A DNA stretch of 64,000 bases from a candidate division WOR-3 bacterium. GTDB taxonomy: Bacteria; Hydrothermota; Tepidihabitantia; SM23-42; JAOAFX01. The DNA is taken from positions 12,977-76,976 of the forward strand of contig JBBINQ010000007.1 in assembly GCA_037443805.1 (NCBI GenBank). Reading direction: 5' to 3'. Below are positions 1 to 64,000 of the stretch, piece by piece; the stretch's first letter is position 1; the number at the start of each line of letters is the position of its first letter. The notes under the pieces were generated by a model. That model did not search any database and had not been told where the DNA came from. It saw nothing but the letters and a program-made list of their open reading frames with translations. The position numbers and the translations under genes were made by a program.

Positions 1-298
1 GCTCGGTATGTATGATTCAGCAGATGTAATGCTTTCACAGATTAAGAGTAATGACCCGCAAACGCTTTTAAGGATTGGTATGATCTATCGGACAATGGAA
101 CGATATGATAAGGCGATTGAGTATTTTCAAAACCTTGTTACTGCTTATCCGCGCAATGCCCAGGGTTATATGGCTCTGCTTTCAACCTATCTTGATAAAA
201 ATGATACAGCATCAGCAAAAAAGATTATTCGTCAGTGGCTGATGATTAATCCTGCTGATACAAGTGCCCAGAGTATGTTAAAAGAACTGGGAGAGTAA
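1..298 (+). CDS. C-terminal fragment of a TPR-repeat protein (5' partial, continues upstream of window); paralog of the C-terminus of the 1804..4491 protein
   Basis: Frame is open from window start. Tail ...AIEYFQNLVTAYPRNAQGYMALLSTYLDKNDTASAKKIIRQWLMINPADTSAQ aligns with ...AIEYFQEALRINPRNASGYMGLIITYLDLGDTSSARRILQDWLRFNPYDTNAQ of the 1804..4491 protein. Confidence 0.5.
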   Translation, partial: LGMYDSADVMLSQIKSNDPQTLLRIGMIYRTMERYDKAIEYFQNLVTAYPRNAQGYMALLSTYLDKNDTASAKKIIRQWLMINPADTSAQSMLKELGE

Positions 299-299
299 T

Positions 300-1256
300 A
301 TGGCAAAGGCAGTGGTATTATATTCAGGCGGGCTTGATTCTACACTTGCCCTGGAATTGGTAAAAGAATGGGGCATTAAAGTTCTTCCCTTACATATTAG
401 CCATCTGTTCTTGCCCTCAAAAGCCCTGCCCCGGAAAATGAAATTGAAAACTGTTGAGGTAACCAAAGAGTTGATAGAGATCATCCGTTCACCAAAATAT
501 GGATTTGGTGAACATCTTAATCCCTGTGTTGATTGTAGAATATTAATGTTAAAAAAGGCAAAAGAATATATGGATGAGATCAAAGCAGATTTTGTAGTAA
601 CCGGTGAAGTAATTGACCAGCGACCATTTTCACAGCGTATTGAAATGCTTATTACAATTGAAAAGAAGGCAGGGCTGGAAGGACTTGTGGTAAGACCTTT
701 GAGCGGAGGGCTTTTACCCCAGACTATTCCAGAAAAGAATGGATTAATAAAAAGGGATAATTTATTAAAATTTAAAGGAAGGTCAAGGCGACCGATCCTG
801 GCATTGGCACAGGAAAAAAATATTACAGAATTTTTTACGCCTGGTGGAGGCTGTTTATTAACCGACCCGGGTTTTTCGCGAAGACTTGCTGATTTGATGC
901 GATTTCAAGAGGAGATAACTGAAACTGATATTGCACTATTAAAAATAGGTCGCCATTTCAGACTGAATAATGAAACAAAATTGATTGTGGGACGGAATGA
1001 AGAAGAGAACAGTTTGATTGAAAAATTTAGTGATGCCGGTATATTTCTATTATATGTACCTGAGACCGGCAGCCCCAATGGTATTCTTCAGGGCGATAAA
1101 ACATTTTTAAATATTGCAGCACAGATTATTGCACGATACAGTGATAAAAAGGATGAACCTCAGGTAGAGGTCTGGTACAAGGCAAAGAAAAAGACTGGCA
1201 AGGTCACGGTTGCTCCAATTAAAGATAGTGAATTGAATAAGTATCGTATTGGTTAA
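300..1256 (+). CDS. PP-loop (adenine nucleotide alpha-hydrolase) ATPase, ThiI/LarE-like, probable sulfur/tRNA-modification enzyme
   Basis: N-terminal SGGLDS PP-loop (VVLYSGGLDSTLA). NPCVDCR cysteine motif about 60 aa downstream as in LarE/ThiI-type enzymes. No THUMP domain. Confidence 0.55.
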   Translation: MAKAVVLYSGGLDSTLALELVKEWGIKVLPLHISHLFLPSKALPRKMKLKTVEVTKELIEIIRSPKYGFGEHLNPCVDCRILMLKKAKEYMDEIKADFVVTGEVIDQRPFSQRIEMLITIEKKAGLEGLVVRPLSGGLLPQTIPEKNGLIKRDNLLKFKGRSRRPILALAQEKNITEFFTPGGGCLLTDPGFSRRLADLMRFQEEITETDIALLKIGRHFRLNNETKLIVGRNEEENSLIEKFSDAGIFLLYVPETGSPNGILQGDKTFLNIAAQIIARYSDKKDEPQVEVWYKAKKKTGKVTVAPIKDSELNKYRIG

Positions 1257-1259
1257 TCT

Positions 1260-1748
1260 ATGGAAAGACTCTGGGCACCATGGCGTATGGAGTATATCCG
1301 CAATCCGGGACATGAATGTTTTCTTTGTTCAGCTTTGAAGAATAAAAAATTAGAAGAGGTTCTTATTCTTGAAAAGATGGAATTAGGTTTTACAATAATG
1401 AATCGTTATCCATATAATAATGGACATTTATTGATTGCACCAGTAAGGCATATTGGTCTTGTTGAAGCATTCAATGACGATGAAATTATCACGATTCACC
1501 GCTTGCTGAACAGGGCAATCATTGCAATTAATCAAACAATGCATCCAGATGGTTTTAATATTGGGCTGAATTTGGGAAGGGTTGCCGGTGCAGGGCTCGT
1601 TGACCACATCCATTATCATCTTGTTCCACGCTGGCAGGGTGATACAAATTTTATGCCGGTATTGACCGAGACAAAGGTTCTTTCTGAAGCACTGGCACAG
1701 ACTTATAAACGAATCAAACAGGGGTTTGACCAGCTTGATAGACTATAA
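1260..1748 (+). CDS. HIT-family (histidine triad) nucleotide hydrolase/transferase
   Basis: HIHYHLVPRW histidine-triad motif. N-terminal APWRMEYI...CFLC typical of the HIT/GalT-like branch. Confidence 0.8.
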   Translation: MERLWAPWRMEYIRNPGHECFLCSALKNKKLEEVLILEKMELGFTIMNRYPYNNGHLLIAPVRHIGLVEAFNDDEIITIHRLLNRAIIAINQTMHPDGFNIGLNLGRVAGAGLVDHIHYHLVPRWQGDTNFMPVLTETKVLSEALAQTYKRIKQGFDQLDRL

Positions 1749-1803
1749 AATGGTTAGCCCCATGATTAACTACATTATTAATTAACCGACATCTATCTTG
1801 TAA

Positions 1804-4491
1804 ATGGCATTTTTAGAAAATAAATTAAAGAATATACTCATAGTTGCTGTTTTTTTGGTTGCCGGGGTTGTATATTTATTCACTGTCGCACCAACATTCT
1901 CATTCTGGGATTGTGGAGAATTTGTTGCTTCATCATATACCCTGGCAATTCCCCATCCACCAGGCACACCATTTTATGTTGTGCTGGGCAGGGTCTGGTT
2001 GATAATTATTGGCGTGATTGCAAGTATTTTGCCGATCTCTAAAGAGGTGGGCTGGCAAATGAACCTGCTTGCAATATCTTTTTCACTGGGTTCAATATTT
2101 TTTATTTATAAGATTTTCTTGACAATAATATCATTAAGCAAAAATGGTTTAAATTATAAAGGTATCTGGTCTGGCTTCCTCACAGCCCTGACAATAGCTT
2201 TTTATTTTACAATCTGGCAGAATGCAGTAGAAACAGAGGTCTATGCAGCAGCAAGCTTTATTTTTGTTCTAATAAATTATCTGGTAATTCGCTGGTATGA
2301 GGGGATAAAGAAGAACCAACCAAATAATTTTCTTCTTCTGCTCAGTTTTTATTTAATCTTTCTTGCGACAGGTATTCATCTTGTCCCCTTTTTGATTCTT
2401 ATTCCGATATATATATTTATCTTTGTTGTCAAAAAAGATTTTTTGAAAGACAGACTGTTTGTATTATTTGGTATTTTTCAGATTTGTATTTTTGCCTATA
2501 TGTTCCTGCTACCGGATAATCTCCTTATTATTGCACTGATTGTCCTTGTTTTAATTATTGTTTCAGCAATAATTTTATCATTAAGTGGCTCTGCAACCAG
2601 GAGCGAGCGGATATTTTTCTGGACTGGTATGGCTCTTGTCTTTGTTGGTTTGAGCTCTCAATTATACCTTCCTTTGAGGTCAAGAAGGCTTACCGAGATG
2701 TATCAAGATAAGGTTATAACTGAGCAGTACATTAAAGGAAAGAACATCGCACCGCGGATCAATATGAATGAACCTGGTGAATCAATCGCTTCTTTTTTTG
2801 GTGTGCTCCATCGTTCTCAATATGGTGTGCAGAAGATTATACCGAGACAGACCCAGGCACAGGGTGCAAATTTAGTCCAGGGTGTTTTTTACCAAATTGC
2901 ACTCTATGTCCGTTATCTTTCTCAACAGATTGCACCCGAATATTTAAATGGCTTCTTAAGATTAATTCTTCTTTTAATTTTTTATCTCTTGTTTTTTTAT
3001 GGAATATTTGAATTCTATAAGAGGGAACGCAACTTATTTATTTTACTGATTCTGATTTTGTTTTTTGTTTCAATTGGTGTTGTAGGTTATTTGAACCTGA
3101 AGTTTTCTCCTTCAGACGCTGACCCATCACATCAGCCAAGAGAGGTCAGGGAACGTGATTATTTTTTCCATACAAGTTTTTTATATGCAGGGCTCTTTAT
3201 TTCGTTTGGAATTCTCGGGTTTTTAGACCATATAAAAAAGAGAAGTATTATATCCTTGTGTATTCCAGGTTTGACCATATACTCAATTGTTCCCATATTT
3301 TTTAACTACCCTCTTATCAGCCGTTATAAAAATTTTATTCCCCGCGATTATGGTTATAATCTGTTAATTTCGTGCGTACCAAATGGAATTTTATTTACGA
3401 ATGGTGATAATGATACATTTCCTTTGTGGTATGTTCAGGAAGTGCTAGGTGTGCGTCGGGATGTGATTGTAGCAAATCTTTCGCTGATCAATACTGACTG
3501 GTATATCCGCCATTTGAAATACTGGGGTGTGCCCATAAGTTTTGATACCGCAACAATTAAAAAATTGTGTAATCAGGGTTATTTTGTGACACCTGATAAC
3601 AGGGTTATGCTGGTAAAAGATATAATGATACGCGATATCATCGCGGGTAATGCTGGTAAGAAATTAAGTAGTCAGGACTATTTTATTAAACCTGAAGAGT
3701 TTGCGCAAAAATATCTTAAAAATTATCAAGGTAAGGTTCCATTGTATTTTTCTTCTACTGTAGACTATGAAAATTATAAAGGGTTTGAGTCCTATCTAAA
3801 AATAGAAGGTATAGTGTACCGTGTGACCGGAGACAGCATACCATTTCCAAAACACATTGATATTAAAAGAACCCAGGACTTATTTTACCGTATTTACCGC
3901 TATACTGGATTTTTTTCACCGGATAAATATGATATGCTTTCAAAAATACTTGAGGATTTTGAAAAAAGAAAAAGTGAAGGAGAATTTTTTGGCTTTGAAA
4001 CACTAAAGGATGAGAATACAAGGGGACTTTATTTTAATTACGGTATTGCATTGATCTATCTTGGCTTTCTGCTCAAAAATAATGGAGATTTTGAAGGTGC
4101 CCTGGATGCCTGGCGTTTAGCTCTAATGGTTGAATCTCTGGGTCCTGAGACCTGGAAACTCTATTATAATCTTGGTATGCTTTTTAACCAGTTAAAAATC
4201 CGAGATTCTGCAGTAGAATATTTTAAACGGATAAAGGTCAATGAGCCTCAAATCTATAGTCAGATTGGTGAATCATTCAGGTCTAATGGTGATTATCAAA
4301 GGGCAATAGAGTATTTTCAAGAGGCATTGCGCATAAATCCGCGCAATGCCTCAGGTTATATGGGTCTTATTATTACCTATCTTGATCTTGGCGATACCAG
4401 TTCAGCAAGAAGAATCTTACAGGACTGGTTAAGGTTTAATCCCTATGATACAAATGCCCAGATGTTGTTAGAAGATTTGCAAAGACATTAA
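1804..4491 (+). CDS. Polytopic membrane protein of the DUF2723/TMEM260-like (glycosyltransferase-39-like) family with C-terminal TPR repeats
   Basis: About 12 predicted TM helices. FWDCGEF...IPHPPGTPFY motif characteristic of DUF2723. C-terminal third has TPR-like repeats (AIEYFQEALRINP, GYMGL). Confidence 0.65.
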   Translation: MAFLENKLKNILIVAVFLVAGVVYLFTVAPTFSFWDCGEFVASSYTLAIPHPPGTPFYVVLGRVWLIIIGVIASILPISKEVGWQMNLLAISFSLGSIFFIYKIFLTIISLSKNGLNYKGIWSGFLTALTIAFYFTIWQNAVETEVYAAASFIFVLINYLVIRWYEGIKKNQPNNFLLLLSFYLIFLATGIHLVPFLILIPIYIFIFVVKKDFLKDRLFVLFGIFQICIFAYMFLLPDNLLIIALIVLVLIIVSAIILSLSGSATRSERIFFWTGMALVFVGLSSQLYLPLRSRRLTEMYQDKVITEQYIKGKNIAPRINMNEPGESIASFFGVLHRSQYGVQKIIPRQTQAQGANLVQGVFYQIALYVRYLSQQIAPEYLNGFLRLILLLIFYLLFFYGIFEFYKRERNLFILLILILFFVSIGVVGYLNLKFSPSDADPSHQPREVRERDYFFHTSFLYAGLFISFGILGFLDHIKKRSIISLCIPGLTIYSIVPIFFNYPLISRYKNFIPRDYGYNLLISCVPNGILFTNGDNDTFPLWYVQEVLGVRRDVIVANLSLINTDWYIRHLKYWGVPISFDTATIKKLCNQGYFVTPDNRVMLVKDIMIRDIIAGNAGKKLSSQDYFIKPEEFAQKYLKNYQGKVPLYFSSTVDYENYKGFESYLKIEGIVYRVTGDSIPFPKHIDIKRTQDLFYRIYRYTGFFSPDKYDMLSKILEDFEKRKSEGEFFGFETLKDENTRGLYFNYGIALIYLGFLLKNNGDFEGALDAWRLALMVESLGPETWKLYYNLGMLFNQLKIRDSAVEYFKRIKVNEPQIYSQIGESFRSNGDYQRAIEYFQEALRINPRNASGYMGLIITYLDLGDTSSARRILQDWLRFNPYDTNAQMLLEDLQRH

Positions 4492-4492
4492 C

Positions 4493-5113
4493 CTAATCAC
4501 GGTCCAGAATTCGGTTGAGGTCAGCCATATATTTCTTTACAATATTTTTATTCATTTGCGGAACCTTTGCATAGATGGTGTCCATTTGACTGAATGCCTG
4601 GGTCATTGCTTTCATTGCATCCAGGGACGCCTTAATCATCTGTTTCTCGGCTTCAGAAACCTTGGGGTCATTTAATTTTGCTTCCATCTTTTTAATCTCT
4701 GCTTCATTTTTTGCCATTTCCTGCTGGGCTGAAATTTTAAGTGAGTCCAGAAGGATTGCTGCATAGGCAATCATAGTTTTTGCATAGGCGGGCCAGAATT
4801 CATTCCACCCCATTCCTGCAGCACTCAATCTGGCATCAAGCGTAGCAATCTGTTTATTCAACATACTCATCCCCTGGAATGCCGATAGTATATCACCGGG
4901 TTTTGCATCAAGTTCAATGTCCTGTCCTTCTTTTTCTACGATATCAATGAAGGTCGGCAATACCTTGATAAAACGCTGAACTTCGTTTTCGCTGAGTGTG
5001 TTAAAAGCAATATTTACGCCCTGTTGTTGAGCAGCAGGTGTGGGACCCTGAGGTGCACCACAGCAAATAAAAAATAGCACAATGCAATCCAGAGCGAGTA
5101 AAAATCGTTTCAT
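4493..5113 (-). CDS. Hypothetical secreted/lipoprotein, coiled-coil rich
   Basis: Signal peptide with lipobox-like LFFICCG. K/E/A/Q-rich helical remainder. No recognisable catalytic motif. Confidence 0.45.
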   Translation of the reverse strand: MKRFLLALDCIVLFFICCGAPQGPTPAAQQQGVNIAFNTLSENEVQRFIKVLPTFIDIVEKEGQDIELDAKPGDILSAFQGMSMLNKQIATLDARLSAAGMGWNEFWPAYAKTMIAYAAILLDSLKISAQQEMAKNEAEIKKMEAKLNDPKVSEAEKQMIKASLDAMKAMTQAFSQMDTIYAKVPQMNKNIVKKYMADLNRILDRD

Positions 5114-5171
5114 TTAAACCCCCTTTTGAGTATATTAATTATATATAAAAAAAAGTTCAAGTCAATCATTG

Positions 5172-5199
5172 TTGACAATAAATAAAAATTAGTTATAAT
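5172..5199 (+). promoter_or_regulatory. Sigma-70 type promoter, TTGACA-16-TATAAT, -10 ends 5 nt before ruvX ATG (leaderless or near-leaderless transcript)
   Basis: ttgaca at 5172-5177, tataat at 5194-5199, ATG at 5204/5210. Confidence 0.5.
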
Positions 5200-5203
5200 T
5201 TAA

Positions 5204-5632
5204 ATGATTATGAAGATTATGGCAGTGGATTATGGTAAGATGCGAATCGGCATTGCCCTTACTGACCCACTGGGCGTTATTGCCCAACCATATCTGACCA
5301 TTACTTATAATTCCCGAAAAGACCTTATCAAACGACTTAAGTTTATTAGTGAACAGAATAGCGTTGGACTCATTCTTATTGGTAATCCAGTTTCACTTGA
5401 TGGCAGAACAAATAAAATGTCTGAGGAGATCCACAGATTTGTTAGAGATTTAAAAAAATCATTAAAGATTGAGGTTCAATTATGGGACGAGCGATTTACG
5501 AGCCAGTATGCATTAAAAGTCTTAAAAGACCATGGTATAAAAAAGAAAAATTTAGATGAAATTGCTGCTTCTTTGATGCTTGAGGAATATTTGAGACAGA
5601 CAAAGAATAGACCCGAGCCGATAGAATGTTAA
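5204..5632 (+). CDS. ruvX: Putative pre-16S rRNA nuclease / Holliday-junction resolvase-like YqgF
   Basis: MKIMAVDYGKMRIGIALTD matches the RuvX N-terminus (lGlDlGtkriGvA). About 140 aa. Followed by mltG as in many genomes. Start may be 5210. Confidence 0.8.
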   Translation: MIMKIMAVDYGKMRIGIALTDPLGVIAQPYLTITYNSRKDLIKRLKFISEQNSVGLILIGNPVSLDGRTNKMSEEIHRFVRDLKKSLKIEVQLWDERFTSQYALKVLKDHGIKKKNLDEIAASLMLEEYLRQTKNRPEPIEC

Positions 5633-5636
5633 TTTT

Positions 5637-6605
5637 ATGCGTAAGATTATCTATCTTATAATAATTTTGGGTATCATTTTTTTATGCTGGCTCCAGCCCT
5701 TTAATATCGGAACGAGAGAAGTCAATATCCCGAAAAATGCTTCTGCCCGTGAGATTGCAAATATTTTAGCAAAAGAAAAGGTTGTTCGTGCAACTACTGA
5801 ATTCTTATTCTGGTTGAAGATTTTAGGTAAAGAAGGCTCTATTCGTTCAGGAAGGTTCCGATTACCAATTTACAAAAATCCAGTCTATGTTATTCAAAAA
5901 CTTGTGCAGGGTGGAAGGAGTGATATTACAATAACCATTCCTGAAGGACTTACCTTAAAAGAAATTGCTGAAATTTTGTATGCAAAGAACATAATCAAAG
6001 ACCAGGACAAATTCCTTGAATTGTGTAATAACAGAAATTTTATAAAAAATTTGGGATTGAATGTTCCATCACTGGAAGGTTATCTTTTTCCTGATACTTA
6101 TTCCTTTGATGAAGATGAGGGTGATGTGAAAATTATAACCAAAATGGTGGAAAATTTAAAAATGCAATTAAAAAAAATTACCACAATACCAGTAGATTCT
6201 TTACAAACGATAATAATTATGGCTTCATTGGTGGAAAAAGAGGCACGTCATGATGAAGAACGACCCATTATTGCCCGTGTTTTCTTTAACCGATTAAAAT
6301 TGGGACGGCCACTTGAATCCTGTGCTACAGTGATATACGCCAAAAAATTAAAAGACCCGCATCTTACAATAACCCATCTTCTAAAAAACGACCTGAAAAT
6401 TGATTCTCCCTATAATACATACCTGCACTATGGTTTACCACCTGGTCCAATCTGTTCACCAGGATTGAGTTCAATAAAATCAGCATTATATCCAGCAGAT
6501 GTTGATTATCTTTATTTTGTTTCCCGTGGGAATGGCTATCACTATTTTTCAAAAACCTATAAAGAACACCTTGCTGCCCAGGAGTATTATAATGCTAAGA
6601 AATGA
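5637..6605 (+). CDS. mltG: Endolytic murein transglycosylase MltG (YceG family)
   Basis: N-terminal TM anchor then YceG-like domain. Conserved LPPGPI and YLYFV motifs near the C-terminus. Confidence 0.8.
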   Translation: MRKIIYLIIILGIIFLCWLQPFNIGTREVNIPKNASAREIANILAKEKVVRATTEFLFWLKILGKEGSIRSGRFRLPIYKNPVYVIQKLVQGGRSDITITIPEGLTLKEIAEILYAKNIIKDQDKFLELCNNRNFIKNLGLNVPSLEGYLFPDTYSFDEDEGDVKIITKMVENLKMQLKKITTIPVDSLQTIIIMASLVEKEARHDEERPIIARVFFNRLKLGRPLESCATVIYAKKLKDPHLTITHLLKNDLKIDSPYNTYLHYGLPPGPICSPGLSSIKSALYPADVDYLYFVSRGNGYHYFSKTYKEHLAAQEYYNAKK

Positions 6606-9012
6606 ATTTGAAGAGATCTTAATTACCCAGTCACCATATTATCAGAAACTCAATAAAATTTATCGCGATTCATTAAATTTTCAGCGTTATCTCACGGTGC
6701 TGAAAAAGATTTCTAATAATGACCCAATCCTGAAACATTTTGAAGAAAAAGAGGGGAAAGAACTTGTCTTTTTAGGGAGAAAGCTCTTCAGTCTCCAGGA
6801 AGAATTTGTATCAAATTATTTAAATTTTCTTAAAGATGAATCAATGATCAGTAAATGGGATGAGTTTTTTGAACGCTATAGTAACACACTTTTTGAAATT
6901 TACAAAAGATTTACCCAAGCTGATGTTTTTAAAATTTTTATTTTTGAGATAGTAAATCGCAAACTATTAAGAGATATTCTTACAAAAGAGGTTGCCCATA
7001 GAACGATTGATGAAAAGGCATTGATTGCAGAGAGATTCGGAGTCGTGATCAACCAATTGTTCAATTATATAAGGCGTTCCCTTACCAGGAATGTGATGGT
7101 GCAAGACCGTCTGATTGTTGATTCTTATGAAAAAATTCCTTTATTCCCCAAAGTAATACGAACAGAAATTACGAAAATGATGGCAAAGATGATTTTACAG
7201 GAAGGTCTGCCCGAACCTTTATTTTCTGCTATTTTAAAACTTCTTTTAAATACCACTTACACCGAAGGGTTGCAGAATCTTATTGATAATATTAAATCAC
7301 TTGGTAAATCATTCAATCGGGAAAAAGTTATGGAGGTAATGCGTAGTCAATTTTTCTTTCCTGATGAAGAAGGCGTACTACAGGTTTTCACTGTTATTCA
7401 AAATGCTGCGCGTGGATTATGTGCTGAAATAAAAAAGAGAAAAGAGGTGTTAGAAAACCAATTAAATCAAATTGAGAATAAAATTATTGAAACCAATCGT
7501 AGTCTGGGTGAGGAGATGGTCAAAATAACCCGCGATTTTTCAACTGAGGAGGCATTGGATATTCAGATAAAAAAATTACGGCGTAACTTAATATCGTTTG
7601 GCTATGATATGAGAAAATTGCGCACTGAATATCAGGAATGCCAAAGGCAGGAAAGTGAAATGGAAGGCATATTGAAATTGAAGCCTGCAGATTTTTTAAA
7701 ATTTATCGTGAAAAATGAATGGGACCCATATCTTCTGTTCCTGATTGGTGAGAAAAAAACAATAGAAGAAGAGACATTTCAGAACCTCGTCAAGGATGTG
7801 ATCAATGAAATAAAGGGTAATAAAGAATTTATTAATAAACTCAATGACCTGCGCATCCCTGGTTTTTTAAAAGAGCGCTATAATACTACTGAAATAATGA
7901 ACAGATTTGAGAATATTGTGAAAAATATTTTTGAACCATTTTTAAAATCAGTTCTTTTAGAAGAGATGGTTGATTATTATCCTAAAGTTACCGGGACGCC
8001 AGCACCTGAAAATATACGCTATATTGCTGAAGAATCAATGAATGGCAGGGTATCAATGGTGGAGAAGGATATCAGTTCTATTACCAAGATTGAAACGCCT
8101 TCAGGATTAAATATTCAGCGATATAAAAATTTAATTTCAGTTCTGACCTATGATATAAGAGGTTCTACCCTGATGGGAACAAAATTACAGAATGCCGCAA
8201 AGGAAAATGAAATAAGAAATCTTTTTCAGGAAAGCATGCTGACCGTTATTGAAAAATTCGGAGGTCTGCCGATAAAAGATACCGGTGATGGCGGGATTAT
8301 TCTTTTTGCCAGCAATAATTATGAATTGAAGAATCAGAAGACCAAAATACCCGCGGCCGGTAGCACCCTTAATGCGGTACGCTGCGGTCTGGAAATGGTG
8401 CGGGAGTCAATCAATTTTGTCCAGGAGAATATTGAGCATTATAAAGATTGGTTTAAAGAAGCCGAGGATAGAAAGATAAATTTTGAGGGGATAACCTATG
8501 CTACTTTGCCCCCCTTGTATCAATCTATATTTCAGATTGGCGTGGGGATTGCATCGGGTGAGTATCCGAGGGAGGTCTATTTAGACCGCAATGCCTTTGG
8601 TGATTTTGATCTCACAGGAATGCTCGTGCGGGAATCAAATTTTTATTCAAAGATAAAAAGCAAAGACAAATCTACTGTAATCTGCGATGATGCCACCATT
8701 TTTAATCTTCTCTTAAATGTTGAGAAATTTTCTTTCTTTGGTGAAACTGGAGTGAAACTTACTGCAGAATCAATGGATATAGAACAGGAACTGGAATACT
8801 GGATTAATCAGAAGATTACACGCCGCGGTTTTATTCTTGACCTCTACAAAATTTTTGCTACAAAGATGGGCGAAGAAATATATCATCCCGGAAGTTTGAA
8901 AATTCTTCTCGGGGTCTTTGATATTACCATAGACGAGACCGGTGAAATAAAAGATGGAAAAGGTGGTCGGGGTAAATTTTTATTTGAACTTTCCTATGAG
9001 GTGCCCAAATGA
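6592..9012 (+). CDS. Large cytoplasmic protein with an about 520 aa helical N-terminal region and a C-terminal class III nucleotidyl-cyclase homology (CHD-like) domain (paralog A)
   Basis: The C-terminal 250 aa follow the CHD pattern. VLTYDIRGST is the counterpart of FaDivGFT, with the first metal Asp. FGGLPIKDTGDGGIILFA is the counterpart of hGGtvdKfiGDavmavFG, with the second metal Asp. IGVGIASGEY...GDFDLTGMLVRES is the counterpart of riGihtGpv..GDtVNlAsRles. STVICDDATIFNLL...FSFFGETGVKLTAES is the counterpart of ilvSeatyelL..f.feelgevelKGk. Start moved to ATG 6592 (MLRNEF), which overlaps the mltG stop by 14 nt. Confidence 0.6.
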   Translation: MLRNEFEEILITQSPYYQKLNKIYRDSLNFQRYLTVLKKISNNDPILKHFEEKEGKELVFLGRKLFSLQEEFVSNYLNFLKDESMISKWDEFFERYSNTLFEIYKRFTQADVFKIFIFEIVNRKLLRDILTKEVAHRTIDEKALIAERFGVVINQLFNYIRRSLTRNVMVQDRLIVDSYEKIPLFPKVIRTEITKMMAKMILQEGLPEPLFSAILKLLLNTTYTEGLQNLIDNIKSLGKSFNREKVMEVMRSQFFFPDEEGVLQVFTVIQNAARGLCAEIKKRKEVLENQLNQIENKIIETNRSLGEEMVKITRDFSTEEALDIQIKKLRRNLISFGYDMRKLRTEYQECQRQESEMEGILKLKPADFLKFIVKNEWDPYLLFLIGEKKTIEEETFQNLVKDVINEIKGNKEFINKLNDLRIPGFLKERYNTTEIMNRFENIVKNIFEPFLKSVLLEEMVDYYPKVTGTPAPENIRYIAEESMNGRVSMVEKDISSITKIETPSGLNIQRYKNLISVLTYDIRGSTLMGTKLQNAAKENEIRNLFQESMLTVIEKFGGLPIKDTGDGGIILFASNNYELKNQKTKIPAAGSTLNAVRCGLEMVRESINFVQENIEHYKDWFKEAEDRKINFEGITYATLPPLYQSIFQIGVGIASGEYPREVYLDRNAFGDFDLTGMLVRESNFYSKIKSKDKSTVICDDATIFNLLLNVEKFSFFGETGVKLTAESMDIEQELEYWINQKITRRGFILDLYKIFATKMGEEIYHPGSLKILLGVFDITIDETGEIKDGKGGRGKFLFELSYEVPK

Positions 9013-11279
9013 ATAAAATTAACATTGTAGATTTGCACAAGATAATTGAAGAACAGACGCAATATCTGGATTTTTTAAAAGAACGATACATTGAGTCAGT
9101 GCGTTTTCAGAAAACAATTGCGGATATAAAAGAAGGACTGGCAATATTAAACTGCCCGTCCGAGATAATCAAAAAATTTGAGGAACTGAAGATCTTTTTC
9201 ATCTGGTTGGGTAGCCCAATTACCCAATATAAAGATTATGAATGGGCACTGTATATTGGCCATAAAAAGATGGGATTGCCCATACCCGCAGGTCTAAAAG
9301 AAAAATGTCCCGAATGTATAATTGCGCTGATTGATAATCTGAAACCATACAAGGCAATCTTTGAATTTAATCAAGAATTAAGAAATTATTCATTGTCCAG
9401 CGATATCTTTTTATTAATTCACCAGTCATTTATCAACGCCCGCGTGGAAAACATCTTACCCAGTTTTCTTGTAGATATTGAGCGAATGACATTCAAAAAC
9501 AATACTGAAGCAATGGAAAAGATACCTTCTGTCTATTTTGACTACCTGTCAGAACCCTCTTTATTAAAGATTTTGAAAAAGATTGGAACGATGCTACAGC
9601 GTGATAAAGAGAGAATCACTGAAGAATTGCGGAGCATTGATTTGTATTCAATGCGATTAAAAGAACAGCTTACGGCACTGTATATGGAAACGAACGCCGG
9701 GCTAAAGGATATTCTTGATAACTTAGTAGCCAAAGGCGCAGATATTGAATTAATAACCCAGAAAACTTCAAATCTTTTTTCCCGCCTGGAAAGATTGTTT
9801 CTTGGTAATGTTTATCATCTTAAGGAATATGACCAGCGGCGCGATGAATTGCAAAAATTTCTAAAAGAAGAAGAAGAGTTGAAACTGTTAGTAGAGAATA
9901 GGAGGCTGGATAAGAAAAAGCCGATCAGCGAATTATTCAGAGAAATTTCATTCTGTTATAAATATGGAGATTTAACACCTCAGGAAGAGAAACTATTTGC
10001 AAAAAATATAATGAGTAATTTTGAGGAATTACATAAGCAGAAACACCGAGACCTGCCACTAATCGCAAAATTTGAAAGAAAAGCCTTGTTGGGCGTTGAC
10101 CTTGATATAAATGCAGTAAAAGAAGCCTATCTTTCATTTATAAAAAAAGAATTGATACCGACCCATATGGGTAATTGTCTATATGATATTGTCAATTGTT
10201 TACCTCCAGGTAGTAAAGAATCTAAGAAAGTGATAAAGGACATCGCCAACTTTACATATTTTCAACTTGAAGGAAAAGAGATTTTGAATGTGCGAAAGAA
10301 GAGTACACCCCTGTCCGATGAATTGCAGAAATTCCTTGAGCAGTACCGAAAGACGATTACTGTGCTGGTCTATGATATTCGTGGTTCCTCATATATGGGT
10401 ATTAAATTGCATAATGCATTAAAAGAACAGCGTATAAAATATAAATTTGCCAAAGAAATGGCAACCATCGGTAAAAATTACGGAGGTTTTTTACTAAAAG
10501 ACACTGGTGACGGAGGTATAATCTGGTTTGCTGATAATTCACAGAGTTTATATAACCACCTTTATACAGAATCTACTACAGGTAAAGGAGTTAATTTGCG
10601 TTATTCAATATTTTCTGGCGCAGAATTAGAATTGATACCGGCTGGAGATGCCGCAAAAAGAGCGATCCAGTGTGCAAGGGATATGGTGATTAAGGCAGAG
10701 GAATTCATTCGTGCAAATTTTGTGCATTATCGCGATTGGTTCGCATCGGTTGCGGAAAGGACAATGGAAGTTGATGGTGTCACCTATGCCCTTTTGCCGC
10801 CTGAATTTAAAACGCTCTTTAGAATTGGTGTGGGTATTGCCTCGGGAATACCAGAAAGGGATGTGGTACTGTCAGCAAATTCTTTTGGTGACCCGGATCT
10901 AGTAGGCCCAATCCTTGCTGATGCACATCTTTATTCTATGGAACGCCAGCCCGGGCGTTCTGTAGTAATCTGTGATTTACCTACATTTATCAATTTTATG
11001 CTGAACACAGAAAATTTTGAATTTCCTATTGATGAATCAGTTTTTGAGAAATATTTAAGGATTCTGGATGATGTTCGCAAACTACCCCATGGGTATCTGT
11101 ATCCAGAGCTGAAGATTTCTATAGCACTCAGGGGATTGCATATTCTTGAGGAACTTGATAAGAAGAGGGCATTATCTGAAATGAAATCGGGTAATTTGCT
11201 GATTGATGAACTCGGCAACATCTATAACGAAGATAAGAAAAAGGCAAAACCCTTCTATGAAATCATACCGATACAATGA
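9009..11279 (+). CDS. Large cytoplasmic protein with an about 440 aa helical N-terminal region and a C-terminal CHD-like nucleotidyl-cyclase homology domain (paralog B, probably catalytically degenerate)
   Basis: VLVYDIRGSS, GGFLLKDTGDGGIIWFA, IGVGIASGIPE...GDPDLVGPILADAH and SVVICDLPTFINFML are collinear with paralog A. The Arg of the VNxAxR element is absent. ATGA overlap with the upstream and downstream genes. Confidence 0.6.
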   Translation: MNKINIVDLHKIIEEQTQYLDFLKERYIESVRFQKTIADIKEGLAILNCPSEIIKKFEELKIFFIWLGSPITQYKDYEWALYIGHKKMGLPIPAGLKEKCPECIIALIDNLKPYKAIFEFNQELRNYSLSSDIFLLIHQSFINARVENILPSFLVDIERMTFKNNTEAMEKIPSVYFDYLSEPSLLKILKKIGTMLQRDKERITEELRSIDLYSMRLKEQLTALYMETNAGLKDILDNLVAKGADIELITQKTSNLFSRLERLFLGNVYHLKEYDQRRDELQKFLKEEEELKLLVENRRLDKKKPISELFREISFCYKYGDLTPQEEKLFAKNIMSNFEELHKQKHRDLPLIAKFERKALLGVDLDINAVKEAYLSFIKKELIPTHMGNCLYDIVNCLPPGSKESKKVIKDIANFTYFQLEGKEILNVRKKSTPLSDELQKFLEQYRKTITVLVYDIRGSSYMGIKLHNALKEQRIKYKFAKEMATIGKNYGGFLLKDTGDGGIIWFADNSQSLYNHLYTESTTGKGVNLRYSIFSGAELELIPAGDAAKRAIQCARDMVIKAEEFIRANFVHYRDWFASVAERTMEVDGVTYALLPPEFKTLFRIGVGIASGIPERDVVLSANSFGDPDLVGPILADAHLYSMERQPGRSVVICDLPTFINFMLNTENFEFPIDESVFEKYLRILDDVRKLPHGYLYPELKISIALRGLHILEELDKKRALSEMKSGNLLIDELGNIYNEDKKKAKPFYEIIPIQ

Positions 11280-12667
11280 AAGTTCTACTTTATCATCCTG
11301 TTTCCAAGCATAAAAATCGTTTAATTGATTATTTAAAGAAATTGAATCTTGAAGTTTTTACGGTATTAAAATCTTCTGCAATAGTGCCAGCAATCAAAAG
11401 ACAAAATATTGATATTATAATAATTCACTTTGATGCAGATAAAGCAATTGCAAACATTGAGAAATCAAAATTTGCGATACCTGTTATCCTCATCGCCTCT
11501 GCCCAGGATAAGATTAATTATGAGAGATTGATTATTCCTGATACGGTCGGTATTATTAGACCACCGTATACATTATCTAATTTAAAGAAAGTTATACAAA
11601 AGGCAATTAAGAAGCGCGAAGAGAATATTTTTAATTTGAAAACAGTTGAGTCGTTAAAAAGAAAAGTAAAAGAAATGGAGACCCTTAATGAGATTGTCAG
11701 GGCAATAAATTCTTCCTTGCGGCCCAAGGAGATTTTAAAAATTATTATGGAGAAGACTGCTGATTTTGTCAAAGCAGAAGGTTGGTCTATCCTTCTGCTT
11801 GATAAAGAGAAACAAGAATTGGTATTTGAGGCGGCGGCTGGTGAGGCGGGTCAGAAATTGATCGGGATTAGATTAAAAATCAATCAGGGGGTTGCGGGTT
11901 GGGTTGCACGCACTGGCAAGCCCTTAATTGTTGAAGATGTGACAAAAGACCCGAGGTTTTATGATGGGGTTGATAAAAAGACAAAATTTATAACAAAGTC
12001 TATTCTCTGTGTACCAATGAAAAGTGGCAATGAAATCCTTGGTGTGGTTGAAGTTGTCAATAAAGTTGGAGGCGAACCATTTACCAAAGATGATTTAGAG
12101 ATCTTTGAAAATCTGGTTCAGCACATAACCATTGCCCTGCGCAATGCCCAGCTCTATAATAAAATGGAAGAGACGAGCATTACCGATGATTTAACAAAAT
12201 TATATAATACACGTTACTGCAATCACATTCTTGATGAATTTATTAGAGAAAGGCTCGCTACCCGGGCAAAGATTTCATTGATATTCTTTGATGTGGACTT
12301 TTTTAAACTGGTTGATGATAATTATGGGCATCTGGTTGGAAGTGAGACCCTGCGCTTGATTGGTGAAAGGGCAAAGGCAGTGATCAGGGATAAAGATATT
12401 GCGGTGCGCTATGGTGGAGATGAGTATATAATTGTCTTGCCGGATACGGACAAACCTACTGCCGCAGTTATTGCTGAAAGGATAAGAAAAGCGATTGAAG
12501 AAAAACCATTTCCTGCACAGGATGGCAAAAGTTTCAATGTAACAGTTACCCTTGGCGTTGCTACCTTTCCTGAAGATGCACTTTCGCGTGATGATTTGAT
12601 TGGTCGCGCAGATAAGGCAATGTACGAAGGTAAGATGACGGGTCGGAACAGGGTCGTTGTTGTCTGA
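11276..12667 (+). CDS. Diguanylate cyclase with an N-terminal REC-like (probable pseudo-receiver) domain, a GAF domain and a C-terminal GGDEF domain (GGDEY variant, I-site RxxD present)
   Basis: REC-like N-terminus lacks the acidic pocket (KVLLYHPVSKH; IIIIHFDAD). GAF region has ...VAGWVARTGKPLIVEDV.... GGDEF region has DDLTKLYNTRY...RDKDIAVRYGGDEYIIVLPDT. Confidence 0.8.
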   Translation: MKVLLYHPVSKHKNRLIDYLKKLNLEVFTVLKSSAIVPAIKRQNIDIIIIHFDADKAIANIEKSKFAIPVILIASAQDKINYERLIIPDTVGIIRPPYTLSNLKKVIQKAIKKREENIFNLKTVESLKRKVKEMETLNEIVRAINSSLRPKEILKIIMEKTADFVKAEGWSILLLDKEKQELVFEAAAGEAGQKLIGIRLKINQGVAGWVARTGKPLIVEDVTKDPRFYDGVDKKTKFITKSILCVPMKSGNEILGVVEVVNKVGGEPFTKDDLEIFENLVQHITIALRNAQLYNKMEETSITDDLTKLYNTRYCNHILDEFIRERLATRAKISLIFFDVDFFKLVDDNYGHLVGSETLRLIGERAKAVIRDKDIAVRYGGDEYIIVLPDTDKPTAAVIAERIRKAIEEKPFPAQDGKSFNVTVTLGVATFPEDALSRDDLIGRADKAMYEGKMTGRNRVVVV

Positions 12668-12678
12668 TGGTTGGGGTA

Positions 12679-12706
12679 TTGACAATGTGCTTAAAATTAA
12701 TATAAT
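12679..12706 (+). promoter_or_regulatory. Sigma-70 type promoter TTGACA-16-TATAAT ending 5 nt before the rpsP ATG (leaderless)
   Basis: ttgaca at 12679-12684, tataat at 12701-12706, ATG at 12712. No Shine-Dalgarno sequence. Confidence 0.5.
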
Positions 12707-12711
12707 ATTAT

Positions 12712-12951
12712 ATGGTTAGAATTCGCTTAAGGCGTATGGGTAAACATAAGAGTCCTTTTTATCGGATTGTGGCAATAGATTCAAAAAAGGCAAGGGATGG
12801 TGAATACATAGAGAACCTTGGTCATTACGATCCCATTAAGAAGAATTTGCAATTAAAAAGGGATCGCATTGAATACTGGCTTTCTCAGGGAGCTAAGCCT
12901 ACCAATACGGTGGCTAAATTAATTGCAAAAGAAAAAGGAGGTTCATCATGA
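12712..12951 (+). CDS. rpsP: 30S ribosomal protein S16
   Basis: [30 protein letters not shown] is the canonical S16 N-terminus. Confidence 0.9.
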
Positions 12952-13178
12952 AGGAGCTTATCGAATATATCGTAAAAGGGCTTGTGGATAATCCCGATAA
13001 AGTAAATATTAAAGAGGTCGCTGGCGAAAAGAGCATCATATATGAACTTAGAGTCGGCGAAGGTGATCTTGGTAAGGTAATTGGTAAAGAAGGAAGAACC
13101 GCAAAGGCGATTCGCACAATCATTACCGCGGCTGCAATGAAACAAGGAAAACGCGCGGTATTAGAAATAATCGAATAA
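12948..13178 (+). CDS. KH-domain RNA-binding protein (YlqC/UPF0109 family)
   Basis: 76 aa with the [19 protein letters not shown] motif. Canonical position after rpsP. Confidence 0.8.
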
Positions 13179-13210
13179 TGAATCTTGACATCTCTTGCCT
13201 TTTTTTTAAG

Positions 13211-13261
13211 AAAGGGTATCAGGGGAAAAAAGAATCCCCTTGATACCCTTTTCTGTATTTT
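13211..13261 (+). terminator. Rho-independent terminator/attenuator hairpin between the KH-domain gene and trmD
   Basis: aagggtatcagggg aaaaaagaat ccccttgataccctt forms a 13 bp stem with a 1 nt bulge. It is followed by ttctgtatttt. Confidence 0.5.
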
Positions 13262-13278
13262 AATTCACCACTCATTCA

Positions 13279-14010
13279 ATGTCCTTGCATTTTAACATCA
13301 TCTCCTTATTCCCTGAATATTTTAAAGGTCCATTATCCTGTGGTACACTGAGGATTGCCCAGGATAACGGTGCAATTAAAGTTAATATTATCAATCCCAG
13401 GGACTTTGTAAAAGACCGTATCGTGGATGACTATCAGTTTGGCGGTGGTGCAGGGATGGTTTTGAAATTAGAACCATTATTAAAGGCAATTAACGCAATA
13501 AAGAATAATGATTCATTGATAATAAATTTTACACCCACGGGTAAAGTGCTCAATCAAAAATTAATTAAAGAACTGCAAAAAAATAATAACATCATCCTCG
13601 TGTGTGGACGGTATAAGGGTATTGATGAAAGGCTTGGTAATTTTTTGTCCATAAAAGATATTTCTGTGGGCGACTATGTTTTATCAGGTGGTGAAACAGC
13701 AGCAATAATTTTAATAGAGGCGATAAGCAGATTATTACCCGGTGTCCTGGGCCATATTGATTCAGCTGAAGAGGATTCTTTACAGAACGGTTTATTATCT
13801 GCGCCGGTCTATACCCGTCCAGCAAATTTTAAAAATCATTCAGTTCCAGAAATTTTGCTCAGCGGCAATCACCAGGCGATTGCACGCTGGCGAAGAAAAG
13901 AAGCAATAAAAAGAACACTAAAAGAAAGGCCTGATCTTTTATCTGATGTGCTTTTTTCTAAAGAGGACCTGGAGATATTAACGGAGGTGCTAAATGGCAA
14001 AAAATCCTGA
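13279..14010 (+). CDS. trmD: tRNA (guanine37-N1)-methyltransferase
   Basis: [15 protein letters not shown] start. SPOUT-fold motifs ([20 protein letters not shown]). Confidence 0.9.
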
Positions 14011-14356
14011 ATTCAAACCTGGAGATTTAATAAAGGTATATGTAAAGGTTATTGAAGGTGATAAAACAAGACTCTCACCTTTTCAAGGTGTGGTTGTGCA
14101 AATAAAAGGGAGTGGTAATAATAAAACTTTTATTGTGCGCAAGGTATCTGCCGGTATTGGTGTAGAAAGAATCTTCCCTTTAAATTCACCAATGATTGCT
14201 CGTATTGAGGTGAAGAAAAGGGGTAAGGTGCGCAGGGCAAAATTGACCTATCTGAGAAACAAGAAAGTTAAAAAACTAAAAAATCAAGAAATTACTGCTC
14301 CAAAAGAAGAGGCTGGAGAGAAGACAGAAGAAAAGAAAGTTGAAGGCACTAATTGA
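13994..14356 (+). CDS. rplS: 50S ribosomal protein L19
   Basis: [33 protein letters not shown]...RIFPLNSP matches L19. Confidence 0.9.
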
Positions 14357-14939
14357 CCATAAATTCTGGCAGAAATTCAATTTTATTGCAGGTTGCGATG
14401 AGGCAGGTAGAGGACCGCTTGCCGGACCAGTAGTTGCTGCAGCGGTCATCTTGCCTAAAAATTTCTATCATCCTGAAATTGATGATTCAAAAAAACTTTC
14501 CGCAGCAAAAAGGGAAGTATTATTCAAAGTTATTCAAAATTCAGCAGTGAGTTATGCCTTTGGGATTGTTGCTCCAGAGGTGATTGATAAAATAAACATT
14601 CTTGAGGCGACAAAATTAGCAATGGCACAAGCAATCAATGGATTATCGCAAAACCCGGAAATTGTTCTTATTGATGCGGTAAAGATTGATAATCTACCAT
14701 ACGAACAATTCCCAATCATTAAAGGTGACACACTTAGCATCAATATTGCCTCAGCCTCAATTCTGGCAAAAGTAAAAAGGGATTCAATAATGCTTGAATA
14801 TCATAGAGAATTTCCAATGTATGGGTTTGATAAACATAAAGGTTATCCTACAGATTATCATCGCGCCTGTATTAAAAAATATGGTCCCTGTCCTATTCAT
14901 AGGAAATCATTCCGTCTGATTGGAGCAAAAGAATGTTGA
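14340..14939 (+). CDS. rnhB: Ribonuclease HII
   Basis: [23 protein letters not shown] catalytic motif. TTG start overlapping the rplS end. Confidence 0.85.
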
Positions 14940-15289
14940 ATAAAATTCAGCTTGGTAAAAGGGGTGAAGAACTTGCACGAAATTTTTTTAAGAAGCAGGC
15001 GTTTAATATTGTAGACCATAACTTTCGTTGCCGTTACGGAGAAATTGATTTAATTTTAAGGAAGGACCGTTCTTTTCATTTTGTTGAAGTGAAATACCGG
15101 CGTAGTCTTGAATATGGATTGCCCCAGGAATCAGTAATTAAAAGAAAACAGCATAAGATTCACCGTGCGGCATTATGCTGGTTAAAAAAAAGGCACCTCG
15201 CAATGGATAGTGAAATACATTTTGATGTTCTGGCAATTAGTCAGGATGATAAAGGAACTAAATATGAATATATTGCAGATGCCTTTTAG
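14933..15289 (+). CDS. yraN: YraN-family (UPF0102) endonuclease
   Basis: 118 aa with GEIDLIL...HFVEVKYR motif. Canonical rnhB-yraN adjacency. Confidence 0.75.
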   Translation: MLNKIQLGKRGEELARNFFKKQAFNIVDHNFRCRYGEIDLILRKDRSFHFVEVKYRRSLEYGLPQESVIKRKQHKIHRAALCWLKKRHLAMDSEIHFDVLAISQDDKGTKYEYIADAF

Positions 15290-15303
15290 AATTACCCGTC
15301 TTG

Positions 15304-15377
15304 GCGCCTGTAGCTCAGGTGGATAGAGCGGCGGGCTTCGAACCCGCAGGCCGGGGGTTCAAATCCCTCCAGGCGCG
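15304..15377 (+). tRNA. tRNA-Arg (anticodon TCG)
   Basis: Cloverleaf by eye. Acceptor stem GCGCCTG/CAGGCGC, D-stem GCTC/GAGC, anticodon stem GCGGG/CCCGC with loop CTTCGAA, T-arm GGGGG TTCAAAT CCCTC. No encoded CCA. Confidence 0.85.
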
Positions 15378-15570
15378 TGTCCTTTTCCCCCTTGACTTTG
15401 TTTATTTCACTGATATAATTCAATATTAAAGATATTATGGCTGGTTACAATAAAAAGACTGTACAGCAATATATGTTAAAAATTTCTAAGCAGTTAGAAT
15501 TAGTTTTTATTATCTTGGTCATATTATAAAATAATAGTTATGAATAAAATTTTCTAAAAGGAGGTTTAAA

Positions 15571-16203
15571 ATGATTGAAGGAATGGAAAAGACCTTGAAC
15601 CCTGGTGAAATGCTTTTCAATGAAGGGGATAAGGGTGATGTAATGTACTTAATCAAAGAAGGACAGATTAAGATAACCAAAGGTAAAGGACCTGATGAGA
15701 AAGTGCTGGCAGTTTTGAAAGAGGGCGATTTTTTTGGCGAAATGGCAATCATTGATGGTTCACCCCGTTCTGCAACTGCTACCGCAATTTCAAAAACCTC
15801 TTTATTGATTATAGATAAAGAGACTTTCAAATCCAAGATTCGGGAGAATCCGCTCATTGAATATATCCTTGAGACCCTTACCAAAAGGCTGCGCAATGCA
15901 GATGAGCAGATAAAACTTTTAACGATCAAAAGTGAAGAAAGGCGTGTGGTTGCTTATATAATTACTAAAGCAAAGGAGATCGGTAAGAGCACGGCTGAAG
16001 GTATTGAAATTACCCCTTTTTCTTTTGAGAGTATGGCGGTTACCACAGGCATTGAGTTGAGTAAAGTAAAGGATTATGTTGATAAATTATGCCAGGTTAA
16101 ACTCGTGGGTTTGAAAAACAATAGTCTTGTTATAAAAGGGATCGAAGACCTTGATGATTATCTGCGTTATATTGCCCTCAAAGAGAAATTTGAAAAACTA
16201 TAA
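15571..16203 (+). CDS. Crp/Fnr-family transcriptional regulator (cNMP-binding domain plus C-terminal HTH)
   Basis: cNMP-binding signature GDFFGEMAIIDGSPRSATA. C-terminal region (RVVAYII...ESMAVTTGIELSKVKDYVDKLCQVKLV) fits a Crp-type HTH. SD aaaggagg upstream. Confidence 0.75.
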   Translation: MIEGMEKTLNPGEMLFNEGDKGDVMYLIKEGQIKITKGKGPDEKVLAVLKEGDFFGEMAIIDGSPRSATATAISKTSLLIIDKETFKSKIRENPLIEYILETLTKRLRNADEQIKLLTIKSEERRVVAYIITKAKEIGKSTAEGIEITPFSFESMAVTTGIELSKVKDYVDKLCQVKLVGLKNNSLVIKGIEDLDDYLRYIALKEKFEKL

Positions 16204-16209
16204 TCAGTA

Positions 16210-17280
16210 ATGGCACCAATCACGCTATTAGACCAAAAAGAAAAAGAAGAGGAATTAAAGCGTCTACAGAATTTGCTGAGTTCAAATGAAATATTGAAGA
16301 ATCCAAAAGAATACGCAAATATATCCCGCCAGTATAAAAAAATTCAGCAATTGCTTGAAAAATATGCTGAATATAATCGCATTATTAGAGAAATAGAAGA
16401 TTTGGATGAATTATTAAAAGTGGATAACCCCGAGTTGAGAGAAATGGCGGAGATAGAATTAGAAGATTTGAAAAGTAAACTGAAAAACATTGAGCAGGAA
16501 ATAGATAACTTTTTGAATCCATTCTATGAGGAGTATCAAAAAAATTGTATTATAGAGATACGTGCTGGTGCTGGCGGCAATGAAGCAGCATTATTTGCCG
16601 CTGATGTTTTCCGAATGTATACAAAATTTATAGAAAAAAAGCGAATGAAATACGAAGTGCTCTCATCACACCCGAGTGATCTGGGTGGTTATAAAGAGAT
16701 TATTTTTCTCGTCTCCGGAGAGAACGCCTATGGGACATTCCGATTTGAAAGTGGTGTACACAGAGTCCAGCGAGTTCCGGTAACCGAAGCGAGCGGTCGC
16801 ATTCATACTTCAACTATCACGGTTGCAGTATTACCGGAAATAGAAGAATCGCAAATAGAAATCTCTGCTGATGACTTGAAAATTGATACATTTCGTGCTG
16901 GAGGACACGGTGGTCAGAATGTAAACAAAGTTTCCTCAGCAGTAAGAATCACGCATATTCCAACGGGCATAGTTGTTGCCTGTCAGGACGAGAGGTCACA
17001 ATATCAGAATCGGGAAAAGGCAATGAAAATTCTCCGTGCGAGGTTACATGCAATTGAATCGGAGAAAAAATCCCGGGAGATTGAAGACCAAAGACGGCGT
17101 CAGATTGGAACCGGCGAGAGAAGCGAAAAAGTCAGAACTTACAATTTTCCCCAGAATCGTGTTACTGATCATCGTATCGGAATGAGTTTTTATAACCTGC
17201 AAAATATTCTTAATGGTGAATTTGATGAGATAGTAGAGGCACTGGTTAAATATGAAAAGAGTGGTAAAGGAACTCAGTAA
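16210..17280 (+). CDS. prfA: Peptide chain release factor 1
   Basis: GGQ motif ([11 protein letters not shown]). PVT tripeptide ([14 protein letters not shown]) indicates RF1 rather than RF2. Confidence 0.9.
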
Positions 17281-18082
17281 AGAATTTAATTTAGATATTG
17301 CAGAGACCGAATTGATTGTTTCGGCATTGCTGAATAAACCGCGGTTTGAATTGTATTTGAATGGCAATATTGATCAAAGGCTTGCCGAAATTTTGCGGCT
17401 GAGATTAATACAGTTAAAAAATGGTGTGCCGATTGAATATATTACAAAACAGGTTCAATTTCTTAAGTATAATTTGCGCATCTATCCCGGAGTATTTATT
17501 CCCCGTCTGGAAACTGAATATTTTGTAGAATTGATTGCGGGACTCGTTGATTTTAAACCCATACGAATTTGTGAAATTGGTACGGGCAGCGGGGCGATTG
17601 CGATTGCCCTTGCTGATTTTTTTTCTGAGGCAGAAATAATTGCCACTGATATCTGTGCCTTAGCCATAAAAAATGCGCAAGAGAACATCTCAATGGTAAA
17701 TTTAACGAAAAGGATTAAATTATTGAGGGCAGATCTTTTCACATCTTTTTCTTATGGTATCTTAGACCTGATTGTGTGCAATCCTCCCTATATACCTACA
17801 GAAAGGATAAATTATCTTCCTAAAAGTGTGCGTGATTTTGAGCCGAGAAGAGCAATAGATGGTGGATTTGCAGGTATAGAATTTATAAAAAAGATAATTG
17901 AGCAGGCGCCCGCATATTTGCAGAAAAAAAGATTTGGTATCGCCCTTGAGATTGACGAAGATGGAGTTGATAGATTAGATGCTTATCTTAAAGATAAATT
18001 TGGGCGATACTTTTTCCGCAGGGATTTATTCGGAAGAGTGCGTTATCTTTTTATCGGAGATTTTCACAGCAAGGGGATTTAG
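17252..18082 (+). CDS. prmC: Release factor glutamine N5-methyltransferase
   Basis: NPPY motif (IVCNPPYIP). SAM motif [13 protein letters not shown]. Follows prfA. Confidence 0.85.
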
Positions 18083-18865
18083 ATGCAGAAAGTGCAACTG
18101 GTAGTGAATAGATACAAACCCGATGCAAAGGAAATTTTGCAGAAAACAAAAAAGTTGTTGAATAAACATGGTTTCAAAATTTCACGCAAACCAGATTTTG
18201 TTATTGCCTTAGGAGGGGATGGTACTTTGCTCAAAGCTGCTGCCTTATATGCGAATAAATCTATTCCAATTCTTGGTATAAATTTAGGTGGTCTTGGTTT
18301 CCTTACCGATGTAAAATTTTCTCAGTTTCGGCATATCCTTGAGGAAATAAAAAAAGGGCAGTATCGTATTGAAAAAAGGATGCTTGTCTGCGCCCAAACA
18401 GGTAAAGAGATTCTTTACGCCCTGAATGATATCACGATATGCACAAGTACTCCAGGCAGGGTTGTTGAATTTTCTGCACGCATTGATGGTGAATATATTT
18501 GTAGATTTATTGCCGATGGAATCATAATCTCTACACCAACTGGTTCCACTGCTTATTCACTCGCCACTGGAGGACCAATTCTTCTGCCCTGTAGTGAGGC
18601 AATAATTATTACACCGATATCGCCCCACACCCTTTCAGTGCGACCCATTGTTCTTCCTGCGGAATCAATAATTGAAATAGAGATAGGTAAAAAAGGTAAG
18701 GCAATTTTGGTGGCTGATGGCCAGCGCAGTAAAAATTTAAAAAGCGGCAGCAATATAAAATTCAAAAAGGCACAAATTTATGTAAAATTAGTCAAACCAT
18801 TGCATGCTACATTTTTCAGCACCCTGAAAGAAAAATTGAAACTTGGAGGAAGGGAGCATGCTTAA
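18083..18865 (+). CDS. nadK: NAD kinase
   Basis: GGDGTLL motif. About 260 aa. Confidence 0.85.
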   Translation: MQKVQLVVNRYKPDAKEILQKTKKLLNKHGFKISRKPDFVIALGGDGTLLKAAALYANKSIPILGINLGGLGFLTDVKFSQFRHILEEIKKGQYRIEKRMLVCAQTGKEILYALNDITICTSTPGRVVEFSARIDGEYICRFIADGIIISTPTGSTAYSLATGGPILLPCSEAIIITPISPHTLSVRPIVLPAESIIEIEIGKKGKAILVADGQRSKNLKSGSNIKFKKAQIYVKLVKPLHATFFSTLKEKLKLGGREHA

Positions 18866-20525
18866 ATTCTTAAGGGTGAAGAATTTTGCCTTGATGGAGG
18901 AACTAACCCTTAATTTTGAAAAGGGTTTGACCATAATTACTGGTGAGACTGGTGCAGGTAAATCAATGATTGTTGAGGCGATTGCTGCCCTTTGTGGTGA
19001 ACGCATTGATGATATTTCAATACGCAGTGCAAAAGATTATGCAGAGATAACCGGGATTTTTGAGGCGACTATAGAGACCAATGAACTATTGAGAAAATAT
19101 AATATTGATTTTAGCGAAGACCTGATTATCCGTAGAAGAATTGAACGGGGTAAAAAGCAGTTTGCTTATATCAATGACCACCTTGTAAGTTTAGCCCGCT
19201 TAAAAGAGATAACACGGGGTATGATTGACCTTGTCGGGCAGTATGAAAATCAATCACTATTTGATGTAACAAACCATTTAAAATTGCTTGACCGATTTGC
19301 GGGTGTAGAAATACTCCTTGGTGAATACCAGAAAATTTTTAATGAAACTCAACATTGTCAGTATGAACTAACTAAACTTGAACTTATGCAAAAAGAAAAG
19401 GAGCAGAAACTTGAAAATTTACGATACGATACAGATGAAATAGAAAAGGCGGATTTAAAGCTGGACGAAGAAGAACAATTAATTACAGAAAAAAATCTTT
19501 TGTTGACCGGAGAGAAGCGTGCGAGCATTGTTGACGAGATAATTCCCTGCCTCTATGAGGCAGAGGCTTCTGCCTACGAAAAGCTTGCTTCAGCAAAGAA
19601 ATTTATTGAAGAATTATGCAAATTAGACCCGAACCCTGATGTGCAAAATATGAATAATATGCTTGACACAAGTCTCAGCAGTATTGAAGAGATATATCGG
19701 CAATTGATTGATTATAGAGAACGCATAGACTTTTCCCGTGAGCGGTTTGAAGAGGTAATGGGACGACTTGATTTATTGTCCCGCTTAAAAAAGAAATACG
19801 GTAAAGATATTAAGGGTATCATTGAATATCTTGATAATGCAAAGATTGAAATAGAAAGATTAGAGAAGACCGAGATTGAAATCGCGAATATTCAGGCACG
19901 CTTGAAGGAATTGTCTGTACAGCTGCAAAGCCTGGGCAATGAATTATCAAAAAAAAGAAAAGGTAAGGCAAAACTGATGGAAAAAGAGATTATCAAGACA
20001 CTTGGTAAATTAGGAATGGAAAAGGCACAATTTCAAATTAGATTTTCTGATAAACCATTTGACGAGACAGGTTGTGATGCCATTGAATTTTTTATATCAA
20101 CAAACCCCGGGGAAGAACTTAAACCATTAAAAAAAGTTGGGTCTGGCGGTGAAATTTCCCGTATGACCCTGGGTTTGAAAACAATCCTCTCTGAAGTAGA
20201 CCGTATCCCTACTATCATTTTTGATGAGGTTGATACGGGTATTGGTGGGAGAATTGCGGAGGCGGTTGGCGAACTCCTTTCTGCCGTGAGTAAAAAACAT
20301 CAGGTAATATGTATTACGCATCTGCCCCAGATTTCAATCTTTGCTGACAATCATATTGTGGTAAAAAAAGAGGTAAAAAAAGATACTACATCTGTTAATG
20401 TGATGAAACTTGATGAAGAGATGCGCAGAATGGAGATCGCCCGCATGTTAGGAGGAAAAGAGATTACCAGAAAAACACTTGAGCACGCCGAGGAAATTCT
20501 ACAAAAGCGAAGGAAAGATGAGTAA
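18858..20525 (+). CDS. recN: DNA repair protein RecN
   Basis: MLKFLRVKNFALMEELTLNFEKGLTIITGETGAGKSMIVEAI Walker A. Coiled-coil middle. C-terminal ABC signature/Walker B. Start set to ATG 18858 with SD. Confidence 0.9.
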   Translation: MLKFLRVKNFALMEELTLNFEKGLTIITGETGAGKSMIVEAIAALCGERIDDISIRSAKDYAEITGIFEATIETNELLRKYNIDFSEDLIIRRRIERGKKQFAYINDHLVSLARLKEITRGMIDLVGQYENQSLFDVTNHLKLLDRFAGVEILLGEYQKIFNETQHCQYELTKLELMQKEKEQKLENLRYDTDEIEKADLKLDEEEQLITEKNLLLTGEKRASIVDEIIPCLYEAEASAYEKLASAKKFIEELCKLDPNPDVQNMNNMLDTSLSSIEEIYRQLIDYRERIDFSRERFEEVMGRLDLLSRLKKKYGKDIKGIIEYLDNAKIEIERLEKTEIEIANIQARLKELSVQLQSLGNELSKKRKGKAKLMEKEIIKTLGKLGMEKAQFQIRFSDKPFDETGCDAIEFFISTNPGEELKPLKKVGSGGEISRMTLGLKTILSEVDRIPTIIFDEVDTGIGGRIAEAVGELLSAVSKKHQVICITHLPQISIFADNHIVVKKEVKKDTTSVNVMKLDEEMRRMEIARMLGGKEITRKTLEHAEEILQKRRKDE

Positions 20526-21033
20526 AAAATTTACTATTTCAAATCTAATCACATTTTTCCGCCTTGTACTTCTGCCTTTTATTATTTTCTTTCTCATAAA
20601 AAAAGAGCGTCTCATTGCCTTTATAATAATGCTCATTGCCCTTATCTCTGATGTCGTTGATGGTTATATTGCACGCAGATTTCACCAGGAGTCTGAATTG
20701 GGCAAACTACTTGACCCGCTCTGTGATAAAATATCGCTCGTTGTTATTTTAATAACACTGCTGATAATAAATTCAATTCCGGTCTGGGCAGTGGTAATCA
20801 TTGCCCTGAGGGATGCTTTGATACTCCTGGGTAGTTATGTTATTTTCAAAAAAAAACGCCTTGTTTACAAATCAAATATTCTCGGCAAGGCAACAGGATT
20901 TCTTTTTGGTGCAATGATTTTAGCCTTCACACTTAATCTTCAGAGTCTTGGTATGATTATTTTGTATATATCTATTCCGGTTATGATTGGTGCATTCATT
21001 ACATATCTTCGTAGATATATTATAAGTGTTTAA
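20518..21033 (+). CDS. CDP-alcohol phosphatidyltransferase family protein (PgsA-like)
   Basis: DVVDGYIARRFHQESELGKLLDPLCDKI is the D-x2-DG-x2-AR...G...D-x3-D motif. Polytopic. Start moved to the internal ATG at 20518. Confidence 0.75.
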   Translation: MSKKFTISNLITFFRLVLLPFIIFFLIKKERLIAFIIMLIALISDVVDGYIARRFHQESELGKLLDPLCDKISLVVILITLLIINSIPVWAVVIIALRDALILLGSYVIFKKKRLVYKSNILGKATGFLFGAMILAFTLNLQSLGMIILYISIPVMIGAFITYLRRYIISV

Positions 21034-21097
21034 CAGATACAAGAATTAAATGTAAGGTAATAATGGTCATATTAGAAAAATTAAAGGAGGTCATTAA

Positions 21098-21898
21098 ATG
21101 AAACCAATATTCTTCTCTAAGATGGAAGGCACAGGAAATGATTTTGTGGTTGTTGATAACCGTGAAGAACAATTTACCAGTATTGTAAAAAAAGAAGATA
21201 TGAAAAATACAATAAGCAAGATGCTACAAAGACATTATGGGATTGATGCTGATGGTTTAATATTGATTGAGAATTTTAAGGGTTATTTTTTCAATATGCG
21301 TTACTTTAACCGTGATGGAAGTGAAGCTGAACTCTGTCTTAATGGTGCACGCTGTGCGGTTAAATTTGCCCATCGGCTTGGCATTATTGAAGAAAAGGGA
21401 AAGTTTTTGACGCCAGCCGGGCCCATTGGTTTTGCCTTTCATCCCGATGTAATTAGTGTTGAAGTCCTGCCACCGGTAGACTTAAAATTGAATTTTACCC
21501 TAACCATTGCCCGCAAGAAATATAAATTATCGTATCTAAAACTCGGTGTGCCCCATACAATTATGTTTGTTGACTCTTTTGATGATATAAATATTTCTGA
21601 ATTTGGTTCGGCGATCCGCAACCACAAGGAGTTTCACCCTGATGGAACAAATGTAAATTTTGTTATGGTGGAAAACAAGAGCATCTTTGTTCGCACTTAT
21701 GAAAGGGGCATTGAGGCAGAGACACTTTCCTGCGGTAGCGGTGTTGTTGCTTCCGCATATATTGCCGCCAAATTATTTTTGGCAGAATCGCCAGTAAAGG
21801 TAAAGACTAATGGTGGTGAATTGACCGTAACCTTAAAAGATAAATTATATCTTGAGGCACCTGCCAATTTTGTATTTGACGGAACTTATTACTTGTAA
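21098..21898 (+). CDS. dapF: Diaminopimelate epimerase
   Basis: FSKMEGTGNDFVVVDN start. Catalytic Cys contexts (LCLNGARC, ETLSCGSG). SD aaaggagg. Confidence 0.85.
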   Translation: MKPIFFSKMEGTGNDFVVVDNREEQFTSIVKKEDMKNTISKMLQRHYGIDADGLILIENFKGYFFNMRYFNRDGSEAELCLNGARCAVKFAHRLGIIEEKGKFLTPAGPIGFAFHPDVISVEVLPPVDLKLNFTLTIARKKYKLSYLKLGVPHTIMFVDSFDDINISEFGSAIRNHKEFHPDGTNVNFVMVENKSIFVRTYERGIEAETLSCGSGVVASAYIAAKLFLAESPVKVKTNGGELTVTLKDKLYLEAPANFVFDGTYYL

Positions 21899-21900
21899 TT

Positions 21901-23091
21901 TTACCTTACAAAGATATTTTTTATTCGTGATAACGCCCATGTTAATTCATCTTTTGTAATAACCAGTGGTGGAGCAAAGCGCACGACATAGTCGTGTGTC
22001 TCTTTTGCAAGGATACCATACTTCATAAGTTCCTTACAATAAGGTCTTGCTTTTTTCTTTAACTCTACGCCGATTAAAAGTCCTTTGCCCCGCACTTCTT
22101 TGATCACTGGATTTTTAATTTTGCGCAGTTCATTCATAAACCAGGTTCCGAGTATGAATGCACGCTGTGGTAATTTTTCTTTAATAATAATATCAAGTGC
22201 AACAATGCCTATTGCTGCAGCAAGGGGATTGCCGCCGAATGTTGAGCCATGGTCGCCAGGGTTAAACACATCCATAATATTATTATCGCACAACATTGCA
22301 GAAATTGGGTAGAAACCACCACTCAATGCCTTTCCGACAATTAAGATGTCGGGTCTTATCCCTTCGTATTCAAAGGCAAACAATTTGCCCGTTCTTCCAA
22401 GCCCGGTTTGGATTTCGTCAACCATTAGTAATATATTATTTTCTTTGCAGATTTTGTAGCATGCCTTTAAGTATCCATTATCCGGAACAATAACACCGCC
22501 CTCACCCTGAATTGGTTCTACAAGAAACGCAACAGTATTTTTGGTAATTGCCTTTTTTAATGCTGTTGCATCATTGTAAGGAATCATTTTGAAATTTGGT
22601 GTAAATGGTCCAAACCCATCGCGATACTGAAATTCCGAAGAGAAACCGACAATGGTTGTGGTCCTGCCGTGAAAATTGTTCTTACAAACAATAATCTCTG
22701 CTTTTTCTTTTGCAACATTTTTTCGGTAATATCCCCATTTACGTGCTGCTTTTATTGCAGTCTCCACTGCCTCGGCACCTGAATTCATGGGCAGTGCTTT
22801 TTCATAACCACAAAATTTGCATAGTTTTTGCAAAAAAATACCAAGTTTATCATTGTAAAATGCCCTTGAACAAAGGGTCAATTGAGAAATCTGTTTCTTT
22901 ACAACTTTTATTATTTCAGGATGGCAATGTCCTTGATTTAACGCAGAATATGCGCTTAACATATCAAGATATTTTTTTCCTTCAACATCCCATACCCATG
23001 CACCTTTGCCTTTTTTTAATACTACTGGCAAGGGTAGATAATTGTGAGCGCTATATTTTTCTGTAATTTTTATAATATCTTTACTCCGCAT
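21901..23091 (-). CDS. Class III PLP-dependent aminotransferase, ornithine/acetylornithine aminotransferase-like
   Basis: About 396 aa. Ornithine-aminotransferase-like N-terminus (KYSAHNYLPLPVVLKKGKGAWVWDVEGKKYLD). Lys-PLP region around GKALSGG. Confidence 0.8.
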   Translation of the reverse strand: MRSKDIIKITEKYSAHNYLPLPVVLKKGKGAWVWDVEGKKYLDMLSAYSALNQGHCHPEIIKVVKKQISQLTLCSRAFYNDKLGIFLQKLCKFCGYEKALPMNSGAEAVETAIKAARKWGYYRKNVAKEKAEIIVCKNNFHGRTTTIVGFSSEFQYRDGFGPFTPNFKMIPYNDATALKKAITKNTVAFLVEPIQGEGGVIVPDNGYLKACYKICKENNILLMVDEIQTGLGRTGKLFAFEYEGIRPDILIVGKALSGGFYPISAMLCDNNIMDVFNPGDHGSTFGGNPLAAAIGIVALDIIIKEKLPQRAFILGTWFMNELRKIKNPVIKEVRGKGLLIGVELKKKARPYCKELMKYGILAKETHDYVVRFAPPLVITKDELTWALSRIKNIFVR

Positions 23092-23101
23092 TTTGCTCCT
23101 T

Positions 23102-23722
23102 TCATTTTATCAAACCCAACCAGGGTCCAAGTAAAAACTGGATACGACCAATTAAAAGACTGACACGTGCCATTACAGTATAACCAAAAGAGGCACCGAA
23201 ACCCAGCATGATGAAAATAATACCGAGCCGGGCACCAAATTTTAATACTCCACGATGCTCTGTTGAAAAGAAAAAATAGATGACTGTGCAGATAACACCG
23301 ATGAGTATAATTAAAGACCACAGTCCTTCAAAACCCTTACTAAAGGATTGTGGGGTTACGACCGTTCCTTCAATCTGTCTAAATATAAATGCCTGTAGAT
23401 TTGCCGGGATGGATATGCCTGCACCCCAGCCAATCATAAATCCAATGGGCAGGCGCACAAGCCAGCCCACCCTTGGAATAAATCTTGTGAAATATAAAAT
23501 TCCTAACAAGAGGGGAACAACATATAGAAAATTGCCCGCCTTTAATGGCTCATACAGATTCGGTTTTAATGCCTGGTGCCAGTAGAATACAATGTAGTAG
23601 CCATTTGCGACACCAACAAATAAATGCTCGGCAAATTTATAAAATGGATTGTCACGAAACAGAAATGAAAATATCATTAAAGTAAGAAATGCACCAATCC
23701 AGATCCAGGGGTCTGTGCTCAT
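23102..23722 (-). CDS. Hypothetical polytopic membrane protein (4th gene of a membrane-protein cluster)
   Basis: 206 aa with about 6 hydrophobic helices. No recognisable motif. 10 nt upstream of the aminotransferase. Confidence 0.4.
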   Translation of the reverse strand: MSTDPWIWIGAFLTLMIFSFLFRDNPFYKFAEHLFVGVANGYYIVFYWHQALKPNLYEPLKAGNFLYVVPLLLGILYFTRFIPRVGWLVRLPIGFMIGWGAGISIPANLQAFIFRQIEGTVVTPQSFSKGFEGLWSLIILIGVICTVIYFFFSTEHRGVLKFGARLGIIFIMLGFGASFGYTVMARVSLLIGRIQFLLGPWLGLIK

Positions 23723-23725
23723 ACC

Positions 23726-24598
23726 TCAGCTCTTTTTTCTGCGTAATGCCATATAACCAATATTTCCGATAATGATAAGCAGAATTATCCATAAGTGAAT
23801 GAGTATCTGCGAATTCATTCCTGTCTCAGCCTTACCTGTTTCACTTGTATACCCTGATTTCACCAATAAATTTTCATATTCAGCAGCGCCTTTCATCCCA
23901 GACATCATTCCTGAAATCTGGCCGGTCTGTAAAAAAGGATAATATTTTGGCGCCATTACTGCAGTGAGCCCGGCACCAAGTTTTAAACCATATCTTGCTT
24001 GTGCATACATCAACCATTCCTGTGGGTAATCAGCAGCAGCAATGATAATAGAAATAGCAATATCACGATAATTTTTTATATTTTGCATCAGGGGAAGTGA
24101 ATCAGTATAATTGTTATAATAATCACGCGGAAAGACATTGCTAATCTTCTCACCCATCTCCATAAGTGCAGCAATCCTGCCCGATTTCCAGCCTAAATAA
24201 ACATAGTCCTCACCATAGGTAATAGAATCTTCCTTTGATGTTGCCTGGCTATTTAATTTTGTAACAACTGTATTTAGTGCTTCTATTGCCAGTCCTGGCG
24301 CCTGTGGGTCAAAAGAGAGTCCAATTACGGGTATCTGTTTTTTTAAGCAGTGTGTAATAATGCTTATTGCCATGGGATGGCACTCTGGCATAGTCTGCGG
24401 TGTATAGTCAATGGAAATAAGCACTGCTTTATTTTGGTGGGATTCAAGCGCATCAATAAAATCATAAAGTTTTTGGGTCTGGGGCATTATATTCTGTGGA
24501 ATGTGAAACCTCAGGAAAAAAGGCAGAATGACCAGAATTGTAAGCACAAGATAGATGACTCTTCGGTTAATGCTTGTAAGTGACTTAAAAAAATTCAT
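23726..24598 (-). CDS. Hypothetical bitopic membrane/periplasmic protein
   Basis: N-terminal TM, about 230 aa soluble region, C-terminal TM. Overlaps neighbours by 4 nt. Confidence 0.4.
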
Positions 24599-25218
24599 TC
24601 CTTGCCTCCGAGCCAGGAACGCTCAATGCCTAAAATTATCTTTAAGGCAGTCGCTACAGAGCCGAATGCCACACCGAGAAGTATACCACGCTGGGATGCC
24701 ATATTTGGAATACGCATCAACCATTCAGCAAAATCAGGTAAACGGGGATGGATAAACTTTCCTATAGGCATAAATCCAATCATTACTACAAATGCTGCGC
24801 CAAGCAAAAGTCCAGCTTCAAGGCTCCGTGCCCTGAATGCACGATATGCTGCAGATGTCATATAGTATGCCAGCAGGGCAAACATTGTTGCACCAAGTGG
24901 TGTCAGCACATTCAGATAAATCTTTTGATAGATTGATTTTTCATCAATTCCAAAGAACAGGCCAACGATTGCCATTAAGAACATACTTAAGATTGTAACA
25001 ATGCTATACTGCCAGCCTGGCCTTTTTCGCTTTATTATCATTATATGATGGCTCGTCAAATTGCCAATGCCCAATACCAGGGCAAAGGCAGATAATACTA
25101 CAACCCACTGATTGATAATGCTATTAAACTGCTGGGAAACTGGATGGGGAATAAAAAACTGGAAGACCATCATTATGCCCATTATGAGACAGATTGCTAA
25201 TGGCAATATGGTTTTCAT
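24595..25218 (-). CDS. Hypothetical polytopic membrane protein
   Basis: 207 aa with about 5 TM helices. 4 nt overlaps. Confidence 0.4.
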
Positions 25219-26327
25219 TGCACCCTCAATATTGAAATCAGATTAATTTTAACAAATGAAAGTAAGGTCAATAATACAAGCATTAAAAGGACCAAAAACT
25301 TTCCTGTATCCTGTGCCCGCAGGGATGCGACCAGAACTGGTTCCCGTGTTAAATAAGCAGATGCGGCATATACTTCTTCTCCAAGAAGTGTATAATCACA
25401 CGCAGTGACAAAGAACGGTAATTGCAGAACCTGGTCAGTGCCGGCAATCTGCACTGCGCCGATCTGGTTACCAGTTTCTGCCATTAAAAGAGATTCAGCA
25501 AAAAATGGTCCAATGAAAAAATTTGTTGCCGGTCGCTCCCTGAGGATAATACCATTTATTGCTGCTGCATAACCGAATTGGGATTCGGTCAGATAACGAA
25601 CATAATCATCATTAAATTTATCAATTTTACCCTGGCTGATGAACGCCTGTTTAACCACTTCCCTTGCTACAGTATAGACGACCGGATAGCAATTTACCAC
25701 AATCAGAGGGTTTTCATAAATTGCTGCTTTTTTGGCAAGTTCACCAAGGATATTCATTGAGGCAATGGTTGATGGAAAGTCAATGTCACCTAAGCCCGGG
25801 ACATAAACGATTGGTTTTCCCATTTCAGTTGCCCTGCCTACTGCCTCTTCTATTGCATCAAGTCCGGTAATCTTTCTGATAAACAATTTTGTTCCTTTTT
25901 TTGCCCACACCATAAATAGTATCAAAAAAGACGAAAATACTATAATCGCTATTAACACATTCAATCTTCCTTTATGGAAAAATTGGGGAGATGATTGAAC
26001 AGCATTACTTATTGTATGATAATAAAGGCTATCCTGTTTCTGGACCGCAATGAGATAGATATACTTTTCATTGTCATTTACACTATTATCTTCATAACTT
26101 GTGGCTAATGGTCCGGCAAACCCTATCTTTTTAAATGAAGTATCTGTAACAGTGCGACGGAATATTACATAGCCGTCAATAAGGGTATCGCCTATTTGTT
26201 TCCAGTTAAGACTAATACATGAACCAGCATCATTTGGACGGTCACAAACAGTAAAATTTTCTAAGGAAAGAGAAAAAATAATAAATAGCCACACACCATA
26301 TTTTAGCCAAAAAAAGCAGTATGTCAA
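25215..26327 (-). CDS. Hypothetical membrane protein with a possible FN3-like extracytoplasmic segment and a central soluble domain
   Basis: 370 aa. N-terminal hydrophobic segment, internal TM ([17 protein letters not shown]) and C-terminal TM. First gene of a minus-strand cluster. Confidence 0.4.
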
Positions 26328-26878
26328 TTAAATTGAAGATGTGTAGCTGGAATGAAAAAAAATTTGCACATTGAATTTACTATCATCCATTTTACAATTT
26401 GACAATTGTAGAATGGTCGAACTGATTACTAATTTGATTACCAATATTTTAGACATTAGAAAAAACATAATCCTCGCTATCGCTCGGAAAAATCCGAATG
26501 ACTCTTGTAAATCGTTAGACGGCTGTCGGTTGCGAAATGCGTTTCGTATAACAGCGTCGTTTGTCGTTGGACAGTTTCGCCGCCCGCATGCGATGATGAA
26601 AAATAGATAGACCAAAAAGGCCAGACAGACTAAATAGACCAAAAATGACCATGGCCTATAACCATACCGGTGGCCACGACCTATAACCACCGACTATTTT
26701 TTGGAATAGGGACTTTAGTCCTGTGAGAAAAATAAAATGCCTAAAAGTCCAAAATACCTAAATACCTAAAAATAAAAATGCCTTATGATAGAAAAAGGGT
26801 GATAATGGGTTATCAAGGGAAATCAGGGGGAATCAGGGGATGGGAGGATATGTGGATTTAAAGTGTGAAGAGCTGGCC

Positions 26879-27886
26879 CTAACAGATTCTTGGCAGGCCT
26901 TCTGCCTCAAGTTGTAAGAGTGGCCTTAATCCGCCAATGTTTGTGCGTAACCATACTCCAGAAAGGTCTTTTTTTATTTCACCTATTACCCGGGCATTTT
27001 TCCCGAGAGGATATTTTTTTAAAAAAGATAAAACTGCTTTGGTATGACTGCTATCAATTACTGCAATAAATTTACCTTCATTTGCAATGTATAGTGGGTC
27101 AAGTCCAAGAATCTCACAGGCACCTTTTACCTCAGGTTTTACAGGGATATCGGTTTCGTTAATGACAACGCCCCATTCTTTTTTTTCTGCAATCTCATTT
27201 AAAATCGCAACGACACCGCCCCTGGTGGGGTCGCGCATAAATTTTATGTTAAAATCTTTTTGAAATAATTTATTGGTGATAATATTTAATGGTGCGCAAT
27301 CGCTTTTAAAGTTTGCCTTTAAATTTAGGTTCAACCGCTGATTCATTATCGCAATGCCATGGTCACCAATTGTGCCGCTGATAATGACCTTGTCACCGGG
27401 CTTTATCTCTTCAACTCCTAAATGTTTTTTGATCGTGCCGATGCCCGAGGTCGTGATAAAAATCTTATCTGCCTTCCCTCTCTCCACCACCTTCGTATCA
27501 CCGCACACCACGCGCACCCCGCTCTTTTTCGCAGTTGCTGATGCAGATTTTAAAATTTTTTCCAATGCAGAGAATTCCAAGCCTTCTTCAAGAATTAGAG
27601 AAAAAGAGATATATTGTGGGATTGCTCCTTTCATTGTCAGGTCATTTATCGTGCCACAGATTGAAAGTTTGCCAATATCTCCACCTGGAAAAAATATGGG
27701 ATTTATCACATAGGAATCTGTAGTAAAGGCGATGTTCTTTTTCTTGATATTTAGTTCTGCAGAGTCTTCAAGTTTTTTTAATGCCGGGTCAGGAAAGTAT
27801 TTTAAAATTAAATCTTTTATTAAACGATTAGTTAATAAGCCACCTGAACCATGCCCCAAGCTTATTTTTCTATCTTTCATAATCAA
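26879..27886 (-). CDS. hypE: Hydrogenase maturation carbamoyl dehydratase HypE-like (PurM/AIR-synthase-related superfamily)
   Basis: N-terminal ISLGHGSGG. C-terminus ends ...GLPRIC, the HypE-specific PRIC cysteine tail. About 335 aa. Confidence 0.75.
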   Translation of the reverse strand: MIMKDRKISLGHGSGGLLTNRLIKDLILKYFPDPALKKLEDSAELNIKKKNIAFTTDSYVINPIFFPGGDIGKLSICGTINDLTMKGAIPQYISFSLILEEGLEFSALEKILKSASATAKKSGVRVVCGDTKVVERGKADKIFITTSGIGTIKKHLGVEEIKPGDKVIISGTIGDHGIAIMNQRLNLNLKANFKSDCAPLNIITNKLFQKDFNIKFMRDPTRGGVVAILNEIAEKKEWGVVINETDIPVKPEVKGACEILGLDPLYIANEGKFIAVIDSSHTKAVLSFLKKYPLGKNARVIGEIKKDLSGVWLRTNIGGLRPLLQLEAEGLPRIC

Positions 27887-28704
27887 TGTAGATTATATCC
27901 AAGAACCGCACCGGCAGGAGGTAGTAGTGTAATTGTAATTCCGATAATCCTGGGCCAGGGTTTACTATTGCTGGATTCATAGTAAGAAAAAGCAGCAGAA
28001 CTTATCAATGCCCCAATCCCTGCACCAATTGCAGATTTCCACCATGAGCCGCGCTCTTTAAACAACTTTCCTGTAATTGTTGTGGTTGTGCTGGTAAAGA
28101 GCATATTAGATGCGGTGTACAAGGGGATTATATTCTGTGGTTCAATATATTCGTAATTAAAAGAATAAAAGTAAATGCTGCTCAAAAAAGAGAGTCCCAA
28201 TCCAATACATCCACCCATACCTTCAAATGTATATATCCCTGTCTGCCTGAAGAATTTATTACTATCCCAGTTATAACCAACCACTGCGCCGTATGCTGGA
28301 AATACCGTATATTCTACACCGAATCTATGGTAATTATACTCAATAAAAGAAACAAATATACTTGCAATACCTGCGCCGATTGCTGCTTTGTACCAATTGC
28401 CTTTTTGATTAAAGAGTTTTCCTGTTAAATGTGTGGCAGCAGTGCTTGTCGTCGTAGTAAGTAGGGCATAGCCGATACCAGAGAACCAGCGTTCAGGTCC
28501 TTTTTTCCATTGTTCCTCAGTGTTGAAAGAATACAGGCTGAAATGGGATACTAATGCGCCCGCTTCGGCTGCGATAAATTCAAAACCATAGTTTAACACA
28601 GAATTCTGTAATCTCTGGTTCACATAAAGATTTTCATCCTGCAATTTGAATTGCTGAATATACCCATTGCTATGATTTATTGCCAAAAAAATTATGATTA
28701 CCAT
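27883..28704 (-). CDS. Hypothetical protein with an internal tandem duplication
   Basis: Two about 65 aa repeats, TGKLFNQKGNWYKAAIGAGIASIF...AYGAVVGYNWD and TGKLFKERGSWWKSAIGAGIGALI...PAGAVLGYNLH. Gly/aromatic rich. Confidence 0.4.
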   Translation of the reverse strand: MVIIIFLAINHSNGYIQQFKLQDENLYVNQRLQNSVLNYGFEFIAAEAGALVSHFSLYSFNTEEQWKKGPERWFSGIGYALLTTTTSTAATHLTGKLFNQKGNWYKAAIGAGIASIFVSFIEYNYHRFGVEYTVFPAYGAVVGYNWDSNKFFRQTGIYTFEGMGGCIGLGLSFLSSIYFYSFNYEYIEPQNIIPLYTASNMLFTSTTTTITGKLFKERGSWWKSAIGAGIGALISSAAFSYYESSNSKPWPRIIGITITLLPPAGAVLGYNLH

Positions 28705-28724
28705 AGATCTCCAATAAAAATATA

Positions 28725-29750
28725 TTATTTCGCTTGCAGCCAGTCAATTGCCCTCTTTATTTCAAATTCAACATCGCCTGGAATTGTGTGGCCATAGCCC
28801 GCATACGCCTGAAAACTTACACTGATGCCAGCATTGATTAATGCCTTTAATCCATATAGATTCGCTTCTACCCTGTATTCAGGTTCATCTTCACCTATCA
28901 TTACTACAAATTTTATCCCTTTTTCTTTTGCCATATCTACATATTGATTAAAGGTTGAATCATAAAAGCCCGCAACTACAATAACACCTTTAAACAGGTC
29001 TGCATCCTTTAATCCAAGATAATAAGCAGTTGTGCCTCCCTGAGAAAAACCTAAAAGGATTATCCGTTCTCTATCAATTCGGTAGTGATTGTCCATAAAT
29101 TGAATCGTCTCAATTACTCTTTTTTCTGCATCTTCAAATTCTGACCAGCCAAAACTTGTCTTGCCCATAATATACGGACCATAGGGACAGCAGAGAATGT
29201 ATTCTGTGGCATTGGAAATTTTTTGCAGGGCTTTTGAAAAGTCTTCAGGATTACTACCCCAGCCATGCATGGCAATGATTAAGGGATAAACCTTGTTTGT
29301 ATCATAATTTTCCGGCAGGGTTGTGAGCGGTTCAAATACCTGACCTTTGAGTTGTTTAAGTAATTTGTTCGCCTTGGCAAGCAATCTTTTATATTCTTTT
29401 GTTTCCCTGATATTATTTAAATCTTCATCTTCATCAAATGAATATAAACCCAGGTCAATTGCCTCATTGAGCCATTTTAATGCTTCAGTTTTGTTATTCA
29501 TTAAACTGTAGGAGCAGGCAATATTGTAAGTCACTGCAGTATGGCCTGGTCTGAATCTTAATACAGATTTATAGTTATCAATGGCGCTCTGGTATTCTCC
29601 TTTGGTTAATGCAGTATTTGCCATCTGCAGATAGACCCTTGCCGAATCAATCTCTTCTGCTTTTAAAAAAAGAAATGGAATAAATATTAATATAAAAATT
29701 TTAATTCTATTAATTATCATATTATCTCCTTTTTTAAAGTTCCAGTTCAT
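28725..29750 (-). CDS. Secreted alpha/beta-hydrolase (esterase, phospholipase/carboxylesterase family) with N-terminal TPR repeats
   Basis: Signal peptide. TPR-like helices. GFSQGG nucleophile-elbow motif. The C-terminal GYGHTIPG segment may hold the catalytic His. Confidence 0.65.
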   Translation of the reverse strand: MNWNFKKGDNMIINRIKIFILIFIPFLFLKAEEIDSARVYLQMANTALTKGEYQSAIDNYKSVLRFRPGHTAVTYNIACSYSLMNNKTEALKWLNEAIDLGLYSFDEDEDLNNIRETKEYKRLLAKANKLLKQLKGQVFEPLTTLPENYDTNKVYPLIIAMHGWGSNPEDFSKALQKISNATEYILCCPYGPYIMGKTSFGWSEFEDAEKRVIETIQFMDNHYRIDRERIILLGFSQGGTTAYYLGLKDADLFKGVIVVAGFYDSTFNQYVDMAKEKGIKFVVMIGEDEPEYRVEANLYGLKALINAGISVSFQAYAGYGHTIPGDVEFEIKRAIDWLQAK

Positions 29751-30684
29751 AGGTGTCCCTTAAAAATCCCCGGGCATTGAAATTTTCTTTGAATCTTCCA
29801 AGCCCCCAGTTCGGTTCCATATTCAGGGTGAATGTGCCCAGGTCAAGGTATTTGTAGCCTTTTAACCTTCCCCATTTAATCACTTCGTAGAACAGAATAT
29901 TAACTGGACGATATGCCTGGTAATGTGCATTATGGCTGATATAGAAGGCAAGAATTACCCGTGGATTTGTTACAAAAACGACCATTCCACCAATCATTTT
30001 TTCTTTGAGATAGACACCAAATAAAATTATCTCATCAGGAAAAAGATTTTTTAATTTCAAAAGTTCGGGCAGGGTATGGGTTGGTGAAACATTGTGGCGC
30101 ATGCCAAGATTATTTTTTAATATTTCGTAGTATTGAGCATAGTCATCAGAAATCTTTACCTTGAGCCCCTCACGCATAGCCTTTTTTGTAGAACGTCGTG
30201 CATCAGGATGAAATGTTAAAAGTGGTTCTGCCACGTCAAGGGGTATGACTGCGGTAATCTCTCTTTTACGGTATTTAAATCCATGGCGCATCAATGCGAA
30301 ATCAATATACTGATGCGGTTCCTGGTAATAAATCAACGGCGTCTGGGTCAATACCAATTTTTTAATACCTTCTTTTTTTAGATATTCTAACAAGTGTGTC
30401 ACGCAGAGATAGATTTCATGAATGCCTAATCCGTTTTTTAACACAAATCCACCATAGGATGCACCTTTGTGCGAAATGAAAGATTTGTCTTCCACTACTG
30501 CAGGAACTAAGGCAATGGTATTTCCTTTTTCTTTAATGAGTAAATTATTGCTCTTAAAGCGTCCTGGTGGATGGTAACTTAAAAACTTGAGGGTGTGAAA
30601 GATTGTCCCATTGTTTGCCTGATGGACAAATTCCTCCCATTCAGGGTGGTTCTTTTCTGTGAAGGCACATACTTCCATAATCAT
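29734..30684 (-). CDS. FemAB-like / GNAT-fold acyltransferase family protein
   Basis: About 316 aa. Size and hydrophobic-patch pattern resemble FemX/BioF2-like peptidoglycan-bridge transferases. No decisive motif. Confidence 0.45.
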   Translation of the reverse strand: MIMEVCAFTEKNHPEWEEFVHQANNGTIFHTLKFLSYHPPGRFKSNNLLIKEKGNTIALVPAVVEDKSFISHKGASYGGFVLKNGLGIHEIYLCVTHLLEYLKKEGIKKLVLTQTPLIYYQEPHQYIDFALMRHGFKYRKREITAVIPLDVAEPLLTFHPDARRSTKKAMREGLKVKISDDYAQYYEILKNNLGMRHNVSPTHTLPELLKLKNLFPDEIILFGVYLKEKMIGGMVVFVTNPRVILAFYISHNAHYQAYRPVNILFYEVIKWGRLKGYKYLDLGTFTLNMEPNWGLGRFKENFNARGFLRDTYELEL

Positions 30685-30768
30685 ATTGTATTCAAAACAA
30701 TCACAATGTCAACCTAATTTCTTTTTCTCATCAATTGACAATCTAAAATTTTTTGCTATAATCAACAA

Positions 30769-31443
30769 GTGCAAACAGAATTGATGGTTTCCGTGGTTAT
30801 TCCAGTTTATAATGAGCGTGATAATATAGAAAGATTGCTCCAGGCAGTAAAAGCAGTTCAACTTAAAAAAGAACTTATTGTTGTAGATGATTTTTCCACG
30901 GATGGCACAAGAGACTATTTAAAAAAATTGAACGATGTAAAGGTTGTATTTCATGAAAAGAATATGGGCAAGGGTGCTGCTATTCGCACTGGATTGAAGT
31001 ATGTGAGTGGTGATGTGGTAATTATCCAGGATGCTGATTTAGAATATTCGCCTGAGGAGTATCCAAAACTCCTCAAACCCATTTCTGCTGGTTTTACAAG
31101 GGTAGTTTATGGCTCAAGAATTCTGGGCAAAGGCAAGTTTTTAAAAAAGAGTTATTTTGCCAATCGTGTATTAACCCTGCTTACCAATCTTATGTTTCAC
31201 GGGCACATCACAGATATGGAGACCTGTTATAAAATGGTTGACCGCAGATTGCTCCAGAGTTTGAATCTTGTATCATCAAGATTTGAAATAGAACCAGAGA
31301 TTACCTGCAAATTATTGAGAAGAAAGATTAAGATTTTTGAAGTTCCTGTTTCTTATTATGGTCGCAAGGCAGGTAAAAAGATTGGTGTAAAGGATGGCAT
31401 CCAGGCGATATGGAACATTTTGAAATGGAAGATTATCAAATGA
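30769..31443 (+). CDS. Family 2 glycosyltransferase, polyprenol-phosphate sugar transferase (DPM1/ArnC-like)
   Basis: VSVVIPVYNERDNI...VVDDFSTDGTRDY is the DxD-containing GT-A N-terminus. About 224 aa. Confidence 0.8.
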   Translation: MQTELMVSVVIPVYNERDNIERLLQAVKAVQLKKELIVVDDFSTDGTRDYLKKLNDVKVVFHEKNMGKGAAIRTGLKYVSGDVVIIQDADLEYSPEEYPKLLKPISAGFTRVVYGSRILGKGKFLKKSYFANRVLTLLTNLMFHGHITDMETCYKMVDRRLLQSLNLVSSRFEIEPEITCKLLRRKIKIFEVPVSYYGRKAGKKIGVKDGIQAIWNILKWKIIK

Positions 31444-31501
31444 ATCTATTTTATAGAAATTGGGATTTTGAATTTGGCGTTTGTAATTTGGGGTTTTTGC
31501 A

Positions 31502-32671
31502 ATGAGAGTTCTCTTTGTTGCCACGGCATTCCCTCGCTATGAAGGTGATGTCATCACACCCTGGATGACCGAACTTATTAAGCGGCTGAGCAACAAAGGT
31601 ATTGAAATTTCAGTTTTTACATCAAGTTACAAAGGAATGGGTAACCAGGTCTGGCATAACATTAATGTATACAGATTCAGGTATTTTTTAAAAAAATACG
31701 AAAGGCTGACCCATGAAGAGACAGCAGTGGACAAATTCGGCAAAGGCGGGTTGAATGTAGTGTTGAGTTTTTTCTATCTACTGTTTGGCACGATTGCCAT
31801 TGCCCGGCTTGTGCGAAAGAAAAAATTTGATATTGTCCATATCAACTGGCCCTTTCCCCACATCATCTTTGGACTGTGTGCAAAGGCATTTTCCCGCTGT
31901 TGTATCTTTGCTACATTTTATGGTCTTGAGATCCGCTGGTTAAAGAAAAAATTTCCTTTTTTTGTCAAACCCTTTGCCTGGTTAATAAACCGTGCTGATG
32001 TCATCACCGCAATCTCAAACCATACCGCAAGCGAATTAAAAGGGATTGTTAAAAAAGATATTCCAGTTATTCCCTTTAGTATTACTGTTGAGTCAAAGGT
32101 TGCTGAACTATCAGATGAACATTACATATTGTTTGTTGGTCGGCATGTTGAGCGAAAGGGTGTGCACATATTGATTGATGCATTTAGACAAATCTACAAG
32201 GATATTCTCCATAATGTAGTTATTATCGGCGATGGTCCAGAACGGAAAAACTGGGAAAAAATGGCTGCAGACTATGGATTGACAAAAAGAATTGTATTCA
32301 CGGGCTGGGTTTCAACTGAAGAGCTATATAAATACTATCAGAATTGTAGTTTTTTTGTTTTGCCCGCCACTTATGATAAACATGGTGATACAGAAGGGCT
32401 CGGTGTAGTTATGATTGAAGCAATGGCTTATTCTAAACCCGTGATTGCATCAAATGTGGGTGGCATCACTGATGTTGTGATTGATGGGCTTAATGGGCTA
32501 CTCGTTCCGCATAATGACCCTGAGGCACTTGCTTATGCAATTAAAAGACTTGCACTGGATAAGACATTGTGTAGAAAACTTGGCGAAAATGCCAAACAGA
32601 GTATTGACGAAAAGTTTAATTGGGATAAAATAGTATTGAGATTAATGGAGTTATATGAAGCAAATCATTGA
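31502..32671 (+). CDS. Family 4 glycosyltransferase (GT-B, RfaB/WcaL-like)
   Basis: C-terminal GT4 motif region (FVLPATYDKHGDTEGLGVVMIEAMAYSKPVIASNVGGITDVV). Confidence 0.8.
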   Translation: MRVLFVATAFPRYEGDVITPWMTELIKRLSNKGIEISVFTSSYKGMGNQVWHNINVYRFRYFLKKYERLTHEETAVDKFGKGGLNVVLSFFYLLFGTIAIARLVRKKKFDIVHINWPFPHIIFGLCAKAFSRCCIFATFYGLEIRWLKKKFPFFVKPFAWLINRADVITAISNHTASELKGIVKKDIPVIPFSITVESKVAELSDEHYILFVGRHVERKGVHILIDAFRQIYKDILHNVVIIGDGPERKNWEKMAADYGLTKRIVFTGWVSTEELYKYYQNCSFFVLPATYDKHGDTEGLGVVMIEAMAYSKPVIASNVGGITDVVIDGLNGLLVPHNDPEALAYAIKRLALDKTLCRKLGENAKQSIDEKFNWDKIVLRLMELYEANH

Positions 32672-33263
32672 AGCATTATTGATAGCAACTGATGCACCTC
32701 TAAGTGTGGATAGAATTGCGGATATTGTCAATTGCCCGGCTGAAGAGGTCAGAAGTCATATTGAAACGCTGAATCAGGAATACAAAGAAACAGGTCGGGC
32801 ATTTGAAATAAAAGAGGTGGCAGGTGGGTTTCAAATTTACACATTACCTGAATATGCTGACTTTGTGGGTAAACTAAAACAGAAAAAAGAGAAGTTATCA
32901 AAGGCAGCACTGGAAACACTTGCAATTATTGCCTATCACCAGCCTATTACCCGTGCCGAGGTTGAAAAGGCAAGGGGTGTGGATTCTTCGTATATCCTTG
33001 AGAGCCTTCTGGAAAAAGGGTTGATAAAGACCTGCGGCAGATTACCCACACCCGGCAGGCCAATAAAATATAGCACCACCAATGAATTTTTGAGATATTT
33101 TGGCATAAGGGATTTGAGCGAATTGCCCAGGGAAGAAGATTTTGCTGAACCCGCTATTGAAACTCCGATGATTTCACAATCAGAACAGGAAAAGGCTGTT
33201 GAACAAAAACAGGAAAAGGTTGACGAATCCATAGAAGAAGAATTTAAAGACATCCAAGATTAA
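32655..33263 (+). CDS. scpB: Segregation and condensation protein B
   Basis: IIEALLIATDAPLSVDRIADIV start and winged-helix repeats typical of ScpB. Acidic C-terminus. Confidence 0.8.
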   Translation: MKQIIEALLIATDAPLSVDRIADIVNCPAEEVRSHIETLNQEYKETGRAFEIKEVAGGFQIYTLPEYADFVGKLKQKKEKLSKAALETLAIIAYHQPITRAEVEKARGVDSSYILESLLEKGLIKTCGRLPTPGRPIKYSTTNEFLRYFGIRDLSELPREEDFAEPAIETPMISQSEQEKAVEQKQEKVDESIEEEFKDIQD

Positions 33264-33907
33264 TGTCAGTAAAAGAAGAAGTCAGGCAGTTTTTAAAAAA
33301 TTATCGGGTAAAAATTGTTGGTTTTGGTAAAATTCCAACGACCGTAGAAAAATTTGAAATAACCGAAAATTATCCGCGTGTAATTGTGTTCGGTTATCAA
33401 ATAGCAAAGAGTATCCTGAACACTATAAAAGATAGCCCCACGCTCATTTATAAACAGCACTATAAAACAGTAAACTGGCTCCTTGACCAGACCGCATACC
33501 ATCTTGTGCAATTCATTGTAGATAAAGGGTTTAATGCTCTGGCAATTCCTGCTTCACAGACCGTAGACTGGCAAAATCAGAAAGGGCACATCTCTCATAA
33601 ATTACTTGCCCTGGAATCAGGCTTGGGTTATATTGGCAAAAGCGGGCTACTTGTCAATCCCCAATTTGGGGCACAGGTGCGCTATGTTTCGGTTCTTACT
33701 GACATTGAATTTGAACCAGATGAAAAGATATTGGGTGATTGTGGTAATTGTAGAAAATGTATTATTGCCTGCCCTGCTGGCGCGATCAGCGAGCAGGGCT
33801 TAGATTTAAAAAAATGTCTGACAAAAGTAAAAGAATTTTCCCGGATGCCGGGTATTGGACAATATATCTGTGGAGTTTGTGTCCGGGTGTGTAATGGCAG
33901 AGATTAA
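33263..33907 (+). CDS. QueG-related iron-sulfur protein (short form of epoxyqueuosine reductase-like family)
   Basis: LGYIGKSGLLVNPQFGAQVRYVSVLTDIEFEPDE...CGNCRKCIIACPAGAI parallels the QueG core (LGwIGKhsLLInpelGSw.fLgelLTdleLePD...CgsCtkCldaCPtgAi). Second cluster motif CGVCVRVC. Lacks the C-terminal HEAT region of full-length QueG. Confidence 0.5.
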   Translation: MSVKEEVRQFLKNYRVKIVGFGKIPTTVEKFEITENYPRVIVFGYQIAKSILNTIKDSPTLIYKQHYKTVNWLLDQTAYHLVQFIVDKGFNALAIPASQTVDWQNQKGHISHKLLALESGLGYIGKSGLLVNPQFGAQVRYVSVLTDIEFEPDEKILGDCGNCRKCIIACPAGAISEQGLDLKKCLTKVKEFSRMPGIGQYICGVCVRVCNGRD

Positions 33908-34436
33908 AGAACCTCAAAAAGTTTTAGCATTTGCCGGATTGATATATATTAGTGATTTTGATATTTATTCTGCACTTGATGGATTGAAGGAATTGGTGGG
34001 TGGGGTCATTAAAAAATCTGATATTTTTCCTTTCATCCATACCACATACTACACAAAGGAAATGGGCGAAGGTCTTTTGCGTCAGTGGGTATTATTTGAA
34101 AAATTAATCAGTCCGGATTTACTTATAGATTTGAAGCATAAGAGTAATGAGATTGAAAAAAAATTTTTGAATGAAAATGGTGGGAGAAAGATAAATATCG
34201 ACCCGGGTCTGGTTTCTCTGAGTAGCATCATCCTTGCCTCAACAAAGAATTACGCACACAGGATATACCTGGGCAGGGGCATATACGCAGAAGTTACGCT
34301 AATTTATAAAGACCGTCAATTCCGACCCCTTGAATGGACATATCCAGACTACCAGGAAGATTCTGCATTAAGATTTTTTTCCGAATCGCGCATTGTACTA
34401 AAAAATTTGCAGTATGAATATAAATATAACCAATGA
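33894..34436 (+). CDS. Hypothetical protein (possible DUF4416-like)
   Basis: About 180 aa, no motif recognised. Start set at the internal ATG, overlapping the upstream gene by 14 nt. Confidence 0.4.
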   Translation: MAEIKEPQKVLAFAGLIYISDFDIYSALDGLKELVGGVIKKSDIFPFIHTTYYTKEMGEGLLRQWVLFEKLISPDLLIDLKHKSNEIEKKFLNENGGRKINIDPGLVSLSSIILASTKNYAHRIYLGRGIYAEVTLIYKDRQFRPLEWTYPDYQEDSALRFFSESRIVLKNLQYEYKYNQ

Positions 34437-34552
34437 AAGTGTAGTAAAGGTTGATAAAACAAGAAATTGTTGCAAATTAAAAGATAGTTTTGTTAAATTC
34501 TAAGGCACATTACCCTTGACTTTATGACTTTATGGGATAAAATTTATATTAT

Positions 34553-35416
34553 ATGAATAAGGATTTATTTTCACAGAATCTAACCATTTTTAAATCCGAA
34601 CCGTCTGCTGATTTAAGTAATACAATTATTAAAGAATTATTAGAAAAATACATCATCAAAGATTTCAATGATTGGTCCGGAGTTGAAGCGGATTTGATAT
34701 TAACTGATCCACCATTTGGAATAGATTTCAGTGGCAAACAAACAAATTATCATAGAAATGTAAATAATGTTGTGGCTGGTTATGTAGAATGGAAGACTTC
34801 AGAATATGGAGGAAAAATTCAACAATTATTAGAATGTATTAAAAATAATTTAAAAAATAATGGCCAAGCTTTAATCTTTTCAGGATGGAACAACAGTAAT
34901 ATAATCCATAACATAATTATGAAGTTTAATGGATTGGAATTAAAAGGAAAAATGTACTGGACTTATAACTTTGCACCGGTTTGCAGAAAAAGACCCTCTC
35001 ATAATGTTTATGAAATTTACTGGGTCACCAAAGGTGAAAAGTGGACATTCAAAAATAGATGCTCTACCCACCATTGTCAGTATGGAGAACCCAATCTATC
35101 AACCTTGAATTTTAAAAGAGATTATAAAGTAAATATGCCTAAATATCCGACACGGTTGCCATTTAAATTATTACAATGTTTGATTGAGCATTTTTCTAAT
35201 AAAGGAAATCTAATCTTTGACCCTTTGTGTGGAAGCGGAATGGTCGGTGTTGTTTCATATATATTGGGGCGGGATTTTATTATGGGTGATTTAAATCCCA
35301 ATGGGAAATTTGTCTTTGAACACCTGCTGGATTATTATCTAAACAAAAACGGTCTAATAATGGATGTCAAAATAAGCACCTGGTGGAAAAATAAAAAACA
35401 TAGGAATAAAAAATGA
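34553..35416 (+). CDS. Beta-class DNA methyltransferase (N6-adenine or N4-cytosine), modification subunit of a type II R-M system
   Basis: Motif IV DPPF (ADLILTDPPFGIDF) precedes motif I (LIFDPLCGSGMVGVV), which is the beta-class order. Strongly AT-rich gene. Confidence 0.75.
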   Translation: MNKDLFSQNLTIFKSEPSADLSNTIIKELLEKYIIKDFNDWSGVEADLILTDPPFGIDFSGKQTNYHRNVNNVVAGYVEWKTSEYGGKIQQLLECIKNNLKNNGQALIFSGWNNSNIIHNIIMKFNGLELKGKMYWTYNFAPVCRKRPSHNVYEIYWVTKGEKWTFKNRCSTHHCQYGEPNLSTLNFKRDYKVNMPKYPTRLPFKLLQCLIEHFSNKGNLIFDPLCGSGMVGVVSYILGRDFIMGDLNPNGKFVFEHLLDYYLNKNGLIMDVKISTWWKNKKHRNKK

Positions 35417-36081
35417 GAAATAAAGAGTTTTTGAGATTATCAAAGGAAATTGCTGAGAAGATAAAAAATATTCCACTCATCTGGGATGGTATAAATTCTA
35501 TTTTGGCGATGAAAAAATCAGGATTTCTGCATTGGAAACAAATGGAGTGGATTGGTTGGTACTTCCAATTTTTGTGTGAAAATTTTTTGAAAGAGCTTAT
35601 ACAGATGCCAGAACCTAAATTTGGTAATGTAAGATTTGATGGTTTTTATAAAATAGCCTGGGATTTTAAAGCTCACGCTATTAATACAAGTAGTCATCAA
35701 ATAATAGTTAATGATAATGAAGCACCAGCGAAGGCAATTGAAAGATATGGTTGTGTGGGAGTAATACTTGCTATGGGTAAAGTAGAATATAACGATGAAA
35801 AAAGAACATTTCAAAAATGGCATGAAGAGCTCAAGGGTGGAAAATCTAAATACGAGTTGGAAAGGATTAAGAGAGGTGCCTGGTCAAGATTAAGGAAAAC
35901 AGAATTTGATTTAGAGCAAATTTCTTTTATTAGAATAGATGATGATGTCCTTGTCAAATGTGGTTCATTTCAGCAGGATTTTAGAAATGCCCATGGAAAA
36001 CCAAGACGAAAAAAAGTTTTATTAGACTTAGAAAAATTAGATGAAGAAATAGTATACTTTCTTAATCTGAATTATAGATAG
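35413..36081 (+). CDS. Candidate type II restriction endonuclease (PD-(D/E)xK-like) partner of the methyltransferase
   Basis: ATGA start/stop overlap with the MTase. FDGFYKIAWDFKAH offers a D...DxK arrangement. No other homology recognised. Confidence 0.45.
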   Translation: MRNKEFLRLSKEIAEKIKNIPLIWDGINSILAMKKSGFLHWKQMEWIGWYFQFLCENFLKELIQMPEPKFGNVRFDGFYKIAWDFKAHAINTSSHQIIVNDNEAPAKAIERYGCVGVILAMGKVEYNDEKRTFQKWHEELKGGKSKYELERIKRGAWSRLRKTEFDLEQISFIRIDDDVLVKCGSFQQDFRNAHGKPRRKKVLLDLEKLDEEIVYFLNLNYR

Positions 36082-36142
36082 ATGAACATAAGAGCATTGA
36101 ACTTAACAGATAGGGATAATTGAAAAAAATGCCGGATAAGGA

Positions 36143-36505
36143 GTGAATATGTTTGAATTAGCAGTTCAGGGAAATTTTTCTGCTGCCCATCAGGTAAAGG
36201 GCTATAAAGGTGATTGTGCTGATGTGCATGGCCATACCTATAGGATAGAAGTTAGGGTGGAGGTTAAGAATCTTGATAAGCTTGGTATGGCAATGGACTT
36301 CCGAAAGGTAAAATTGGTTCTGAAAAAAATTCTTTCGGAACTTGACCATAAAAATCTCAATCGTCTGCCGTTTTTCAGAAGGCATAATGCCACTACCGAG
36401 TGGATTGCAGTATATATCTATCAACAAATAAAGAAAAAAATAAAGAGTGTAAAATCAATTACAGTCTGGGAAGGCTTGGAAAATTCAGTAACATATTCAG
36501 AATAA
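36143..36505 (+). CDS. queD: 6-carboxy-5,6,7,8-tetrahydropterin synthase (6-pyruvoyl-tetrahydropterin synthase family)
   Basis: 120 aa. CADVHGHTY zinc/catalytic motif. AVQGNFSAAHQ start. Confidence 0.85.
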   Translation: MNMFELAVQGNFSAAHQVKGYKGDCADVHGHTYRIEVRVEVKNLDKLGMAMDFRKVKLVLKKILSELDHKNLNRLPFFRRHNATTEWIAVYIYQQIKKKIKSVKSITVWEGLENSVTYSE

Positions 36506-36562
36506 AAAATTTAATACAGAGAATCAGATCTACAATGAATCAAAAAATAAAAATTTTATATT

Positions 36563-38953
36563 TTACGAATGGTCAATAATTTTCACAGAGCCCGCGTCTG
36601 CATCCAATTCAATCTCCTGTCCATCTTTTATGATTGAACTTGCGCCTTTAATAACAACTGCTGGTATACCGATTTCCCGTGCTACAGTTGCTGCATGACA
36701 GACAGAACCTCCAACCTCAATAATGACACCTGAGGCGATTGAGAATAATGGTGTCCAGGCAGGGTCAGCGTGGTGGGTGACAAGTATTTCGCCATTTTTC
36801 AATTTATCGCTTTCTTTTAGGTCTTTAATGATACACGCCCTTGCCCGCACTTTACCAAAGCTTAATGGTTCACCATACATAATATTTCTGTCAGGTAGAG
36901 CAGCACTGAGCCGTTCACCACTTTCATAAATTATATCAGGAACCGATGCCTGCTTGAATGAATGCCATTCCTCCCTTCTATTTTCAATGAGTTTAATAAC
37001 TTCAGAATTTTTAAGTTTTTTATCAGCATTTTTTTTCAATTCATCAAAGGAGAGAAAGAATATATCCCTTTTTTCATTTAGAAAACCTTCTCTTTTTAGA
37101 AGTTCCGCAATTGCAAATAGTTGTTCTTTTATCTTTGCCATCTGCTTGAAATAATAGTGTTTGCCATTCTCTCTTAATGGAATATATACCTCAAGCATGG
37201 GCAGGAATAATTTTACAATCGTCTTTGCGCAGGGCTTTATAGTATTGAGGATATTATTGATAATTCTTTTTCGGTCAGTAGAAATGGTATCCTTTCTGGG
37301 TGCGATGAGTAAACGCATTACAATCTCAGGGTCTTCAGCATAGGTTTTATTTGCAATATCAAACTCTCCAGGACCGCGATGTCCAAATTCTTTAATAAAT
37401 TGGTCAAATGCAGTTTTGAATGCATTGTCTTTTTCATATAATTTTTTTATTGAATAGATATTAATATCACTTAGTTTTTTTCTTGCGAGATAAGCCAATT
37501 CATCAATTTTTTTAATGATCAAAACCGTATTATCTATTATTCCTGAAGCACACTTACGGGCTATTGCCCTGCCTTTTTTGCCAAGGCGCCAGCCGAGTAT
37601 CCGTTCAAGAATGATAAGGTAAAATAAACTCAAAAATAGACCGCCAAAATATTTTTTTGCAAAATTTTCTAAGGCAATCCAGTTTTCAATGTTCTTCACT
37701 CCCTGGCTCAGGTCATTTGAAATTGCCATCTGCTGGACTGTTTGTTCAAATTTAAGATTTGTATTATGAGTTCTCCGTGGAAATGTGCGATAGAAAAAGA
37801 AACTTTTAATAATAAAATTTGTTAGACGGAAAAAGGAGATTATGCTAAATATGAAGGAGTGGAATGGCGATAATAAAGCAGGAATACTGTTAAGGTCAAC
37901 GGACTTAAAGGCGAGCGCCATCTGTGGGTCAAGATTTTTATTTGATTCAAGCAAGTCAAGGAATGGTGAAATTACCCTACCATAGGCAATGGCATTATTT
38001 ATGTTCCAGTATAATCTTCCTGATAGGTTTTCCACTGGCGGAAATTTTTGAAATTTCTCCCTACTTACAGGAAAGCCAAAGACATCAAGGATAATCATTG
38101 GAAAAAGAAAGTTCTCAAAAAATGACCACATTAATGGTGAAATTGGGTCCGGAATGGTCTCACGCACATTGACATTGCACCATACTTTTCCTTTTCGTGT
38201 TGACTCTGCCCTGTTTACAGAAATCGGTCTTGATTGTAGTATATAGAGATTACTGTTTTCAATTGCCCACTCAATTTCCTGCGCCGCGTTGAAAAATGTT
38301 TCTATCTTTTTAGCGGATTGCGTTAGTTGTTTGATTTGTTTAATGCTTAATAAGTTTTCTCCATAATGTTCAATAATCTCATCTGATTTTAGGCGATAGC
38401 GTGTTGGTGTAATGAGCCCGGAAAGGAGTTTGTCACCCAGACCTGAACAACATTCTATTAGCATTTCATTTATTGAATAAGGGCTCTGTGTAATTAATAC
38501 ACCACTTATTTCTGGGATTAACTGATGTTGTATAATAACCGCCATTGCTCCACTTTTTATATTCATTTGCTTTAAATATGATTCCACCTTTTTTGAATAC
38601 ACTGATTCCCAGATATTAATAACTGCCTTAATTCCACTTTCAGTATCTCTAATGCCAAGAAATGTTTTATACATTCCTGCGAATGTTGCACTGCTGAGGT
38701 CTTCTGCGATGCCTGAAGACCTGATTGCAACTGTGCCATTTTTTAAAAAAGATTCAAGTATGTCCCGTATTTGTTCTTCAATTTCAGGGCTAATAGTTTT
38801 ATGCAGATGATAATAATTGAATGCCTCGGTATTGATGGCAGCAAATTCAGGGATGGAGAATTTATCCTTTAATAAAAATAAATTCCACGCCTTTGCTCCA
38901 ACTTTTTCCAGAACTGCCTCATCAAGTCTATTGGTTATATAATGATGCTTCAC
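36563..38953 (-). CDS. PEP-utilizing enzyme family protein with rifampicin-phosphotransferase (RPH)-like three-domain architecture
   Basis: N-terminal PPDK_N ATP-grasp (GAKAWNL...). About 450 aa central region. C-terminal mobile His domain (ILVTHHADPAWTPLFSIASGVIIEVGGSVCHAATVAREIGIPAVV). No PEP-utilizer TIM barrel. Confidence 0.7.
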   Translation of the reverse strand: MKHHYITNRLDEAVLEKVGAKAWNLFLLKDKFSIPEFAAINTEAFNYYHLHKTISPEIEEQIRDILESFLKNGTVAIRSSGIAEDLSSATFAGMYKTFLGIRDTESGIKAVINIWESVYSKKVESYLKQMNIKSGAMAVIIQHQLIPEISGVLITQSPYSINEMLIECCSGLGDKLLSGLITPTRYRLKSDEIIEHYGENLLSIKQIKQLTQSAKKIETFFNAAQEIEWAIENSNLYILQSRPISVNRAESTRKGKVWCNVNVRETIPDPISPLMWSFFENFLFPMIILDVFGFPVSREKFQKFPPVENLSGRLYWNINNAIAYGRVISPFLDLLESNKNLDPQMALAFKSVDLNSIPALLSPFHSFIFSIISFFRLTNFIIKSFFFYRTFPRRTHNTNLKFEQTVQQMAISNDLSQGVKNIENWIALENFAKKYFGGLFLSLFYLIILERILGWRLGKKGRAIARKCASGIIDNTVLIIKKIDELAYLARKKLSDINIYSIKKLYEKDNAFKTAFDQFIKEFGHRGPGEFDIANKTYAEDPEIVMRLLIAPRKDTISTDRKRIINNILNTIKPCAKTIVKLFLPMLEVYIPLRENGKHYYFKQMAKIKEQLFAIAELLKREGFLNEKRDIFFLSFDELKKNADKKLKNSEVIKLIENRREEWHSFKQASVPDIIYESGERLSAALPDRNIMYGEPLSFGKVRARACIIKDLKESDKLKNGEILVTHHADPAWTPLFSIASGVIIEVGGSVCHAATVAREIGIPAVVIKGASSIIKDGQEIELDADAGSVKIIDHS

Positions 38954-39126
38954 TTCTCTATGTTGCTCACCCTTAATATTACTCCAATCATAATGATATT
39001 TTACTTTGTGTCAATATCACATTATGATGGTTATTGGTTATAGGGCGTGGTCATTTGCCTTCCCTTAAAAATATTGGTGGTTTAAATAGAAAATAAAAAG
39101 TTAAGAGGACTCCGAAATAGATACTC

Positions 39127-39154
39127 TTGACTCGCGAGGAGAAATATTTATAAT
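39127..39154 (+). promoter_or_regulatory. Sigma-70 type promoter TTGACT-16-TATAAT ending 5 nt before the queC ATG (leaderless)
   Basis: ttgact at 39127-39132, tataat at 39149-39154, ATG at 39160. Confidence 0.5.
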
Positions 39155-39159
39155 TTTAT

Positions 39160-39810
39160 ATGAAACCGACCAGTATTATTCTACTCTCAGGTGGTCTTGA
39201 CTCTACAGTGAGTGCAACAATTGCTGTGAAAAAGACCAAGTCACTTTTTGCCTTGACCATTGATTATGGCCAGCGTGCAGCAAAGATGGAAATTCTGGCA
39301 TCAAAAAAAATTTGTAAAATACTGAAGATAAAACATAAAATTTTGAAATTACAATTCTTTAAGGAATTTAAAAAATGTCAGTTAATTACCAATTACCAAT
39401 TACAAATTACTAAGCAAAAAATTCTGGTGAAGAATTTTTTGCGCTTAAAAGATATCTGGGTGCCCAATCGTAATGCCCTATTTATTAATGTGGCTGCCTG
39501 TTTTGCTGAATACTATAAAGCCGATTTGATTGTTACTGGATTCAATTTTGAAGAGGCAAGGGAATTTCCTGATAACCGAAAAGAATTTATTGATGCAATA
39601 AATAGAATGCTGGGGTTCAGCACGCTGAGAAAAATAAAGGTTATAAGCTATGTAGCAAATTATACAAAGAAAGAGATTTATCAACTCGGTTTAAAATACC
39701 GGGCACCACTTACGCATATCTATTCCTGTTATTTGGGTGGCAAAAAGATGTGTGGTAGATGTGCTTCTTGTTTGAAACTCAAATCTGTAGCACGAAAATT
39801 TTTCCAATAG
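39160..39810 (+). CDS. queC: 7-cyano-7-deazaguanine (preQ0) synthase
   Basis: LLSGGLDSTV PP-loop. TIDYGQR. C-terminal zinc motif CGRCASC. About 216 aa. Confidence 0.85.
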   Translation: MKPTSIILLSGGLDSTVSATIAVKKTKSLFALTIDYGQRAAKMEILASKKICKILKIKHKILKLQFFKEFKKCQLITNYQLQITKQKILVKNFLRLKDIWVPNRNALFINVAACFAEYYKADLIVTGFNFEEAREFPDNRKEFIDAINRMLGFSTLRKIKVISYVANYTKKEIYQLGLKYRAPLTHIYSCYLGGKKMCGRCASCLKLKSVARKFFQ

Positions 39811-39890
39811 TGTAATAAATCGGGAACCATATTCTTCATTGAGAGTTATTGCAATTATTGACAATAAAAATAATATATATATAATATGCT

Positions 39891-40310
39891 ATGGATGCGG
39901 CAGGGTTTAGAGAGATATACGAGACAATGCAAAAAAACATAGAAGAGATTAAAACTATCTCCAGCAAGATTAACCGCTATAGTTCTGAAGATAAAATCCG
40001 TCAAAGTGAAAAGATTAAATATCTCTTTTATGGTTTAACCAAAACCCTTGTTGATGTGGGAAACAAAATTATCGTGGAAAATGATTATCGCACACCATTA
40101 AATAATGCAGATGTGTTTATCAGCCTTGCTGAGCACGATATAATTGCATCCAGCCTTGTGCCGGGTATTAAAAAAGCAGTACTGGTAATACCCAGGGTTA
40201 TGCAGAGTAATGCCGATGAAGTTTTTACAATCATTAAAGAAAGCATGGAATCAATCTGTAAATGTCTTGACTCGTTTGTGGTGTATTACGACCTGAAAGG
40301 TAAAGGCTAA
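39891..40310 (+). CDS. Hypothetical protein
   Basis: 139 aa, helical. No convincing HepT/DUF86 Rx4HxY motif. Confidence 0.35.
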   Translation: MDAAGFREIYETMQKNIEEIKTISSKINRYSSEDKIRQSEKIKYLFYGLTKTLVDVGNKIIVENDYRTPLNNADVFISLAEHDIIASSLVPGIKKAVLVIPRVMQSNADEVFTIIKESMESICKCLDSFVVYYDLKGKG

Positions 40311-40314
40311 TACA

Positions 40315-41085
40315 TTGAAGATTTTTTATTCTGTTGCAGTCTTTATTTTTGGTGCAGCCATTGGCAGTTTTTTGAATGTTCTTATTTATCGCATCCCCCG
40401 CGAACTTTCCATTGTTAGACCCGGGTCTTTTTGCCCCCATTGCAAAAAACCTATCCATTGGTATGAAAATATCCCGTTAATCAGTTTTTTGTTTCTCGGT
40501 GGCAGGTGCAGTCAGTGTAAAAATCCTATATCTTTTCAGTATCCATTTGTAGAACTATTAACCGCACTACTCTTATTATGGTCATTCTACAAATTTTCTT
40601 TTAAGATTGATTTTTTCTTTTTGGCACTCTTTTTTATAATACTGGTAGTCATTTCAGGCATTGATTTTACGCACCAGGTTATCCCTGATATCTTTTCAAT
40701 CCCCGGTATATTTATTGGATTAATTTATCAGTTTCTGAACCATAATTTTTTATCAGGTTTGATTGGGATGTTATTTGGTGGAGGCCTTATCCTTTTGGTA
40801 AGGGTTTTGGGTGGCTGGGCATACAAGAAGGAGGTAATGGGAATGGGTGATGTCTATCTCGTTGGCCTGATTGGTGCATTTACAGGATTCCCTTTGATAA
40901 TTTCCGCAATATTTATTGCCGCCCTTATCGGCTCAATCTTTGGAATTATTTATCTAGGTATAACCCATAAAAATAAAGATAATCCTATACCATTCGGACC
41001 TTTTTTGAGCATTGGTGGAGCAATTGTTATCATACTACAAAAACAGATTATTGGATTTTTAAGAATTTTAGGTATCTATTTTTGA
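40315..41085 (+). CDS. Prepilin peptidase (type IV leader peptidase, A24 family)
   Basis: N-terminal zinc-finger CPHC...CSQC. Polytopic. Conserved Asp contexts (GMGDVYLVGLIGAF). Confidence 0.8.
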   Translation: MKIFYSVAVFIFGAAIGSFLNVLIYRIPRELSIVRPGSFCPHCKKPIHWYENIPLISFLFLGGRCSQCKNPISFQYPFVELLTALLLLWSFYKFSFKIDFFFLALFFIILVVISGIDFTHQVIPDIFSIPGIFIGLIYQFLNHNFLSGLIGMLFGGGLILLVRVLGGWAYKKEVMGMGDVYLVGLIGAFTGFPLIISAIFIAALIGSIFGIIYLGITHKNKDNPIPFGPFLSIGGAIVIILQKQIIGFLRILGIYF

Positions 41086-42788
41086 TTACATTTTCTTTGC
41101 TTTAGAAGTTTTTCTACAGAAAGGGTATTTACTACATCATCCTTTTCCAGCCAGCCCCGCCGGCAGGTAGCAACACCAAATTTCATCCATTTTAATTCAT
41201 CAATACCATGGGCATCTGTGCCAATACTGACTTTGATACCGAGTTCCTTACAGCGTTTTAAATTTACATCGTTCAGGTCAAGACGGTCAGGATAGGCATT
41301 ACATTCAAGAAAAGTTTTTGTTTCGGCTGCCTTTTTCATAACCTTTTCAATATCAAGGACATAGCCTTCGCGTTTTGATATCAACCTGCCCGTAGGATGA
41401 CCGATTATATCAACATAAGGGTTTTCCATAGCAGAGCAGAGCCTTTCTGTAACATTTTTTGAAAATCCCTGGTGAATGGAAGCCACAACCATATCAAACA
41501 TCTTCAAAATTTTATCCGGATAATCGAGCCTTCCATCAGCAAGAATGTCCACCTCAATACCTTTAAGGATCTTAAAATTTTTAAATTTTTTGTTTAAATT
41601 ATCAATCTCTTCCCATTGTTTATAAATGCGTTCCACTTCCATACCGTGGGCATATTTTGCCGAGCGTGAATGGTCAGTCACAAGGATATATTCATAACCC
41701 AGTTCCTGTGCAATTGTGGCAAGTTCTTCAATTGTTGCGGTAGAATCTGAATAATTGGAGTGCATTTGTAGGTCACCTTTTATATCAGATAATTCTAAAA
41801 GAACGGGCAAGCTATTTTTCAATGCAGATTCAACTTCGCCACGGTCTTCTCTTAATTCTGGAGGTATCCATTGGAGCCCCAGTGCTTTGTATATATCTTC
41901 TTCATTCTCTCCGGCAATGGCTTTATCTCCTTTAAATAATCCATATTCATTCAATTTCCATTTTTTACTTACGGCAATACCCCGCAATTTAACATTGTGT
42001 GCCTTTGAACCAGTGAAATACTGTAATGCTGCACCATAGGACTTTCTATCCACAATCCTGATATCCACTTGCACACCACCCTCTACGATAATTGAACTTT
42101 TTGTCTCTCCTGCAGATAATACCTGTTCTGCTTTTGGATATTGAGTAAAAGTTTCTACTATCTTTTTGTGGTCTTTGCCAGTCACCAGTATATCAATATC
42201 GCCAATAGTTTCCTTCCATCTGCGCAATGAACCGGCTGGCGAAATCTTTGAAACAGGGGCATTTTTTTTGAGGTATTCAACCACGCTTGAGGCGATGCTT
42301 TCTGCGACCGCAATTGATAATCGCTCATGGCTCCGTTCATATAATTCAATACCCTTTTTTATGTTTTCCACTTTTTTTTCTCCCATCTGCGGTAGTTTAG
42401 CAAGACTGCCATCTTCAATTACTTTTTTTAAATCTGCTAAATTCTTGACACCGAGATGTTTATTTGCCAGGGCAAGGGTCTTGGGTCCGAGATTCTGGAT
42501 ATTGAGCAATTCAAGGAGCGCAGGGGGAATATCTTTTGTTGCTTCAAGATATTTTTGCATTTTGCCGGTCTTTAGATATTCTTCAATCTTTTTTGCCATA
42601 CCTTCACCAATGCCGGCAAGGTTTTTTAATCTGTTGGTTTTTAAAAGTTCTTCAATATCTTCAGTCAGCTCATCAATGATTCTTGCTGCCTTGCGATATG
42701 CTACAACTCGGAATACATTTTCTCCTTTATATTCAAGGGCGTCGGCAATCTGATTAAAGATACTGGCAATCTCTTTATTTTTTTTCAT
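41076..42788 (-). CDS. polX: DNA polymerase X family protein with C-terminal PHP phosphoesterase domain
   Basis: IASIFNQIADALEYKGENVFRVVAYRKAARII Pol-beta-like N-terminus. HhH motifs. C-terminal PHP (HSNYSD...HGMEVE...GTDAHG). Confidence 0.85.
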   Translation of the reverse strand: MKKNKEIASIFNQIADALEYKGENVFRVVAYRKAARIIDELTEDIEELLKTNRLKNLAGIGEGMAKKIEEYLKTGKMQKYLEATKDIPPALLELLNIQNLGPKTLALANKHLGVKNLADLKKVIEDGSLAKLPQMGEKKVENIKKGIELYERSHERLSIAVAESIASSVVEYLKKNAPVSKISPAGSLRRWKETIGDIDILVTGKDHKKIVETFTQYPKAEQVLSAGETKSSIIVEGGVQVDIRIVDRKSYGAALQYFTGSKAHNVKLRGIAVSKKWKLNEYGLFKGDKAIAGENEEDIYKALGLQWIPPELREDRGEVESALKNSLPVLLELSDIKGDLQMHSNYSDSTATIEELATIAQELGYEYILVTDHSRSAKYAHGMEVERIYKQWEEIDNLNKKFKNFKILKGIEVDILADGRLDYPDKILKMFDMVVASIHQGFSKNVTERLCSAMENPYVDIIGHPTGRLISKREGYVLDIEKVMKKAAETKTFLECNAYPDRLDLNDVNLKRCKELGIKVSIGTDAHGIDELKWMKFGVATCRRGWLEKDDVVNTLSVEKLLKQRKCNQK

Positions 42789-42861
42789 TAGTTAAATTAT
42801 ATTTACGCAGGTGTGGTTGTCAAGATAAGGGATTTTTATCGGGCGACAAAATTTGTTACAC

Positions 42862-42889
42862 TTGCAAAAAATTAAAAAATTGTTATAAT
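42862..42889 (+). promoter_or_regulatory. Sigma-70 type promoter TTGCAA-16-TATAAT ending 7 nt before the Sir2 ATG (leaderless)
   Basis: ttgcaa at 42862-42867, tataat at 42884-42889, ATG at 42897. Confidence 0.45.
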
Positions 42890-42896
42890 TCTGAAA

Positions 42897-43619
42897 ATGA
42901 TAGAAAAGGCAGTTGAGATTTTAAAAGATACTGAAAGATTGTTTGCTCTTACTGGTGCTGGCATTTCAGCAGAAAGCGGCATTCCTACTTTTCGTGGTAA
43001 GGATGGTCTGTGGAAAAATTATTCAGCCACTGACCTTGCTACACCTGAGGCATTTATTAGAGATCCAGAACTGGTATGGGAATGGTATCGCTGGCGACAG
43101 GGAATAATTCTCAAAGCAAATCCCAATCCTGCGCACTATGCCCTGGTAGATTTAGAAAATCATTTTATTGAATTTTTTCTCTTGACTCAGAATGTTGACA
43201 ATCTTCATCAACGTGCTGGCTCAAGGAATGTTTATGAATTGCATGGCAATATTTTTTTTACACGATGTTCTCAGTGCAATAAAATTGATAACATTGAAAA
43301 TGCAAAGTTTGACCCCCTGCCCCATTGTGAATGCGGAGGTCTGTTAAGACCTAATGTTGTCTGGTTCGGTGAATCCATTCCCCAGGATATCTGGCAGGAA
43401 TCAATAAAATTCTTAAGTTCGGCTGATTGCGCAATAATCTGCGGGACATCAGGCGTGGTCTGGCCCGCGGCAGCAATACCAGAGATTGCCAAAGATTATG
43501 GAGTAAAGACCATAGAAATAAATTTAGAGGCAACGCCCATAACACCGGTTGTTGATGTCAGCATATTATCGCCAGCAGGCAAAATTTTGCCAGAGATTGT
43601 AAAAAGACTAAAAAAATAA
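42897..43619 (+). CDS. cobB: NAD-dependent protein deacylase (Sir2 family)
   Basis: GAGISAESGIPTFRG. QNVDNLH. Zn ribbon CSQC...CECGG. Confidence 0.85.
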   Translation: MIEKAVEILKDTERLFALTGAGISAESGIPTFRGKDGLWKNYSATDLATPEAFIRDPELVWEWYRWRQGIILKANPNPAHYALVDLENHFIEFFLLTQNVDNLHQRAGSRNVYELHGNIFFTRCSQCNKIDNIENAKFDPLPHCECGGLLRPNVVWFGESIPQDIWQESIKFLSSADCAIICGTSGVVWPAAAIPEIAKDYGVKTIEINLEATPITPVVDVSILSPAGKILPEIVKRLKK

Positions 43620-43635
43620 ATTAAAAAACGGCTAC

Positions 43636-43663
43636 TTGACTTTTCATAGAATTTCAGTATAAT
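43636..43663 (+). promoter_or_regulatory. Sigma-70 type promoter TTGACT-16-TATAAT ending 8 nt before the rplM ATG
   Basis: ttgact at 43636-43641, tataat at 43658-43663, ATG at 43672. Confidence 0.45.
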
Positions 43664-43671
43664 TATAGTCT

Positions 43672-44100
43672 ATGAAAACAAAGGTTTTAAAGAAATCTGA
43701 AATAAAACATAATTGGTATGTGATTGATGCGCAGAATAAGATTCTGGGTAGAATGGCAACAAGAATTGCCAGAATCTTAATGGGTAAAGGCAAACCACAA
43801 TATTCACCCAATGTGGATTGTGGGGATTATGTGGTTGTCTTGAATGCTGATAAATTTAAGGTTACTGGTAATAAAATGGAAGATAAAATCTATTATCGGC
43901 ATTCTTTTTATCCAGGTGGCTTAAAAGCAATAAATTTGAAACTTATGCTGGAAAAAAATCCAAAGAGGGTAATATATCACGCAGTGAGTGGTATGTTGCC
44001 TAAAAATAAGTTTCGTGCGCGCAGGCTAAGAAGATTAAAACTTTATCTGGGTACTGACCACCCACATAAAGCACAATCACCCAAAGAAATACAGTTATAG
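43672..44100 (+). CDS. rplM: 50S ribosomal protein L13
   Basis: KHNWYVIDAQNKILGRMATRIARILMGK start typical of L13. Confidence 0.9.
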   Translation: MKTKVLKKSEIKHNWYVIDAQNKILGRMATRIARILMGKGKPQYSPNVDCGDYVVVLNADKFKVTGNKMEDKIYYRHSFYPGGLKAINLKLMLEKNPKRVIYHAVSGMLPKNKFRARRLRRLKLYLGTDHPHKAQSPKEIQL

Positions 44101-44107
44101 AGGAGGT

Positions 44108-44497
44108 TTGTTAATGGGAGCAATTATCAGTGGTTCACGAAAAAGGGCAGTTGCAAAGGTAAGAGTGCAACCAGGTAAGGGGAGTATAAAGATAAATGGC
44201 AAAGACCCTCTCCAGTATTTCTGCAGACAGGACCTTGTTGATTTGATTAATCTTCCCCTTATTACTGCTGGTGTTAAGGGTACATTTGATATTAATGCAC
44301 GGGTCTCGGGTGGTGGTATTGCAGGTCAGGCAGGAGCAGTGAGCCTGGGTATTGCCCGGGCACTGGTCAATTTCAATCCAGAATTGCGACCTACACTAAA
44401 GAGTGCTGGATTATTAAAGAGAGACCCCAGAGAAAAAGAGCGGATGAAATATGGACTGGCAAAAAGGCGTAAGAGATTCCAGTTCTCCAAGCGATAA
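44108..44497 (+). CDS. rpsI: 30S ribosomal protein S9
   Basis: GSRKRAVAKVRV...C-terminal KRRKRFQFSKR. Confidence 0.9.
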   Translation: MLMGAIISGSRKRAVAKVRVQPGKGSIKINGKDPLQYFCRQDLVDLINLPLITAGVKGTFDINARVSGGGIAGQAGAVSLGIARALVNFNPELRPTLKSAGLLKRDPREKERMKYGLAKRRKRFQFSKR

Positions 44498-44517
44498 GAG
44501 AGCAATAAGGAGGTAAA

Positions 44518-45225
44518 TTGGAGATTGTTTCGCTACAGGATTTGATTAATACGGGTATCCATTTTGGACATAGAACAAAGCGCTGGAACCCAAAGATGCG
44601 TAAATATATATTCGGTAAGAAGAACGGCGTTCATATTATTGATTTACGGCAGACCCAGGAGGCATTAAGAAAGGCTTATGATGCGACAGTGCGGATTGCA
44701 GAGCAGGGAAAAGGAATTCTTTATGTTGGCACAAAGAAGCAGGCACGCGATGTGATTAAGGAAGAGGCTTTAAGAGCGGGCGCATTCTATATTACTGAGC
44801 GCTGGCTTGGTGGTCTGTTAACCAATTTTAATATCCTCTATACACGGGTTCAACGACTTAGAGAACTTGAGCAGATGAAAGAAGACGGGCGCTGGTCAAT
44901 GTTGCCCAAAAAAGAATTATCAAAATATGAAAGGGAGTATACGAGATTATCAAAGTATTTTGAAGGCATAAAGGATATGGATAGGCTGCCTGGTTTGGTA
45001 TATATTGTGGATATTATAAAAGATGAAACCACAGTAAATGAGGCAAAAAAGATGAATATTCCCATCATTGCCATTGTTGATACAAATGTTGACCCGACAG
45101 GTATAAACTATCCAATTCCGGGTAACGATGATTCAATAAGAGCTATTTCCCTTGTAACAAAGATTATTTCTAATGCCGTAATTGAAGGTAGAAAAGGTTT
45201 TGAGACCGAAGAAAAGGAGACATAA
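44518..45225 (+). CDS. rpsB: 30S ribosomal protein S2
   Basis: LINTGIHFGHRTKRWNPKM. TTG start after SD aaggagg. Confidence 0.9.
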   Translation: MEIVSLQDLINTGIHFGHRTKRWNPKMRKYIFGKKNGVHIIDLRQTQEALRKAYDATVRIAEQGKGILYVGTKKQARDVIKEEALRAGAFYITERWLGGLLTNFNILYTRVQRLRELEQMKEDGRWSMLPKKELSKYEREYTRLSKYFEGIKDMDRLPGLVYIVDIIKDETTVNEAKKMNIPIIAIVDTNVDPTGINYPIPGNDDSIRAISLVTKIISNAVIEGRKGFETEEKET

Positions 45226-45226
45226 A

Positions 45227-45814
45227 ATGGATATGGAAAAGATTAGAGAATTAAGAGAAAGAACCGGCGCTGGCATTGTTGATTGTAAAGATGCCCTTGC
45301 CCAGTCAAAAGGTGACATTGAACAGGCCGTAGATATATTAAGAAAAAAGGGACTTGCCCTTGCGGCTAAGAAAGTTGGCAGGGTAACAAAAGAGGGTATT
45401 ATTGATGCTTATATCCATCCCGGTGACCGGCTCGGAGTGCTTGTTGAAGTGAATTGTGAGACTGATTTTGTCGCACGTAACCAGGATTTTCGCAGATTTG
45501 TCAGGGATATTGCATTACAGATTGCTGCCAGTGAACCCCTTGTGGTGAGCAGGGAAGAATTGTCTCCTGATATTATTACACGGGAGAAAGATATTTATCG
45601 TAGCCAGATACAGGATGTCAAAAAACCACCTGAAATAATTGAGAAGATTATTGAAGGTAAGATGGAAAAATTTTATAACTCTGTCTGTTTGTTAGAACAA
45701 CCATTTGTAAAAATACCAGAGAAAACTGTAGGCGATTATCTGAAAGAGCAGATTGCAAAATTTGGCGAAAATATTGTGATTAGAAGATTTATCCGTTTTC
45801 GCCTCGGTGAGTAG
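45227..45814 (+). CDS. tsf: Elongation factor Ts
   Basis: IRELRERTGAGIVDCKDAL. Start set at ATG 45227 with SD aaggaga, 1 nt after the rpsB stop. Confidence 0.9.
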   Translation: MDMEKIRELRERTGAGIVDCKDALAQSKGDIEQAVDILRKKGLALAAKKVGRVTKEGIIDAYIHPGDRLGVLVEVNCETDFVARNQDFRRFVRDIALQIAASEPLVVSREELSPDIITREKDIYRSQIQDVKKPPEIIEKIIEGKMEKFYNSVCLLEQPFVKIPEKTVGDYLKEQIAKFGENIVIRRFIRFRLGE

Positions 45815-46514
45815 TATTAAGATAAAATACAAGAAAATTCTTTTAAAAATTTCCGGTGAAATACTTGGTAATAACGATGAAGTTCTAAATTATAGGGTAC
45901 TACAATATCTTAGTGACCAGATTATTTCAGTCCATAAACTTGGTGTTAAAATTGCAATAGTTATTGGCGGCGGAAATATAATCAGGGGTCAGTCCCAATC
46001 CTGGTTAGACCCGGTTGATGCAGATTTTTGCGGTATGGTTGCCACAGTGATCAATGGTATGGCACTCTATTCTAATCTGAAGAAAAAGATAAATAGGGTC
46101 TGTTTGAGGAGCAGTTTTGGAATTTCTGGTCTGATTGAGCCATTTAATAAATTTGAATGCGAGGACATTTACAATAAAGGCGATATTATCATACTGACTG
46201 GAGGAACAGGTAACCCATTATTTACTACAGATACAGCAGCTGCCTTAAGGGCAGTTGAACTGTCTGCTCAACTGCTTATAAAAGGCACCAAGGTTGAAGG
46301 TGTTTATTCGGCTGACCCCAGGAAAGATAGAACCGCAAAACTTTATCGTGATGTAGATTATCAAACGGCAATAGATAAAAATTTGAAAGTAATGGATATA
46401 ACTGCATTCAGAATCTGTCAGCAAGCAAAGATTCCTATTTGCGTCTACAATTTGATGAAGTATCCATTGAAAAAAATCATAGCTGGTGAAAAAATTGGAA
46501 CAATTGTTCACTAA
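45807..46514 (+). CDS. pyrH: UMP kinase
   Basis: KILLKISGE. VIGGGNI. GTG start overlapping the tsf end. Confidence 0.9.
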   Translation: MSSIKIKYKKILLKISGEILGNNDEVLNYRVLQYLSDQIISVHKLGVKIAIVIGGGNIIRGQSQSWLDPVDADFCGMVATVINGMALYSNLKKKINRVCLRSSFGISGLIEPFNKFECEDIYNKGDIIILTGGTGNPLFTTDTAAALRAVELSAQLLIKGTKVEGVYSADPRKDRTAKLYRDVDYQTAIDKNLKVMDITAFRICQQAKIPICVYNLMKYPLKKIIAGEKIGTIVH

Positions 46515-46535
46515 ATATTTTATGGAGGAGAGATT

Positions 46536-47093
46536 ATGATACAAAAAATTAAGGATGATGCAAGACAAAAGATGGATAAATCAATAAATCTTTTGAGCCA
46601 GGAATTTGCAAAGATCCGCACGGGCAGAGCAACGCCTGCGCTCCTGGATGGTGTAAAGGTTGAATATTATGATAGCCTTTTACCATTAAATCAAATGGCA
46701 AGCATTAGCATTCCTGAACCACGGTTGATTGTAATACAACCCTGGGATAAACAGGCACTTGGTGCAATTGAAAAGGCTATATATAAGGCTGACCTGGGCC
46801 TTACCCCAAATAATGATGGCAATGTCATAAGGCTTTCCCTTCCGCCATTAACCAGTGAACGCAGGGAAGAACTTGTAAAATTAGCTCAAAAACTGGCTGA
46901 AGAATCAAGGATTGCCATAAGGAACATTAGAAGGGATGCAAATAATGAATTGAAAAAGATTGAAAAAGATAAAAAAATATCAAAGGACGATTCTTTTAAG
47001 GCACAGGAAGAGATTCAGAAGATGACCGATGAATACATAAAAAAAGTTGATGAGATTTTAAAGAAAAAAGAAAAAGAGATCAGGGAAGTATAA
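46536..47093 (+). CDS. frr: Ribosome recycling factor
   Basis: 185 aa. FAKIRTGRATPALLDGVKVEYY. Confidence 0.9.
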   Translation: MIQKIKDDARQKMDKSINLLSQEFAKIRTGRATPALLDGVKVEYYDSLLPLNQMASISIPEPRLIVIQPWDKQALGAIEKAIYKADLGLTPNNDGNVIRLSLPPLTSERREELVKLAQKLAEESRIAIRNIRRDANNELKKIEKDKKISKDDSFKAQEEIQKMTDEYIKKVDEILKKKEKEIREV

Positions 47094-47188
47094 ATCTTTT
47101 ACTACCAATAAAACCATCTCAAACTTTTTGGTATTTAACAGATAAACTCTTCTAATATAGTATTGTCTAAAAAGTATCAGGGGGTTAT

Positions 47189-47494
47189 ATGGCAAAATTT
47201 TTTGATGATTTTTCACGCTGGCTTGAGGATGCATCCAGGGTATTGAGCAAAGAAGCAGGTGATTTAACGATGAAGGGCAGACTGAAGATTGAGATATTTG
47301 AATTAAAGAGGCAATTGGAAATGATGTTCAATGAACTTGGTAAGAATTTTTATGAATTTTTCCCTTTAAAAGGCAATGAAGATTTTAAGAATAATCAGAA
47401 GATTAAGCATATTGTCCAAAAGATAAAAAAACTTAAAAATCAAATAAAAAACAAAGAGCAACAATACAAAACAATCGGACAAAAGCATAAATAA
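47189..47494 (+). CDS. Hypothetical small coiled-coil protein
   Basis: 101 aa, K/E/Q-rich heptad-like sequence. Directly upstream of hsp20. Confidence 0.35.
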   Translation: MAKFFDDFSRWLEDASRVLSKEAGDLTMKGRLKIEIFELKRQLEMMFNELGKNFYEFFPLKGNEDFKNNQKIKHIVQKIKKLKNQIKNKEQQYKTIGQKHK

Positions 47495-47508
47495 TAAGGA
47501 GGTGTGCT

Positions 47509-47958
47509 ATGGCAGATAGACCAATAAAAAGATATGACCCTTTCAGAGAACTTATCTCATTACGCGATGATATGGACCGACTCTTTAACACATTTTTTGG
47601 AAGGCATCTGACTGAAGAATCCGAAGGTGTCTGGTTACCAGTTCTTGATATTGAAGAGGATAATGAAAATTTTATGGTGAAGGCAGAATTGCCCGGTTTG
47701 AAAAAAGAGGATGTAAAGATCTCGGTTCGTGGTAATCTTCTAACAATTGCCGGTGAAAGGAAACAGGAAGAAGAGGTAAAAGGCAAGACTTATCATCGGG
47801 TTGAAAGACAATATGGAAAATTTTCCCGAACAATCTCGCTGCCCAGTGAAGTGGATGTGAATAAGATAAAGGCAGTTTATAAAGATGGTGTTTTACATAT
47901 AACTTTACCTAAACCTGAGACATTTAAGTCAAAAGAAGTAGAGGTTGAGGTAAAATAA
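47509..47958 (+). CDS. Small heat-shock protein (Hsp20/alpha-crystallin family)
   Basis: Alpha-crystallin domain (AELPGLKKEDVKISV...GVLHITLPK). SD aaggagg. Confidence 0.85.
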   Translation: MADRPIKRYDPFRELISLRDDMDRLFNTFFGRHLTEESEGVWLPVLDIEEDNENFMVKAELPGLKKEDVKISVRGNLLTIAGERKQEEEVKGKTYHRVERQYGKFSRTISLPSEVDVNKIKAVYKDGVLHITLPKPETFKSKEVEVEVK

Positions 47959-47983
47959 AAGAATAAAATGGGAGTGTGAAATA

Positions 47984-49474
47984 ATGGAAGGAAAAATATC
48001 TCTAAAAGCAGCAGGAATTATTGCTGGTGTAGCGGCAATATTTGCATTCCTTTTTGGATTGATTATTAGTGTCGGCATTCCGGTTTTATCAAACCGAACC
48101 GAAGCAAGTCAGGGGACGGGTAGCATTAATCCAATTATAACTGAAAATAGCGAGAGTCCCTTTACCAAAGTTGCTGAAATGGTTTCTCCAGCCGTTGTAA
48201 ATATTTCAGCAGAGCGGACCATAAAAACGAATTTTGATAATTTTGAATGGAATTTTCGTGGTCCATTTGAAGATTTTTTCCGGGATTTTTTCAAAAATTT
48301 ACCTCCTGGTGAAAGCAAAACACGGAGCCTCGGTTCTGGATTTATTATTTCAGAAGATGGTTATTTGGTGACAAATCACCATGTGATTAAAGATGCTTCA
48401 AATATTATCATTAGATTGACCAACAAAAAAGAATACAAAGGCAAGGAGATAAAGATTATTGGTTCAGATGCTCGTACTGACATTGCTTTGCTCAAGATTG
48501 AAACAAAAGAGAAACTTCCTTATTTGAAATTGGGAGATTCTGATAAAATACGGGTCGGCGATTGGGTAATGGCAGTAGGTAATCCATTCAATCTTGAAGG
48601 AACAGTTACTGTCGGCGTCATCTCTGCAAAAGGAAGGAGTCATATCCCACTCAGTGAAGGACCAGATTTTCAGAATTTTTTGCAAACCGATGCGGCAATC
48701 AATCCGGGTAATTCAGGTGGTCCTCTTTTAAATCTGCAGGGCGAGGTAATTGGCATAAATACCGCAATTACTTCTACAAGTGGAGGCAATATTGGTATTG
48801 GATTTGCCATACCCGTTAATCTTGCAAAGACGATTATTGACGAATTAAAAACAAAGGGAAAGGTAACGCGTGGCTATCTTGGGGTTTATCTTGAGGACCT
48901 TACCGAAGATATGAAAGAAGCACTCAATCTATCATCTCTTGAAGGTGTGCTAATAAATGAAGTTATTAAGGATTCACCCGCAGATAGAGCTGGTATTAAA
49001 GATGGAGATGTAATAATTGAATTCAATGGAGAAAAAGTGACTGATGTCCAGTCATTTCGGCTCCGTGTTGCGTCAACACCGCCGGGTAAGACCGTAAAGA
49101 TAAAATTGATCAGAGATGGTAAGGAGATGAGTTTAAATGTGAAAATTGGTGAGATGGAAACTCAGCCCGTTGCACAAAGTGGTGAAGAACAGGAAACTCA
49201 GCTTGGATTACAGGTAGTGGATATTGACAGTCCTGAAGCAAAGATCTATAATCTTAGCGTAAAAAAAGGTGTTGTCGTGGTTAACATAGAATCAAATTCG
49301 CCAGCCGAAGAAGCAGGTATTCAGATAGGAGATGTGATTATTGGTATTGGAAATAAAGAGATTGAAAATATGAGCGATTTCAGGGATGCGGTGAAGAATT
49401 TGAAAAAGGGTAAGCCTGTAGTGTTTCAAATCCAGCGGGCAGATAGAAAGAGATATGTAGCATTAACCCCTTGA
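47984..49474 (+). CDS. HtrA/DegP-family periplasmic serine endoprotease with two PDZ domains
   Basis: Catalytic GNSGGPLLN. His context TNHHVI. Two PDZ-like segments. N-terminal TM anchor. Confidence 0.85.
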   Translation: MEGKISLKAAGIIAGVAAIFAFLFGLIISVGIPVLSNRTEASQGTGSINPIITENSESPFTKVAEMVSPAVVNISAERTIKTNFDNFEWNFRGPFEDFFRDFFKNLPPGESKTRSLGSGFIISEDGYLVTNHHVIKDASNIIIRLTNKKEYKGKEIKIIGSDARTDIALLKIETKEKLPYLKLGDSDKIRVGDWVMAVGNPFNLEGTVTVGVISAKGRSHIPLSEGPDFQNFLQTDAAINPGNSGGPLLNLQGEVIGINTAITSTSGGNIGIGFAIPVNLAKTIIDELKTKGKVTRGYLGVYLEDLTEDMKEALNLSSLEGVLINEVIKDSPADRAGIKDGDVIIEFNGEKVTDVQSFRLRVASTPPGKTVKIKLIRDGKEMSLNVKIGEMETQPVAQSGEEQETQLGLQVVDIDSPEAKIYNLSVKKGVVVVNIESNSPAEEAGIQIGDVIIGIGNKEIENMSDFRDAVKNLKKGKPVVFQIQRADRKRYVALTP

Positions 49475-50314
49475 TTGATGCGAAGACTGAGGAGTCTAAC
49501 AGAAAGAGGATTAAAACAATTTTTTGATGAGATTTCAAAGTATCCAGTTCTAACAAAAGAAGAAGAGTTAAAACTTGCCAGAAGTATAAGGGAAAAGGGA
49601 GATAACGAAGCAAAAGAAAAGCTGATTCTTTCAAATCTAAGAATTGTATTGCATATATGTAAGAATTTTCTTGATTATGGGTTGCCCCTGAGTGAATTGA
49701 TCAATGCTGGCACTCAGGGGCTTATGCACGCCGTAGAAAAATTTGACCACCGCAAAGGTTACCGCTTCAGTACCTACTCAATATGGTGGATAAAAAGGGC
49801 AATATATAAGGCTATTTATGTAGACTATGAGATTGTGCCAAAGAGCCATCTGGCAAAAAGAATTAAAGCATTTATTCCGACTTTTGTTCAGGATAAGGGC
49901 AGGGAACCCACAGTTCAAGAGATTGCCCGACATTTAAAGGTTTCAACTCATCAGGTAACCAATGCCCTTACTGAACTATTACCAGTAATCTCACTGGATG
50001 AAACAACAGATGATGATTCAAACCCTTTGATTGAGGTATTGTCTATTGATGAAAAACATTCGGAAAAACTCGTTGTTCCGTCGCCCGAGGAGATTTTAAG
50101 GAAAAGGCAGGATGCCGAAAAAATACAGGAGGCATTAAAAAAACTTTCGCCGCGGGAGCGGGATATTGTAGAAAGAAATTTTGGTCTCGGTGATTACGAA
50201 ACGCAGAGTCTGGAAGAGATAAGTCGTTTAATGAATATTACAAAAGAGAGGGTAAGGCAGATAAGGGATAATGCATTGAAGAAACTAAAATTAATTCTTT
50301 TGCGGATTAAATAG
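49475..50314 (+). CDS. Sigma-70 family RNA polymerase sigma factor (regions 2-4, no region 1.1)
   Basis: Region 2 (RFSTYSIWWIKRAI), region 4 HTH (EEISRLMNITKERVRQIRDNALKKL). TTG start 1 nt after the htrA stop. Confidence 0.8.
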   Translation: MMRRLRSLTERGLKQFFDEISKYPVLTKEEELKLARSIREKGDNEAKEKLILSNLRIVLHICKNFLDYGLPLSELINAGTQGLMHAVEKFDHRKGYRFSTYSIWWIKRAIYKAIYVDYEIVPKSHLAKRIKAFIPTFVQDKGREPTVQEIARHLKVSTHQVTNALTELLPVISLDETTDDDSNPLIEVLSIDEKHSEKLVVPSPEEILRKRQDAEKIQEALKKLSPRERDIVERNFGLGDYETQSLEEISRLMNITKERVRQIRDNALKKLKLILLRIK

Positions 50315-50360
50315 AGATTATTTTTGCATTAATTGTATTAATGAATGAGCGGGTTTTTAA

Positions 50361-50894
50361 TTATTTTAATTCCTCAATTGAAATTTCGGTATTAGTATAG
50401 ATACATATCTGTGCTGCGATTTTTATTGATTCTTCAACGATTTCTTTTGCTGAGAGTTCTGTATATTTAAATAGGGCACGGGCAGCAGCCAGGGCATAAG
50501 GCGCACCCGAACCTATGGCAACAATGCCATCATCAGGTTCAATTACATCGCCTGCTCCTGAGATAATATACGAATGGTCTTTATCAAGGATTGCAAGAAA
50601 TGCCTCAAGTCGGCGTAGAATCTTATCCTGGCGCCAGTCCTTGGCAAGTTCAACCACACTGCGCGGTAGATTACCCCTGAATTCTTCAAGTTTTGCCTCA
50701 AATCTTTCAAAAAGTGTTAAGGCATCTGCAGTAGCACCGGCAAATCCAACGAGGATTTTGTCATTATACATTTTACGAATCTTTTTTGCCCGTTGTTTCA
50801 TTACTGTTTCGCCAGTTGTCACCTGACCATCGCAGCCGATTGCAACCTTACCATTACGCCGAATTCCTAAAATAGTAGTTGCCTGCATACTCAA
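50361..50894 (-). CDS. hslV: ATP-dependent protease subunit HslV
   Basis: [22 protein letters not shown]-terminal Thr active site. [14 protein letters not shown]. Confidence 0.8.
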
Positions 50895-50928
50895 TTATAA
50901 TTAATAAAATCCGTCTGTCAATAACCTC

Positions 50929-50956
50929 TTGACAGATCAAAAAAATAATATAATAT
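50929..50956 (+). promoter_or_regulatory. Sigma-70 type promoter TTGACA-16-TAATAT ending 7 nt before the methyltransferase ATG
   Basis: ttgaca at 50929-50934, taatat at 50951-50956, ATG at 50964. Confidence 0.4.
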
Positions 50957-50963
50957 ATAGCCA

Positions 50964-51734
50964 ATGATACAAAAAAATAATAAGTTAAAATTTAAAACCA
51001 ATAGAAAAACAAGGGAGAAAGATTTTCATAATAAAATTTTTGAAACTGGTGTGCATAATAAATTGACAGTATTCTATTCAATTAATGAAAGTATTTATAA
51101 AGATTTTATGGAACTATTATCACAATGTGTGGCAAAGAGAGTATTAGAAATTGGCTGTGGTTTAGGTAATTATGCAATTCAAATAGCCATCAAAGGAGCA
51201 GATGTTACTGCAATTGATATTTCTAACTATGCAATAAAACAGGCACAAGTGATTGCCAACGAGGAAAATCTTAAAATAGATTTTAGAATTATGGATGCTG
51301 AAAAATTAGAGTTTAAAAGTAATGAATTTGATCTGGTTTACGGTCTTGCTATCTTACATCATCTTAACCTTAAAAAAGTTATTCCTGAAATTCGGCGTGT
51401 GCTAAAACCCGGTGGAAAAGCGGTTTTTAGAGAACCCATGGGACATAATCCATTTATTAATTTATTCCGTTTTTTGACACCTGGATTACATTCAAGGGAT
51501 GAACATCCTTTAAAAATGAAGGATTTATATTTCATTGCTGAAAATTTTCCAAATTTTAAGTTTAAGTTTTATTACCTTTTCACCCTTATTGCGGCACCTT
51601 TTTATAAATTATCCTGCTTCAACTCATTGAAAAAATTCTTTGAAAGATTGGATAATATAATTTTTACAACTTTTCCGTGGTTCAAACAATTTAGTTGGCA
51701 GGTATTAATAATTTTAGATTATAGACAAAAGTGA
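50964..51734 (+). CDS. Class I SAM-dependent methyltransferase
   Basis: Motif I VLEIGCGLGNYA. LKPGGKAVF post-I. Confidence 0.7.
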   Translation: MIQKNNKLKFKTNRKTREKDFHNKIFETGVHNKLTVFYSINESIYKDFMELLSQCVAKRVLEIGCGLGNYAIQIAIKGADVTAIDISNYAIKQAQVIANEENLKIDFRIMDAEKLEFKSNEFDLVYGLAILHHLNLKKVIPEIRRVLKPGGKAVFREPMGHNPFINLFRFLTPGLHSRDEHPLKMKDLYFIAENFPNFKFKFYYLFTLIAAPFYKLSCFNSLKKFFERLDNIIFTTFPWFKQFSWQVLIILDYRQK

Positions 51735-51835
51735 GATAAATTAAAATCGGATACTATTTTCCGATGAATCGTCATAAACTCAATATTGATTATTAAAAAA
51801 ATTTGGTTATAATTTACAGAATAAGAGGAGGTAAT

Positions 51836-52732
51836 TTGAAAGTTTTAATTTCTGACCCGATTGCTAAAGAAGGTATTGAAATTTTAAAAAAAAGTGGTTT
51901 TGAAGTTGTGGAGAAAACAGGAATGGCACCTGAGGAACTGGTTAAGACTATCCCTGATTTTGATGCAATAATTGTGCGGAGCGCAACGAAGGTGACAAAA
52001 GAAGTGATTGAGGCAGGAAAGAAATTAAAGGTTATTGGCAGGGCTGGTGTTGGACTGGATAATGTTGATGCTGAAGCGGCAAAGGCAAAAGGAATAAAAG
52101 TTGTAAATACACCAGCAGCAACATCCATCTCTGTAGCAGAACTTGCTCTGGGAATGATGCTTTCTGCGGCAAGAATGATTCCTCAGGCAACTGTGTCAAC
52201 AAAAGCAGGTAAATGGGAGAAGAAAAAATTTCATGGATTTGAACTTTATGGTAAGACCCTTGGCATCATTGGTATTGGCAGGATCGGTTCTGAACTGGCA
52301 AAAAGGGCAAAGGCAATGGGTATGGAAGTTGTTGCGTATGACCCATATATCAAATCATCAGAATTTGCCAAGATTGTGGACTTTGATACCCTGCTTAAAA
52401 AATCAGACTATATCTCTTTGCATATCCCTAAAACAAAGGAGACTGCACACTTATTGAATAAATCTGCCTTTGATAAGATGAAGACCGGGGTCGTCATTGT
52501 CAACTGTGCACGGGGCGGTGTTATTGATGAAGATGCACTCTATGAGGCGATAATCACGGGTAAGGTAAGGGTTGCCTGCCTTGATGTCTATGAGGTGGAA
52601 CCTGCAAAGGAGCATAAACTATTCAGCCTTGAGCAGGTTATTCTAACTCCTCACATTGGTGCGCAAACTGAAGAAGGACAACAGCGGGCAGGTGTTCAGA
52701 TTGCAGAATTGGTCAGGGATGCATTAAAATAA
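51836..52732 (+). CDS. serA: D-3-phosphoglycerate dehydrogenase-like 2-hydroxyacid dehydrogenase (short form, no ACT domain)
   Basis: LKVLISDP start (TTG with SD agaggagg). NAD motif GIIGIGRIGSELAKRA. Catalytic His region PHIGAQT. Confidence 0.75.
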   Translation: MKVLISDPIAKEGIEILKKSGFEVVEKTGMAPEELVKTIPDFDAIIVRSATKVTKEVIEAGKKLKVIGRAGVGLDNVDAEAAKAKGIKVVNTPAATSISVAELALGMMLSAARMIPQATVSTKAGKWEKKKFHGFELYGKTLGIIGIGRIGSELAKRAKAMGMEVVAYDPYIKSSEFAKIVDFDTLLKKSDYISLHIPKTKETAHLLNKSAFDKMKTGVVIVNCARGGVIDEDALYEAIITGKVRVACLDVYEVEPAKEHKLFSLEQVILTPHIGAQTEEGQQRAGVQIAELVRDALK

Positions 52733-52833
52733 ACCCTAAAATTTTAAAATGCCTGAATCCTAAATTTTCAGCGTTAATCTGCATCTCTATTTGTATAAAC
52801 CTATGTGTAGCATAACCACAAAAAGGAGGCTTA

Positions 52834-54108
52834 ATGCCTGAAATTAGACCATTTAAAGGGATAAGATATAATCTAAAAAAGATAAATAATCTTGCTGATG
52901 TGATAACCCAGCCGTATGACCAGATAACCGATGAGATGGAGAAGGAGTATAAAAAAAGGAGTCCTTACAGTTTTGTAAATTTAGTTCTTACCCATTATGC
53001 AGATGGACATAATCGGGAGCAGGAATATAATAATGCAAAGCATTGTGTTGAAGATTGGTTCAAAAATAGCATCTTTGTTTACGATAAAGAAGAGTCAATA
53101 TACCCCTATTTTCAGGAATTTTCAATTGAAGGTAAAAAATATATAAGAAAAGGATTTATCTGTAGATTAAGGCTTGAGGAATTGGGTAAAGGTAATATTC
53201 TCCCCCATGAAAAGACCCTTTCCAAACCAAAAGAAGACCGTTTAAGCCTTACCCGCATTACAAAAAAAGATTTTGAACCGGTATTTTTACTGTATACTGA
53301 CCCGGAAAATGCAGTGATGCAAATAATTGAAAAGCACTGCAATGATACACCAATAATTGATGTTAAAGATGACAGGAATATTGCCCACCGATTGTGGAAG
53401 ATCTCAGATAAAAATGCAATTGAAAATATTTCCCATAGATTAAAAGATTCAATATTTGTAATTGCTGATGGTCATCATCGTTATGAGACCTTTTTCAATT
53501 ATCGGAATGAACTTGGTGATATTGACCAGAACCACCCGGCAAATTTTAAGATGGTTACCCTCGTAAATATTCAGGATTCGGGTTTGGTCATCCTTCCTAC
53601 CCATCGTCTGGCAATGAATTTAAAAGGATTTAAAACTGAAACATTTCTGCAAAAGGTGCAGGAATTTTTTGAGGCGAAAAAAGTAGCAAAAGAGGCGATA
53701 AAAAAAGAACTTGAAAAAGAAAAGATGCATGCATTTGGATTCTATTCTTTAGAAGGTTGTTATCTCCTTAAATTGAAGGATTTAAAGATAATGTCAAAGA
53801 TTCTGCCTGAGCGGAGTAAAGAATATCAAAATCTTGATGTGGCAGTCCTGCATGCCCTTTTGATAGAAAAGATTTTAGGTGTTAGACTGGAAAAGATTGA
53901 AGACCATATCCGGTATCAACGAGGCATAGATGAAACAATAAAAAGAGTAGACTCCGGTGAATTCCAGTGTGCATTTTTAATGAATCCAACAAAACCAGAA
54001 CAGGTGCATGATGTCGCAAAAAATAGAGAAAGGATGCCTCAGAAATCTACGGATTTTTATCCAAAATTGATTTCAGGTTTGGTCTTTTATGATATAGAAA
54101 AGGGTTGA
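52834..54108 (+). CDS. DUF1015-family protein
   Basis: MPEIRPFKGIRYN is the family-typical N-terminus. About 424 aa. Known genomic association with serA/serC. Confidence 0.7.
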   Translation: MPEIRPFKGIRYNLKKINNLADVITQPYDQITDEMEKEYKKRSPYSFVNLVLTHYADGHNREQEYNNAKHCVEDWFKNSIFVYDKEESIYPYFQEFSIEGKKYIRKGFICRLRLEELGKGNILPHEKTLSKPKEDRLSLTRITKKDFEPVFLLYTDPENAVMQIIEKHCNDTPIIDVKDDRNIAHRLWKISDKNAIENISHRLKDSIFVIADGHHRYETFFNYRNELGDIDQNHPANFKMVTLVNIQDSGLVILPTHRLAMNLKGFKTETFLQKVQEFFEAKKVAKEAIKKELEKEKMHAFGFYSLEGCYLLKLKDLKIMSKILPERSKEYQNLDVAVLHALLIEKILGVRLEKIEDHIRYQRGIDETIKRVDSGEFQCAFLMNPTKPEQVHDVAKNRERMPQKSTDFYPKLISGLVFYDIEKG

Positions 54109-54110
54109 TA

Positions 54111-55013
54111 CTAAATCTTAACCATTCGTTCAATTGCAATAAGTGCTTTTTGTCGTATTTTCTCATCAACAGTAATTTCGTGTTTCATATCTTCTAAAGC
54201 CCAGAGCACTTTTTCCAGGGTTGTGAGTTTCATATTTGGACACATGGCATTGGGATTGCCCGGAATAAATTCTTTATCAGGGTTCTCTTTTTTTAATCTG
54301 TGAAGTAGACCAATCTCTGTACAGATAATAAATTGTTCTGCTGGACTATTTTTTGCATAAGTAATCATTTGTGAAGTTGAGCAGATGGCATCTGCGATTT
54401 CCTGAACTTCAGTGCGGCATTCAGGATGGACGAGCACCTTGGCAAGGGGATACTGCTCTTTTAATTTCAGTATCCCTTCTTTACTGAATAACATATGTGT
54501 AGGACAGTAACCTTCATAAAGATAAAATTTCTTTTCTAAAATCTGGCGTGCTACATATGCGCCAAGATATTTATCCGGAACAAAGATAATCTCTTTTTTA
54601 TCAATCGTCCTTGCTATTTTTACGCCATTGGCTGAAGTACAGCAGACATCAGACAGAGCCTTTACTTCTGCAGTGGAATTAATATAAGTAATAACTGCAG
54701 CCTCAGGATGTTTTTTCCTTTCTTTTTCTAATTTTATGGGGTCAATCATATTTGCCATGGGACAGCCTGCGTGAAGGTCAGGCATTAGCACAATCTTATC
54801 AGGATTAAAGATTTTTGCCGTTTCAGCCATAAAATGGACGCCGCAGAAAACAATAACCTTTGAAGGAATATCGCGCGAAATGCGCGCCAGTTCCAGGGAA
54901 TCTCCTACAAAATCTCCAATATCCTGAATTTCAGGTAGTTGATAATTGTGAACCAGAATGATTGCGTTATGTTTTCTCTTTAATTCGTTGATCCTTTTTA
55001 TAATTTCATTCAT
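54111..55013 (-). CDS. nadA: Quinolinate synthase A
   Basis: NAIILVHNYQ. Fe-S cysteines in FCGVHFMAE, HPEC and GYCPTH contexts. About 300 aa. Confidence 0.85.
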   Translation of the reverse strand: MNEIIKRINELKRKHNAIILVHNYQLPEIQDIGDFVGDSLELARISRDIPSKVIVFCGVHFMAETAKIFNPDKIVLMPDLHAGCPMANMIDPIKLEKERKKHPEAAVITYINSTAEVKALSDVCCTSANGVKIARTIDKKEIIFVPDKYLGAYVARQILEKKFYLYEGYCPTHMLFSKEGILKLKEQYPLAKVLVHPECRTEVQEIADAICSTSQMITYAKNSPAEQFIICTEIGLLHRLKKENPDKEFIPGNPNAMCPNMKLTTLEKVLWALEDMKHEITVDEKIRQKALIAIERMVKI

Positions 55014-55015
55014 AA

Positions 55016-55906
55016 CTATTCATTACGATGCGCAGTTTTATTCAGGATAATATAATTCAAGGGGTCTACGGGAACGCCAGCAATTCTTATTTCATAATGA
55101 AGATGAGGTCCAGTAATTTTGCCGCTTGTTCCGATAAACCCAATGATGTCTCCCCTTTTGACCGATTGCCCATTAATGACATTTGGATTCTGCAAGTGTG
55201 CATACATTGTAGTTAAATCTTTATTATGATTGATTTCTATAATAATGCCAAAGTCATTTGTTCTCTGCACTTTTTTCACAACACCATCTGCAGGAGCAAT
55301 GACTGGTGTGCCTATGGGTGCTGCAATATCAATTCCTTCATGCATCTTTACTGTTCCGGTAAATGGGTCTGGACAATGACCAAAACCGCGCATAAACCAG
55401 CCGTTAACCGGTGCAATAGATGGTATTAAATCCTTCAAATTTTGTTTTTGTTCAAGATAATTCAGGATTGCTTTATTTGTTAAATAATGGTCATTTGTCT
55501 GCAAAAGTAATTCATCAAGAACCATTGATATCTGATTTAAATTTCTATTTTCTATAGAATCATTTGGTATTTTATCTTCAGTCTTATAATTGATTACTGT
55601 TTCAAGGGGTTTTAATTGTGCAAAGTATTTTAAGGCGGTATCTTTTTTTGTTAGGCTATCAAGATTTATGTTTATTGATTTTATTTCGGCTTCTATAAAT
55701 TCAAGTTCTTTACGGACAATATTATTTTCATAGTTTAATTGCTGTATTTTTTTATAATCTACCCTACTGCGAGCAAAATTGATTAATCCGTATACAAAAA
55801 GAATCAATATTGCAATAATAACAATAATAACTAAGGCAAGAATACTCCAGTTGACAATTAAATTTAATGTCTTGTTTTTCCGTTCATTAATAAAAATAAT
55901 TTCCAA
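55016..55906 (-). CDS. M23-family (LytM-type) metalloendopeptidase with N-terminal TM and coiled coil
   Basis: HEGIDIAAPIGTPV...GSTGKITGPHLHYEIR has the HxxxD and HxH zinc motifs. Confidence 0.8.
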   Translation of the reverse strand: MEIIFINERKNKTLNLIVNWSILALVIIVIIAILILFVYGLINFARSRVDYKKIQQLNYENNIVRKELEFIEAEIKSININLDSLTKKDTALKYFAQLKPLETVINYKTEDKIPNDSIENRNLNQISMVLDELLLQTNDHYLTNKAILNYLEQKQNLKDLIPSIAPVNGWFMRGFGHCPDPFTGTVKMHEGIDIAAPIGTPVIAPADGVVKKVQRTNDFGIIIEINHNKDLTTMYAHLQNPNVINGQSVKRGDIIGFIGTSGKITGPHLHYEIRIAGVPVDPLNYIILNKTAHRNE

Positions 55907-55972
55907 AGATGCTCCTGAATCTATTATATATCTGGCTAATTCAAAGTCAAGGGGGATTAAAAAGATATTCTA

Positions 55973-56000
55973 TTGACTTTAATACATTGCTATATATAAT
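55973..56000 (+). promoter_or_regulatory. Sigma-70 type promoter TTGACT-16-TATAAT ending 5 nt before the Yip1-like gene ATG (leaderless)
   Basis: ttgact at 55973-55978, tataat at 55995-56000, ATG at 56006. Confidence 0.5.
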
Positions 56001-56005
56001 ATTTT

Positions 56006-56680
56006 ATGGAAAACATAATTAATATTTTTCTAAATCCAGGCTCAGTATTTAAAAGAATAAAAGAAAAGCCAGAATGGCTATTACCATTGTTGGTCGTGCT
56101 TGTTGCTCTCGCAATAATAGCGATCCTGACAATTTCAGCAACACAGGATTTGATTACTGCTCAGCAGATAGAAGCACTTAAACAGCGCAATATGACCGAT
56201 GAACAGATTGAACAGGCTTTGAAATTTTCTTCAGGTCCAATATTGTTCATTTTTGGTGGTCTTGGTGCAATTATCAATACTGTGGTTATCCTCTTGATTT
56301 TTTCTGCGCTGTTGAATCTCTTTATTCCAATGTTTGGTGGCGAAGGTTCATTTAAAATGGTCTTTTCAGTTGTTTCTTTTTCTGCTCTTGTAAAAATACC
56401 CGGGAACATAATACGGTTAATACTGGTCCTTTTAAAGCATTCACTTCAGGTAAGTACATCCATTGCCCTTTTTATTCCCAATCTTAATACCCATTCAATT
56501 GCTTATAGACTATTGAACCAATTTGATTTTTTTATATTCTGGGAAATGTGCCTTGTTGCCTATGGTATACACATTACCAATAGTTTGAAAAAGGAGAATA
56601 GTTATATTCTGGTCTTTGCTATCTGGCTTGCATCAATTCTCTTGAGTATTGCGCTTGGTGGAATATTTGGCGCAAAATAG
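56006..56680 (+). CDS. Yip1-domain membrane protein
   Basis: IFLNPGSVFKRIKEKPEWLLPLLVV start and a 5-TM layout typical of bacterial Yip1/DUF1282 proteins. Confidence 0.55.
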   Translation: MENIINIFLNPGSVFKRIKEKPEWLLPLLVVLVALAIIAILTISATQDLITAQQIEALKQRNMTDEQIEQALKFSSGPILFIFGGLGAIINTVVILLIFSALLNLFIPMFGGEGSFKMVFSVVSFSALVKIPGNIIRLILVLLKHSLQVSTSIALFIPNLNTHSIAYRLLNQFDFFIFWEMCLVAYGIHITNSLKKENSYILVFAIWLASILLSIALGGIFGAK

Positions 56681-56820
56681 AAACAGATAAAAAGAACAAC
56701 GCAGAGTAGAATAATTTAGCTGAACATATATATTAATCCATAATAAAAATCATAGGAATTTTTTTTATAATATCGTATACTTGATTTTAGTAGATGATTG
56801 TGTATAATACTTAAATCCAT

Positions 56821-58065
56821 ATGTGGATATTAATTTATTTAACATTTGAAATTGATTCTCTGTCTTTAAATCAGGTAATTGATATTGCATTAAGACAGAG
56901 TCCGAACTATTTAGAGTCACGGGAGAACCTGGCAAAGTCCCGTGTGCAATTTTATCAAGCACTTTCTTTTCTATTGCCCACCAATACAACGACTGGAACC
57001 TGGACACATAGTGAATTTAATAATATACAAACTGAAAAGTATACAGGCTCAACAAATTTCTCTATGCCGGTTTTTGATTTAGATGTGATCAGCTCAATTG
57101 TTATTGCAAAGGGGCAGGAAAAAGGGAGTGCAATACAGCACGAGCAGACCATAGCCAATTTAATTCTTAATCTAAAAAAATCTTATTATAATCTCATTAC
57201 GGCGAATGAACTGCTGAATTCGTCACAAAAGGCACAGGAGCGAGCACTGGAGAATAAAAAACTTGTGGAAACAAAATATAATCTCGGTTCAGCATCAAAA
57301 TTGGAATTACTTCAGGCTGAAGCCTTCTATCTACAGACTTTGCAAAATGTTTCTCAGGCAAAGACACTGGAAATGCAGGCGCAACAGGAATTAAAAGCAA
57401 TGCTCAATATTGAACACAAAATTTATCCGCTGGATTCACTAATTATCCCTGATACTTTTTTATTACCCTCTATTGATTCATTAAGGCTGATTTTAGAAAA
57501 GGTAAATTTAAGTATTAAACTGGCAAAACAGATGAGCAGTTTGTCAAAAGTAAATCTCTGGTTTTCTATGTTTGCTTTTTTACCTAAGATTTCACTCTTT
57601 TATGGATACAGTGCAAGCCTTGATTCCTTTGTCTTTGATTTTGATGTGTGGCGCGAACATTCCACAAAAAATTATGGTGTGAATATTACATTTCCGATAT
57701 TTGAAATTAAAAATTTGATCTTTAATTATCTTACGGCAAAGAAGGATATGAGGATTAAGGAATACAATAAGCAGAGTGCAATCCTTGAATCAGAAAAGTT
57801 ATTACATACGACTTATTATAGTCTGCAGGAATCAATTGACAAATTAAATTTTGCCAGAAAAAGTTTAGAGGTGGCTGAAGAGGCAATCATACTCGGACGC
57901 GAGCAGTATAGCCTGGGTGTAATCTCTCTTCTTGATTTTTTACGCACAGAAGAGGAATACTACAATGCCCGGATTAATCTATCAAGGGCACTCAGTGATT
58001 TTTATACTAATCAGGCAATGCTCTCTTTTTTGTTAGGAAAGTTAACCATTGAGGAGTCAAAATGA
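56821..58065 (+). CDS. TolC-like outer-membrane efflux protein
   Basis: Two-repeat coiled-coil architecture with equatorial motifs (LLQAEAFYLQ, LDFLRTEEEYYNARINL). Precedes the MacA/MacB genes. Confidence 0.7.
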   Translation: MWILIYLTFEIDSLSLNQVIDIALRQSPNYLESRENLAKSRVQFYQALSFLLPTNTTTGTWTHSEFNNIQTEKYTGSTNFSMPVFDLDVISSIVIAKGQEKGSAIQHEQTIANLILNLKKSYYNLITANELLNSSQKAQERALENKKLVETKYNLGSASKLELLQAEAFYLQTLQNVSQAKTLEMQAQQELKAMLNIEHKIYPLDSLIIPDTFLLPSIDSLRLILEKVNLSIKLAKQMSSLSKVNLWFSMFAFLPKISLFYGYSASLDSFVFDFDVWREHSTKNYGVNITFPIFEIKNLIFNYLTAKKDMRIKEYNKQSAILESEKLLHTTYYSLQESIDKLNFARKSLEVAEEAIILGREQYSLGVISLLDFLRTEEEYYNARINLSRALSDFYTNQAMLSFLLGKLTIEESK

Positions 58066-59189
58066 AAAAGATAATTTTAGTTATAGGTATAGCAATTGTG
58101 ATAATTTTGATTCTTGTATTGAATCTGACACAGAAAACAAAGGGTGAAAGCGTTGAAATAGAGATTGTGAAAAAGGGTGAAGTTGTATCCAGGGTGAGTG
58201 CAGATGGTGAACTCAAAGCAAAGTCACAGGTGGATATCTCGGCAGAAACAATTGGTCGGGTAAAAAAGATTTATTACAAAGAGGGCGATTTCATAAAAAA
58301 GGGTAGCCTTTTAATTGAACTTGATGATATCCAGGCACAGGCAAATTATGAGCTTGCTAAGGCACAACTCAAACAGGCAGAGCAGGTTTTTAAACGCATA
58401 CATAGTCTATATGAAAAAGGGCTAATAAGCGAGGAGAATTTTGAGACCGCAGAATTGAATTACCAGTCTGCAAAGGCAAGATATGACCAGACACTGGATG
58501 CCTATCAGAAAACAAAAATCTATGCACCAATATCCGGTAAAATAATGAAATTAAATATTGAAGAAGGTGAGACAGCAGTAATGGGAACAATGAATTATGC
58601 GGGCACGGTTCTGGCAACCATTGCCGATATGTCGCGATTGATTGCAGTGGTAAAAATAGATGAGACCGAAGTTCCGCAGGTAAAGGTAGGACAGGAGGCA
58701 GAGGTGATTGCAGATGCCCTGCCCGATTCAATATTTAAAGGAATCGTGACCAAAGTCGGTTTGATGCCTATTACTTCAATTACTACCACAGAAAAGATGA
58801 CTGATTTTGAAGTGGAAATAGAATTAGAGAATTTTTCCTCAAACCTGAGACCCGGAATGAATGTTAAGGCAGAGATTATTACCAACAAAAAAACTGATAT
58901 ACCGGTTGTACCTATCCAGGCAGTGGGAAAAAGAAAAATAAAAGATAAACTTACTGAATCAATTTTTGTCGTGCAAAATAATAAGGCATTATTAAAAGAG
59001 GTTCAAACAGGTATATCCAGTGATACTGAAATAGAGATTATTTCTGGTGTTAATGAAGGTGATACGGTCATCAGTGGTCCATATCGGGTATTATCAAAAT
59101 TGAAGGATGGTTCAGGAGTGGAAATTAAACAAACAACGAAAAATAAAACGGTCAGCGATAATGTGAAACCAGTGACCAGTGACCAGTGA
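58062..59189 (+). CDS. Periplasmic adaptor (membrane fusion protein, MacA/HlyD family)
   Basis: N-terminal TM, lipoyl/coiled-coil hairpin, beta-barrel ([18 protein letters not shown]). Confidence 0.8.
59169..59189 (+). repeat. Perfect heptanucleotide tandem repeat (ccagtga x3) at the macA stop / macB start junction
   Basis: ccagtgaccagtgaccagtga read directly. Encodes the ...VTSDQ* tail of the adaptor. Confidence 0.6.
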
Positions 59190-59193
59190 CAAA

Positions 59194-59865
59194 ATGCTCT
59201 GCCGGGCAATAGATATCCATAAAAAATATAGTCTGGGCAAGGTTGAGATTGAGGCATTACGCGGTGTGAGTTTAGAGATTGTAGAAAATGAGTATCTTTC
59301 TATTATGGGTCCATCAGGCTCTGGTAAGTCAACTTTGATGCATATCCTTGGTTGTCTTGATACACCGACAAAGGGAGAATATTTTCTTGAAGATAAAAAG
59401 GTTTCAGATTATACAGATGCAGAACTGGCAAGAATTAGAAATATTTCTATTGGTTTTGTATTTCAGAGTTTTAATCTTTTAACCAGGCTTTCTGCACTGG
59501 AAAATGTTGCCCTGCCTTTGTTATATGCCCAGGTGAATAAAAAAGAAAGAATTGAACGGGCAAAAGAAATTTTATCAAAGGTCGGCCTTGCTGAAAGAAT
59601 GTATCATCGTCCCAATGAATTGTCAGGTGGAGAATGTCAGCGTGTAGCTATTGCACGGGCACTGGTTAACCGACCCAAAATCGTTTTTGCTGATGAACCG
59701 ACAGGAAACCTTGATACAAAGACCGGCAAAGAGATTATGGAATTATTTGATAGACTCCATGCTGAGGGCAATACTATTGTGCTCGTTACCCATGACCAAA
59801 ATATTGCCAACCATGCAAAACGGGTGATAAAAATTATTGATGGCAGGATTGCAAATGGGTTATGA
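59194..59865 (+). CDS. MacB/LolD-type ABC transporter ATP-binding protein
   Basis: Walker [13 protein letters not shown] signature [15 protein letters not shown]. Walker [13 protein letters not shown]. Confidence 0.85.
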
Positions 59866-61112
59866 ATAGCATAACTGAAATCATTGGTTTAGCGGTTCAA
59901 ACTTTTAAATCCCATCGGATGCGTTCTTTTTTGACAACGCTGGGTATTATCATTGGCGTGACCACGGTCATTGCGATTTTATCTTTGATTGAGGGCTTAA
60001 ATCAATCAGTAGCGAGTCAGATCCGTTCCATTGGTTCGGACTTGATATTTGTCACCAAATATTCAATGGTGAGAATGGGCCCACCAAATTTTGAAGATAT
60101 CGCAAAGAGACCGGATCTGACACCGGATGATGCTCTTGCACTTAAACAACTTTCCTCAGTAGTAACTGCAGTTCCGACGATTGAACAAAATTTTACCAAA
60201 TTAAAATATAAAGACAAAGAGGTTGCAATGACCTCAATTGAAGGCTCAACTGAAGATTTTTCAAAAGTTCACAATTATATTGTAGAGATTGGCAGGGACC
60301 TTAATGCTGATGATATACTACACAAAAGAAATGTTGGCATTATCGGTTCCTATGTTGCAAAAAATCTGTTCAGTGATGAATTACCCATTGGTAAGGATTT
60401 GAATATTGGCGCACACCGCATAAAGATTATTGGAGTATACAAAGAAAAAGGTTCATTTCTGGGTCAGAGTATGGACAATTTAATTACCATCCCTTATCCA
60501 TTTTATGAGAAGATTTTTCCTACCAGAAAAAGGACGAGTATATATGAGCGGGCTTTCGGTGGCTATACAATAAGTGTGATGCCAAAATCAGGCAAGGTTG
60601 AAGAGGCAATGGATGAGATCCGCGAACTGATGAGGCGAAGGCACAGCTTGCGCCTTGACCAGCCGGATGATTTTGAATTGGGAACCCAGCAGATGCTGTT
60701 TGAAATTTATCAAAATATTACCCGTGTTGGTTTTGTAGCAATTATCGCAATTGCCGCAATATCTTTGATAGTTGGTGGCATTGGGATAATGAATATTATG
60801 CTCGTCTCAGTTGCGGAAAGGACAAGGGAGATCGGTATTCGCAAGGCAGTAGGTGCTTCAAATCAAAATATTCTGCTCCAGTTTATTACCGAATCTGTTG
60901 TTCTGTCCCTTGTCGGTGGTGTTATCGGTATTATCCTGGGTATACTCCTTGCCTGGTTAATTTCAGCGGTTTCACCGCTTAAGGCAGCAGTTGCGCCCTG
61001 GATGATTATATTAGGCTTTGGTTTTTCTTCTGCGGTTGGAATCTTCTTTGGCATATATCCTGCACGCAAAGCTGCCTCATTAAATCCGATTGAGGCATTA
61101 AGATATGAATAA
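59862..61112 (+). CDS. MacB/FtsX-family ABC transporter permease with periplasmic MacB_PCD domain
   Basis: N-terminal TM, about 230 aa periplasmic domain, C-terminal 3-TM FtsX domain ([18 protein letters not shown]). Confidence 0.8.
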
Positions 61113-61151
61113 AGATAACCCGAAAGATATTTAATTATCAAGTTTGATGGA

Positions 61152-61179
61152 TTGACGCAGAAATTTTCCTGAATATAAT
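61152..61179 (+). promoter_or_regulatory. Sigma-70 type promoter TTGACG-16-TATAAT ending 6 nt before the ATG of the GGDEF-STAND gene (leaderless)
   Basis: ttgacg at 61152-61157, tataat at 61174-61179, ATG at 61186. Confidence 0.5.
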
Positions 61180-61185
61180 TTAATA

Positions 61186-64000
61186 ATGAAGCGAGAAGAG
61201 ATTTACTATGATGAGTTGACCGGAATTTATAACCGGCGATTTTTACACTACTGGATGGACAATGAAATCAAGAGGGCGAATCGTTTTGCGACAAAATTTG
61301 GAATTATTATGATTGACCTTGATAATTTCCGTGAGGTCAATAACAATTATGGTCATCTTGAAGGTGATAGGGTGTTAATTGAATTTAGCAAATTCCTGAA
61401 AAATAACATAAGGGAAGTAGATAATCTTGTGCGCTATGGTGGTGATGAGTTTATTATCCTTGTTCCCAATACTGATACCTCAGGAGTTTTAGAACTTGCG
61501 CAGAGGATTCTCTCCAATTTAAATAAGAGTTCTATTACTGGTTATAAAATTTTCTGTAGTATTGGTTTTGCGGTCTATCCTGATGATGGCGCCAATCTTG
61601 AGACTTTAATAAATCAGGCAGACCGATTAATGTATCAGGCAAAGAAAGATGGCAAAAATCGTATTGGGTTAAAAGCTGAAGTTATCAGGAAATTAGAGAT
61701 TCCGGTAAAAGTGCTCGTAGGCAGAGAACAAGAACTTGGACAATGTCTGCGTCAATTAAAAGAATATAATACACTTTTTATCAGTGGCGAAGCAGGTGTG
61801 GGTAAGACCAGGCTTGCCCTGGAAATAAAAAATCTATTTCCTGACTGTGTGTATTTAAGGGCAAACTCCTATGCCGCATTGACAACAGTTCCATACCATC
61901 CCTTCCATAATATGTTCAAGGAGATTGTTATGCAGGATTTTGTTCTTACCCAGCGGGTATTAAAACAGATGCCGGAGATTATGCGCCTTGAAATAATGAA
62001 ATTATTACCGGAAGATAAAATCGTTCCTGCAAAAATTGAAGGGCTTGATAAATTCCGTCTTTTTGAAAGTGTCAATATGTTTTTTAATATACTCACTGAA
62101 TTATCATTACCGGGCCAGATTATTCTTCTTATGGATGATCTACACTGGACCGACCGTTCAAGCTGTGAATTATTGGACTTTGTAATAAGAAGTGCCTCCA
62201 CCAATTTTAAAATTCTGGGCACATATCGCACTGAAGAGATAAAAAATGCATCAATCTTTGAATTTTTAGGAATATGGGCAAGGGAAAATTTATATTCAAA
62301 ACTTGAATTATTGCCTTTAAGTGAATCCCAGACCTTTAAATTTCTTGAATTGGTAATGGGCAGTGTTTCTCAAGCTACGGCAAAATTTATTTATAACCTG
62401 AGCGGTGGCAATCCATTCTATACCGAAGAGATACTTCGTGAACTGGAGAGGCAGAACAAGATTTTTTATAATGGTAAAGAATGGGTTATTCTTATAGAAC
62501 GGGAATTAAAAATTCCTTCAAGCATTGAATCAACAATACACCGTAAAATAGAGTTTCTTGATACTGAAACAAAAGAAATTTTAAATATCGCGGCAGTCTA
62601 TGGTCAGGAGTTCAGCGATGAAATACTTGCCCTTTGCGCACAGAAAAATGTTGGTGAAATAATGGATGCCATTGACCATTTAATTAAACTGGGTTTTATT
62701 AAGGTAAGGGGAAGCGAACTCTTCTTTTTCAGTGAGGATATTGTTAGACAAATAGTCTATAAAAATATCAATCGGGCAGATTTGCTGAAATATCACCGGC
62801 AGGTAGGAGATACAATTGAAAAATATTTTCATAGTAGTCTTCTCATTTATTATGAGCAACTTGCCCATCATTTTACCATTGCCAATGACCCAGCAAGGGC
62901 ACTTTATTATTCGCGGAGGGCAGGGATAAAATGTATGGAAAATTATGCACATGAGCAGGCAGTAGGATTTTTTACAAATGCCCTGAAGTTTGAAGATAAC
63001 ATTGAAGAGATATTTAAGATAAAATCTGACCTTTCTGAAATCTATTTTTTGATGGGAAAGAGTGATAAGGCAATAGATAATCTTAATGCCTGTTTAAAAA
63101 TAAATCCTCAGGACTATAAAATTTACTACAAGCTTGGTCAGATCAATGAAAATATTGGTGATTACAAAAAGGCACTGGGCTATTTTAAACAGGGTCTGAA
63201 AATAACTGCGCAATCCAGTTCATCCTATCAATTCAGGGCCGGTATAGTCTGGATTTACACAAGAATGGGACAGTATCTCAAGGCAAAAAAGGAGTGCGAA
63301 CAACTATTAAAAAAGGAAAAACAGATACCAAAACAGGAACTTGCTATTATTCTGATCACTTATGGAGTTGTTTTATTACACCTTGGTGACCTTGAAGGGT
63401 CAATTTCATATTTTAAAAAGGCACTGGATATTCGTCAGAAATTGGGCGACAAAAAAGGAATGGCTGCCTGCTATCTGGATATGGCGGTCGTTTACCAACA
63501 GCAACTGAATTTTTCTATCAGTGAAGAATACTATAAAAATGCACTTAAACTCTATGAAGAGATTGGCTATCAAGCAGGTATTATGATTACGCTTTTAGAT
63601 CTGGGCTCACTCTATTTTCATTACAACTTAATTAAGGCTGAAGAATATTGTAATAAAGGGCTGAGAATTGCAAAATTAACTGGAGCAAAGCGTGACATTG
63701 TTTTCCTTTATGATAATCTCGGGTCAATAAGTCTTCGTCGCTTAATGCTTGATGAGGCTTTAAGCAGTTTTAAAAGAGCACTCCAATATGCTGAGGAAAC
63801 AGATTTTACTGAGGGTAAGAATTTTATTAATATTCACTTAAGTGAATATTATCGGGAAACCGGTAAGAAAAAGAAAGGTTTTGTTCATTTAAAAAAGGCA
63901 TATATATATGCAAAGAAATTGAATTTAAAACAATTTATTTATGATTGTCAATTTGAAGAGATTGAGTATTTGCTCCTGAATAAGAACTTTAAAAAGGCAA
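61186..64000 (+). CDS. Multidomain signalling protein with N-terminal GGDEF diguanylate cyclase, STAND/AAA_16 P-loop NTPase and C-terminal TPR repeats (3' partial, runs off the window; absent from the ORF track because it has no stop)
   Basis: Hand translation from ATG 61186 is open to the window end. GGDEF with I-site (REVDNLVRYGGDEFIIL). Walker A LFISGEAGVGKTRLA. Walker B-like IILLMDDLHWTD. At least 8 TPR-like repeats after about residue 560. Confidence 0.75.
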   Translation, partial: MKREEIYYDELTGIYNRRFLHYWMDNEIKRANRFATKFGIIMIDLDNFREVNNNYGHLEGDRVLIEFSKFLKNNIREVDNLVRYGGDEFIILVPNTDTSGVLELAQRILSNLNKSSITGYKIFCSIGFAVYPDDGANLETLINQADRLMYQAKKDGKNRIGLKAEVIRKLEIPVKVLVGREQELGQCLRQLKEYNTLFISGEAGVGKTRLALEIKNLFPDCVYLRANSYAALTTVPYHPFHNMFKEIVMQDFVLTQRVLKQMPEIMRLEIMKLLPEDKIVPAKIEGLDKFRLFESVNMFFNILTELSLPGQIILLMDDLHWTDRSSCELLDFVIRSASTNFKILGTYRTEEIKNASIFEFLGIWARENLYSKLELLPLSESQTFKFLELVMGSVSQATAKFIYNLSGGNPFYTEEILRELERQNKIFYNGKEWVILIERELKIPSSIESTIHRKIEFLDTETKEILNIAAVYGQEFSDEILALCAQKNVGEIMDAIDHLIKLGFIKVRGSELFFFSEDIVRQIVYKNINRADLLKYHRQVGDTIEKYFHSSLLIYYEQLAHHFTIANDPARALYYSRRAGIKCMENYAHEQAVGFFTNALKFEDNIEEIFKIKSDLSEIYFLMGKSDKAIDNLNACLKINPQDYKIYYKLGQINENIGDYKKALGYFKQGLKITAQSSSSYQFRAGIVWIYTRMGQYLKAKKECEQLLKKEKQIPKQELAIILITYGVVLLHLGDLEGSISYFKKALDIRQKLGDKKGMAACYLDMAVVYQQQLNFSISEEYYKNALKLYEEIGYQAGIMITLLDLGSLYFHYNLIKAEEYCNKGLRIAKLTGAKRDIVFLYDNLGSISLRRLMLDEALSSFKRALQYAEETDFTEGKNFINIHLSEYYRETGKKKKGFVHLKKAYIYAKKLNLKQFIYDCQFEEIEYLLLNKNFKKA

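Follow-up and report, generated by a model that had tools for sequence, protein, structure and literature searches.

Consensus promoters with a 16-bp spacer abut start codons in a WOR-3 bacterium and suggest leaderless mRNAs

Promoters and genes of the window

The window, by which we mean the whole 64-kb stretch of DNA that was analysed, belongs to a genome with a GC content of 36-37% that uses TGA as a stop codon. We scanned it for TTGACN and TATAAT boxes separated by 16 nt, and the offset was taken as the number of nucleotides from the last T of the −10 box to the start codon. In total, we found 13 exact TTGACN-N16-TATAAT matches, compared to ~0.04-0.1 in shuffled sequences. With the same exact boxes and other spacers, one match was found for N14, one for N17 and none for N13, N15 or N18-21. 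At ten of the 13 exact sites, an ORF that is long or conserved begins 4-8 nt past the −10 box (binomial P ~3e-14). This P is approximate: its background is the 2.5% of window positions with the start codon of an ORF of 130 aa or more at an offset of 4-8 nt, and rpsP (79 aa) is among the ten although it lies below that cut-off. The enrichment at gene starts is stronger than the first-pass annotation of this DNA had claimed.

When one or two mismatches were permitted, the same geometry was found at 15 of the ~67 window genes, with offsets of 4-9 nt. These genes, hereafter called leaderless-type, account for about two thirds of the recognisable promoters of the window (~15 of 22). They are listed here with boxes, offset and start codon:

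5172..5206, plus strand: ruvX; TTGACA-N16-TATAAT (5172-5199), 4 nt, ATG at 5204
12679..12714, plus strand: rpsP (S16, 79 aa); TTGACA-N16-TATAAT, 5 nt, ATG
26292..26327, minus strand: DUF6754 membrane protein; TTGACA-N16-TAAAAT, 5 nt, GTG
30676..30712, minus strand: GNAT/FemAB-like gene; TTGACA-N16-TACAAT, 6 nt, second ATG (30678)
30735..30771, plus strand: family-2 glycosyltransferase (GT2); TTGACA-N16-TATAAT, 6 nt, GTG
34516..34555, plus strand: N6/N4 DNA methylase; TTGACT-N16-TAAAAT, 9 nt, ATG
39127..39162, plus strand: queC; TTGACT-N16-TATAAT, 5 nt, ATG
39858..39893, plus strand: conserved 139-aa protein; TTGACA-N16-TATAAT, 5 nt, ATG
42786..42823, minus strand: PolX-PHP DNA polymerase; TTGACA-N16-TATAAT, 7 nt, ATG
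42862..42899, plus strand: Sir2-family deacylase; TTGCAA-N16-TATAAT, 7 nt, ATG
43636..43674, plus strand: rplM (L13); TTGACT-N16-TATAAT, 8 nt, ATG
50886..50921, minus strand: hslV; TTGACA-N16-TATAAT, 5 nt, ATG
50929..50966, plus strand: class I SAM methyltransferase; TTGACA-N16-TAATAT, 7 nt, ATG
55973..56008, plus strand: Yip1-domain membrane protein; TTGACT-N16-TATAAT, 5 nt, ATG
61152..61188, plus strand: GGDEF-STAND-TPR protein; TTGACG-N16-TATAAT, 6 nt, ATG

The gene names given earlier were checked against Pfam, and the 139-aa protein has no match in a Pfam profile search. Most of the nine genes originally named as having a −10 box 5-8 nt before the start codon fit this geometry, with two corrections: the SAM methyltransferase fits only if TAATAT is taken as the −10 box, and the 30-aa ORF after the tRNA (15437) starts 17 nt from the −10 box. 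The range of 5-8 nt describes the bulk of the sites, the extremes being 4 nt (ruvX) and 9 nt (DNA methylase). GT2, PolX, hslV, the 139-aa ORF, the DNA methylase, DUF6754 and the GNAT-like gene had been missed. In an alternative register of the SAM methyltransferase promoter, an exact TATAAT gives an N14 spacer and an offset of 9 nt. The first ATG of the GNAT/FemAB-like gene (30684) adjoins the −10 box, and the DUF6754 gene heads a five-gene unit on the minus strand.

The same type of promoter also precedes genes that have a leader:

5111..5165, minus strand: leadered contrast; exact consensus promoter, 24 nt with AAGGGGG, ATG at 5113
15392..15573, plus strand: leadered contrast, Crp-like gene; exact consensus promoter 3′ of tRNA-Arg, AAGGAGG Shine-Dalgarno (SD) site, start at 15571
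51786..51838, plus strand: leadered contrast, serA-like dehydrogenase; TTGATT-N16-TATAAT, 22 nt with AGGAGG, TTG start
55904..55950, minus strand: leadered contrast, M23 peptidase; exact consensus promoter, 16 nt with AGGAG, TTG start
56781..56823, plus strand: short-leader case, TolC-like outer-membrane protein; TTGATT-N16-TATAAT, 12 nt, ATG

The TolC-like gene has no SD within its 12-nt leader. The Crp-like gene at 15571 is a more probable target of the promoter at 15392 than the 30-aa ORF. The ~145-nt region past this promoter matches no Rfam family, the tRNA being the sole Rfam match in the window.

The boxes conform to the sigma-70 (sigma-A) arrangement, in which TTGACA and TATAAT lie 17 ± 1 bp apart and co-oriented upstream of genes, here with 16 bp; a spacer of this length is within the functional range and is not the usual optimum. 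A T is often present four bases 5′ of the −10 box (position −16). One could argue that such strings arise by chance in AT-rich intergenic DNA, where TATAAT-like sequences are common at this GC content, or that they represent a dispersed repeat or a regulator site, with the genes being transcribed by read-through from upstream. However, the shuffles and the low-GC outgroup DNA, in which 123 kb contained a single exact site, rule out AT-richness as the cause. Because the spacer sequences are unrelated to each other, the boxes are not a repeat family, and an origin from a repeat or mobile element is likewise ruled out. Moreover, every site points in the same direction as its downstream gene, identical boxes are found at sensible distances upstream of SD-led genes and tRNA genes, and several sites lie between divergent genes, where read-through is impossible. 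This explanation is effectively refuted.

Start codons and Shine-Dalgarno sites

As had been claimed, the leaderless-type starts lack SD sites: an SD core of at least 4 nt at 3-12 nt upstream was found in none of the 15 genes of the window. The classical SD sites reported for dapF, the Crp-like gene, hsp20, tsf, frr and serA were confirmed. In the window, ~22 genes have an SD of at least 5 nt, and seven of the 18 AGGAGG occurrences sit 4-7 nt before real gene starts. The operon rplM-rpsI-rpsB-tsf-pyrH-frr, headed by a leaderless-type gene, harbours SD sites at four of its five internal genes (rpsI, rpsB, tsf and frr). This pattern agrees with the mixed regime proposed by the first-pass annotation, in which predicted leaderless and SD-led genes coexist.

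Among the leaderless-type genes of the window and five genome relatives (n=37), we found 30 ATG, seven GTG and no TTG; with 20 ATG from metagenome relatives added, the counts are 50, seven and zero. TTG starts do occur at SD-led window genes, namely rpsB, the serA-like gene and the M23 peptidase gene.

The absence of SD sites would be misleading if the promoters were real and the start codons mis-called, with in-frame starts further downstream that are preceded by SD-like sequences and belong to ordinary leadered mRNAs. Alternative starts do exist in a few genes. In ruvX, a second in-frame ATG is located at 5210 (10 nt from the −10 box), and either ATG may be the start since the Pfam RuvX profile begins at residue 3; its offset is the least certain of the set. 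GT2 has an alternative ATG (30784) 21 nt past the −10 box and its Pfam domain begins at residue 8, so that the GTG start is plausible and ambiguous. The GTG start of DUF6754 is probable, again with some ambiguity. In rpsP, codon 9 is an ATG preceded by AAGG. However, this AAGG lies inside a conserved coding motif and is the only SD of at least 4 nt ahead of any alternative start. The alignment of S16 with solved S16 chains begins at residue 1-2 and that of L13 with solved L13 covers 1-141, both being colinear with the solved proteins from the first residue. N-terminal Pfam domains begin 2-20 residues from the called starts. Those of QueC, GGDEF (residue 7), Yip1, HslV (Proteasome profile, residues 2-172) and PolX begin at residues 2-7 and would be truncated by a downstream start. 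In addition, the N-terminal peptides are conserved in relatives as far as the called start, and similarity ends there. Mis-called starts are thus a very improbable explanation, and the start codons of the leaderless-type genes are correctly placed, with ruvX, GT2 and DUF6754 ambiguous.

Conservation of the geometry and the predicted transcription start

We found 15 related loci with the same promoter-to-start geometry. In 131 kb of DNA from relatives, 29 exact sites with N16 and five with N17 were present, 20 of which are located 5-9 nt before starts. In 562 kb from outgroup lineages, which includes the low-GC DNA mentioned above, there were only three exact sites at any spacer, none of them at a start. 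The pattern is also absent at the more distant WOR-3 loci L007, L003 and L021, and the geometry is therefore a trait of a clade and not of the phylum. An identical L13 protein was not found in public assemblies by exact look-up.

The position of the promoter relative to the start codon is conserved gene by gene. In all ten metagenome relatives (L13 identity 75-91%), rplM is preceded by TTGACT-N16 and a −10 box with an offset of 7 nt to the ATG; this box is TATAAT in nine of them and TATACT in L015. The queC orthologues have their own promoters with offsets of 6 nt (L006, GTG) and 8 nt (L008, ATG). Each of the five orthologues of the 139-aa gene (L001, L004, L005, L006 and L008) has an offset of 5 nt, and the PolX orthologues have offsets of 7, 6, 6, 6 and 7 nt. 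The Sir2 orthologues have TTGAAA-N16-TATAAT at 5-7 nt, with TTGATA-N17 in L006. The arrangement at the DNA methylase gene is the same in L001. Across queC, the 139-aa gene, PolX, Sir2 and rplM, the offset is kept within 1-3 nt while the spacer sequences diverge; only queC and Sir2 vary by more than 1 nt.

Taking window and relatives together, 63 exact sites have a 16-bp spacer and ten a 17-bp spacer. Five of these ten represent one orthologous site within the protease-like gene at 47984-49474 (49224 in the window; also L012, L014, L015 and L028), and a second promoter class with N17 based on these matches was rejected, as they are a single intragenic site. Three others (L002, L004 and L005) are the same promoter, that of an orthologous 388-aa gene, and look genuine.

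In the window and the five genome relatives (n=37), offsets of 4, 5, 6, 7, 8 and 9 nt occur 1, 13, 14, 5, 3 and 1 times, respectively. With the modal offsets of 5-6 nt (27 of 37), the first base of the start codon, a purine, falls exactly on position 6-7 past the −10 box, and a T precedes the start codon in 21 of the 37 cases, which corresponds to the Y−1 R+1 context favoured for initiation. In 49 bacteria with experimentally mapped start sites, these cluster around the position 7 bp past the −10 box and tend to be purines, and a 17-bp spacer, optimal in E. coli, predominates (PMC12641261). Because these offsets bring the A or G of the start codon to the place where RNA polymerase normally starts, we consider it very likely that the genes with these boxes are made as leaderless mRNAs. 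The leaderless reading of the first-pass annotation is supported by the enrichment of the spacing, the fixed distance, the lack of SD sites, the verified start codons, the purine as predicted first base and the presence of the pattern in relatives and not in outgroups. The scan that the first-pass annotation had named as a possible refutation thus clearly favours the leaderless reading, as the motif spacing is enriched at starts.

A variant is that most of these promoters initiate 1-5 nt ahead of the start codon, yielding very short leaders. In its favour, nine of the 37 offsets are 7-9 nt, the mapped sites centre on the 7th base (PMC12641261), and in D. deserti leaders of 1-5 nt were found on 13% of mRNAs (PMC4007540). 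For rplM and the DNA methylase, whose offsets are 8-9 nt, the leader may indeed be 1-3 nt long instead of absent. As a general explanation we regard this as unlikely, given the modal offsets and the T at −1. Moreover, leaders of up to 5 nt still follow the leaderless pathway (PMC4007540), which would make it a refinement rather than a different mechanism.

Under the leaderless reading, the boxes would be the housekeeping (sigma-70/sigma-A type) promoters of the WOR-3 bacterium, with putative recognition by sigma factor and RNA polymerase. Their architecture is unusually strict: TTGACW, exactly 16 bp, TATAAT, often with the T four bases before the −10 box, which ends 5-8 nt (extremes 4-9) before the start codon at roughly two in three recognisable promoters of this bacterium and its close relatives. 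RNA polymerase normally initiates ~7 nt (6th-9th base) past the −10 box with a preference for purines, so that the predicted 5′ end of the transcript is the first base of the ATG or GTG, or lies no more than 1-3 nt upstream of it. The resulting mRNAs would lack both a 5′ UTR and an SD site, and by analogy to characterised systems we infer that the ribosome and initiator tRNA bind the 5′-terminal AUG or GUG directly. Genes inside operons, and a smaller part of the first genes, instead use classical AGGAGG-type SD sites, on very short leaders (~10-20 nt).

Comparison with known leaderless systems

On a wider scale, we moderately favour the view that this clade of the uncultured phylum WOR-3 (Caldifarciminota) expresses most of its transcription units leaderless, including the ribosomal-protein operons headed by rpsP and rplM, from promoters that come close to a perfect consensus and share a lineage-specific spacer of 16 bp and a conserved T at −16. 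An AT-rich candidate phylum would then join the few bacterial lineages known to rely heavily on leaderless initiation, and operon heads could be predicted straight from the sequence. The 16-bp preference may point to a lineage-specific geometry of sigma factor and RNA polymerase, and would imply a small change in their spacing. The genes could offer clean natural cases for the coupling of promoter geometry and start site, with perfect consensus, fixed spacing and 5-6 nt between −10 box and ATG. The geometry could also be used to correct start calls in WOR-3 metagenome-assembled genomes: in the window, a longest-ORF rule sets four starts inside the promoter (26327, where the TTG is that of the −35 box, 50894, 30684 and 51803). 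No concept is overturned by these findings. A literature search found no paper on leaderless genes, Shine-Dalgarno use or transcription starts in WOR-3/Caldifarciminota, and none on leaderless mRNAs in metagenome-assembled genomes.

WOR-3 is often grouped near the FCB lineages; in the NCBI taxonomy, it is the phylum Caldifarciminota, placed only in Pseudomonadati. The Bacteroidota/FCB type (GeneMarkS-2 group B) is similar in that many genes lack an SD. However, in group B genomes every gene is preceded by an A-rich non-SD motif and the mRNAs are leadered (PMC6028130), whereas here the genes without an SD have a promoter in that position and others carry a true AGGAGG. Compared to the E. coli-type sigma-70 promoter (TTGACA-17 bp-TATAAT, start 7 bp past the −10 box), the hexamers are the same and the position of the putative start is compatible. 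The differences are the spacer (16 bp preferred over the 17-bp optimum, with the counts given above), the very large number of perfect-consensus promoters (13 in 64 kb) and the absent or very short leaders.

Deinococcus, a high-GC genus of an unrelated phylum, provides another parallel. As described in the passages of the D. deserti study on leaderless genes (de Groot et al. 2014, PMC4007540), the majority of mRNAs (60%) are leaderless, with a −10 motif just upstream of the start codon, and many start codons were re-annotated. The leaderless starts are 83% ATG, 17% GTG and 0.3% TTG, compared to 81%, 19% and 0% here. In D. deserti these were established by dRNA-seq, 5′-RACE and proteomics, whereas ours are predicted from sequence. 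The same passages do not describe a stereotyped −35 box at N16 (PMC4007540).

A known class of this kind is GeneMarkS-2 group C (e.g. Mycobacterium tuberculosis and Streptomyces), in which first genes of operons are leaderless with a Pribnow (−10) box 6-8 nt from their starts and the remaining genes are SD-led; many operons are predicted to be leaderless, and ignoring the pattern leads to wrong start calls (PMC6028130). The first-pass annotation had called the mixed regime a notable property of this organism. The geometry is real, and its novelty is tempered by the fact that mixed genomes are an established class (PMC6028130). This organisation is already known from group C, Deinococcus and Actinobacteria. 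So far, nearly all described cases of group C are high-GC Actinobacteria and Deinococcus or code-4 Mycoplasma-like genomes, and its code-11 members are almost all high-GC (MetaGeneMark-2 preprint), in contrast to ~37% GC here. If the leaderless reading is true, an AT-rich lineage with genetic code 11 would be of group C type. Furthermore, in group C the motif is no more than TANNNT and the −35 box is weak, whereas the promoters described here have a full consensus −35 box and TATAAT at 16 bp. The novelty lies in the lineage with its low GC content, in a −35 box that matches the consensus in full, and in a spacer fixed at 16 bp.

Consensus promoters at gene starts in the window

We searched the window for exact TTGACN-N16-TATAAT, with N16 denoting the number of base pairs between the −35 and −10 boxes, and found 13 sites, compared to 0.04 in dinucleotide-preserving shuffles. 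When exact boxes were combined with spacers of 13-21 bp, 13 sites had N16, one N14, one N17 and none any other spacer (shuffles: ~0.1 exact sites per spacer length). With one mismatch allowed, N16 was still the top spacer class (11 sites versus a shuffle mean of ~4; N21 had 8); with two, its signal was drowned in background. For 10 of the 13, a long or conserved ORF has its start codon 4-8 nt past the final T of TATAAT. At this offset, the start codon of an ORF of 130 aa or more is found for just 2.5% of all window positions, giving P ~3e-14, which is approximate because rpsP (79 aa), under the 130-aa cut-off, is counted among the ten.

A gene-centred scan together with the one-mismatch list added five near-consensus cases, so that the leaderless-type geometry (−10 box 4-9 nt before the start codon) is present in 15 of ~67 window genes. 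By our own tally, ~15 of 22 recognisable window promoters are of this type.

Leaderless-type genes in the window, with promoter and distance from the −10 box to the start codon
ruvX: exact N16 site, 4 nt (10 nt to the next ATG)
rpsP (79 aa): exact N16 site, 5 nt
queC: exact N16 site, 5 nt
139-aa ORF: exact N16 site, 5 nt
Yip1 gene: exact N16 site, 5 nt
hslV: exact N16 site, 5 nt
GT2 glycosyltransferase: exact N16 site, 6 nt, GTG start
GGDEF-STAND gene: exact N16 site, 6 nt
PolX polymerase: exact N16 site, 7 nt
rplM: exact N16 site, 8 nt
Sir2 gene: TTGCAA-N16-TATAAT, 7 nt
GNAT/FemAB-like gene: TTGACA-N16-TACAAT, 6 nt to the second ATG
DUF6754 gene: −10 box TAAAAT, 5 nt, GTG start
DNA methylase: −10 box TAAAAT, 9 nt
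SAM methyltransferase: TTGACA-N16-TAATAT, 7 nt

The first-pass annotation had named at least nine genes with TTGACA/TTGACT, a 16-nt spacer and TATAAT 5-8 nt before the start, without Shine-Dalgarno (SD) sites. These counts bear out and extend the pattern, Pfam confirmed the gene names, and the gene-centred window scan detected no SD core of at least 4 nt at SD distance in any of the 15 genes, in agreement with the claimed absence. Promoter identity, geometry and the lack of SD sites are direct observations. Two of the nine examples need correction: the spacer of the SAM methyltransferase is 14 nt when measured to its exact TATAAT, N16 existing only in the TAATAT register, and the small ORF after the tRNA (15437, 30 aa) starts 17 nt past the −10 box.

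The called starts are in line with protein alignments. The alignment of S16 with its solved counterparts begins at residue 1-2 and L13 residues 1-141 align with solved L13, while Pfam domains begin at residue 2 (HslV), 3 (PolX HHH_8 and RuvX), 5 (QueC), 6 (Yip1), 7 (GGDEF), 8 (GT2) and 20 (Sir2). Extension upstream would run into the promoter and is impossible otherwise, and starts further downstream would truncate N-terminal Pfam domains. The individual starts of ruvX, GT2 and DUF6754 are ambiguous. Under a longest-ORF rule, four starts fall within promoter elements.

Longest-ORF starts within promoter elements and their promoter-based corrections
26327: TTG that is the −35 box; corrected to 26294
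50894: TTG overlapping the −10 box; corrected to 50888
30684: ATG abutting the −10 box; corrected to 30678
51803: TTG overlapping the 5′ end of the serA −10 box; corrected to 51836

Conservation of geometry and spacer length among relatives

Relatives and outgroups (loci numbered L001 onwards) were drawn from a genome scan with QueC, one genome per species, and a metagenome scan with L13. The QueC scan assigns the window to candidate division WOR-3. By QueC identity, L001 (97%) is almost the same organism as the window, and L002-L008 share 65-78%. Across L002-L008 (~78 kb) there are 21 exact N16 and 4 exact N17 sites, which all fall in L002, L004, L005, L006 and L008 and are mostly followed by an ORF start after 5-8 nt. 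The offsets of orthologues are kept while the spacer sequences diverge: 5, 5, 5, 5 and 5 nt for the 139/140-aa gene, 7, 6, 6, 6 and 7 nt for PolX, 7, 5, 6, 6 and 7 nt for Sir2 and 8, 8 and 7 nt for rplM. queC is operon-internal in L002-L005, whereas in L006 (6 nt, GTG start) and L008 (8 nt, ATG) it is preceded by a separate promoter of matching geometry whose spacer sequence is unrelated. The 139-aa protein (39891-40310) has no Pfam match and is conserved in L001, L004, L005, L006 and L008, in each of which a separate consensus promoter ends exactly 5 nt ahead of its ATG.

The L13 query yielded a gradient of relatives. In all ten metagenome loci with 75-91% L13 identity, rplM is preceded by TTGACT-N16 and a −10 box (TATAAT in nine, TATACT in L015) ending 7 nt before the ATG. 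Counted without redundancy, these loci together (131 kb) contain 29 exact N16 and 5 exact N17 sites, and an ORF starts 5-9 nt after 20 of them. In 69 outgroup loci (50-59% L13 identity, 562 kb, GC 28-70%) we found three exact sites with any spacer and none at a gene start. AT-richness as the source of the geometry was rejected, as a single exact site occurs in the 18 outgroup loci of low GC (123 kb). The geometry is also absent from the stretches examined of three more distant WOR-3-like loci, L007 (CP070664.1), L003 and L021 (65-75% QueC or 68% L13 identity). The trait is thus real and heritable and limited to a clade within the WOR-3 phylum, which NCBI currently names Caldifarciminota. In two loci of an unrelated lineage (L066 and L068; GC 52%, 57% L13 identity), TTGACA-N17-TATAAG at ~7960-8000, upstream of rplM, ends 10 nt before the ATG and may be an independent short-leader case.

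Across the window and all relatives, 63 exact consensus sites have a 16-bp spacer versus 10 with 17 bp. A 17-bp spacer predominates in 49 species analysed (PMC12641261) and is the optimum in E. coli, whereas promoters of the WOR-3 clade mainly have 16 bp. This preference may stem from a sigma/RNA polymerase geometry particular to the lineage. Five of the ten N17 sites are one orthologous intragenic site (TTGACA-N17-TATAAT, window 49224-49252 (+), within the coding sequence of gene 47984-49474), conserved in four orthologues (L012 10061, L014 15794, L015 5899 and L028 15786); it is either a conserved-peptide coincidence or an internal promoter.

Further promoter details were observed. Position −16, four bases ahead of the −10 box, is a T in 11 of the 13 window promoters and in 27 of 34 overall (for example 5190, 12697 and 39145); this T is out of register with the usual TGn or TRTG extended −10 motif. 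Five promoter pairs are divergent and back-to-back (5138-5199, 50894-50956, 55923-56000, 30685-30762 and 42796-42889), with −35 boxes 6, 7, 22, 22 and 38 bp apart, respectively. In the two tightest, the −35 boxes are arranged as an inverted repeat (AGTCAA-n6-TTGACA and TGTCAA-n7-TTGACA), and therefore two polymerases may compete for binding. In relatives, consensus promoters also end 9-20 nt before the mature 5′ end of tRNA-Lys/tRNA-Leu genes, which would give tRNA precursors with very short 5′ leaders (~2 nt for tRNA-Leu in L019).

tRNA-proximal promoters in relatives
L004 8414-8451
L005 10789-10828
L008 10460-10508
L017 839-884
L019 2289-2252

The exact N16 promoter at L016 3525 (+) has no ORF start (at least 75 aa) within 40 nt and no tRNA after it, and may drive a non-coding RNA.

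Predicted transcription starts and SD-led genes

When the window and five genome relatives were pooled (n=37), the offset was 4 nt in one case, 5 nt in 13, 6 nt in 14, 7 nt in five, 8 nt in three and 9 nt in one. Start codons at these sites are 30 ATG, 7 GTG and no TTG, directly preceded by T in 21 of 37 cases; metagenome relatives add another 20 ATG starts. Every one of these start codons therefore opens with a purine, which occupies the 6th-7th position past the −10 box. In 49 bacteria, mapped start sites centre on 7 bp past the −10 box, with a purine bias (PMC12641261). As the best explanation, we infer that transcription begins at the start codon itself or no more than ~3 nt away, with ribosome recruitment through a 5′-terminal AUG or GUG. 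As far as sequence analysis can tell, the leaderless reading is supported.

The mixed leaderless/SD regime proposed earlier also holds, with classical SD sites in use alongside the 15 leaderless-type genes. Of the 18 AGGAGG hexamers on both window strands, seven have a real gene start 4-7 nt downstream (the Crp-like gene, dapF, rpsI, rpsB, hsp20, the serA-like gene and DUF1015), and the gene-centred scan found an SD of at least 5 nt in ~22 window genes. SD-led genes are mostly operon-internal, such as rpsI, rpsB, tsf and frr downstream of leaderless-type rplM, and TTG starts occur among them (rpsB, the serA-like gene and the M23 peptidase). Leadered first genes have very short leaders of ~10-20 nt. 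The remaining three of the 13 exact sites lie ahead of leadered genes.

Exact sites at leadered genes
5165 (−): 24 nt with AAGGGGG, then ATG
55950 (−): 16 nt with AGGAG, then a TTG start
15392 (+): directly after tRNA-Arg

The promoter at 15392 (+) more probably serves the SD-led Crp-like gene at 15571, ~145 nt downstream, than the 30-aa ORF (15437-15529) in between. The 15392-15570 stretch has no Rfam match and could be a long leader or encode a small protein or a novel RNA.

Comparison with known systems

Our literature search found no paper tying WOR-3 to leaderless mRNAs or SD usage. The first-pass annotation considered the regime a notable property; the geometry is confirmed, and conceptually it is not new, as the class is known from GeneMarkS-2 group C, in which a Pribnow box precedes first genes by ~6-8 nt and SD sites occur elsewhere (PMC6028130). 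This group comprises 1028 of 4769 bacteria, mainly Actinobacteria and Deinococcus-Thermus, while FCB-group genomes mostly belong to group B, in which the sites are non-SD (PMC6028130). The WOR-3 clade thus joins an already established class of mixed leaderless/SD genomes as a further case, and its geometry is of use in annotation and in comparative studies of how translation is initiated. In Deinococcus deserti, experimentally mapped leaderless genes have 83% ATG, 17% GTG and 0.3% TTG starts, closely resembling the usage in the WOR-3 clade, and leaders of up to 5 nt still take the leaderless pathway (PMC4007540). According to the MetaGeneMark-2 preprint, code-11 group C genomes are almost all high-GC, and the low-GC group C genomes described there are code-4 and Mycoplasma-like. 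In contrast to the high-GC code-11 members, the WOR-3 clade is low-GC (36-40%), uses TGA as a stop (24 of 67 stops) and has full consensus −35 and −10 boxes. Its distinctive traits are the very high density of near-perfect consensus promoters, 13 in 64 kb, and the 16-bp spacer.

Follow-up and report, generated by a model that had tools for sequence, protein, structure and literature searches.

Two diverged class III cyclase homologues and a GAF-GGDEF diguanylate cyclase in a conserved WOR-3 operon: a candidate relay from a cyclic nucleotide to c-di-GMP

In a WOR-3 bacterium, two large adjacent genes with cyclase-like C-termini (A and B) are directly followed by a diguanylate cyclase gene (C), and this arrangement raises the question of whether one nucleotide signal is turned into another within a single operon. 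The window (the whole stretch of DNA that was analyzed, 64,000 nt) contained the following features at this locus:

5172..5199, + strand: promoter-like site before ruvX, a perfect TTGACA-16-TATAAT (consensus match only)
5204..5632, + strand: ruvX, YqgF-type Holliday junction resolvase-like (Pfam RuvX, 5e-34)
5637..6605, + strand: mltG (YceG family), with an N-terminal membrane anchor (Pfam YceG, 1e-82)
6592..9012, + strand: gene A, 806 aa, soluble protein with a divergent class III cyclase-homology domain
9009..11279, + strand: gene B, 756 aa, paralogue of A
11276..12667, + strand: gene C, 463 aa, diguanylate cyclase with pseudo-receiver, GAF and GGDEF domains

The first-pass annotation of this DNA had described two adjacent large genes of 806 and 756 aa, ATGA coupling from A through B to C, and an overlap between gene A and mltG. 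The open reading frames and their junctions were confirmed from the coordinates. The final 14 nt of mltG overlap the start of gene A, which is the ATG at 6592 with an AGGAG 7 nt 5' of it, and both the A/B and the B/C junctions are ATGA overlaps. The membrane anchor of MltG has a Kyte-Doolittle 19-residue maximum of 2.48 at residue 4. Judging by its match to the consensus, the promoter-like site is likely the start of a ruvX-mltG-A-B-C transcription unit; no terminator-like site was found on the + strand between 7111 and 12667. A search of the whole window against Rfam returned one tRNA and nothing else, with no riboswitch or leader RNA ahead of the operon. The order ruvX-mltG-A-B-GGDEF was found again in ~38 independent WOR-3 loci (ruvX synteny in ~35). 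A and B are joined by an ATGA in 30 of 38 loci, and ~28 of 40 conserve the 14 nt that mltG and A have in common. Because it recurs in so many loci with its overlaps kept, the arrangement is not due to chance. The locus also occupies a fixed position, downstream of ruvX and mltG, both housekeeping genes, and upstream of the rpsP-trmD-rplS operon. A cNMP_binding protein is encoded 3 kb downstream and was counted in favour of the reading that is preferred below.

The C-terminal domains of A and B were related to class III cyclases by remote homology. The PF00211 search that the first-pass annotation had proposed matched neither A nor B nor any of the 84 relatives (41 + 43) at E<=1. Pfam and NCBIfam returned nothing useful for A and B, and Pfam returned scattered coiled-coil noise for the 84 relatives. 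A profile of the family matched class III cyclases only in the PDB (CyaB at 2.3e-5, Cya2 at 0.004), and 8 of the 10 weak matches of this profile in a library of 1.84e9 proteins were bona fide PF00211 proteins by a Pfam check. Alignment of the family with bona fide PF00211 domains by hhalign gave an E-value of 7e-21 and a probability of 99.3-99.7% with the whole domain covered, and an ad hoc HMM made from 8 PF00211 domains matched A at 7e-18 and B at 3e-16. When the structure models were searched with Foldseek, the best 50 matches of each protein were all class III cyclases (E ~1e-5), and the order of secondary-structure elements fits the class III fold. The models are of low confidence in the latter half of each cyclase domain, where alpha4 and the insertion lie. 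The motif blocks traced earlier were located in both proteins: YDIRGS[TS] at A520/B455, KDTGDGG at A562/B497, IGVGIASG at A649/B606 and VICD at A696/B653. The PDB profile, the reverse matches from PF00211, hhalign and Foldseek thus bear out the class III (CHD) homology suggested for both C-termini, and the predicted fold of A and of B is that of a class III cyclase and not an unrelated one. Sequence and model comparisons together support the C-terminal domains of A and B as strongly diverged homologues of class III (CHD-type) nucleotidyl cyclases. Some databases already annotate members of the family as 'class 3 adenylate cyclase' or 'Guanylate cyclase domain-containing protein'.

Both proteins could be divided into three regions:

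6592..8112, + strand: gene A N-terminal region, residues 1-507, all-helical (AF2 model, invariant columns)
8113..8739, + strand: gene A cyclase-homology domain, residues ~508-716
8740..9009, + strand: gene A C-terminal tail, residues 717-806, conserved, common to B, low model confidence
9009..10334, + strand: gene B N-terminal helical region, residues 1-442
10335..11027, + strand: gene B cyclase-homology domain, residues ~443-673
11028..11276, + strand: gene B C-terminal tail, residues 674-756, small and beta-rich, a homologue of the A tail

A and B were 40% identical across ~250 C-terminal residues (E 3e-55). Their profile-profile alignment was collinear from A184/B107 to both C-termini (606 columns, E 3e-64), with a score dominated by the cyclase domain, and the tail of ~85-90 aa is also common to both. 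A and B are probably products of the duplication of one ancestral gene, a reading supported by the single-copy forms described below. The long N-termini had been called helical and unrelated; the structure models agreed with the first of these terms, whereas the collinearity from A184/B107 contradicted the second. The N-terminal region of A contained a long antiparallel coiled-coil hairpin in the AF2 model (helices 259-314 and 319-361) and many invariant aromatic or charged positions in residues 60-180, and Pfam found no known domain in it. B contained a coiled-coil hairpin as well (helices 197-240 and 246-296). Residues 138-223 of B showed a weak GapR/UPF0335-like similarity (PDB profile E 1e-4; GapR in NCBIfam at 0.006, with 16.7 bits against a cut-off of 140), and Pfam matched PF10073 (GapR/UPF0335) in one of the 84 A/B family members. 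Within the cyclase domain, A carries a family-specific insertion at ~610-645 with the pattern 'N..HY.DWF..AE.R...FEG.TYA.LPP', which B shares at ~567-600, and B has a loop of its own at 515-546. In the models, pLDDT was <40 for residues 621-640 of A and ~49-79 for residues 570-650 of B.

Gene C encodes a protein with the following domains:

11276..11620, + strand: receiver-like N-terminus
11723..12145, + strand: GAF domain of the cyclic-nucleotide-binding kind (PDB profile matches)
12179..12652, + strand: GGDEF domain (PF00990 at 2.8e-40, full length)

The earlier reading of this gene as a REC-like/GAF/GGDEF protein was upheld by the GAF (2e-19) and GGDEF (3e-40) matches and by the receiver-like N-terminus. 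The receiver lacks the acidic pocket and the phospho-acceptor Asp ('YHP' and 'IIIIH' in C), many orthologues retain 'YD.D' and 'LILD' in this domain, and Pfam Response_reg matches in the orthologues were faint or weak. No PF00027 cNMP-binding domain was found in C by Pfam, and the sensor is the GAF domain. Its best PDB match was the GAF structure of Lcd1 (5W10; PMC11800159) at 1.3e-29, with PDE5 at 1e-28, PDE2A at 1e-23 and CyaB2 at 4e-23, whereas GAF domains that do not bind cNMPs scored 1e-9 or worse; the E-values of the two groups lie 14-20 orders of magnitude apart. Lcd1 of Leptospira interrogans is a cAMP-activated diguanylate cyclase (PMC8846402). The suggestion that the operon is a second-messenger module was strengthened by this finding, namely that the GAF of C is of the cNMP-binding kind and closest to the cAMP-binding GAF of Lcd1. 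The active-site motif of the GGDEF domain is GGDEY (residue 380), with the final Phe changed to Tyr, and 50 of 57 orthologues share this form. Five residues ahead of GGDEY there is an RxxD I-site, RDKD (residue 371), and RxxD is present in 41 of the 57. GGDEY is an unusual motif and was counted against the reading that is preferred below.

The A/B family is small, with ~41 clusters at 50% identity, and is limited to WOR-3, TA06, Edwardsbacteria and UBP2-type MAGs. The A+B pair belongs to the main WOR-3 clade, whereas Edwardsbacteria, UBP2 and others have a single gene of this family. A cyclase-like gene adjoins a diguanylate cyclase gene in 55 loci. The single-copy genes are also followed by a GAF-GGDEF partner of the same kind (E 1e-37 to 1e-55), and the pairing of a cyclase-like gene with a GAF-GGDEF gene is older than the A/B duplication. 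Inheritance is vertical and lineage-wide, and protein lengths are constant. Literature searches found nothing on WOR-3 and adenylate cyclase, and no paper describing the A/B family.

Whether A and B could synthesize a cyclic nucleotide depends on their active sites. The metal-binding Asp residues are D521 and D566 in A and D456 and D501 in B, aligned with those of CyaB and Cya2. The base-specifying pair is K562/D673 in A and K497/D630 in B, in which the Lys was aligned by HMMER and the Asp was assigned from a remote alignment by hhalign. D521/D456, K562/K497, D566/D501 and D673/D630 are invariant in 41 (A) and 43 (B) sequences, and the Asp/Lys/Asp set is retained in nearly all of ~39 family representatives, down to ~35% identity. 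The canonical transition-state Asn on alpha4 (G-x-x-V-N) is absent, with R680 in its place in A and A637, an Ala conserved in B. The canonical transition-state Arg, four residues past the Asn, is absent as well (F684 in A, L641 in B), and this position is hydrophobic across the whole family. Certain single-copy relatives retain the canonical 'G..VN.A' Asn. The phosphate-binding Arg before the base-specifying Asp aligns to Gly, in a loop of uncertain alignment, and the insertion has its own invariant residues (N613/N570, Y, W and R627/R584 in A/B). Both the Asn and the Arg are important for catalysis in canonical class III enzymes, and because they are missing, catalysis by A and B stays a prediction.

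This loss of the Asn and Arg from the WOR-3 pair, and of the Arg family-wide, might mean that A and B are pseudo-cyclases, which would bind metal-ATP or metal-GTP at the Asp/Lys/Asp site without cyclizing it and would sense the nucleotide, or act as scaffolds, to regulate C or MltG by protein contacts. The failure of every family member to match PF00211 agrees with such a role, and the large coiled-coil regions of both proteins would suit scaffolding. However, pseudoenzymes usually lose the metal- or base-specifying residues, which are here invariant throughout the family, some relatives keep the canonical Asn, and a partner with a cNMP-binding-type GAF needs a cNMP source. We consider the pseudo-cyclase explanation unlikely, although it is the most probable of the alternatives.

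The operon, to judge from the domains it encodes, probably passes one nucleotide signal on into another. The reading preferred here, which is held tentatively and at somewhat less than even confidence, is that a heterodimeric, non-canonical adenylyl-type cyclase A:B feeds the cNMP-activated diguanylate cyclase C. A and B would most likely form a head-to-tail heterodimer in the cytoplasm, and their large helical N-terminal regions would sense the signal. Protein C, co-translated with them, would read the cyclic nucleotide through its Lcd1-like GAF, and occupancy of the GAF would switch on the GGDEY diguanylate cyclase domain, so that the signal would end in c-di-GMP. The predicted product of A:B is cAMP, because the Lys/Asp pair that is adenine-specifying in canonical enzymes is kept in both proteins. 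A different active cyclase, or a transferase, that makes cGMP, a pyrimidine cNMP or another product by means of the altered alpha4 and the insertion is improbable. The non-canonical catalytic constellation with its invariant insertion residues would be consistent with such a product, as would a weak PADLOC PycC match to A (E 1e-4) and the nearly equal scores of the gene C GAF against the cGMP-binding GAFs of PDE5 and PDE2. The GTP-specifying pair of class III cyclases is of the Glu/Cys type. Lys-Asp, on the other hand, is the ATP-specifying pair, and the roles of both metal Asp residues are likewise defined (PMC4886424); furthermore, Lcd1, which has the closest GAF, binds cAMP.

Within the Asp pair, the Lys/Asp pair and the residue at the Asn position of alpha4, A and B differ only in the last (Arg vs. 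Ala). Since a polar alpha4 residue is present only in A (R680), the better-equipped site would combine D456/D501 of B with K562/D673/R680 of A, and the second A:B site would be impaired or regulatory. A complementary loss of the AC C1/C2 or sGC kind is absent, as neither A nor B has lost its Asp pair or its Lys/Asp pair. The presence of both Asp residues in both subunits, unlike the decay in mammalian AC and sGC, counts against a heterodimer. A and B could instead be separate homodimers, that is, two independently regulated enzymes that the operon merely co-expresses. Homodimers are the typical form of class III cyclases in prokaryotes (PMC4886424), the single-copy relatives must work as such, and each protein has a full Asp/Lys/Asp set. 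However, neither A nor B occurs without the other, their order is constant and their junction is mostly an ATGA (~38 loci), and the loss of the polar alpha4 residue in B alone, with its conserved Ala, fits a reliance on A, which makes two separate homodimers quite improbable. A Pycsar- or CBASS-like anti-phage signalling system is hardly credible, for the weak PADLOC PycC matches concerned A only (E 1e-4 and 9e-4) with none for B or C, the genes are inherited vertically throughout the lineage and the lengths of their proteins do not vary, and a Pycsar or defence identity was rejected on the fixed housekeeping context (ruvX and mltG before, rpsP-trmD-rplS after) and the lack of an effector gene.

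The heterodimer reading can be taken further, into a more speculative version to which we give little credence. A:B would then be an obligate heterodimer in which the Arg at the alpha4 Asn position, together with insertion residues such as R627/R584, would constitute a new catalytic set and subclass. Its synthesis would be tied to the peptidoglycan enzyme MltG via the 14-nt overlap, and a cue from cell-wall growth or the envelope, read by the helical N-termini, would be converted to cAMP and through C to c-di-GMP.

If A and B are active, they would represent a cyclase subfamily that is invisible to PF00211 and lacks both textbook transition-state residues, and the definition of class III would be widened; cNMP signalling may then be under-annotated in uncultured FCB-related candidate phyla. 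If the preferred reading of a heterodimer acting on C is true, the operon would also provide a rare bacterial two-gene cyclase and a hard-wired cAMP-to-c-di-GMP relay kept since before the gene duplication. The hypothesis is directly testable because the parts are soluble and could be expressed in E. coli.

A and B resemble CyaB of P. aeruginosa (3R5G), CyaC of Spirulina (1WC1), Cya2 (2W01), Rv1900c (1YBT) and Ma1120 (4WP3) in motif order, metal Asp residues and the Lys/Asp pair. They differ from canonical class III cyclases in that 'FxDIxGFT' is changed to 'YDIRGS[ST]', an invariant insertion of ~30 aa precedes beta4 (B having an extra loop), and a new helical N-terminal region of ~440-500 aa and a conserved tail of ~85-90 aa are added. 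In mammalian AC C1/C2 and sGC alpha/beta, two paralogous cyclase domains are likewise made together, with a polar alpha4 residue in one only. In these enzymes the residues are divided, with the metal Asp in one subunit and the base-specifying and transition-state residues in its partner, whereas A and B are separate bacterial genes that both have the metal Asp and Lys/Asp residues, and their heterodimer is predicted. Bacterial class III cyclase-like proteins that are known by remote homology only and have conserved metal Asp residues have been described as DUF2652 (Ramakrishnan et al., 2016; PMC4886424). A and B are class III cyclase-like in the same sense and also keep the metal Asp, but they belong to a different family with no Pfam DUF2652 match; DUF2652 proteins are small and come from Actinobacteria, Bacteroidetes and Proteobacteria.

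The logic of a cyclase that feeds a cNMP-activated diguanylate cyclase is already known from XC_0250/XC_0249 and Lcd1. In Xanthomonas campestris, the class III guanylyl cyclase XC_0250 adjoins XC_0249, a cNMP-activated protein with a cNMP domain and a GGDEF domain (PMC3770947). The WOR-3 operon has the same placement of a cyclase gene beside a sensor-bearing diguanylate cyclase and, by prediction, the same cNMP-to-c-di-GMP logic, but its sensor is a GAF rather than PF00027, its predicted nucleotide is cAMP rather than cGMP, and its cyclase is a pair of very divergent proteins of 750-800 aa. What is new here is the closeness of the gene C GAF to the cAMP-binding GAF of Lcd1 and a pairing older than the A/B duplication. 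Gene C shares the GAF-GGDEF order of Lcd1, whose GAF is its closest solved relative over the full domain, and it differs from Lcd1 in its pseudo-receiver N-terminus, in GGDEY, and in its position directly after the presumed cyclase genes.

The cyclase-like pair, genes A and B, stood with the diguanylate cyclase gene C in a tightly packed run of ORF calls with ruvX and mltG on the plus strand of the window:

5172-5199, + strand: sigma-70 consensus TTGACA-16-TATAAT (perfect, 12/12) before ruvX
5204-5632, + strand: ruvX, 142 aa
5637-6605, + strand: mltG (YceG), 322 aa
6592-9012, + strand: gene A, 806 aa
9009-11279, + strand: gene B, 756 aa
11276-12667, + strand: gene C, 463 aa
12679-12706, + strand: sigma-70 consensus TTGACA-16-TATAAT (perfect, 12/12) before rpsP (start 12712)

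The ATG of gene A at 6592 followed an AGGAG motif located 7 nt upstream and lay inside mltG by 14 nt, confirming the overlap noticed in the first-pass annotation, and the ATGA overlaps that it reported at the A/B and B/C junctions were found at 9009 and 11276. Given the two consensus promoters and the gene junctions, the transcription unit would most simply be ruvX-mltG-A-B-C, followed by a separate rpsP-KH-trmD-rplS operon. The second promoter-like site ends 6 nt ahead of rpsP, and the first ends 5 nt ahead of the ruvX ORF start, which, if the promoter is used, implies a leaderless mRNA or a later ruvX start codon. Hydropathy analysis detected no hydrophobic segment in A, B, or C, which are predicted to be soluble, and MltG carried its usual N-terminal membrane anchor. 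The sole Rfam match over the window was one tRNA, located elsewhere than the operon. The window also encoded an 895-aa multi-pass membrane protein (1804-4491, + strand), whose N-terminal domain is TMEM260-like (O-mannosyltransferase-like; 4e-31) and whose C-terminal part carries TPR repeats.

The search with PF00211 (Guanylate_cyc) proposed in the first-pass annotation failed, as neither A, B, nor any of 84 aligned relatives was matched, even at E<=1. When all PDB sequences were searched with a 224-position domain profile, the top matches were exclusively class III cyclases, led by CyaB (2.3e-5), Cya2 (0.004), and a Cya2-derived chimera (0.005), with Ma1120, Rv1900c, and a Pycsar cyclase below them. 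Among 1.84 billion representative proteins, the same profile recovered 41 family clusters at E<1e-30 and, after a clean gap, weak matches at 1e-6 to 1e-3, of which eight of the ten tested with Pfam were bona fide PF00211 proteins. Alignment of the family with these PF00211 domains by hhalign spanned the whole domain (probability 99.3-99.7%, E 7e-21), the independent part being the extension into the second half, because the PF00211 sequences had been chosen for their matches to the first half of the domain profile. The class III cyclase fold and homology that the earlier annotation had claimed for both C-terminal domains are therefore established, its four motif blocks are present in both A and B, and the assignment of the cyclase-homology domain is close to certain.

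BLASTP aligned A with B over the C-terminal part only (approximately 250 residues, 40% identity, E 3e-55). In profile-profile alignment, the A-type (41 sequences) and B-type (43 sequences) families were collinear from A184/B107 to the C-termini (606 columns, E 3e-64), with the cyclase domain dominating the score. The predicted secondary structures were also parallel, consisting of a long antiparallel coiled-coil hairpin, a helix-strand-helix-strand unit, the cyclase-like domain, and a small tail, with approximately 80 extra residues at the start of A. The N-terminal regions, previously described as unrelated, are therefore related but diverged.

Class III cyclases act as dimers, with two metal-binding Asp residues contributed by one subunit and the transition-state Asn and Arg, together with the pair of residues that specifies the base (Lys/Asp for ATP), by the other (PMC4886424). 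The corresponding positions were as follows:

Metal Asp 1: A D521, B D456; invariant
Metal Asp 2: A D566, B D501; invariant
Base-specifying Lys: A K562, B K497; invariant
Base-specifying Asp: A D673, B D630; invariant
Transition-state Asn (G+4 on alpha4): A R680, B A637; replaced
Transition-state Arg (G+8 on alpha4): A F684, B L641; replaced

The first four residues were invariant in the A-type and B-type sets and kept in nearly all representatives. The canonical alpha4 motif G-x-x-V-N-x-A-x-R corresponds to G676-M-L-V-R680-E-A-N-F684 in A and to G633-P-I-L-A637-D-A-H-L641 in B, with a hydrophobic residue at G+8 in both. Single-copy relatives carried Arg or the canonical Asn at G+4 (G..VN.A in the representative proteins P0244, P0246, P0229, P0255-P0258, P0261, and P0263), and Arg at G+8 occurred in no single-copy relative examined. 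The family also shared an invariant insertion of approximately 30 aa ahead of beta4 (N..HY.DWF..ER...G.TYA.LPP), and B alone had an additional, poorly modelled loop (515-546). Model confidence was low for the second half of the cyclase domain in the predicted structures of A and B. By fold, profile homology, metal Asp residues, and base-specifying pair, A and B belong to the class III superfamily; as they score below threshold with PF00211 and have neither transition-state residue, they are filed as a divergent subfamily rather than as ordinary members. The invariance of metal and base-contact residues across so much divergence indicates a site in use, which may cyclise.

A and B each had more than 100 relatives of near-constant length (805-806 and 754-756 aa), with identities as low as approximately 48%, and those with names came almost entirely from candidate division WOR-3. 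Most were labelled hypothetical, with a few "class 3 adenylate cyclase" (JGI) or "Guanylate cyclase domain-containing protein" (UniRef). Across one genome per species (185,579 species), relatives were encoded on 93 stretches from WOR-3 (including Stahlbacteria), TA06, Edwardsbacteria, UBP2, and some MAGs labelled Cloacimonadota, the closest (JBBILZ010000003.1) sharing 95.7% DNA identity with the window. An ORF scan of 86 fetched loci revealed three arrangements. The main WOR-3 clade showed ruvX-mltG-A-B-GGDEF (approximately 38 loci), and other loci had only one copy, either of 840-1000 aa and upstream of a GGDEF gene (approximately 13 loci) or by itself (approximately 25 loci); called genes with precomputed Pfam hits gave the same three-way picture. 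The A/B junction was ATGA in 30/38 loci, and the start codon lay 14 nt ahead of the mltG end in approximately 28/40. Pairs in the main clade vs. single-copy forms elsewhere indicate that an older single gene was duplicated within WOR-3 to give the A/B pair. The mltG linkage is specific to the WOR-3 lineage. In two complete WOR-3 chromosomes (CP070795.1 and CP070705.1), the ORF scan found B only as a 398-399 aa fragment. Pseudogenisation, a frameshift, or masking of the sequence could account for this; a genuine truncation would mean that some lineages can do without B.

Pfam assigned GAF (2e-19) and GGDEF (3e-40) domains to gene C, which, with a receiver-like N-terminus, agrees with the architecture first annotated. 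The catalytic motif was GGDEY instead of GGDEF/GGEEF (50/57 orthologues, loci L008-L061), with an RxxD I-site five residues upstream (41/57). The acidic pocket and acceptor Asp of the receiver were lost in the window copy and retained in many orthologues, which suggests a shift within WOR-3 from phosphorylation-dependent to phosphorylation-independent control. In PDB, the GAF domain best matched 5W10 over its full length (E 1.3e-29), followed by PDE5 (1e-28), PDE2A (1e-23), CyaB2 (4e-23), PDE6, and PDE10; GAFs for other ligands (PtsP, NLH1, and DevS) scored 1e-9 or worse. The 5W10 domain comes from Leptospira Lcd1 (PMC11800159), in which cAMP binding to this GAF activates the diguanylate cyclase (PMC8846402). 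GGDEF genes that follow single-copy relatives encoded the same GAF (E 1e-37 to 1e-55), so a cyclase-like protein was already paired with an Lcd1-like diguanylate cyclase before the A/B duplication, and this pairing forms the conserved core of the module. Two further proteins were observed:

15571-16203, + strand: CRP/FNR-like protein, 210 aa (Pfam cNMP_binding 5e-24)
61156-63999, + strand, running past the window end: large protein with N-terminal GGDEF (1e-44), AAA_16/STAND-type NTPase, and many TPR repeats

The phosphate-binding cassette of the former is of textbook form (FGEMA...PRSATA), and the protein is a second candidate cNMP receptor in this organism; its gene lies 3 kb downstream of the operon and is not syntenic in a complete WOR-3 genome locus (L002). 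The domain order of the latter is unusual for a diguanylate cyclase.

We infer that A and B would form a head-to-tail heterodimer that catalyses, as the Lys/Asp pair predicts, the conversion of ATP to cAMP, and that cAMP would bind the gene C GAF and turn on c-di-GMP synthesis, with product feedback through the I-site. The better-equipped site would combine B (D456 and D501) with A (K562, D673, and R680), since the residue at G+4 of alpha4 has remained polar only in A; the reciprocal site may be weaker or regulatory. Input would be received by the helical N-terminal regions, and perhaps also by the tails. This whole chain is tentative, with a little less than an even chance. The absent transition-state Asn and Arg would also fit pseudo-cyclases that bind nucleotide and regulate gene C or MltG, but this is somewhat unlikely, given that the metal and base positions are invariant and that the partner requires a cNMP. 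An active enzyme with a product other than the cAMP predicted from the Lys/Asp pair is distinctly unlikely, and two independent homodimers in place of the heterodimer are less probable still. A defence system, hardly credible, was ruled out by gene context.

The signalling logic is already known. The proposed link from cAMP to a diguanylate cyclase is that of Lcd1, and the adjacent Xanthomonas genes XC_0250/XC_0249 follow the same logic with cGMP and a cNMP-domain-GGDEF protein (PMC3770947). A and B do not show the complementary decay that characterises AC C1/C2 and sGC. Their family is distinct from the DUF2652 cyclase-like proteins reported in 2016 (PMC4886424), and a literature search found no paper describing it. 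The protein family, its two-gene form, the altered catalytic helix, and the N-terminal module are new; for a cyclic-nucleotide specialist, they represent a useful, testable extension of these systems rather than a surprise.

What the first reader, a model, noticed from the sequence alone, without database searches (positions are those of the whole stretch)
61152..64000. N-terminal GGDEF fused to a STAND NTPase and TPR array (gene continues beyond window)
The ORF has no stop in the window, so it is missing from the ORF track. It encodes a complete GGDEF domain with I-site at the N-terminus, then an AAA_16/STAND P-loop (GEAGVGKT; hhhhDDLHW), then at least 8 TPR repeats. STAND-TPR switches usually regulate C-terminal or N-terminal effector domains, as in AfsR/MalT and the LuxR-type adenylate cyclases. 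A GGDEF effector in this position would place c-di-GMP synthesis under an NTP-dependent oligomerisation switch. Together with the 6.6-12.7 kb locus it shows a heavy investment in nucleotide signalling.
Basis: seen in the sequence. Interest (0 to 1): 0.55.

Follow-up and report, generated by a model that had tools for sequence, protein, structure and literature searches.

The report
STAND-gated diguanylate cyclase (GGDEF–NTPase–TPR)
The end of the window holds a real, intact gene for an enzyme that makes the bacterial signal c-di-GMP, fused to a MalT-type ATP-driven switch and a repeat-built sensor; the layout is common in uncultured bacteria, is labelled only "diguanylate cyclase" in databases, and has no experimental study that I could find.

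Summary
An ORF starts at ATG 61186 (not 61152, which is a promoter −35 box) and stays open to the window end (938 codons). Pfam finds GGDEF at residues 7–159 (152 bits), AAA_16 at 177–338 (50 bits), and TPR repeats from about 570.

The fusion is not an artefact. More than 100 homologues of about 1050 aa exist. The closest (96% identical) runs 114 residues further to a stop.

Across 114 homologues these motifs are invariant or nearly so: GGDEF, the RxxD I-site, the metal- and guanine-binding residues, Walker A, Walker B and GGNPF.

An AlphaFold model (pLDDT 90.5) matches three solved structures:
- the STAND–TPR protein PH0952 (Foldseek E 7e-18);
- GGDEF domains (rmsd about 1.5 Å).

The architecture is widespread. 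134 of the best 150 cluster representatives carry it, from WOR-3, Hydrothermae, Aegiribacteria, Planctomycetia and Aminicenantes. The closest NTPase relatives carry a class III cyclase or a LuxR domain instead.

Most likely mechanism, inferred only: an inducer at the TPR sensor permits ATP-dependent oligomerisation, which pairs the N-terminal GGDEF domains for c-di-GMP synthesis under I-site feedback. I found no paper describing this family. Interest is moderate.

The parts
61152..61179 (+). Promoter-like site TTGACG-16 nt-TATAAT. The −10 box ends 6 nt before the ATG and there is no Shine-Dalgarno sequence, so the mRNA is probably leaderless.
   Evidence: The site matches 11 of 12 consensus positions. 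The TTGAC and TATAAT blocks and their 6–9 nt spacing to the ATG are the only conserved columns in the upstream regions of 7 orthologues spanning 96% to 46% protein identity. Many other genes in the window show the same TATAAT-then-start layout.
61186..64000 (+). ORF for the GGDEF–STAND–TPR protein. The first 938 codons lie in the window; about 114 codons lie beyond it.
61204..61662 (+). GGDEF diguanylate cyclase domain (residues 7–159). No N-terminal sensor or stalk helix precedes it.
61411..61422 (+). Inhibitory I-site RxxD (R76-E-V-D79), five residues upstream of GGDEF.
   Evidence: R76 and D79 are each conserved in 114 of 114 homologues. 124 of 134 distant fused representatives keep RxxD.
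61438..61452 (+). Active-site motif G85-G-D-E-F89.
   Evidence: G85, G86 and D87 are each 114/114 and E88 is 113/114. The metal ligands D44 and D46 and the guanine-binding N52 are each present in 113 of 114 sequences, the remaining one being a gap. The guanine-binding D61 is 114/114.
61663..61713 (+). Short linker (residues 160–176) between the GGDEF domain and the NTPase. It contains the invariant P173.
   Evidence: The model has pLDDT below 50 at residues 164–166. P173 is 114/114.
61714..62763 (+). STAND nucleotide-binding oligomerisation module (residues 177–526): NBD about 177–350, helical domain about 358–422, winged helix about 426–526.
61786..61809 (+). Walker A P-loop GEAGVGKT (residues 201–208).
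   Evidence: G201, G204, G206, K207 and T208 are each 114/114.
62119..62139 (+). Walker B IILLMDD (residues 312–318), followed by LHW.
   Evidence: D317 is 113/114, D318 is 110/114 and W321 is 114/114.
62404..62418 (+). GGNPF (GxP) motif of the helical domain (residues 407–411), followed by the invariant E414 and E415.
   Evidence: The same motif is present in the class III cyclase–STAND paralogue and aligns with it.
62773..62880 (+). Helical 'arm' hairpin (residues 530–565) between the winged helix and the sensor.
   Evidence: The model has helices H530–547 and H549–565. Assigning them as the arm is an inference by analogy with MalT and PH0952.
62890..63999 (+). TPR/SUPR sensor array (residues 569–938 in the window). 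It continues to residue 1046 in the orthologue.
56006..61112 (+). Conserved upstream neighbours: Yip1, the TolC-like OEP, a membrane-fusion protein, an ABC ATPase and a MacB-type permease. These are context only; no functional link is shown.
   Evidence: Pfam assignments are. The same genes in the same order lie upstream in all 5 orthologous loci that include upstream DNA, with the one exception that Yip1 is not found in L004; these orthologues run down to 46% identity. The neighbours are absent next to the ~30%-identity clade.

Best explanation
The gene encodes a cytoplasmic diguanylate cyclase whose catalytic GGDEF domain sits at the extreme N-terminus of a MalT-type STAND switch (NBD–HD–WHD, then an arm, then a TPR sensor).

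Proposed mechanism:
1. In the resting state the NTPase holds ADP, and contacts with the arm and sensor keep it closed. The protein is monomeric, so the GGDEF domains cannot pair.
2. An unknown inducer, either a small molecule or a peptide/protein, binds the MalT-domain-III-like TPR sensor and releases the autoinhibition.
3. ADP is exchanged for ATP and the NOD multimerises.
4. The short 17-residue linker brings neighbouring N-terminal GGDEF domains together. Two GTP-loaded half-sites then condense to c-di-GMP.
5. Product binding at the RxxD I-site caps the output, and ATP hydrolysis (Walker B DD) resets the switch.

What is shown: the domain identities, the intact and conserved catalytic, I-site and NTPase motifs, the MalT/PH0952-like fold, the full-length conservation, and a promoter-like site of its own conserved upstream of the orthologues.

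What is inferred: enzyme activity, ATP-dependent oligomerisation, coupling of oligomerisation to catalysis, and the existence and nature of an inducer.
For: Domain identity. GGDEF scores 152 bits, AAA_16 scores 50.5 bits and TPR models match. TIGR00254 scores 163 bits.

Conservation in 114 homologues running down to about 30% identity. G85, G86 and D87 are 114/114 and E88 is 113/114. I-site R76 and D79 are 114/114. Metal ligands D44 and D46 and guanine-binding N52 are each present in 113 of 114 sequences, the remaining one being a gap. D61 is 114/114; it is Asp rather than the Ser of Hypr cGAMP synthases, which points to GTP specificity. Walker A G-x-x-G-x-G-K-T is 114/114, Walker B D317 and D318 are 113 and 110 of 114, R348 is 112/114, and N409 and P410 of GGNPF are 114/114.

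The same residues stay invariant or nearly so in 41 much more distant fused proteins at 18–35% identity.

Geometry. Only about 6 residues precede the GGDEF domain. The usual N-terminal sensor or stalk that pairs GGDEF domains is therefore absent, and regulation must come from the C-terminal side.

Family knowledge. [quoted passage not shown] STAND proteins multimerise on inducer binding after ADP-to-ATP conversion (abstract of PMC6468293).

The same NOD scaffold carries other dimerisation-dependent or proximity-activated effectors. A Guanylate_cyc–AAA_16 protein in a WOR-3 genome is 28% identical over 457 residues (E 6e-33). Deltaproteobacterial cyclase–AAA_16–TPR proteins and an AAA_16–GerE protein are also close relatives, and kinase and cyclase versions are picked up by the family profile.

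Purifying selection. Against the closest relative, 106 codons differ synonymously and 42 non-synonymously, with no indels in 2896 nt.
Against: - No activity, nucleotide-binding or oligomerisation data exist for any member that I could find.
- The coordinates of the single-chain AlphaFold model were not available to the analysis tools, so I could not check whether the GGDEF active site is occluded in the modelled state.
- The inducer is unknown, and the TPR array could equally bind proteins.
- The GRN arginine of many GGDEF domains is lysine here (K157, 113/114). The change is conservative but untested.
- Conserved catalytic residues do not prove that oligomerisation, rather than some other input, controls activity.
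Confidence: 0.6

Rival explanations
1. Scaffold or local-signalling enzyme. The TPR array is a docking platform that tethers a more or less constitutive cyclase to partner proteins, for example the neighbouring MacB–TolC-type exporter or the OmpA-like protein. The NTPase then serves assembly or chaperone-like roles rather than gating catalysis.
Against: The gene has its own conserved promoter-like site. The neighbourhood is lost in the ~30%-identity clade and in other phyla, while the three-module architecture is kept. Invariant Walker A, Walker B and GxP motifs indicate a working nucleotide switch. With no dimerising element, a lone GGDEF domain should be poorly active.
Confidence: 0.17
2. 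Anti-phage STAND (Avs-like) sensor. The TPR domain recognises a phage protein, and the oligomerised GGDEF effector emits a cyclic dinucleotide alarm.
For: The N-effector–STAND–TPR layout is that of Avs proteins. Avs3 (8dgc) is the second Foldseek hit, at E 1.2e-12. GGDEF domains occur rarely in NTP-dependent conflict systems (Kaur et al. 2020).
Against: PADLOC models match only generic TPR, with no Avs or other defence NTPase hit. The gene sits at a fixed chromosomal position among housekeeping genes such as NadA, a sigma factor and HtrA, and the syntenic orthologues run from 96% down to 46% identity. That is a vertical, core-gene pattern rather than a defence island. No linked cyclic-dinucleotide-activated effector is seen.
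Confidence: 0.05
3. The GGDEF domain is a nucleotide sensor, not an enzyme. It binds GTP or c-di-GMP through the A- or I-site, and this feeds into the STAND module, whose output is something else.
For: Degenerate GGDEF domains acting as receptors are known, and the I-site is perfectly conserved.
Against: All catalytic residues, not only the I-site, are invariant or nearly so across 114 homologues and nearly so in 41 distant ones. No other output domain exists in the 1052-aa protein.
Confidence: 0.05
4. The fusion is artefactual, or the gene is a pseudogene truncated or frameshifted just beyond the window.
For: The window ends inside the ORF. The window's own downstream DNA could not be retrieved: an exact search of metagenome contigs found nothing.
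Against: More than 100 homologues of 1046–1061 aa cover 100% of the query. A relative with 94.4% identical DNA aligns without gaps to the window end and continues 342 nt to a stop.
Confidence: 0.01

Closest known systems
MalT (E. coli) and PH0952 (Pyrococcus horikoshii): MalT-clade STAND ATPases with a TPR/SUPR sensor
   Different: The effector is an N-terminal enzyme (GGDEF) rather than a C-terminal LuxR DNA-binding domain, and the full-length orthologue has no HTH. Sequence identity is low, about 12–17% in the structural alignments. The inducer is unknown.
Class III nucleotidyl cyclase–AAA_16–TPR(–LuxR) proteins, e.g. M. tuberculosis Rv0386, Rv1358 and Rv2488c
   Same: They have the same order of modules: an N-terminal nucleotide-cyclising palm-type enzyme that needs dimerisation, then a MalT-type ATPase, then TPR. 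The NODs are clearly homologous. A Guanylate_cyc–AAA_16 protein from a WOR-3 genome is 28% identical over 457 residues, including the GGNPFYxEE motif. A deltaproteobacterial cyclase–AAA_16–TPR protein is 25% identical over 668 residues. The TIGR03903 kinase/cyclase-fusion model also hits residues 299–609.
   Different: The catalytic domain is GGDEF (making c-di-GMP, with an I-site) rather than Guanylate_cyc (making cAMP or cGMP). There is no C-terminal LuxR domain. For the mycobacterial proteins, how the ATPase/TPR part regulates activity is also unknown; the TPR-dependent role is described as unknown.
Canonical sensor-coupled diguanylate cyclases (PleD, WspR, DgcZ, the bacteriophytochrome DGC)
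   Same: The GGDEF domain is homologous and apparently fully competent, with an I-site. The sequence search of solved structures gives E 6.9e-35 to 6d9m and 1.8e-26 to PleD. Structural matches have rmsd 1.4–2.0 Å.
   Different: In those enzymes the regulatory domain is N-terminal and pairs the GGDEF domains through a helical stalk. Here nothing precedes the GGDEF domain, and the whole regulatory apparatus (about 890 aa) lies on its C-terminal side.
Avs (antiviral STAND) proteins, e.g. Avs3
   Same: They share the N-terminal effector, STAND NTPase and C-terminal TPR sensor layout. Avs3 gives Foldseek E 1.2e-12.
   Different: No PADLOC defence model matches the NTPase. The gene is a syntenic core gene rather than part of a defence island. 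The effector is a signalling enzyme, not a nuclease or protease.

Membership tests
GGDEF diguanylate cyclases (PF00990 / TIGR00254) | Domain HMM above the curated threshold | tested here: met
   PF00990 scores 152.4 bits against a cutoff of 23.8. TIGR00254 scores 163.1 bits against 37.4.
GGDEF diguanylate cyclases (PF00990 / TIGR00254) | Active-site GG[D/E]EF motif, metal-binding Asp residues and guanine-binding Asn/Asp | tested here: met
   GGDEF lies at residues 85–89, with D44 and D46, N52 and D61. All are invariant or nearly so in 114 homologues. D61 is Asp, as in canonical enzymes, not the Ser of Hypr enzymes.
GGDEF diguanylate cyclases (PF00990 / TIGR00254) | RxxD I-site five residues upstream of GGDEF (product inhibition) | tested here: met
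   R76-E-V-D79 is present, and R76 and D79 are each 114/114.
GGDEF diguanylate cyclases (PF00990 / TIGR00254) | GGDEF fold | tested here: met
GGDEF diguanylate cyclases (PF00990 / TIGR00254) | Synthesis of c-di-GMP from 2 GTP | not testable with these tools
   This needs an enzyme assay.
STAND NTPases, MalT/AAA_16 clade | P-loop NTPase with Walker A GxxGxGK[ST] and Walker B hhhhDD | tested here: met
   GEAGVGKT lies at residues 201–208 and IILLMDD at 312–318. Both are conserved. AAA_16 scores 50.5 bits against a cutoff of 32.6.
STAND NTPases, MalT/AAA_16 clade | Tripartite NOD (NBD, helical domain with GxP motif, winged helix) | tested here: met
STAND NTPases, MalT/AAA_16 clade | C-terminal repeat sensor domain (TPR/SUPR) after an arm | tested here: met
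STAND NTPases, MalT/AAA_16 clade | Inducer- and ATP-dependent multimerisation | not testable with these tools
   This needs SEC-MALS or cryo-EM with nucleotides.
MalT/LAL (large ATP-binding LuxR) transcription activators | C-terminal LuxR/GerE helix-turn-helix | tested here: not met
   No GerE hit is recorded for the full-length orthologues, and the P0001 sequence ends in TPR helices. The protein is therefore not a member, although it shares the scaffold.
Class III cyclase–STAND (Rv0386-like) | N-terminal Guanylate_cyc (PF00211) catalytic domain | tested here: not met
   The N-terminal domain is GGDEF, and there is no PF00211 hit. The NOD is homologous, so this is a sister architecture, not a member.
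Avs / defence STAND NTPases | Match to curated defence-system NTPase models, and location in variable defence islands | tested here: not met
   PADLOC gives only generic TPR hits. The gene has a conserved syntenic core-genome position.

The most novel reading that the evidence does not exclude
N-terminal GGDEF–STAND–TPR/HEAT proteins are a large, unstudied class of diguanylate cyclases. In them, c-di-GMP synthesis is switched on by ATP-dependent NOD oligomerisation acting from the C-terminal side of the catalytic domain. This input logic differs from all characterised DGCs. In WOR-3-type bacteria the class appears as a single, vertically inherited, MalT-like sensor of an intracellular metabolite or peptide.
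Probability: 0.5. Interest if true: 0.55.

Novelty: new variant of a known kind. Interest (0 to 1): 0.4.

Why it matters
All characterised diguanylate cyclases pair their GGDEF domains through an N-terminal sensor, receiver or stalk. A cyclase with no N-terminal extension, followed by about 890 residues of MalT-type switch, would add a new input mode to c-di-GMP signalling: induced proximity by a nucleotide-driven oligomeriser.

It would also give a tractable enzymatic read-out, c-di-GMP, for studying STAND activation. The regulation of its long-known cyclase–STAND cousins, such as Rv0386, is still unexplained.

The family is abundant in uncultured lineages (WOR-3, Hydrothermae, Aegiribacteria, Planctomycetia, Aminicenantes), where almost nothing is known about second-messenger control.

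The excitement has limits. The architecture is already present in databases, labelled simply 'diguanylate cyclase'. The mechanism is the one a specialist would predict from the domain order.

Tried and rejected
1. Retrieving the window's own downstream DNA. I therefore relied on the 94.4%-identical contig L001.

2. Foldseek against AFDB50. The library was not available.

3. Taxonomy of distant representatives through cluster look-up. The sources give only 'diguanylate cyclase' with no organism. Taxon names came instead from the genome scan and the profile search.

4. Literature. Six full-text searches found no paper describing a GGDEF–STAND fusion. They covered GGDEF with STAND, AAA_16, 'STAND NTPase', 'signal transduction ATPases with…', and MalT/TPR/P-loop, and WOR-3 with c-di-GMP. 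The one 'AAA_16' co-occurrence was a reagent catalogue number. Kaur et al. 2020 mention rare GGDEF domains only in vWA–MoxR conflict systems.

5. Defence-system reading. Rejected for lack of PADLOC NTPase hits and because of the core-gene synteny.

6. Hypr (cGAMP-making) GGDEF. Rejected because the specificity residue is an invariant Asp.

7. Operon membership with the upstream MacB-type transporter. This is not supported as an obligate feature. There is a 73-nt gap containing a conserved near-consensus promoter-like site, and the neighbourhood is absent from more distant family members.

8. Several genome-scan hits with long match spans turned out to be ordinary GGDEF proteins with unrelated N-terminal parts, judging by ORF extraction. 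These were L014, L018, L020, L027, L055 and L057. I did not pursue them.
Full report
**Observation**

Translating from ATG 61186 gives 938 residues with no stop up to the last complete codon of the window. In the same frame, two stops lie just upstream, and no ATG, GTG or TTG falls between the last of them and 61186. The gene therefore starts at 61186.

The quoted motifs are all present:
- RYGGDEF at residues 83–89;
- REVD at residues 76–79, five residues upstream;
- GEAGVGKT at residues 201–208;
- IILLMDDLHW at residues 312–321.

Pfam gives GGDEF at residues 7–159 (E 1.2e-44, 152 bits), AAA_16 at 177–338 (50.5 bits, cutoff 32.6) and many TPR models from about residue 580 onward, including TPR_MalT. 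NCBIfam gives TIGR00254 at 163 bits. It also matches residues 299–609 to the kinase/cyclase–STAND fusion family TIGR03903, at 94 bits, far below that model's full-length cutoff.

**Is the fusion real?**

A search of the 5.8-billion-protein collection returned more than 100 proteins of 1046–1061 aa that cover 100% of the query. Identity runs from 96% down to about 30%. Nearly all named ones come from candidate division WOR-3, and where a name is given it is 'diguanylate cyclase'.

The closest, P0001, has 1052 aa. Its contig aligns to the window at 94.4% DNA identity over 2896 nt with no gap and runs 342 nt further to TAA. Codon differences are 106 synonymous and 42 non-synonymous. So about 114 residues, two to three further TPR pairs and a capping helix, lie beyond the window.

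**Are the modules functional?**

I aligned 114 full-length homologues. The counts for residues needed for diguanylate cyclase chemistry are:
- G85, G86 and D87: 114/114; E88: 113/114.
- Metal-binding D44 and D46: 113 of 114 sequences, the remaining one being a gap.
- Guanine-binding N52: 113 of 114, again with one gap; D61: 114/114.
- K153: 114/114.
- I-site R76 and D79: 114/114.

D61 corresponds to the position that is Ser in Hypr cGAMP-forming GGDEFs and Asp in canonical enzymes (PMC6456294). The product should therefore be c-di-GMP.

In the NTPase:
- the Walker A glycines, K207 and T208 are 114/114;
- Walker B D317 and D318 are 113 and 110 of 114;
- W321 is 114/114 and R348 is 112/114;
- in the GGNPF motif, N409 and P410 are 114/114, and E414 and E415 after it are also 114/114.

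The TPR region is less conserved, with the C-terminal 130 residues the least. That pattern fits a sensor region.

**Structure**

An AlphaFold2 model of P0001, built with a 64-sequence alignment, has mean pLDDT 90.5 and pTM 0.76. Its layout is:

| Residues | Element |
|---|---|
| about 1–160 | GGDEF domain |
| 160–176 | linker, low confidence at 164–166 |
| about 177–350 | α/β NBD |
| 358–422 | helical domain |
| 426–526 | winged helix with two β-hairpins |
| 530–565 | helical hairpin (arm) |
| 569–1032 | twelve TPR-like helix pairs |
| 1035–1046 | capping helix |

Foldseek against the PDB puts PH0952 first (6mfv_A, E 6.9e-18, 718 columns). PH0952 is the crystal structure of a resting STAND with a TPR sensor and a MalT homologue. 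Avs3 comes second, and GGDEF domains match at TM 0.85–0.89 normalised to the target.

**Relatives and distribution**

The species-representative genome scan was swamped by ordinary GGDEF genes. It still found two co-linear matches spanning GGDEF plus NOD outside WOR-3:
- a Planctomycetia MAG protein of 1374 aa with GGDEF (as AGDEF), AAA_16 and HEAT repeats;
- an Aminicenantes MAG protein of at least 1083 aa with GGDEF and AAA_16.

A full HMMER scan of 1.84 billion 50%-identity cluster representatives with residues 1–620 shows how common the layout is. 134 of the best 150 representatives carry an N-terminal G/A/SGDEF motif followed by a P-loop within 300 residues. Of these, 79 have GGDEF, 53 AGDEF and 2 SGDEF; 124 keep RxxD; the median length is 1081 aa.

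Pfam on 41 of these, at 18–35% identity to each other, finds GGDEF and AAA_16 in 41/41, TPR_12 in 33/41, TPR_MalT in 31/41 and HEAT_2 in 7/41. The key catalytic and P-loop residues remain invariant or nearly so.

A profile search adds members named from Candidatus Aegiribacteria and Candidatus Hydrothermae. It also pulls in, at comparable scores, giant proteins in which the same NOD–TPR scaffold carries Guanylate_cyc or protein-kinase domains.

The nearest non-GGDEF relatives of the NOD are:
- Guanylate_cyc–AAA_16–TPR proteins, including one only 3 kb from the orthologue in another WOR-3 genome, 28% identical over 457 residues at E 6e-33;
- deltaproteobacterial cyclase–AAA_16–TPR proteins;
- an AAA_16–GerE LAL-type regulator.

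The protein is therefore best described as a MalT-clade STAND scaffold on which a GGDEF domain occupies the N-terminal effector slot. Better-known relatives such as Rv0386 fill that slot with a class III cyclase.

**Genomic context and expression**

Upstream lie Yip1, a TolC-like OEP, a membrane-fusion protein, an ABC ATPase and a MacB-type permease. All five orthologous loci that include upstream DNA show the same genes in the same order, down to 46% identity, except that Yip1 is not found in L004. Downstream there is usually a convergent OmpA-like gene and a 171-aa cNMP-binding protein. The ~30%-identity clade and the other phyla lack this neighbourhood. It may therefore be lineage synteny rather than a functional coupling.

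The 73-nt gap before the gene contains TTGACG-16-TATAAT (11 of 12 consensus positions), ending 6 nt before the ATG, with no Shine-Dalgarno sequence. In seven orthologues the −35 block, the −10 block and the ATG are essentially the only conserved columns of the upstream region. This indicates an own promoter and probably a leaderless transcript.

A quick survey shows the same layout before many other genes of this window. Only 17 of 39 genes have an SD core.

The surrounding genes are housekeeping: NadA, an M23 peptidase, DUF1015, a 2-hydroxyacid dehydrogenase, a sigma-70 factor, HtrA and a proteasome-type subunit.

**Mechanism**

Established knowledge has two parts. GGDEF catalysis needs two GTP-loaded domains to pair (PMC7825114 abstract). 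STAND proteins convert from ADP-bound closed monomers to ATP-bound multimers when an inducer relieves arm and sensor autoinhibition.

In this protein nothing precedes the GGDEF domain. The usual pairing device is missing, and the only candidate for bringing two catalytic domains together is the NOD, 17 residues downstream.

I therefore favour, at about 0.6, inducer- and ATP-dependent oligomerisation as the on-switch, I-site feedback as the limiter, and ATP hydrolysis as the reset. Every step beyond domain identity and motif integrity is an inference.

The rivals are:
- a TPR-mediated scaffold or local-signalling role without NTP gating (0.17);
- an Avs-like anti-phage sensor (0.05), disfavoured by PADLOC and by the core-gene synteny;
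- a non-catalytic nucleotide-sensing GGDEF (0.05), disfavoured by the complete conservation of the catalytic residues;
- an artefact or pseudogene (0.01).

**Novelty and verdict**

The domain order is already present in public databases under the generic name 'diguanylate cyclase'. Six full-text searches found no paper that describes or tests a GGDEF–STAND protein. The only nearby remark concerns rare GGDEF domains in vWA–MoxR conflict systems.

I rate it a new variant of a known kind: a STAND switch with an N-terminal nucleotide-cyclising effector, where the effector is GGDEF. It is real, intact, conserved and widespread, and it has a predictable but untested mechanism. Interest is 0.4.

Noticed in passing
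window 61152-61185: A near-consensus promoter-like site, TTGACG-16-TATAAT, ends 6 nt before the ATG, and there is no Shine-Dalgarno sequence. The −35 block, −10 block and ATG spacing are conserved in 7 orthologues while the rest of the intergenic region is not. The transcript is probably leaderless.
   Followed up: partly
window, upstream of the starts at 16210, 34553, 39160, 41076(-), 42897, 50964, 56006 and 56821: Many genes have a TATAAT-like box 6–11 nt upstream of the start codon and no SD core; only 17 of 39 surveyed genes have GGAG/GAGG/AGGA. Leaderless mRNAs may be common in this organism.
   Followed up: partly
window 6499-12667: Two large overlapping ORFs (837 aa and 756 aa) have no Pfam hit at E ≤ 0.001. 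They are followed, with overlapping stop and start, by a GAF–GGDEF protein at 11276–12667 (GGDEF 138 bits). This is the only other GGDEF gene in the window.
   Followed up: partly
L004 14099-16804 (WOR-3 genome GCA_039802305.1): A 901-aa Guanylate_cyc–AAA_16 protein lies 3 kb downstream of the GGDEF–STAND orthologue. Its NOD is 28% identical to this protein's over 457 residues. The two effector versions of one scaffold sit side by side in one genome.
   Followed up: partly
window 56006-61112; L002, L004, L006, L007, L089: The gene order Yip1, TolC-like OEP, membrane-fusion protein, ABC ATPase and MacB permease lies immediately upstream of the cyclase gene in orthologues down to 46% identity, except that Yip1 is not found in L004. 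A convergent OmpA/CarboxypepD_reg protein and a 171-aa cNMP-binding protein usually lie downstream. No functional link is known.
   Followed up: partly
L008 5956-10077 (Planctomycetia MAG); representatives P0137–P0265: A large subgroup of the family has AGDEF instead of GGDEF (53 of 134 representatives) and is often longer, at 1200–1500 aa. HEAT repeats occur at the C-terminus of the Planctomycetia protein in L008 and in 7 of the 41 diverse representatives scanned.
   Followed up: partly
P0129, P0142, P0255 (3024–3257 aa); P0289, P0293, P0297, P0300 (~2300 aa): Giant proteins carry the same NOD–TPR scaffold. P0129 and P0142 match the query in three separate stretches and P0255 in two. The ~2300-aa proteins carry zinc-ribbon and Guanylate_cyc domains.
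   Followed up: no
window 1804-4491: An 895-aa protein has an N-terminal TMEM260-like protein O-mannosyltransferase domain (109 bits) and C-terminal TPR repeats.
   Followed up: no
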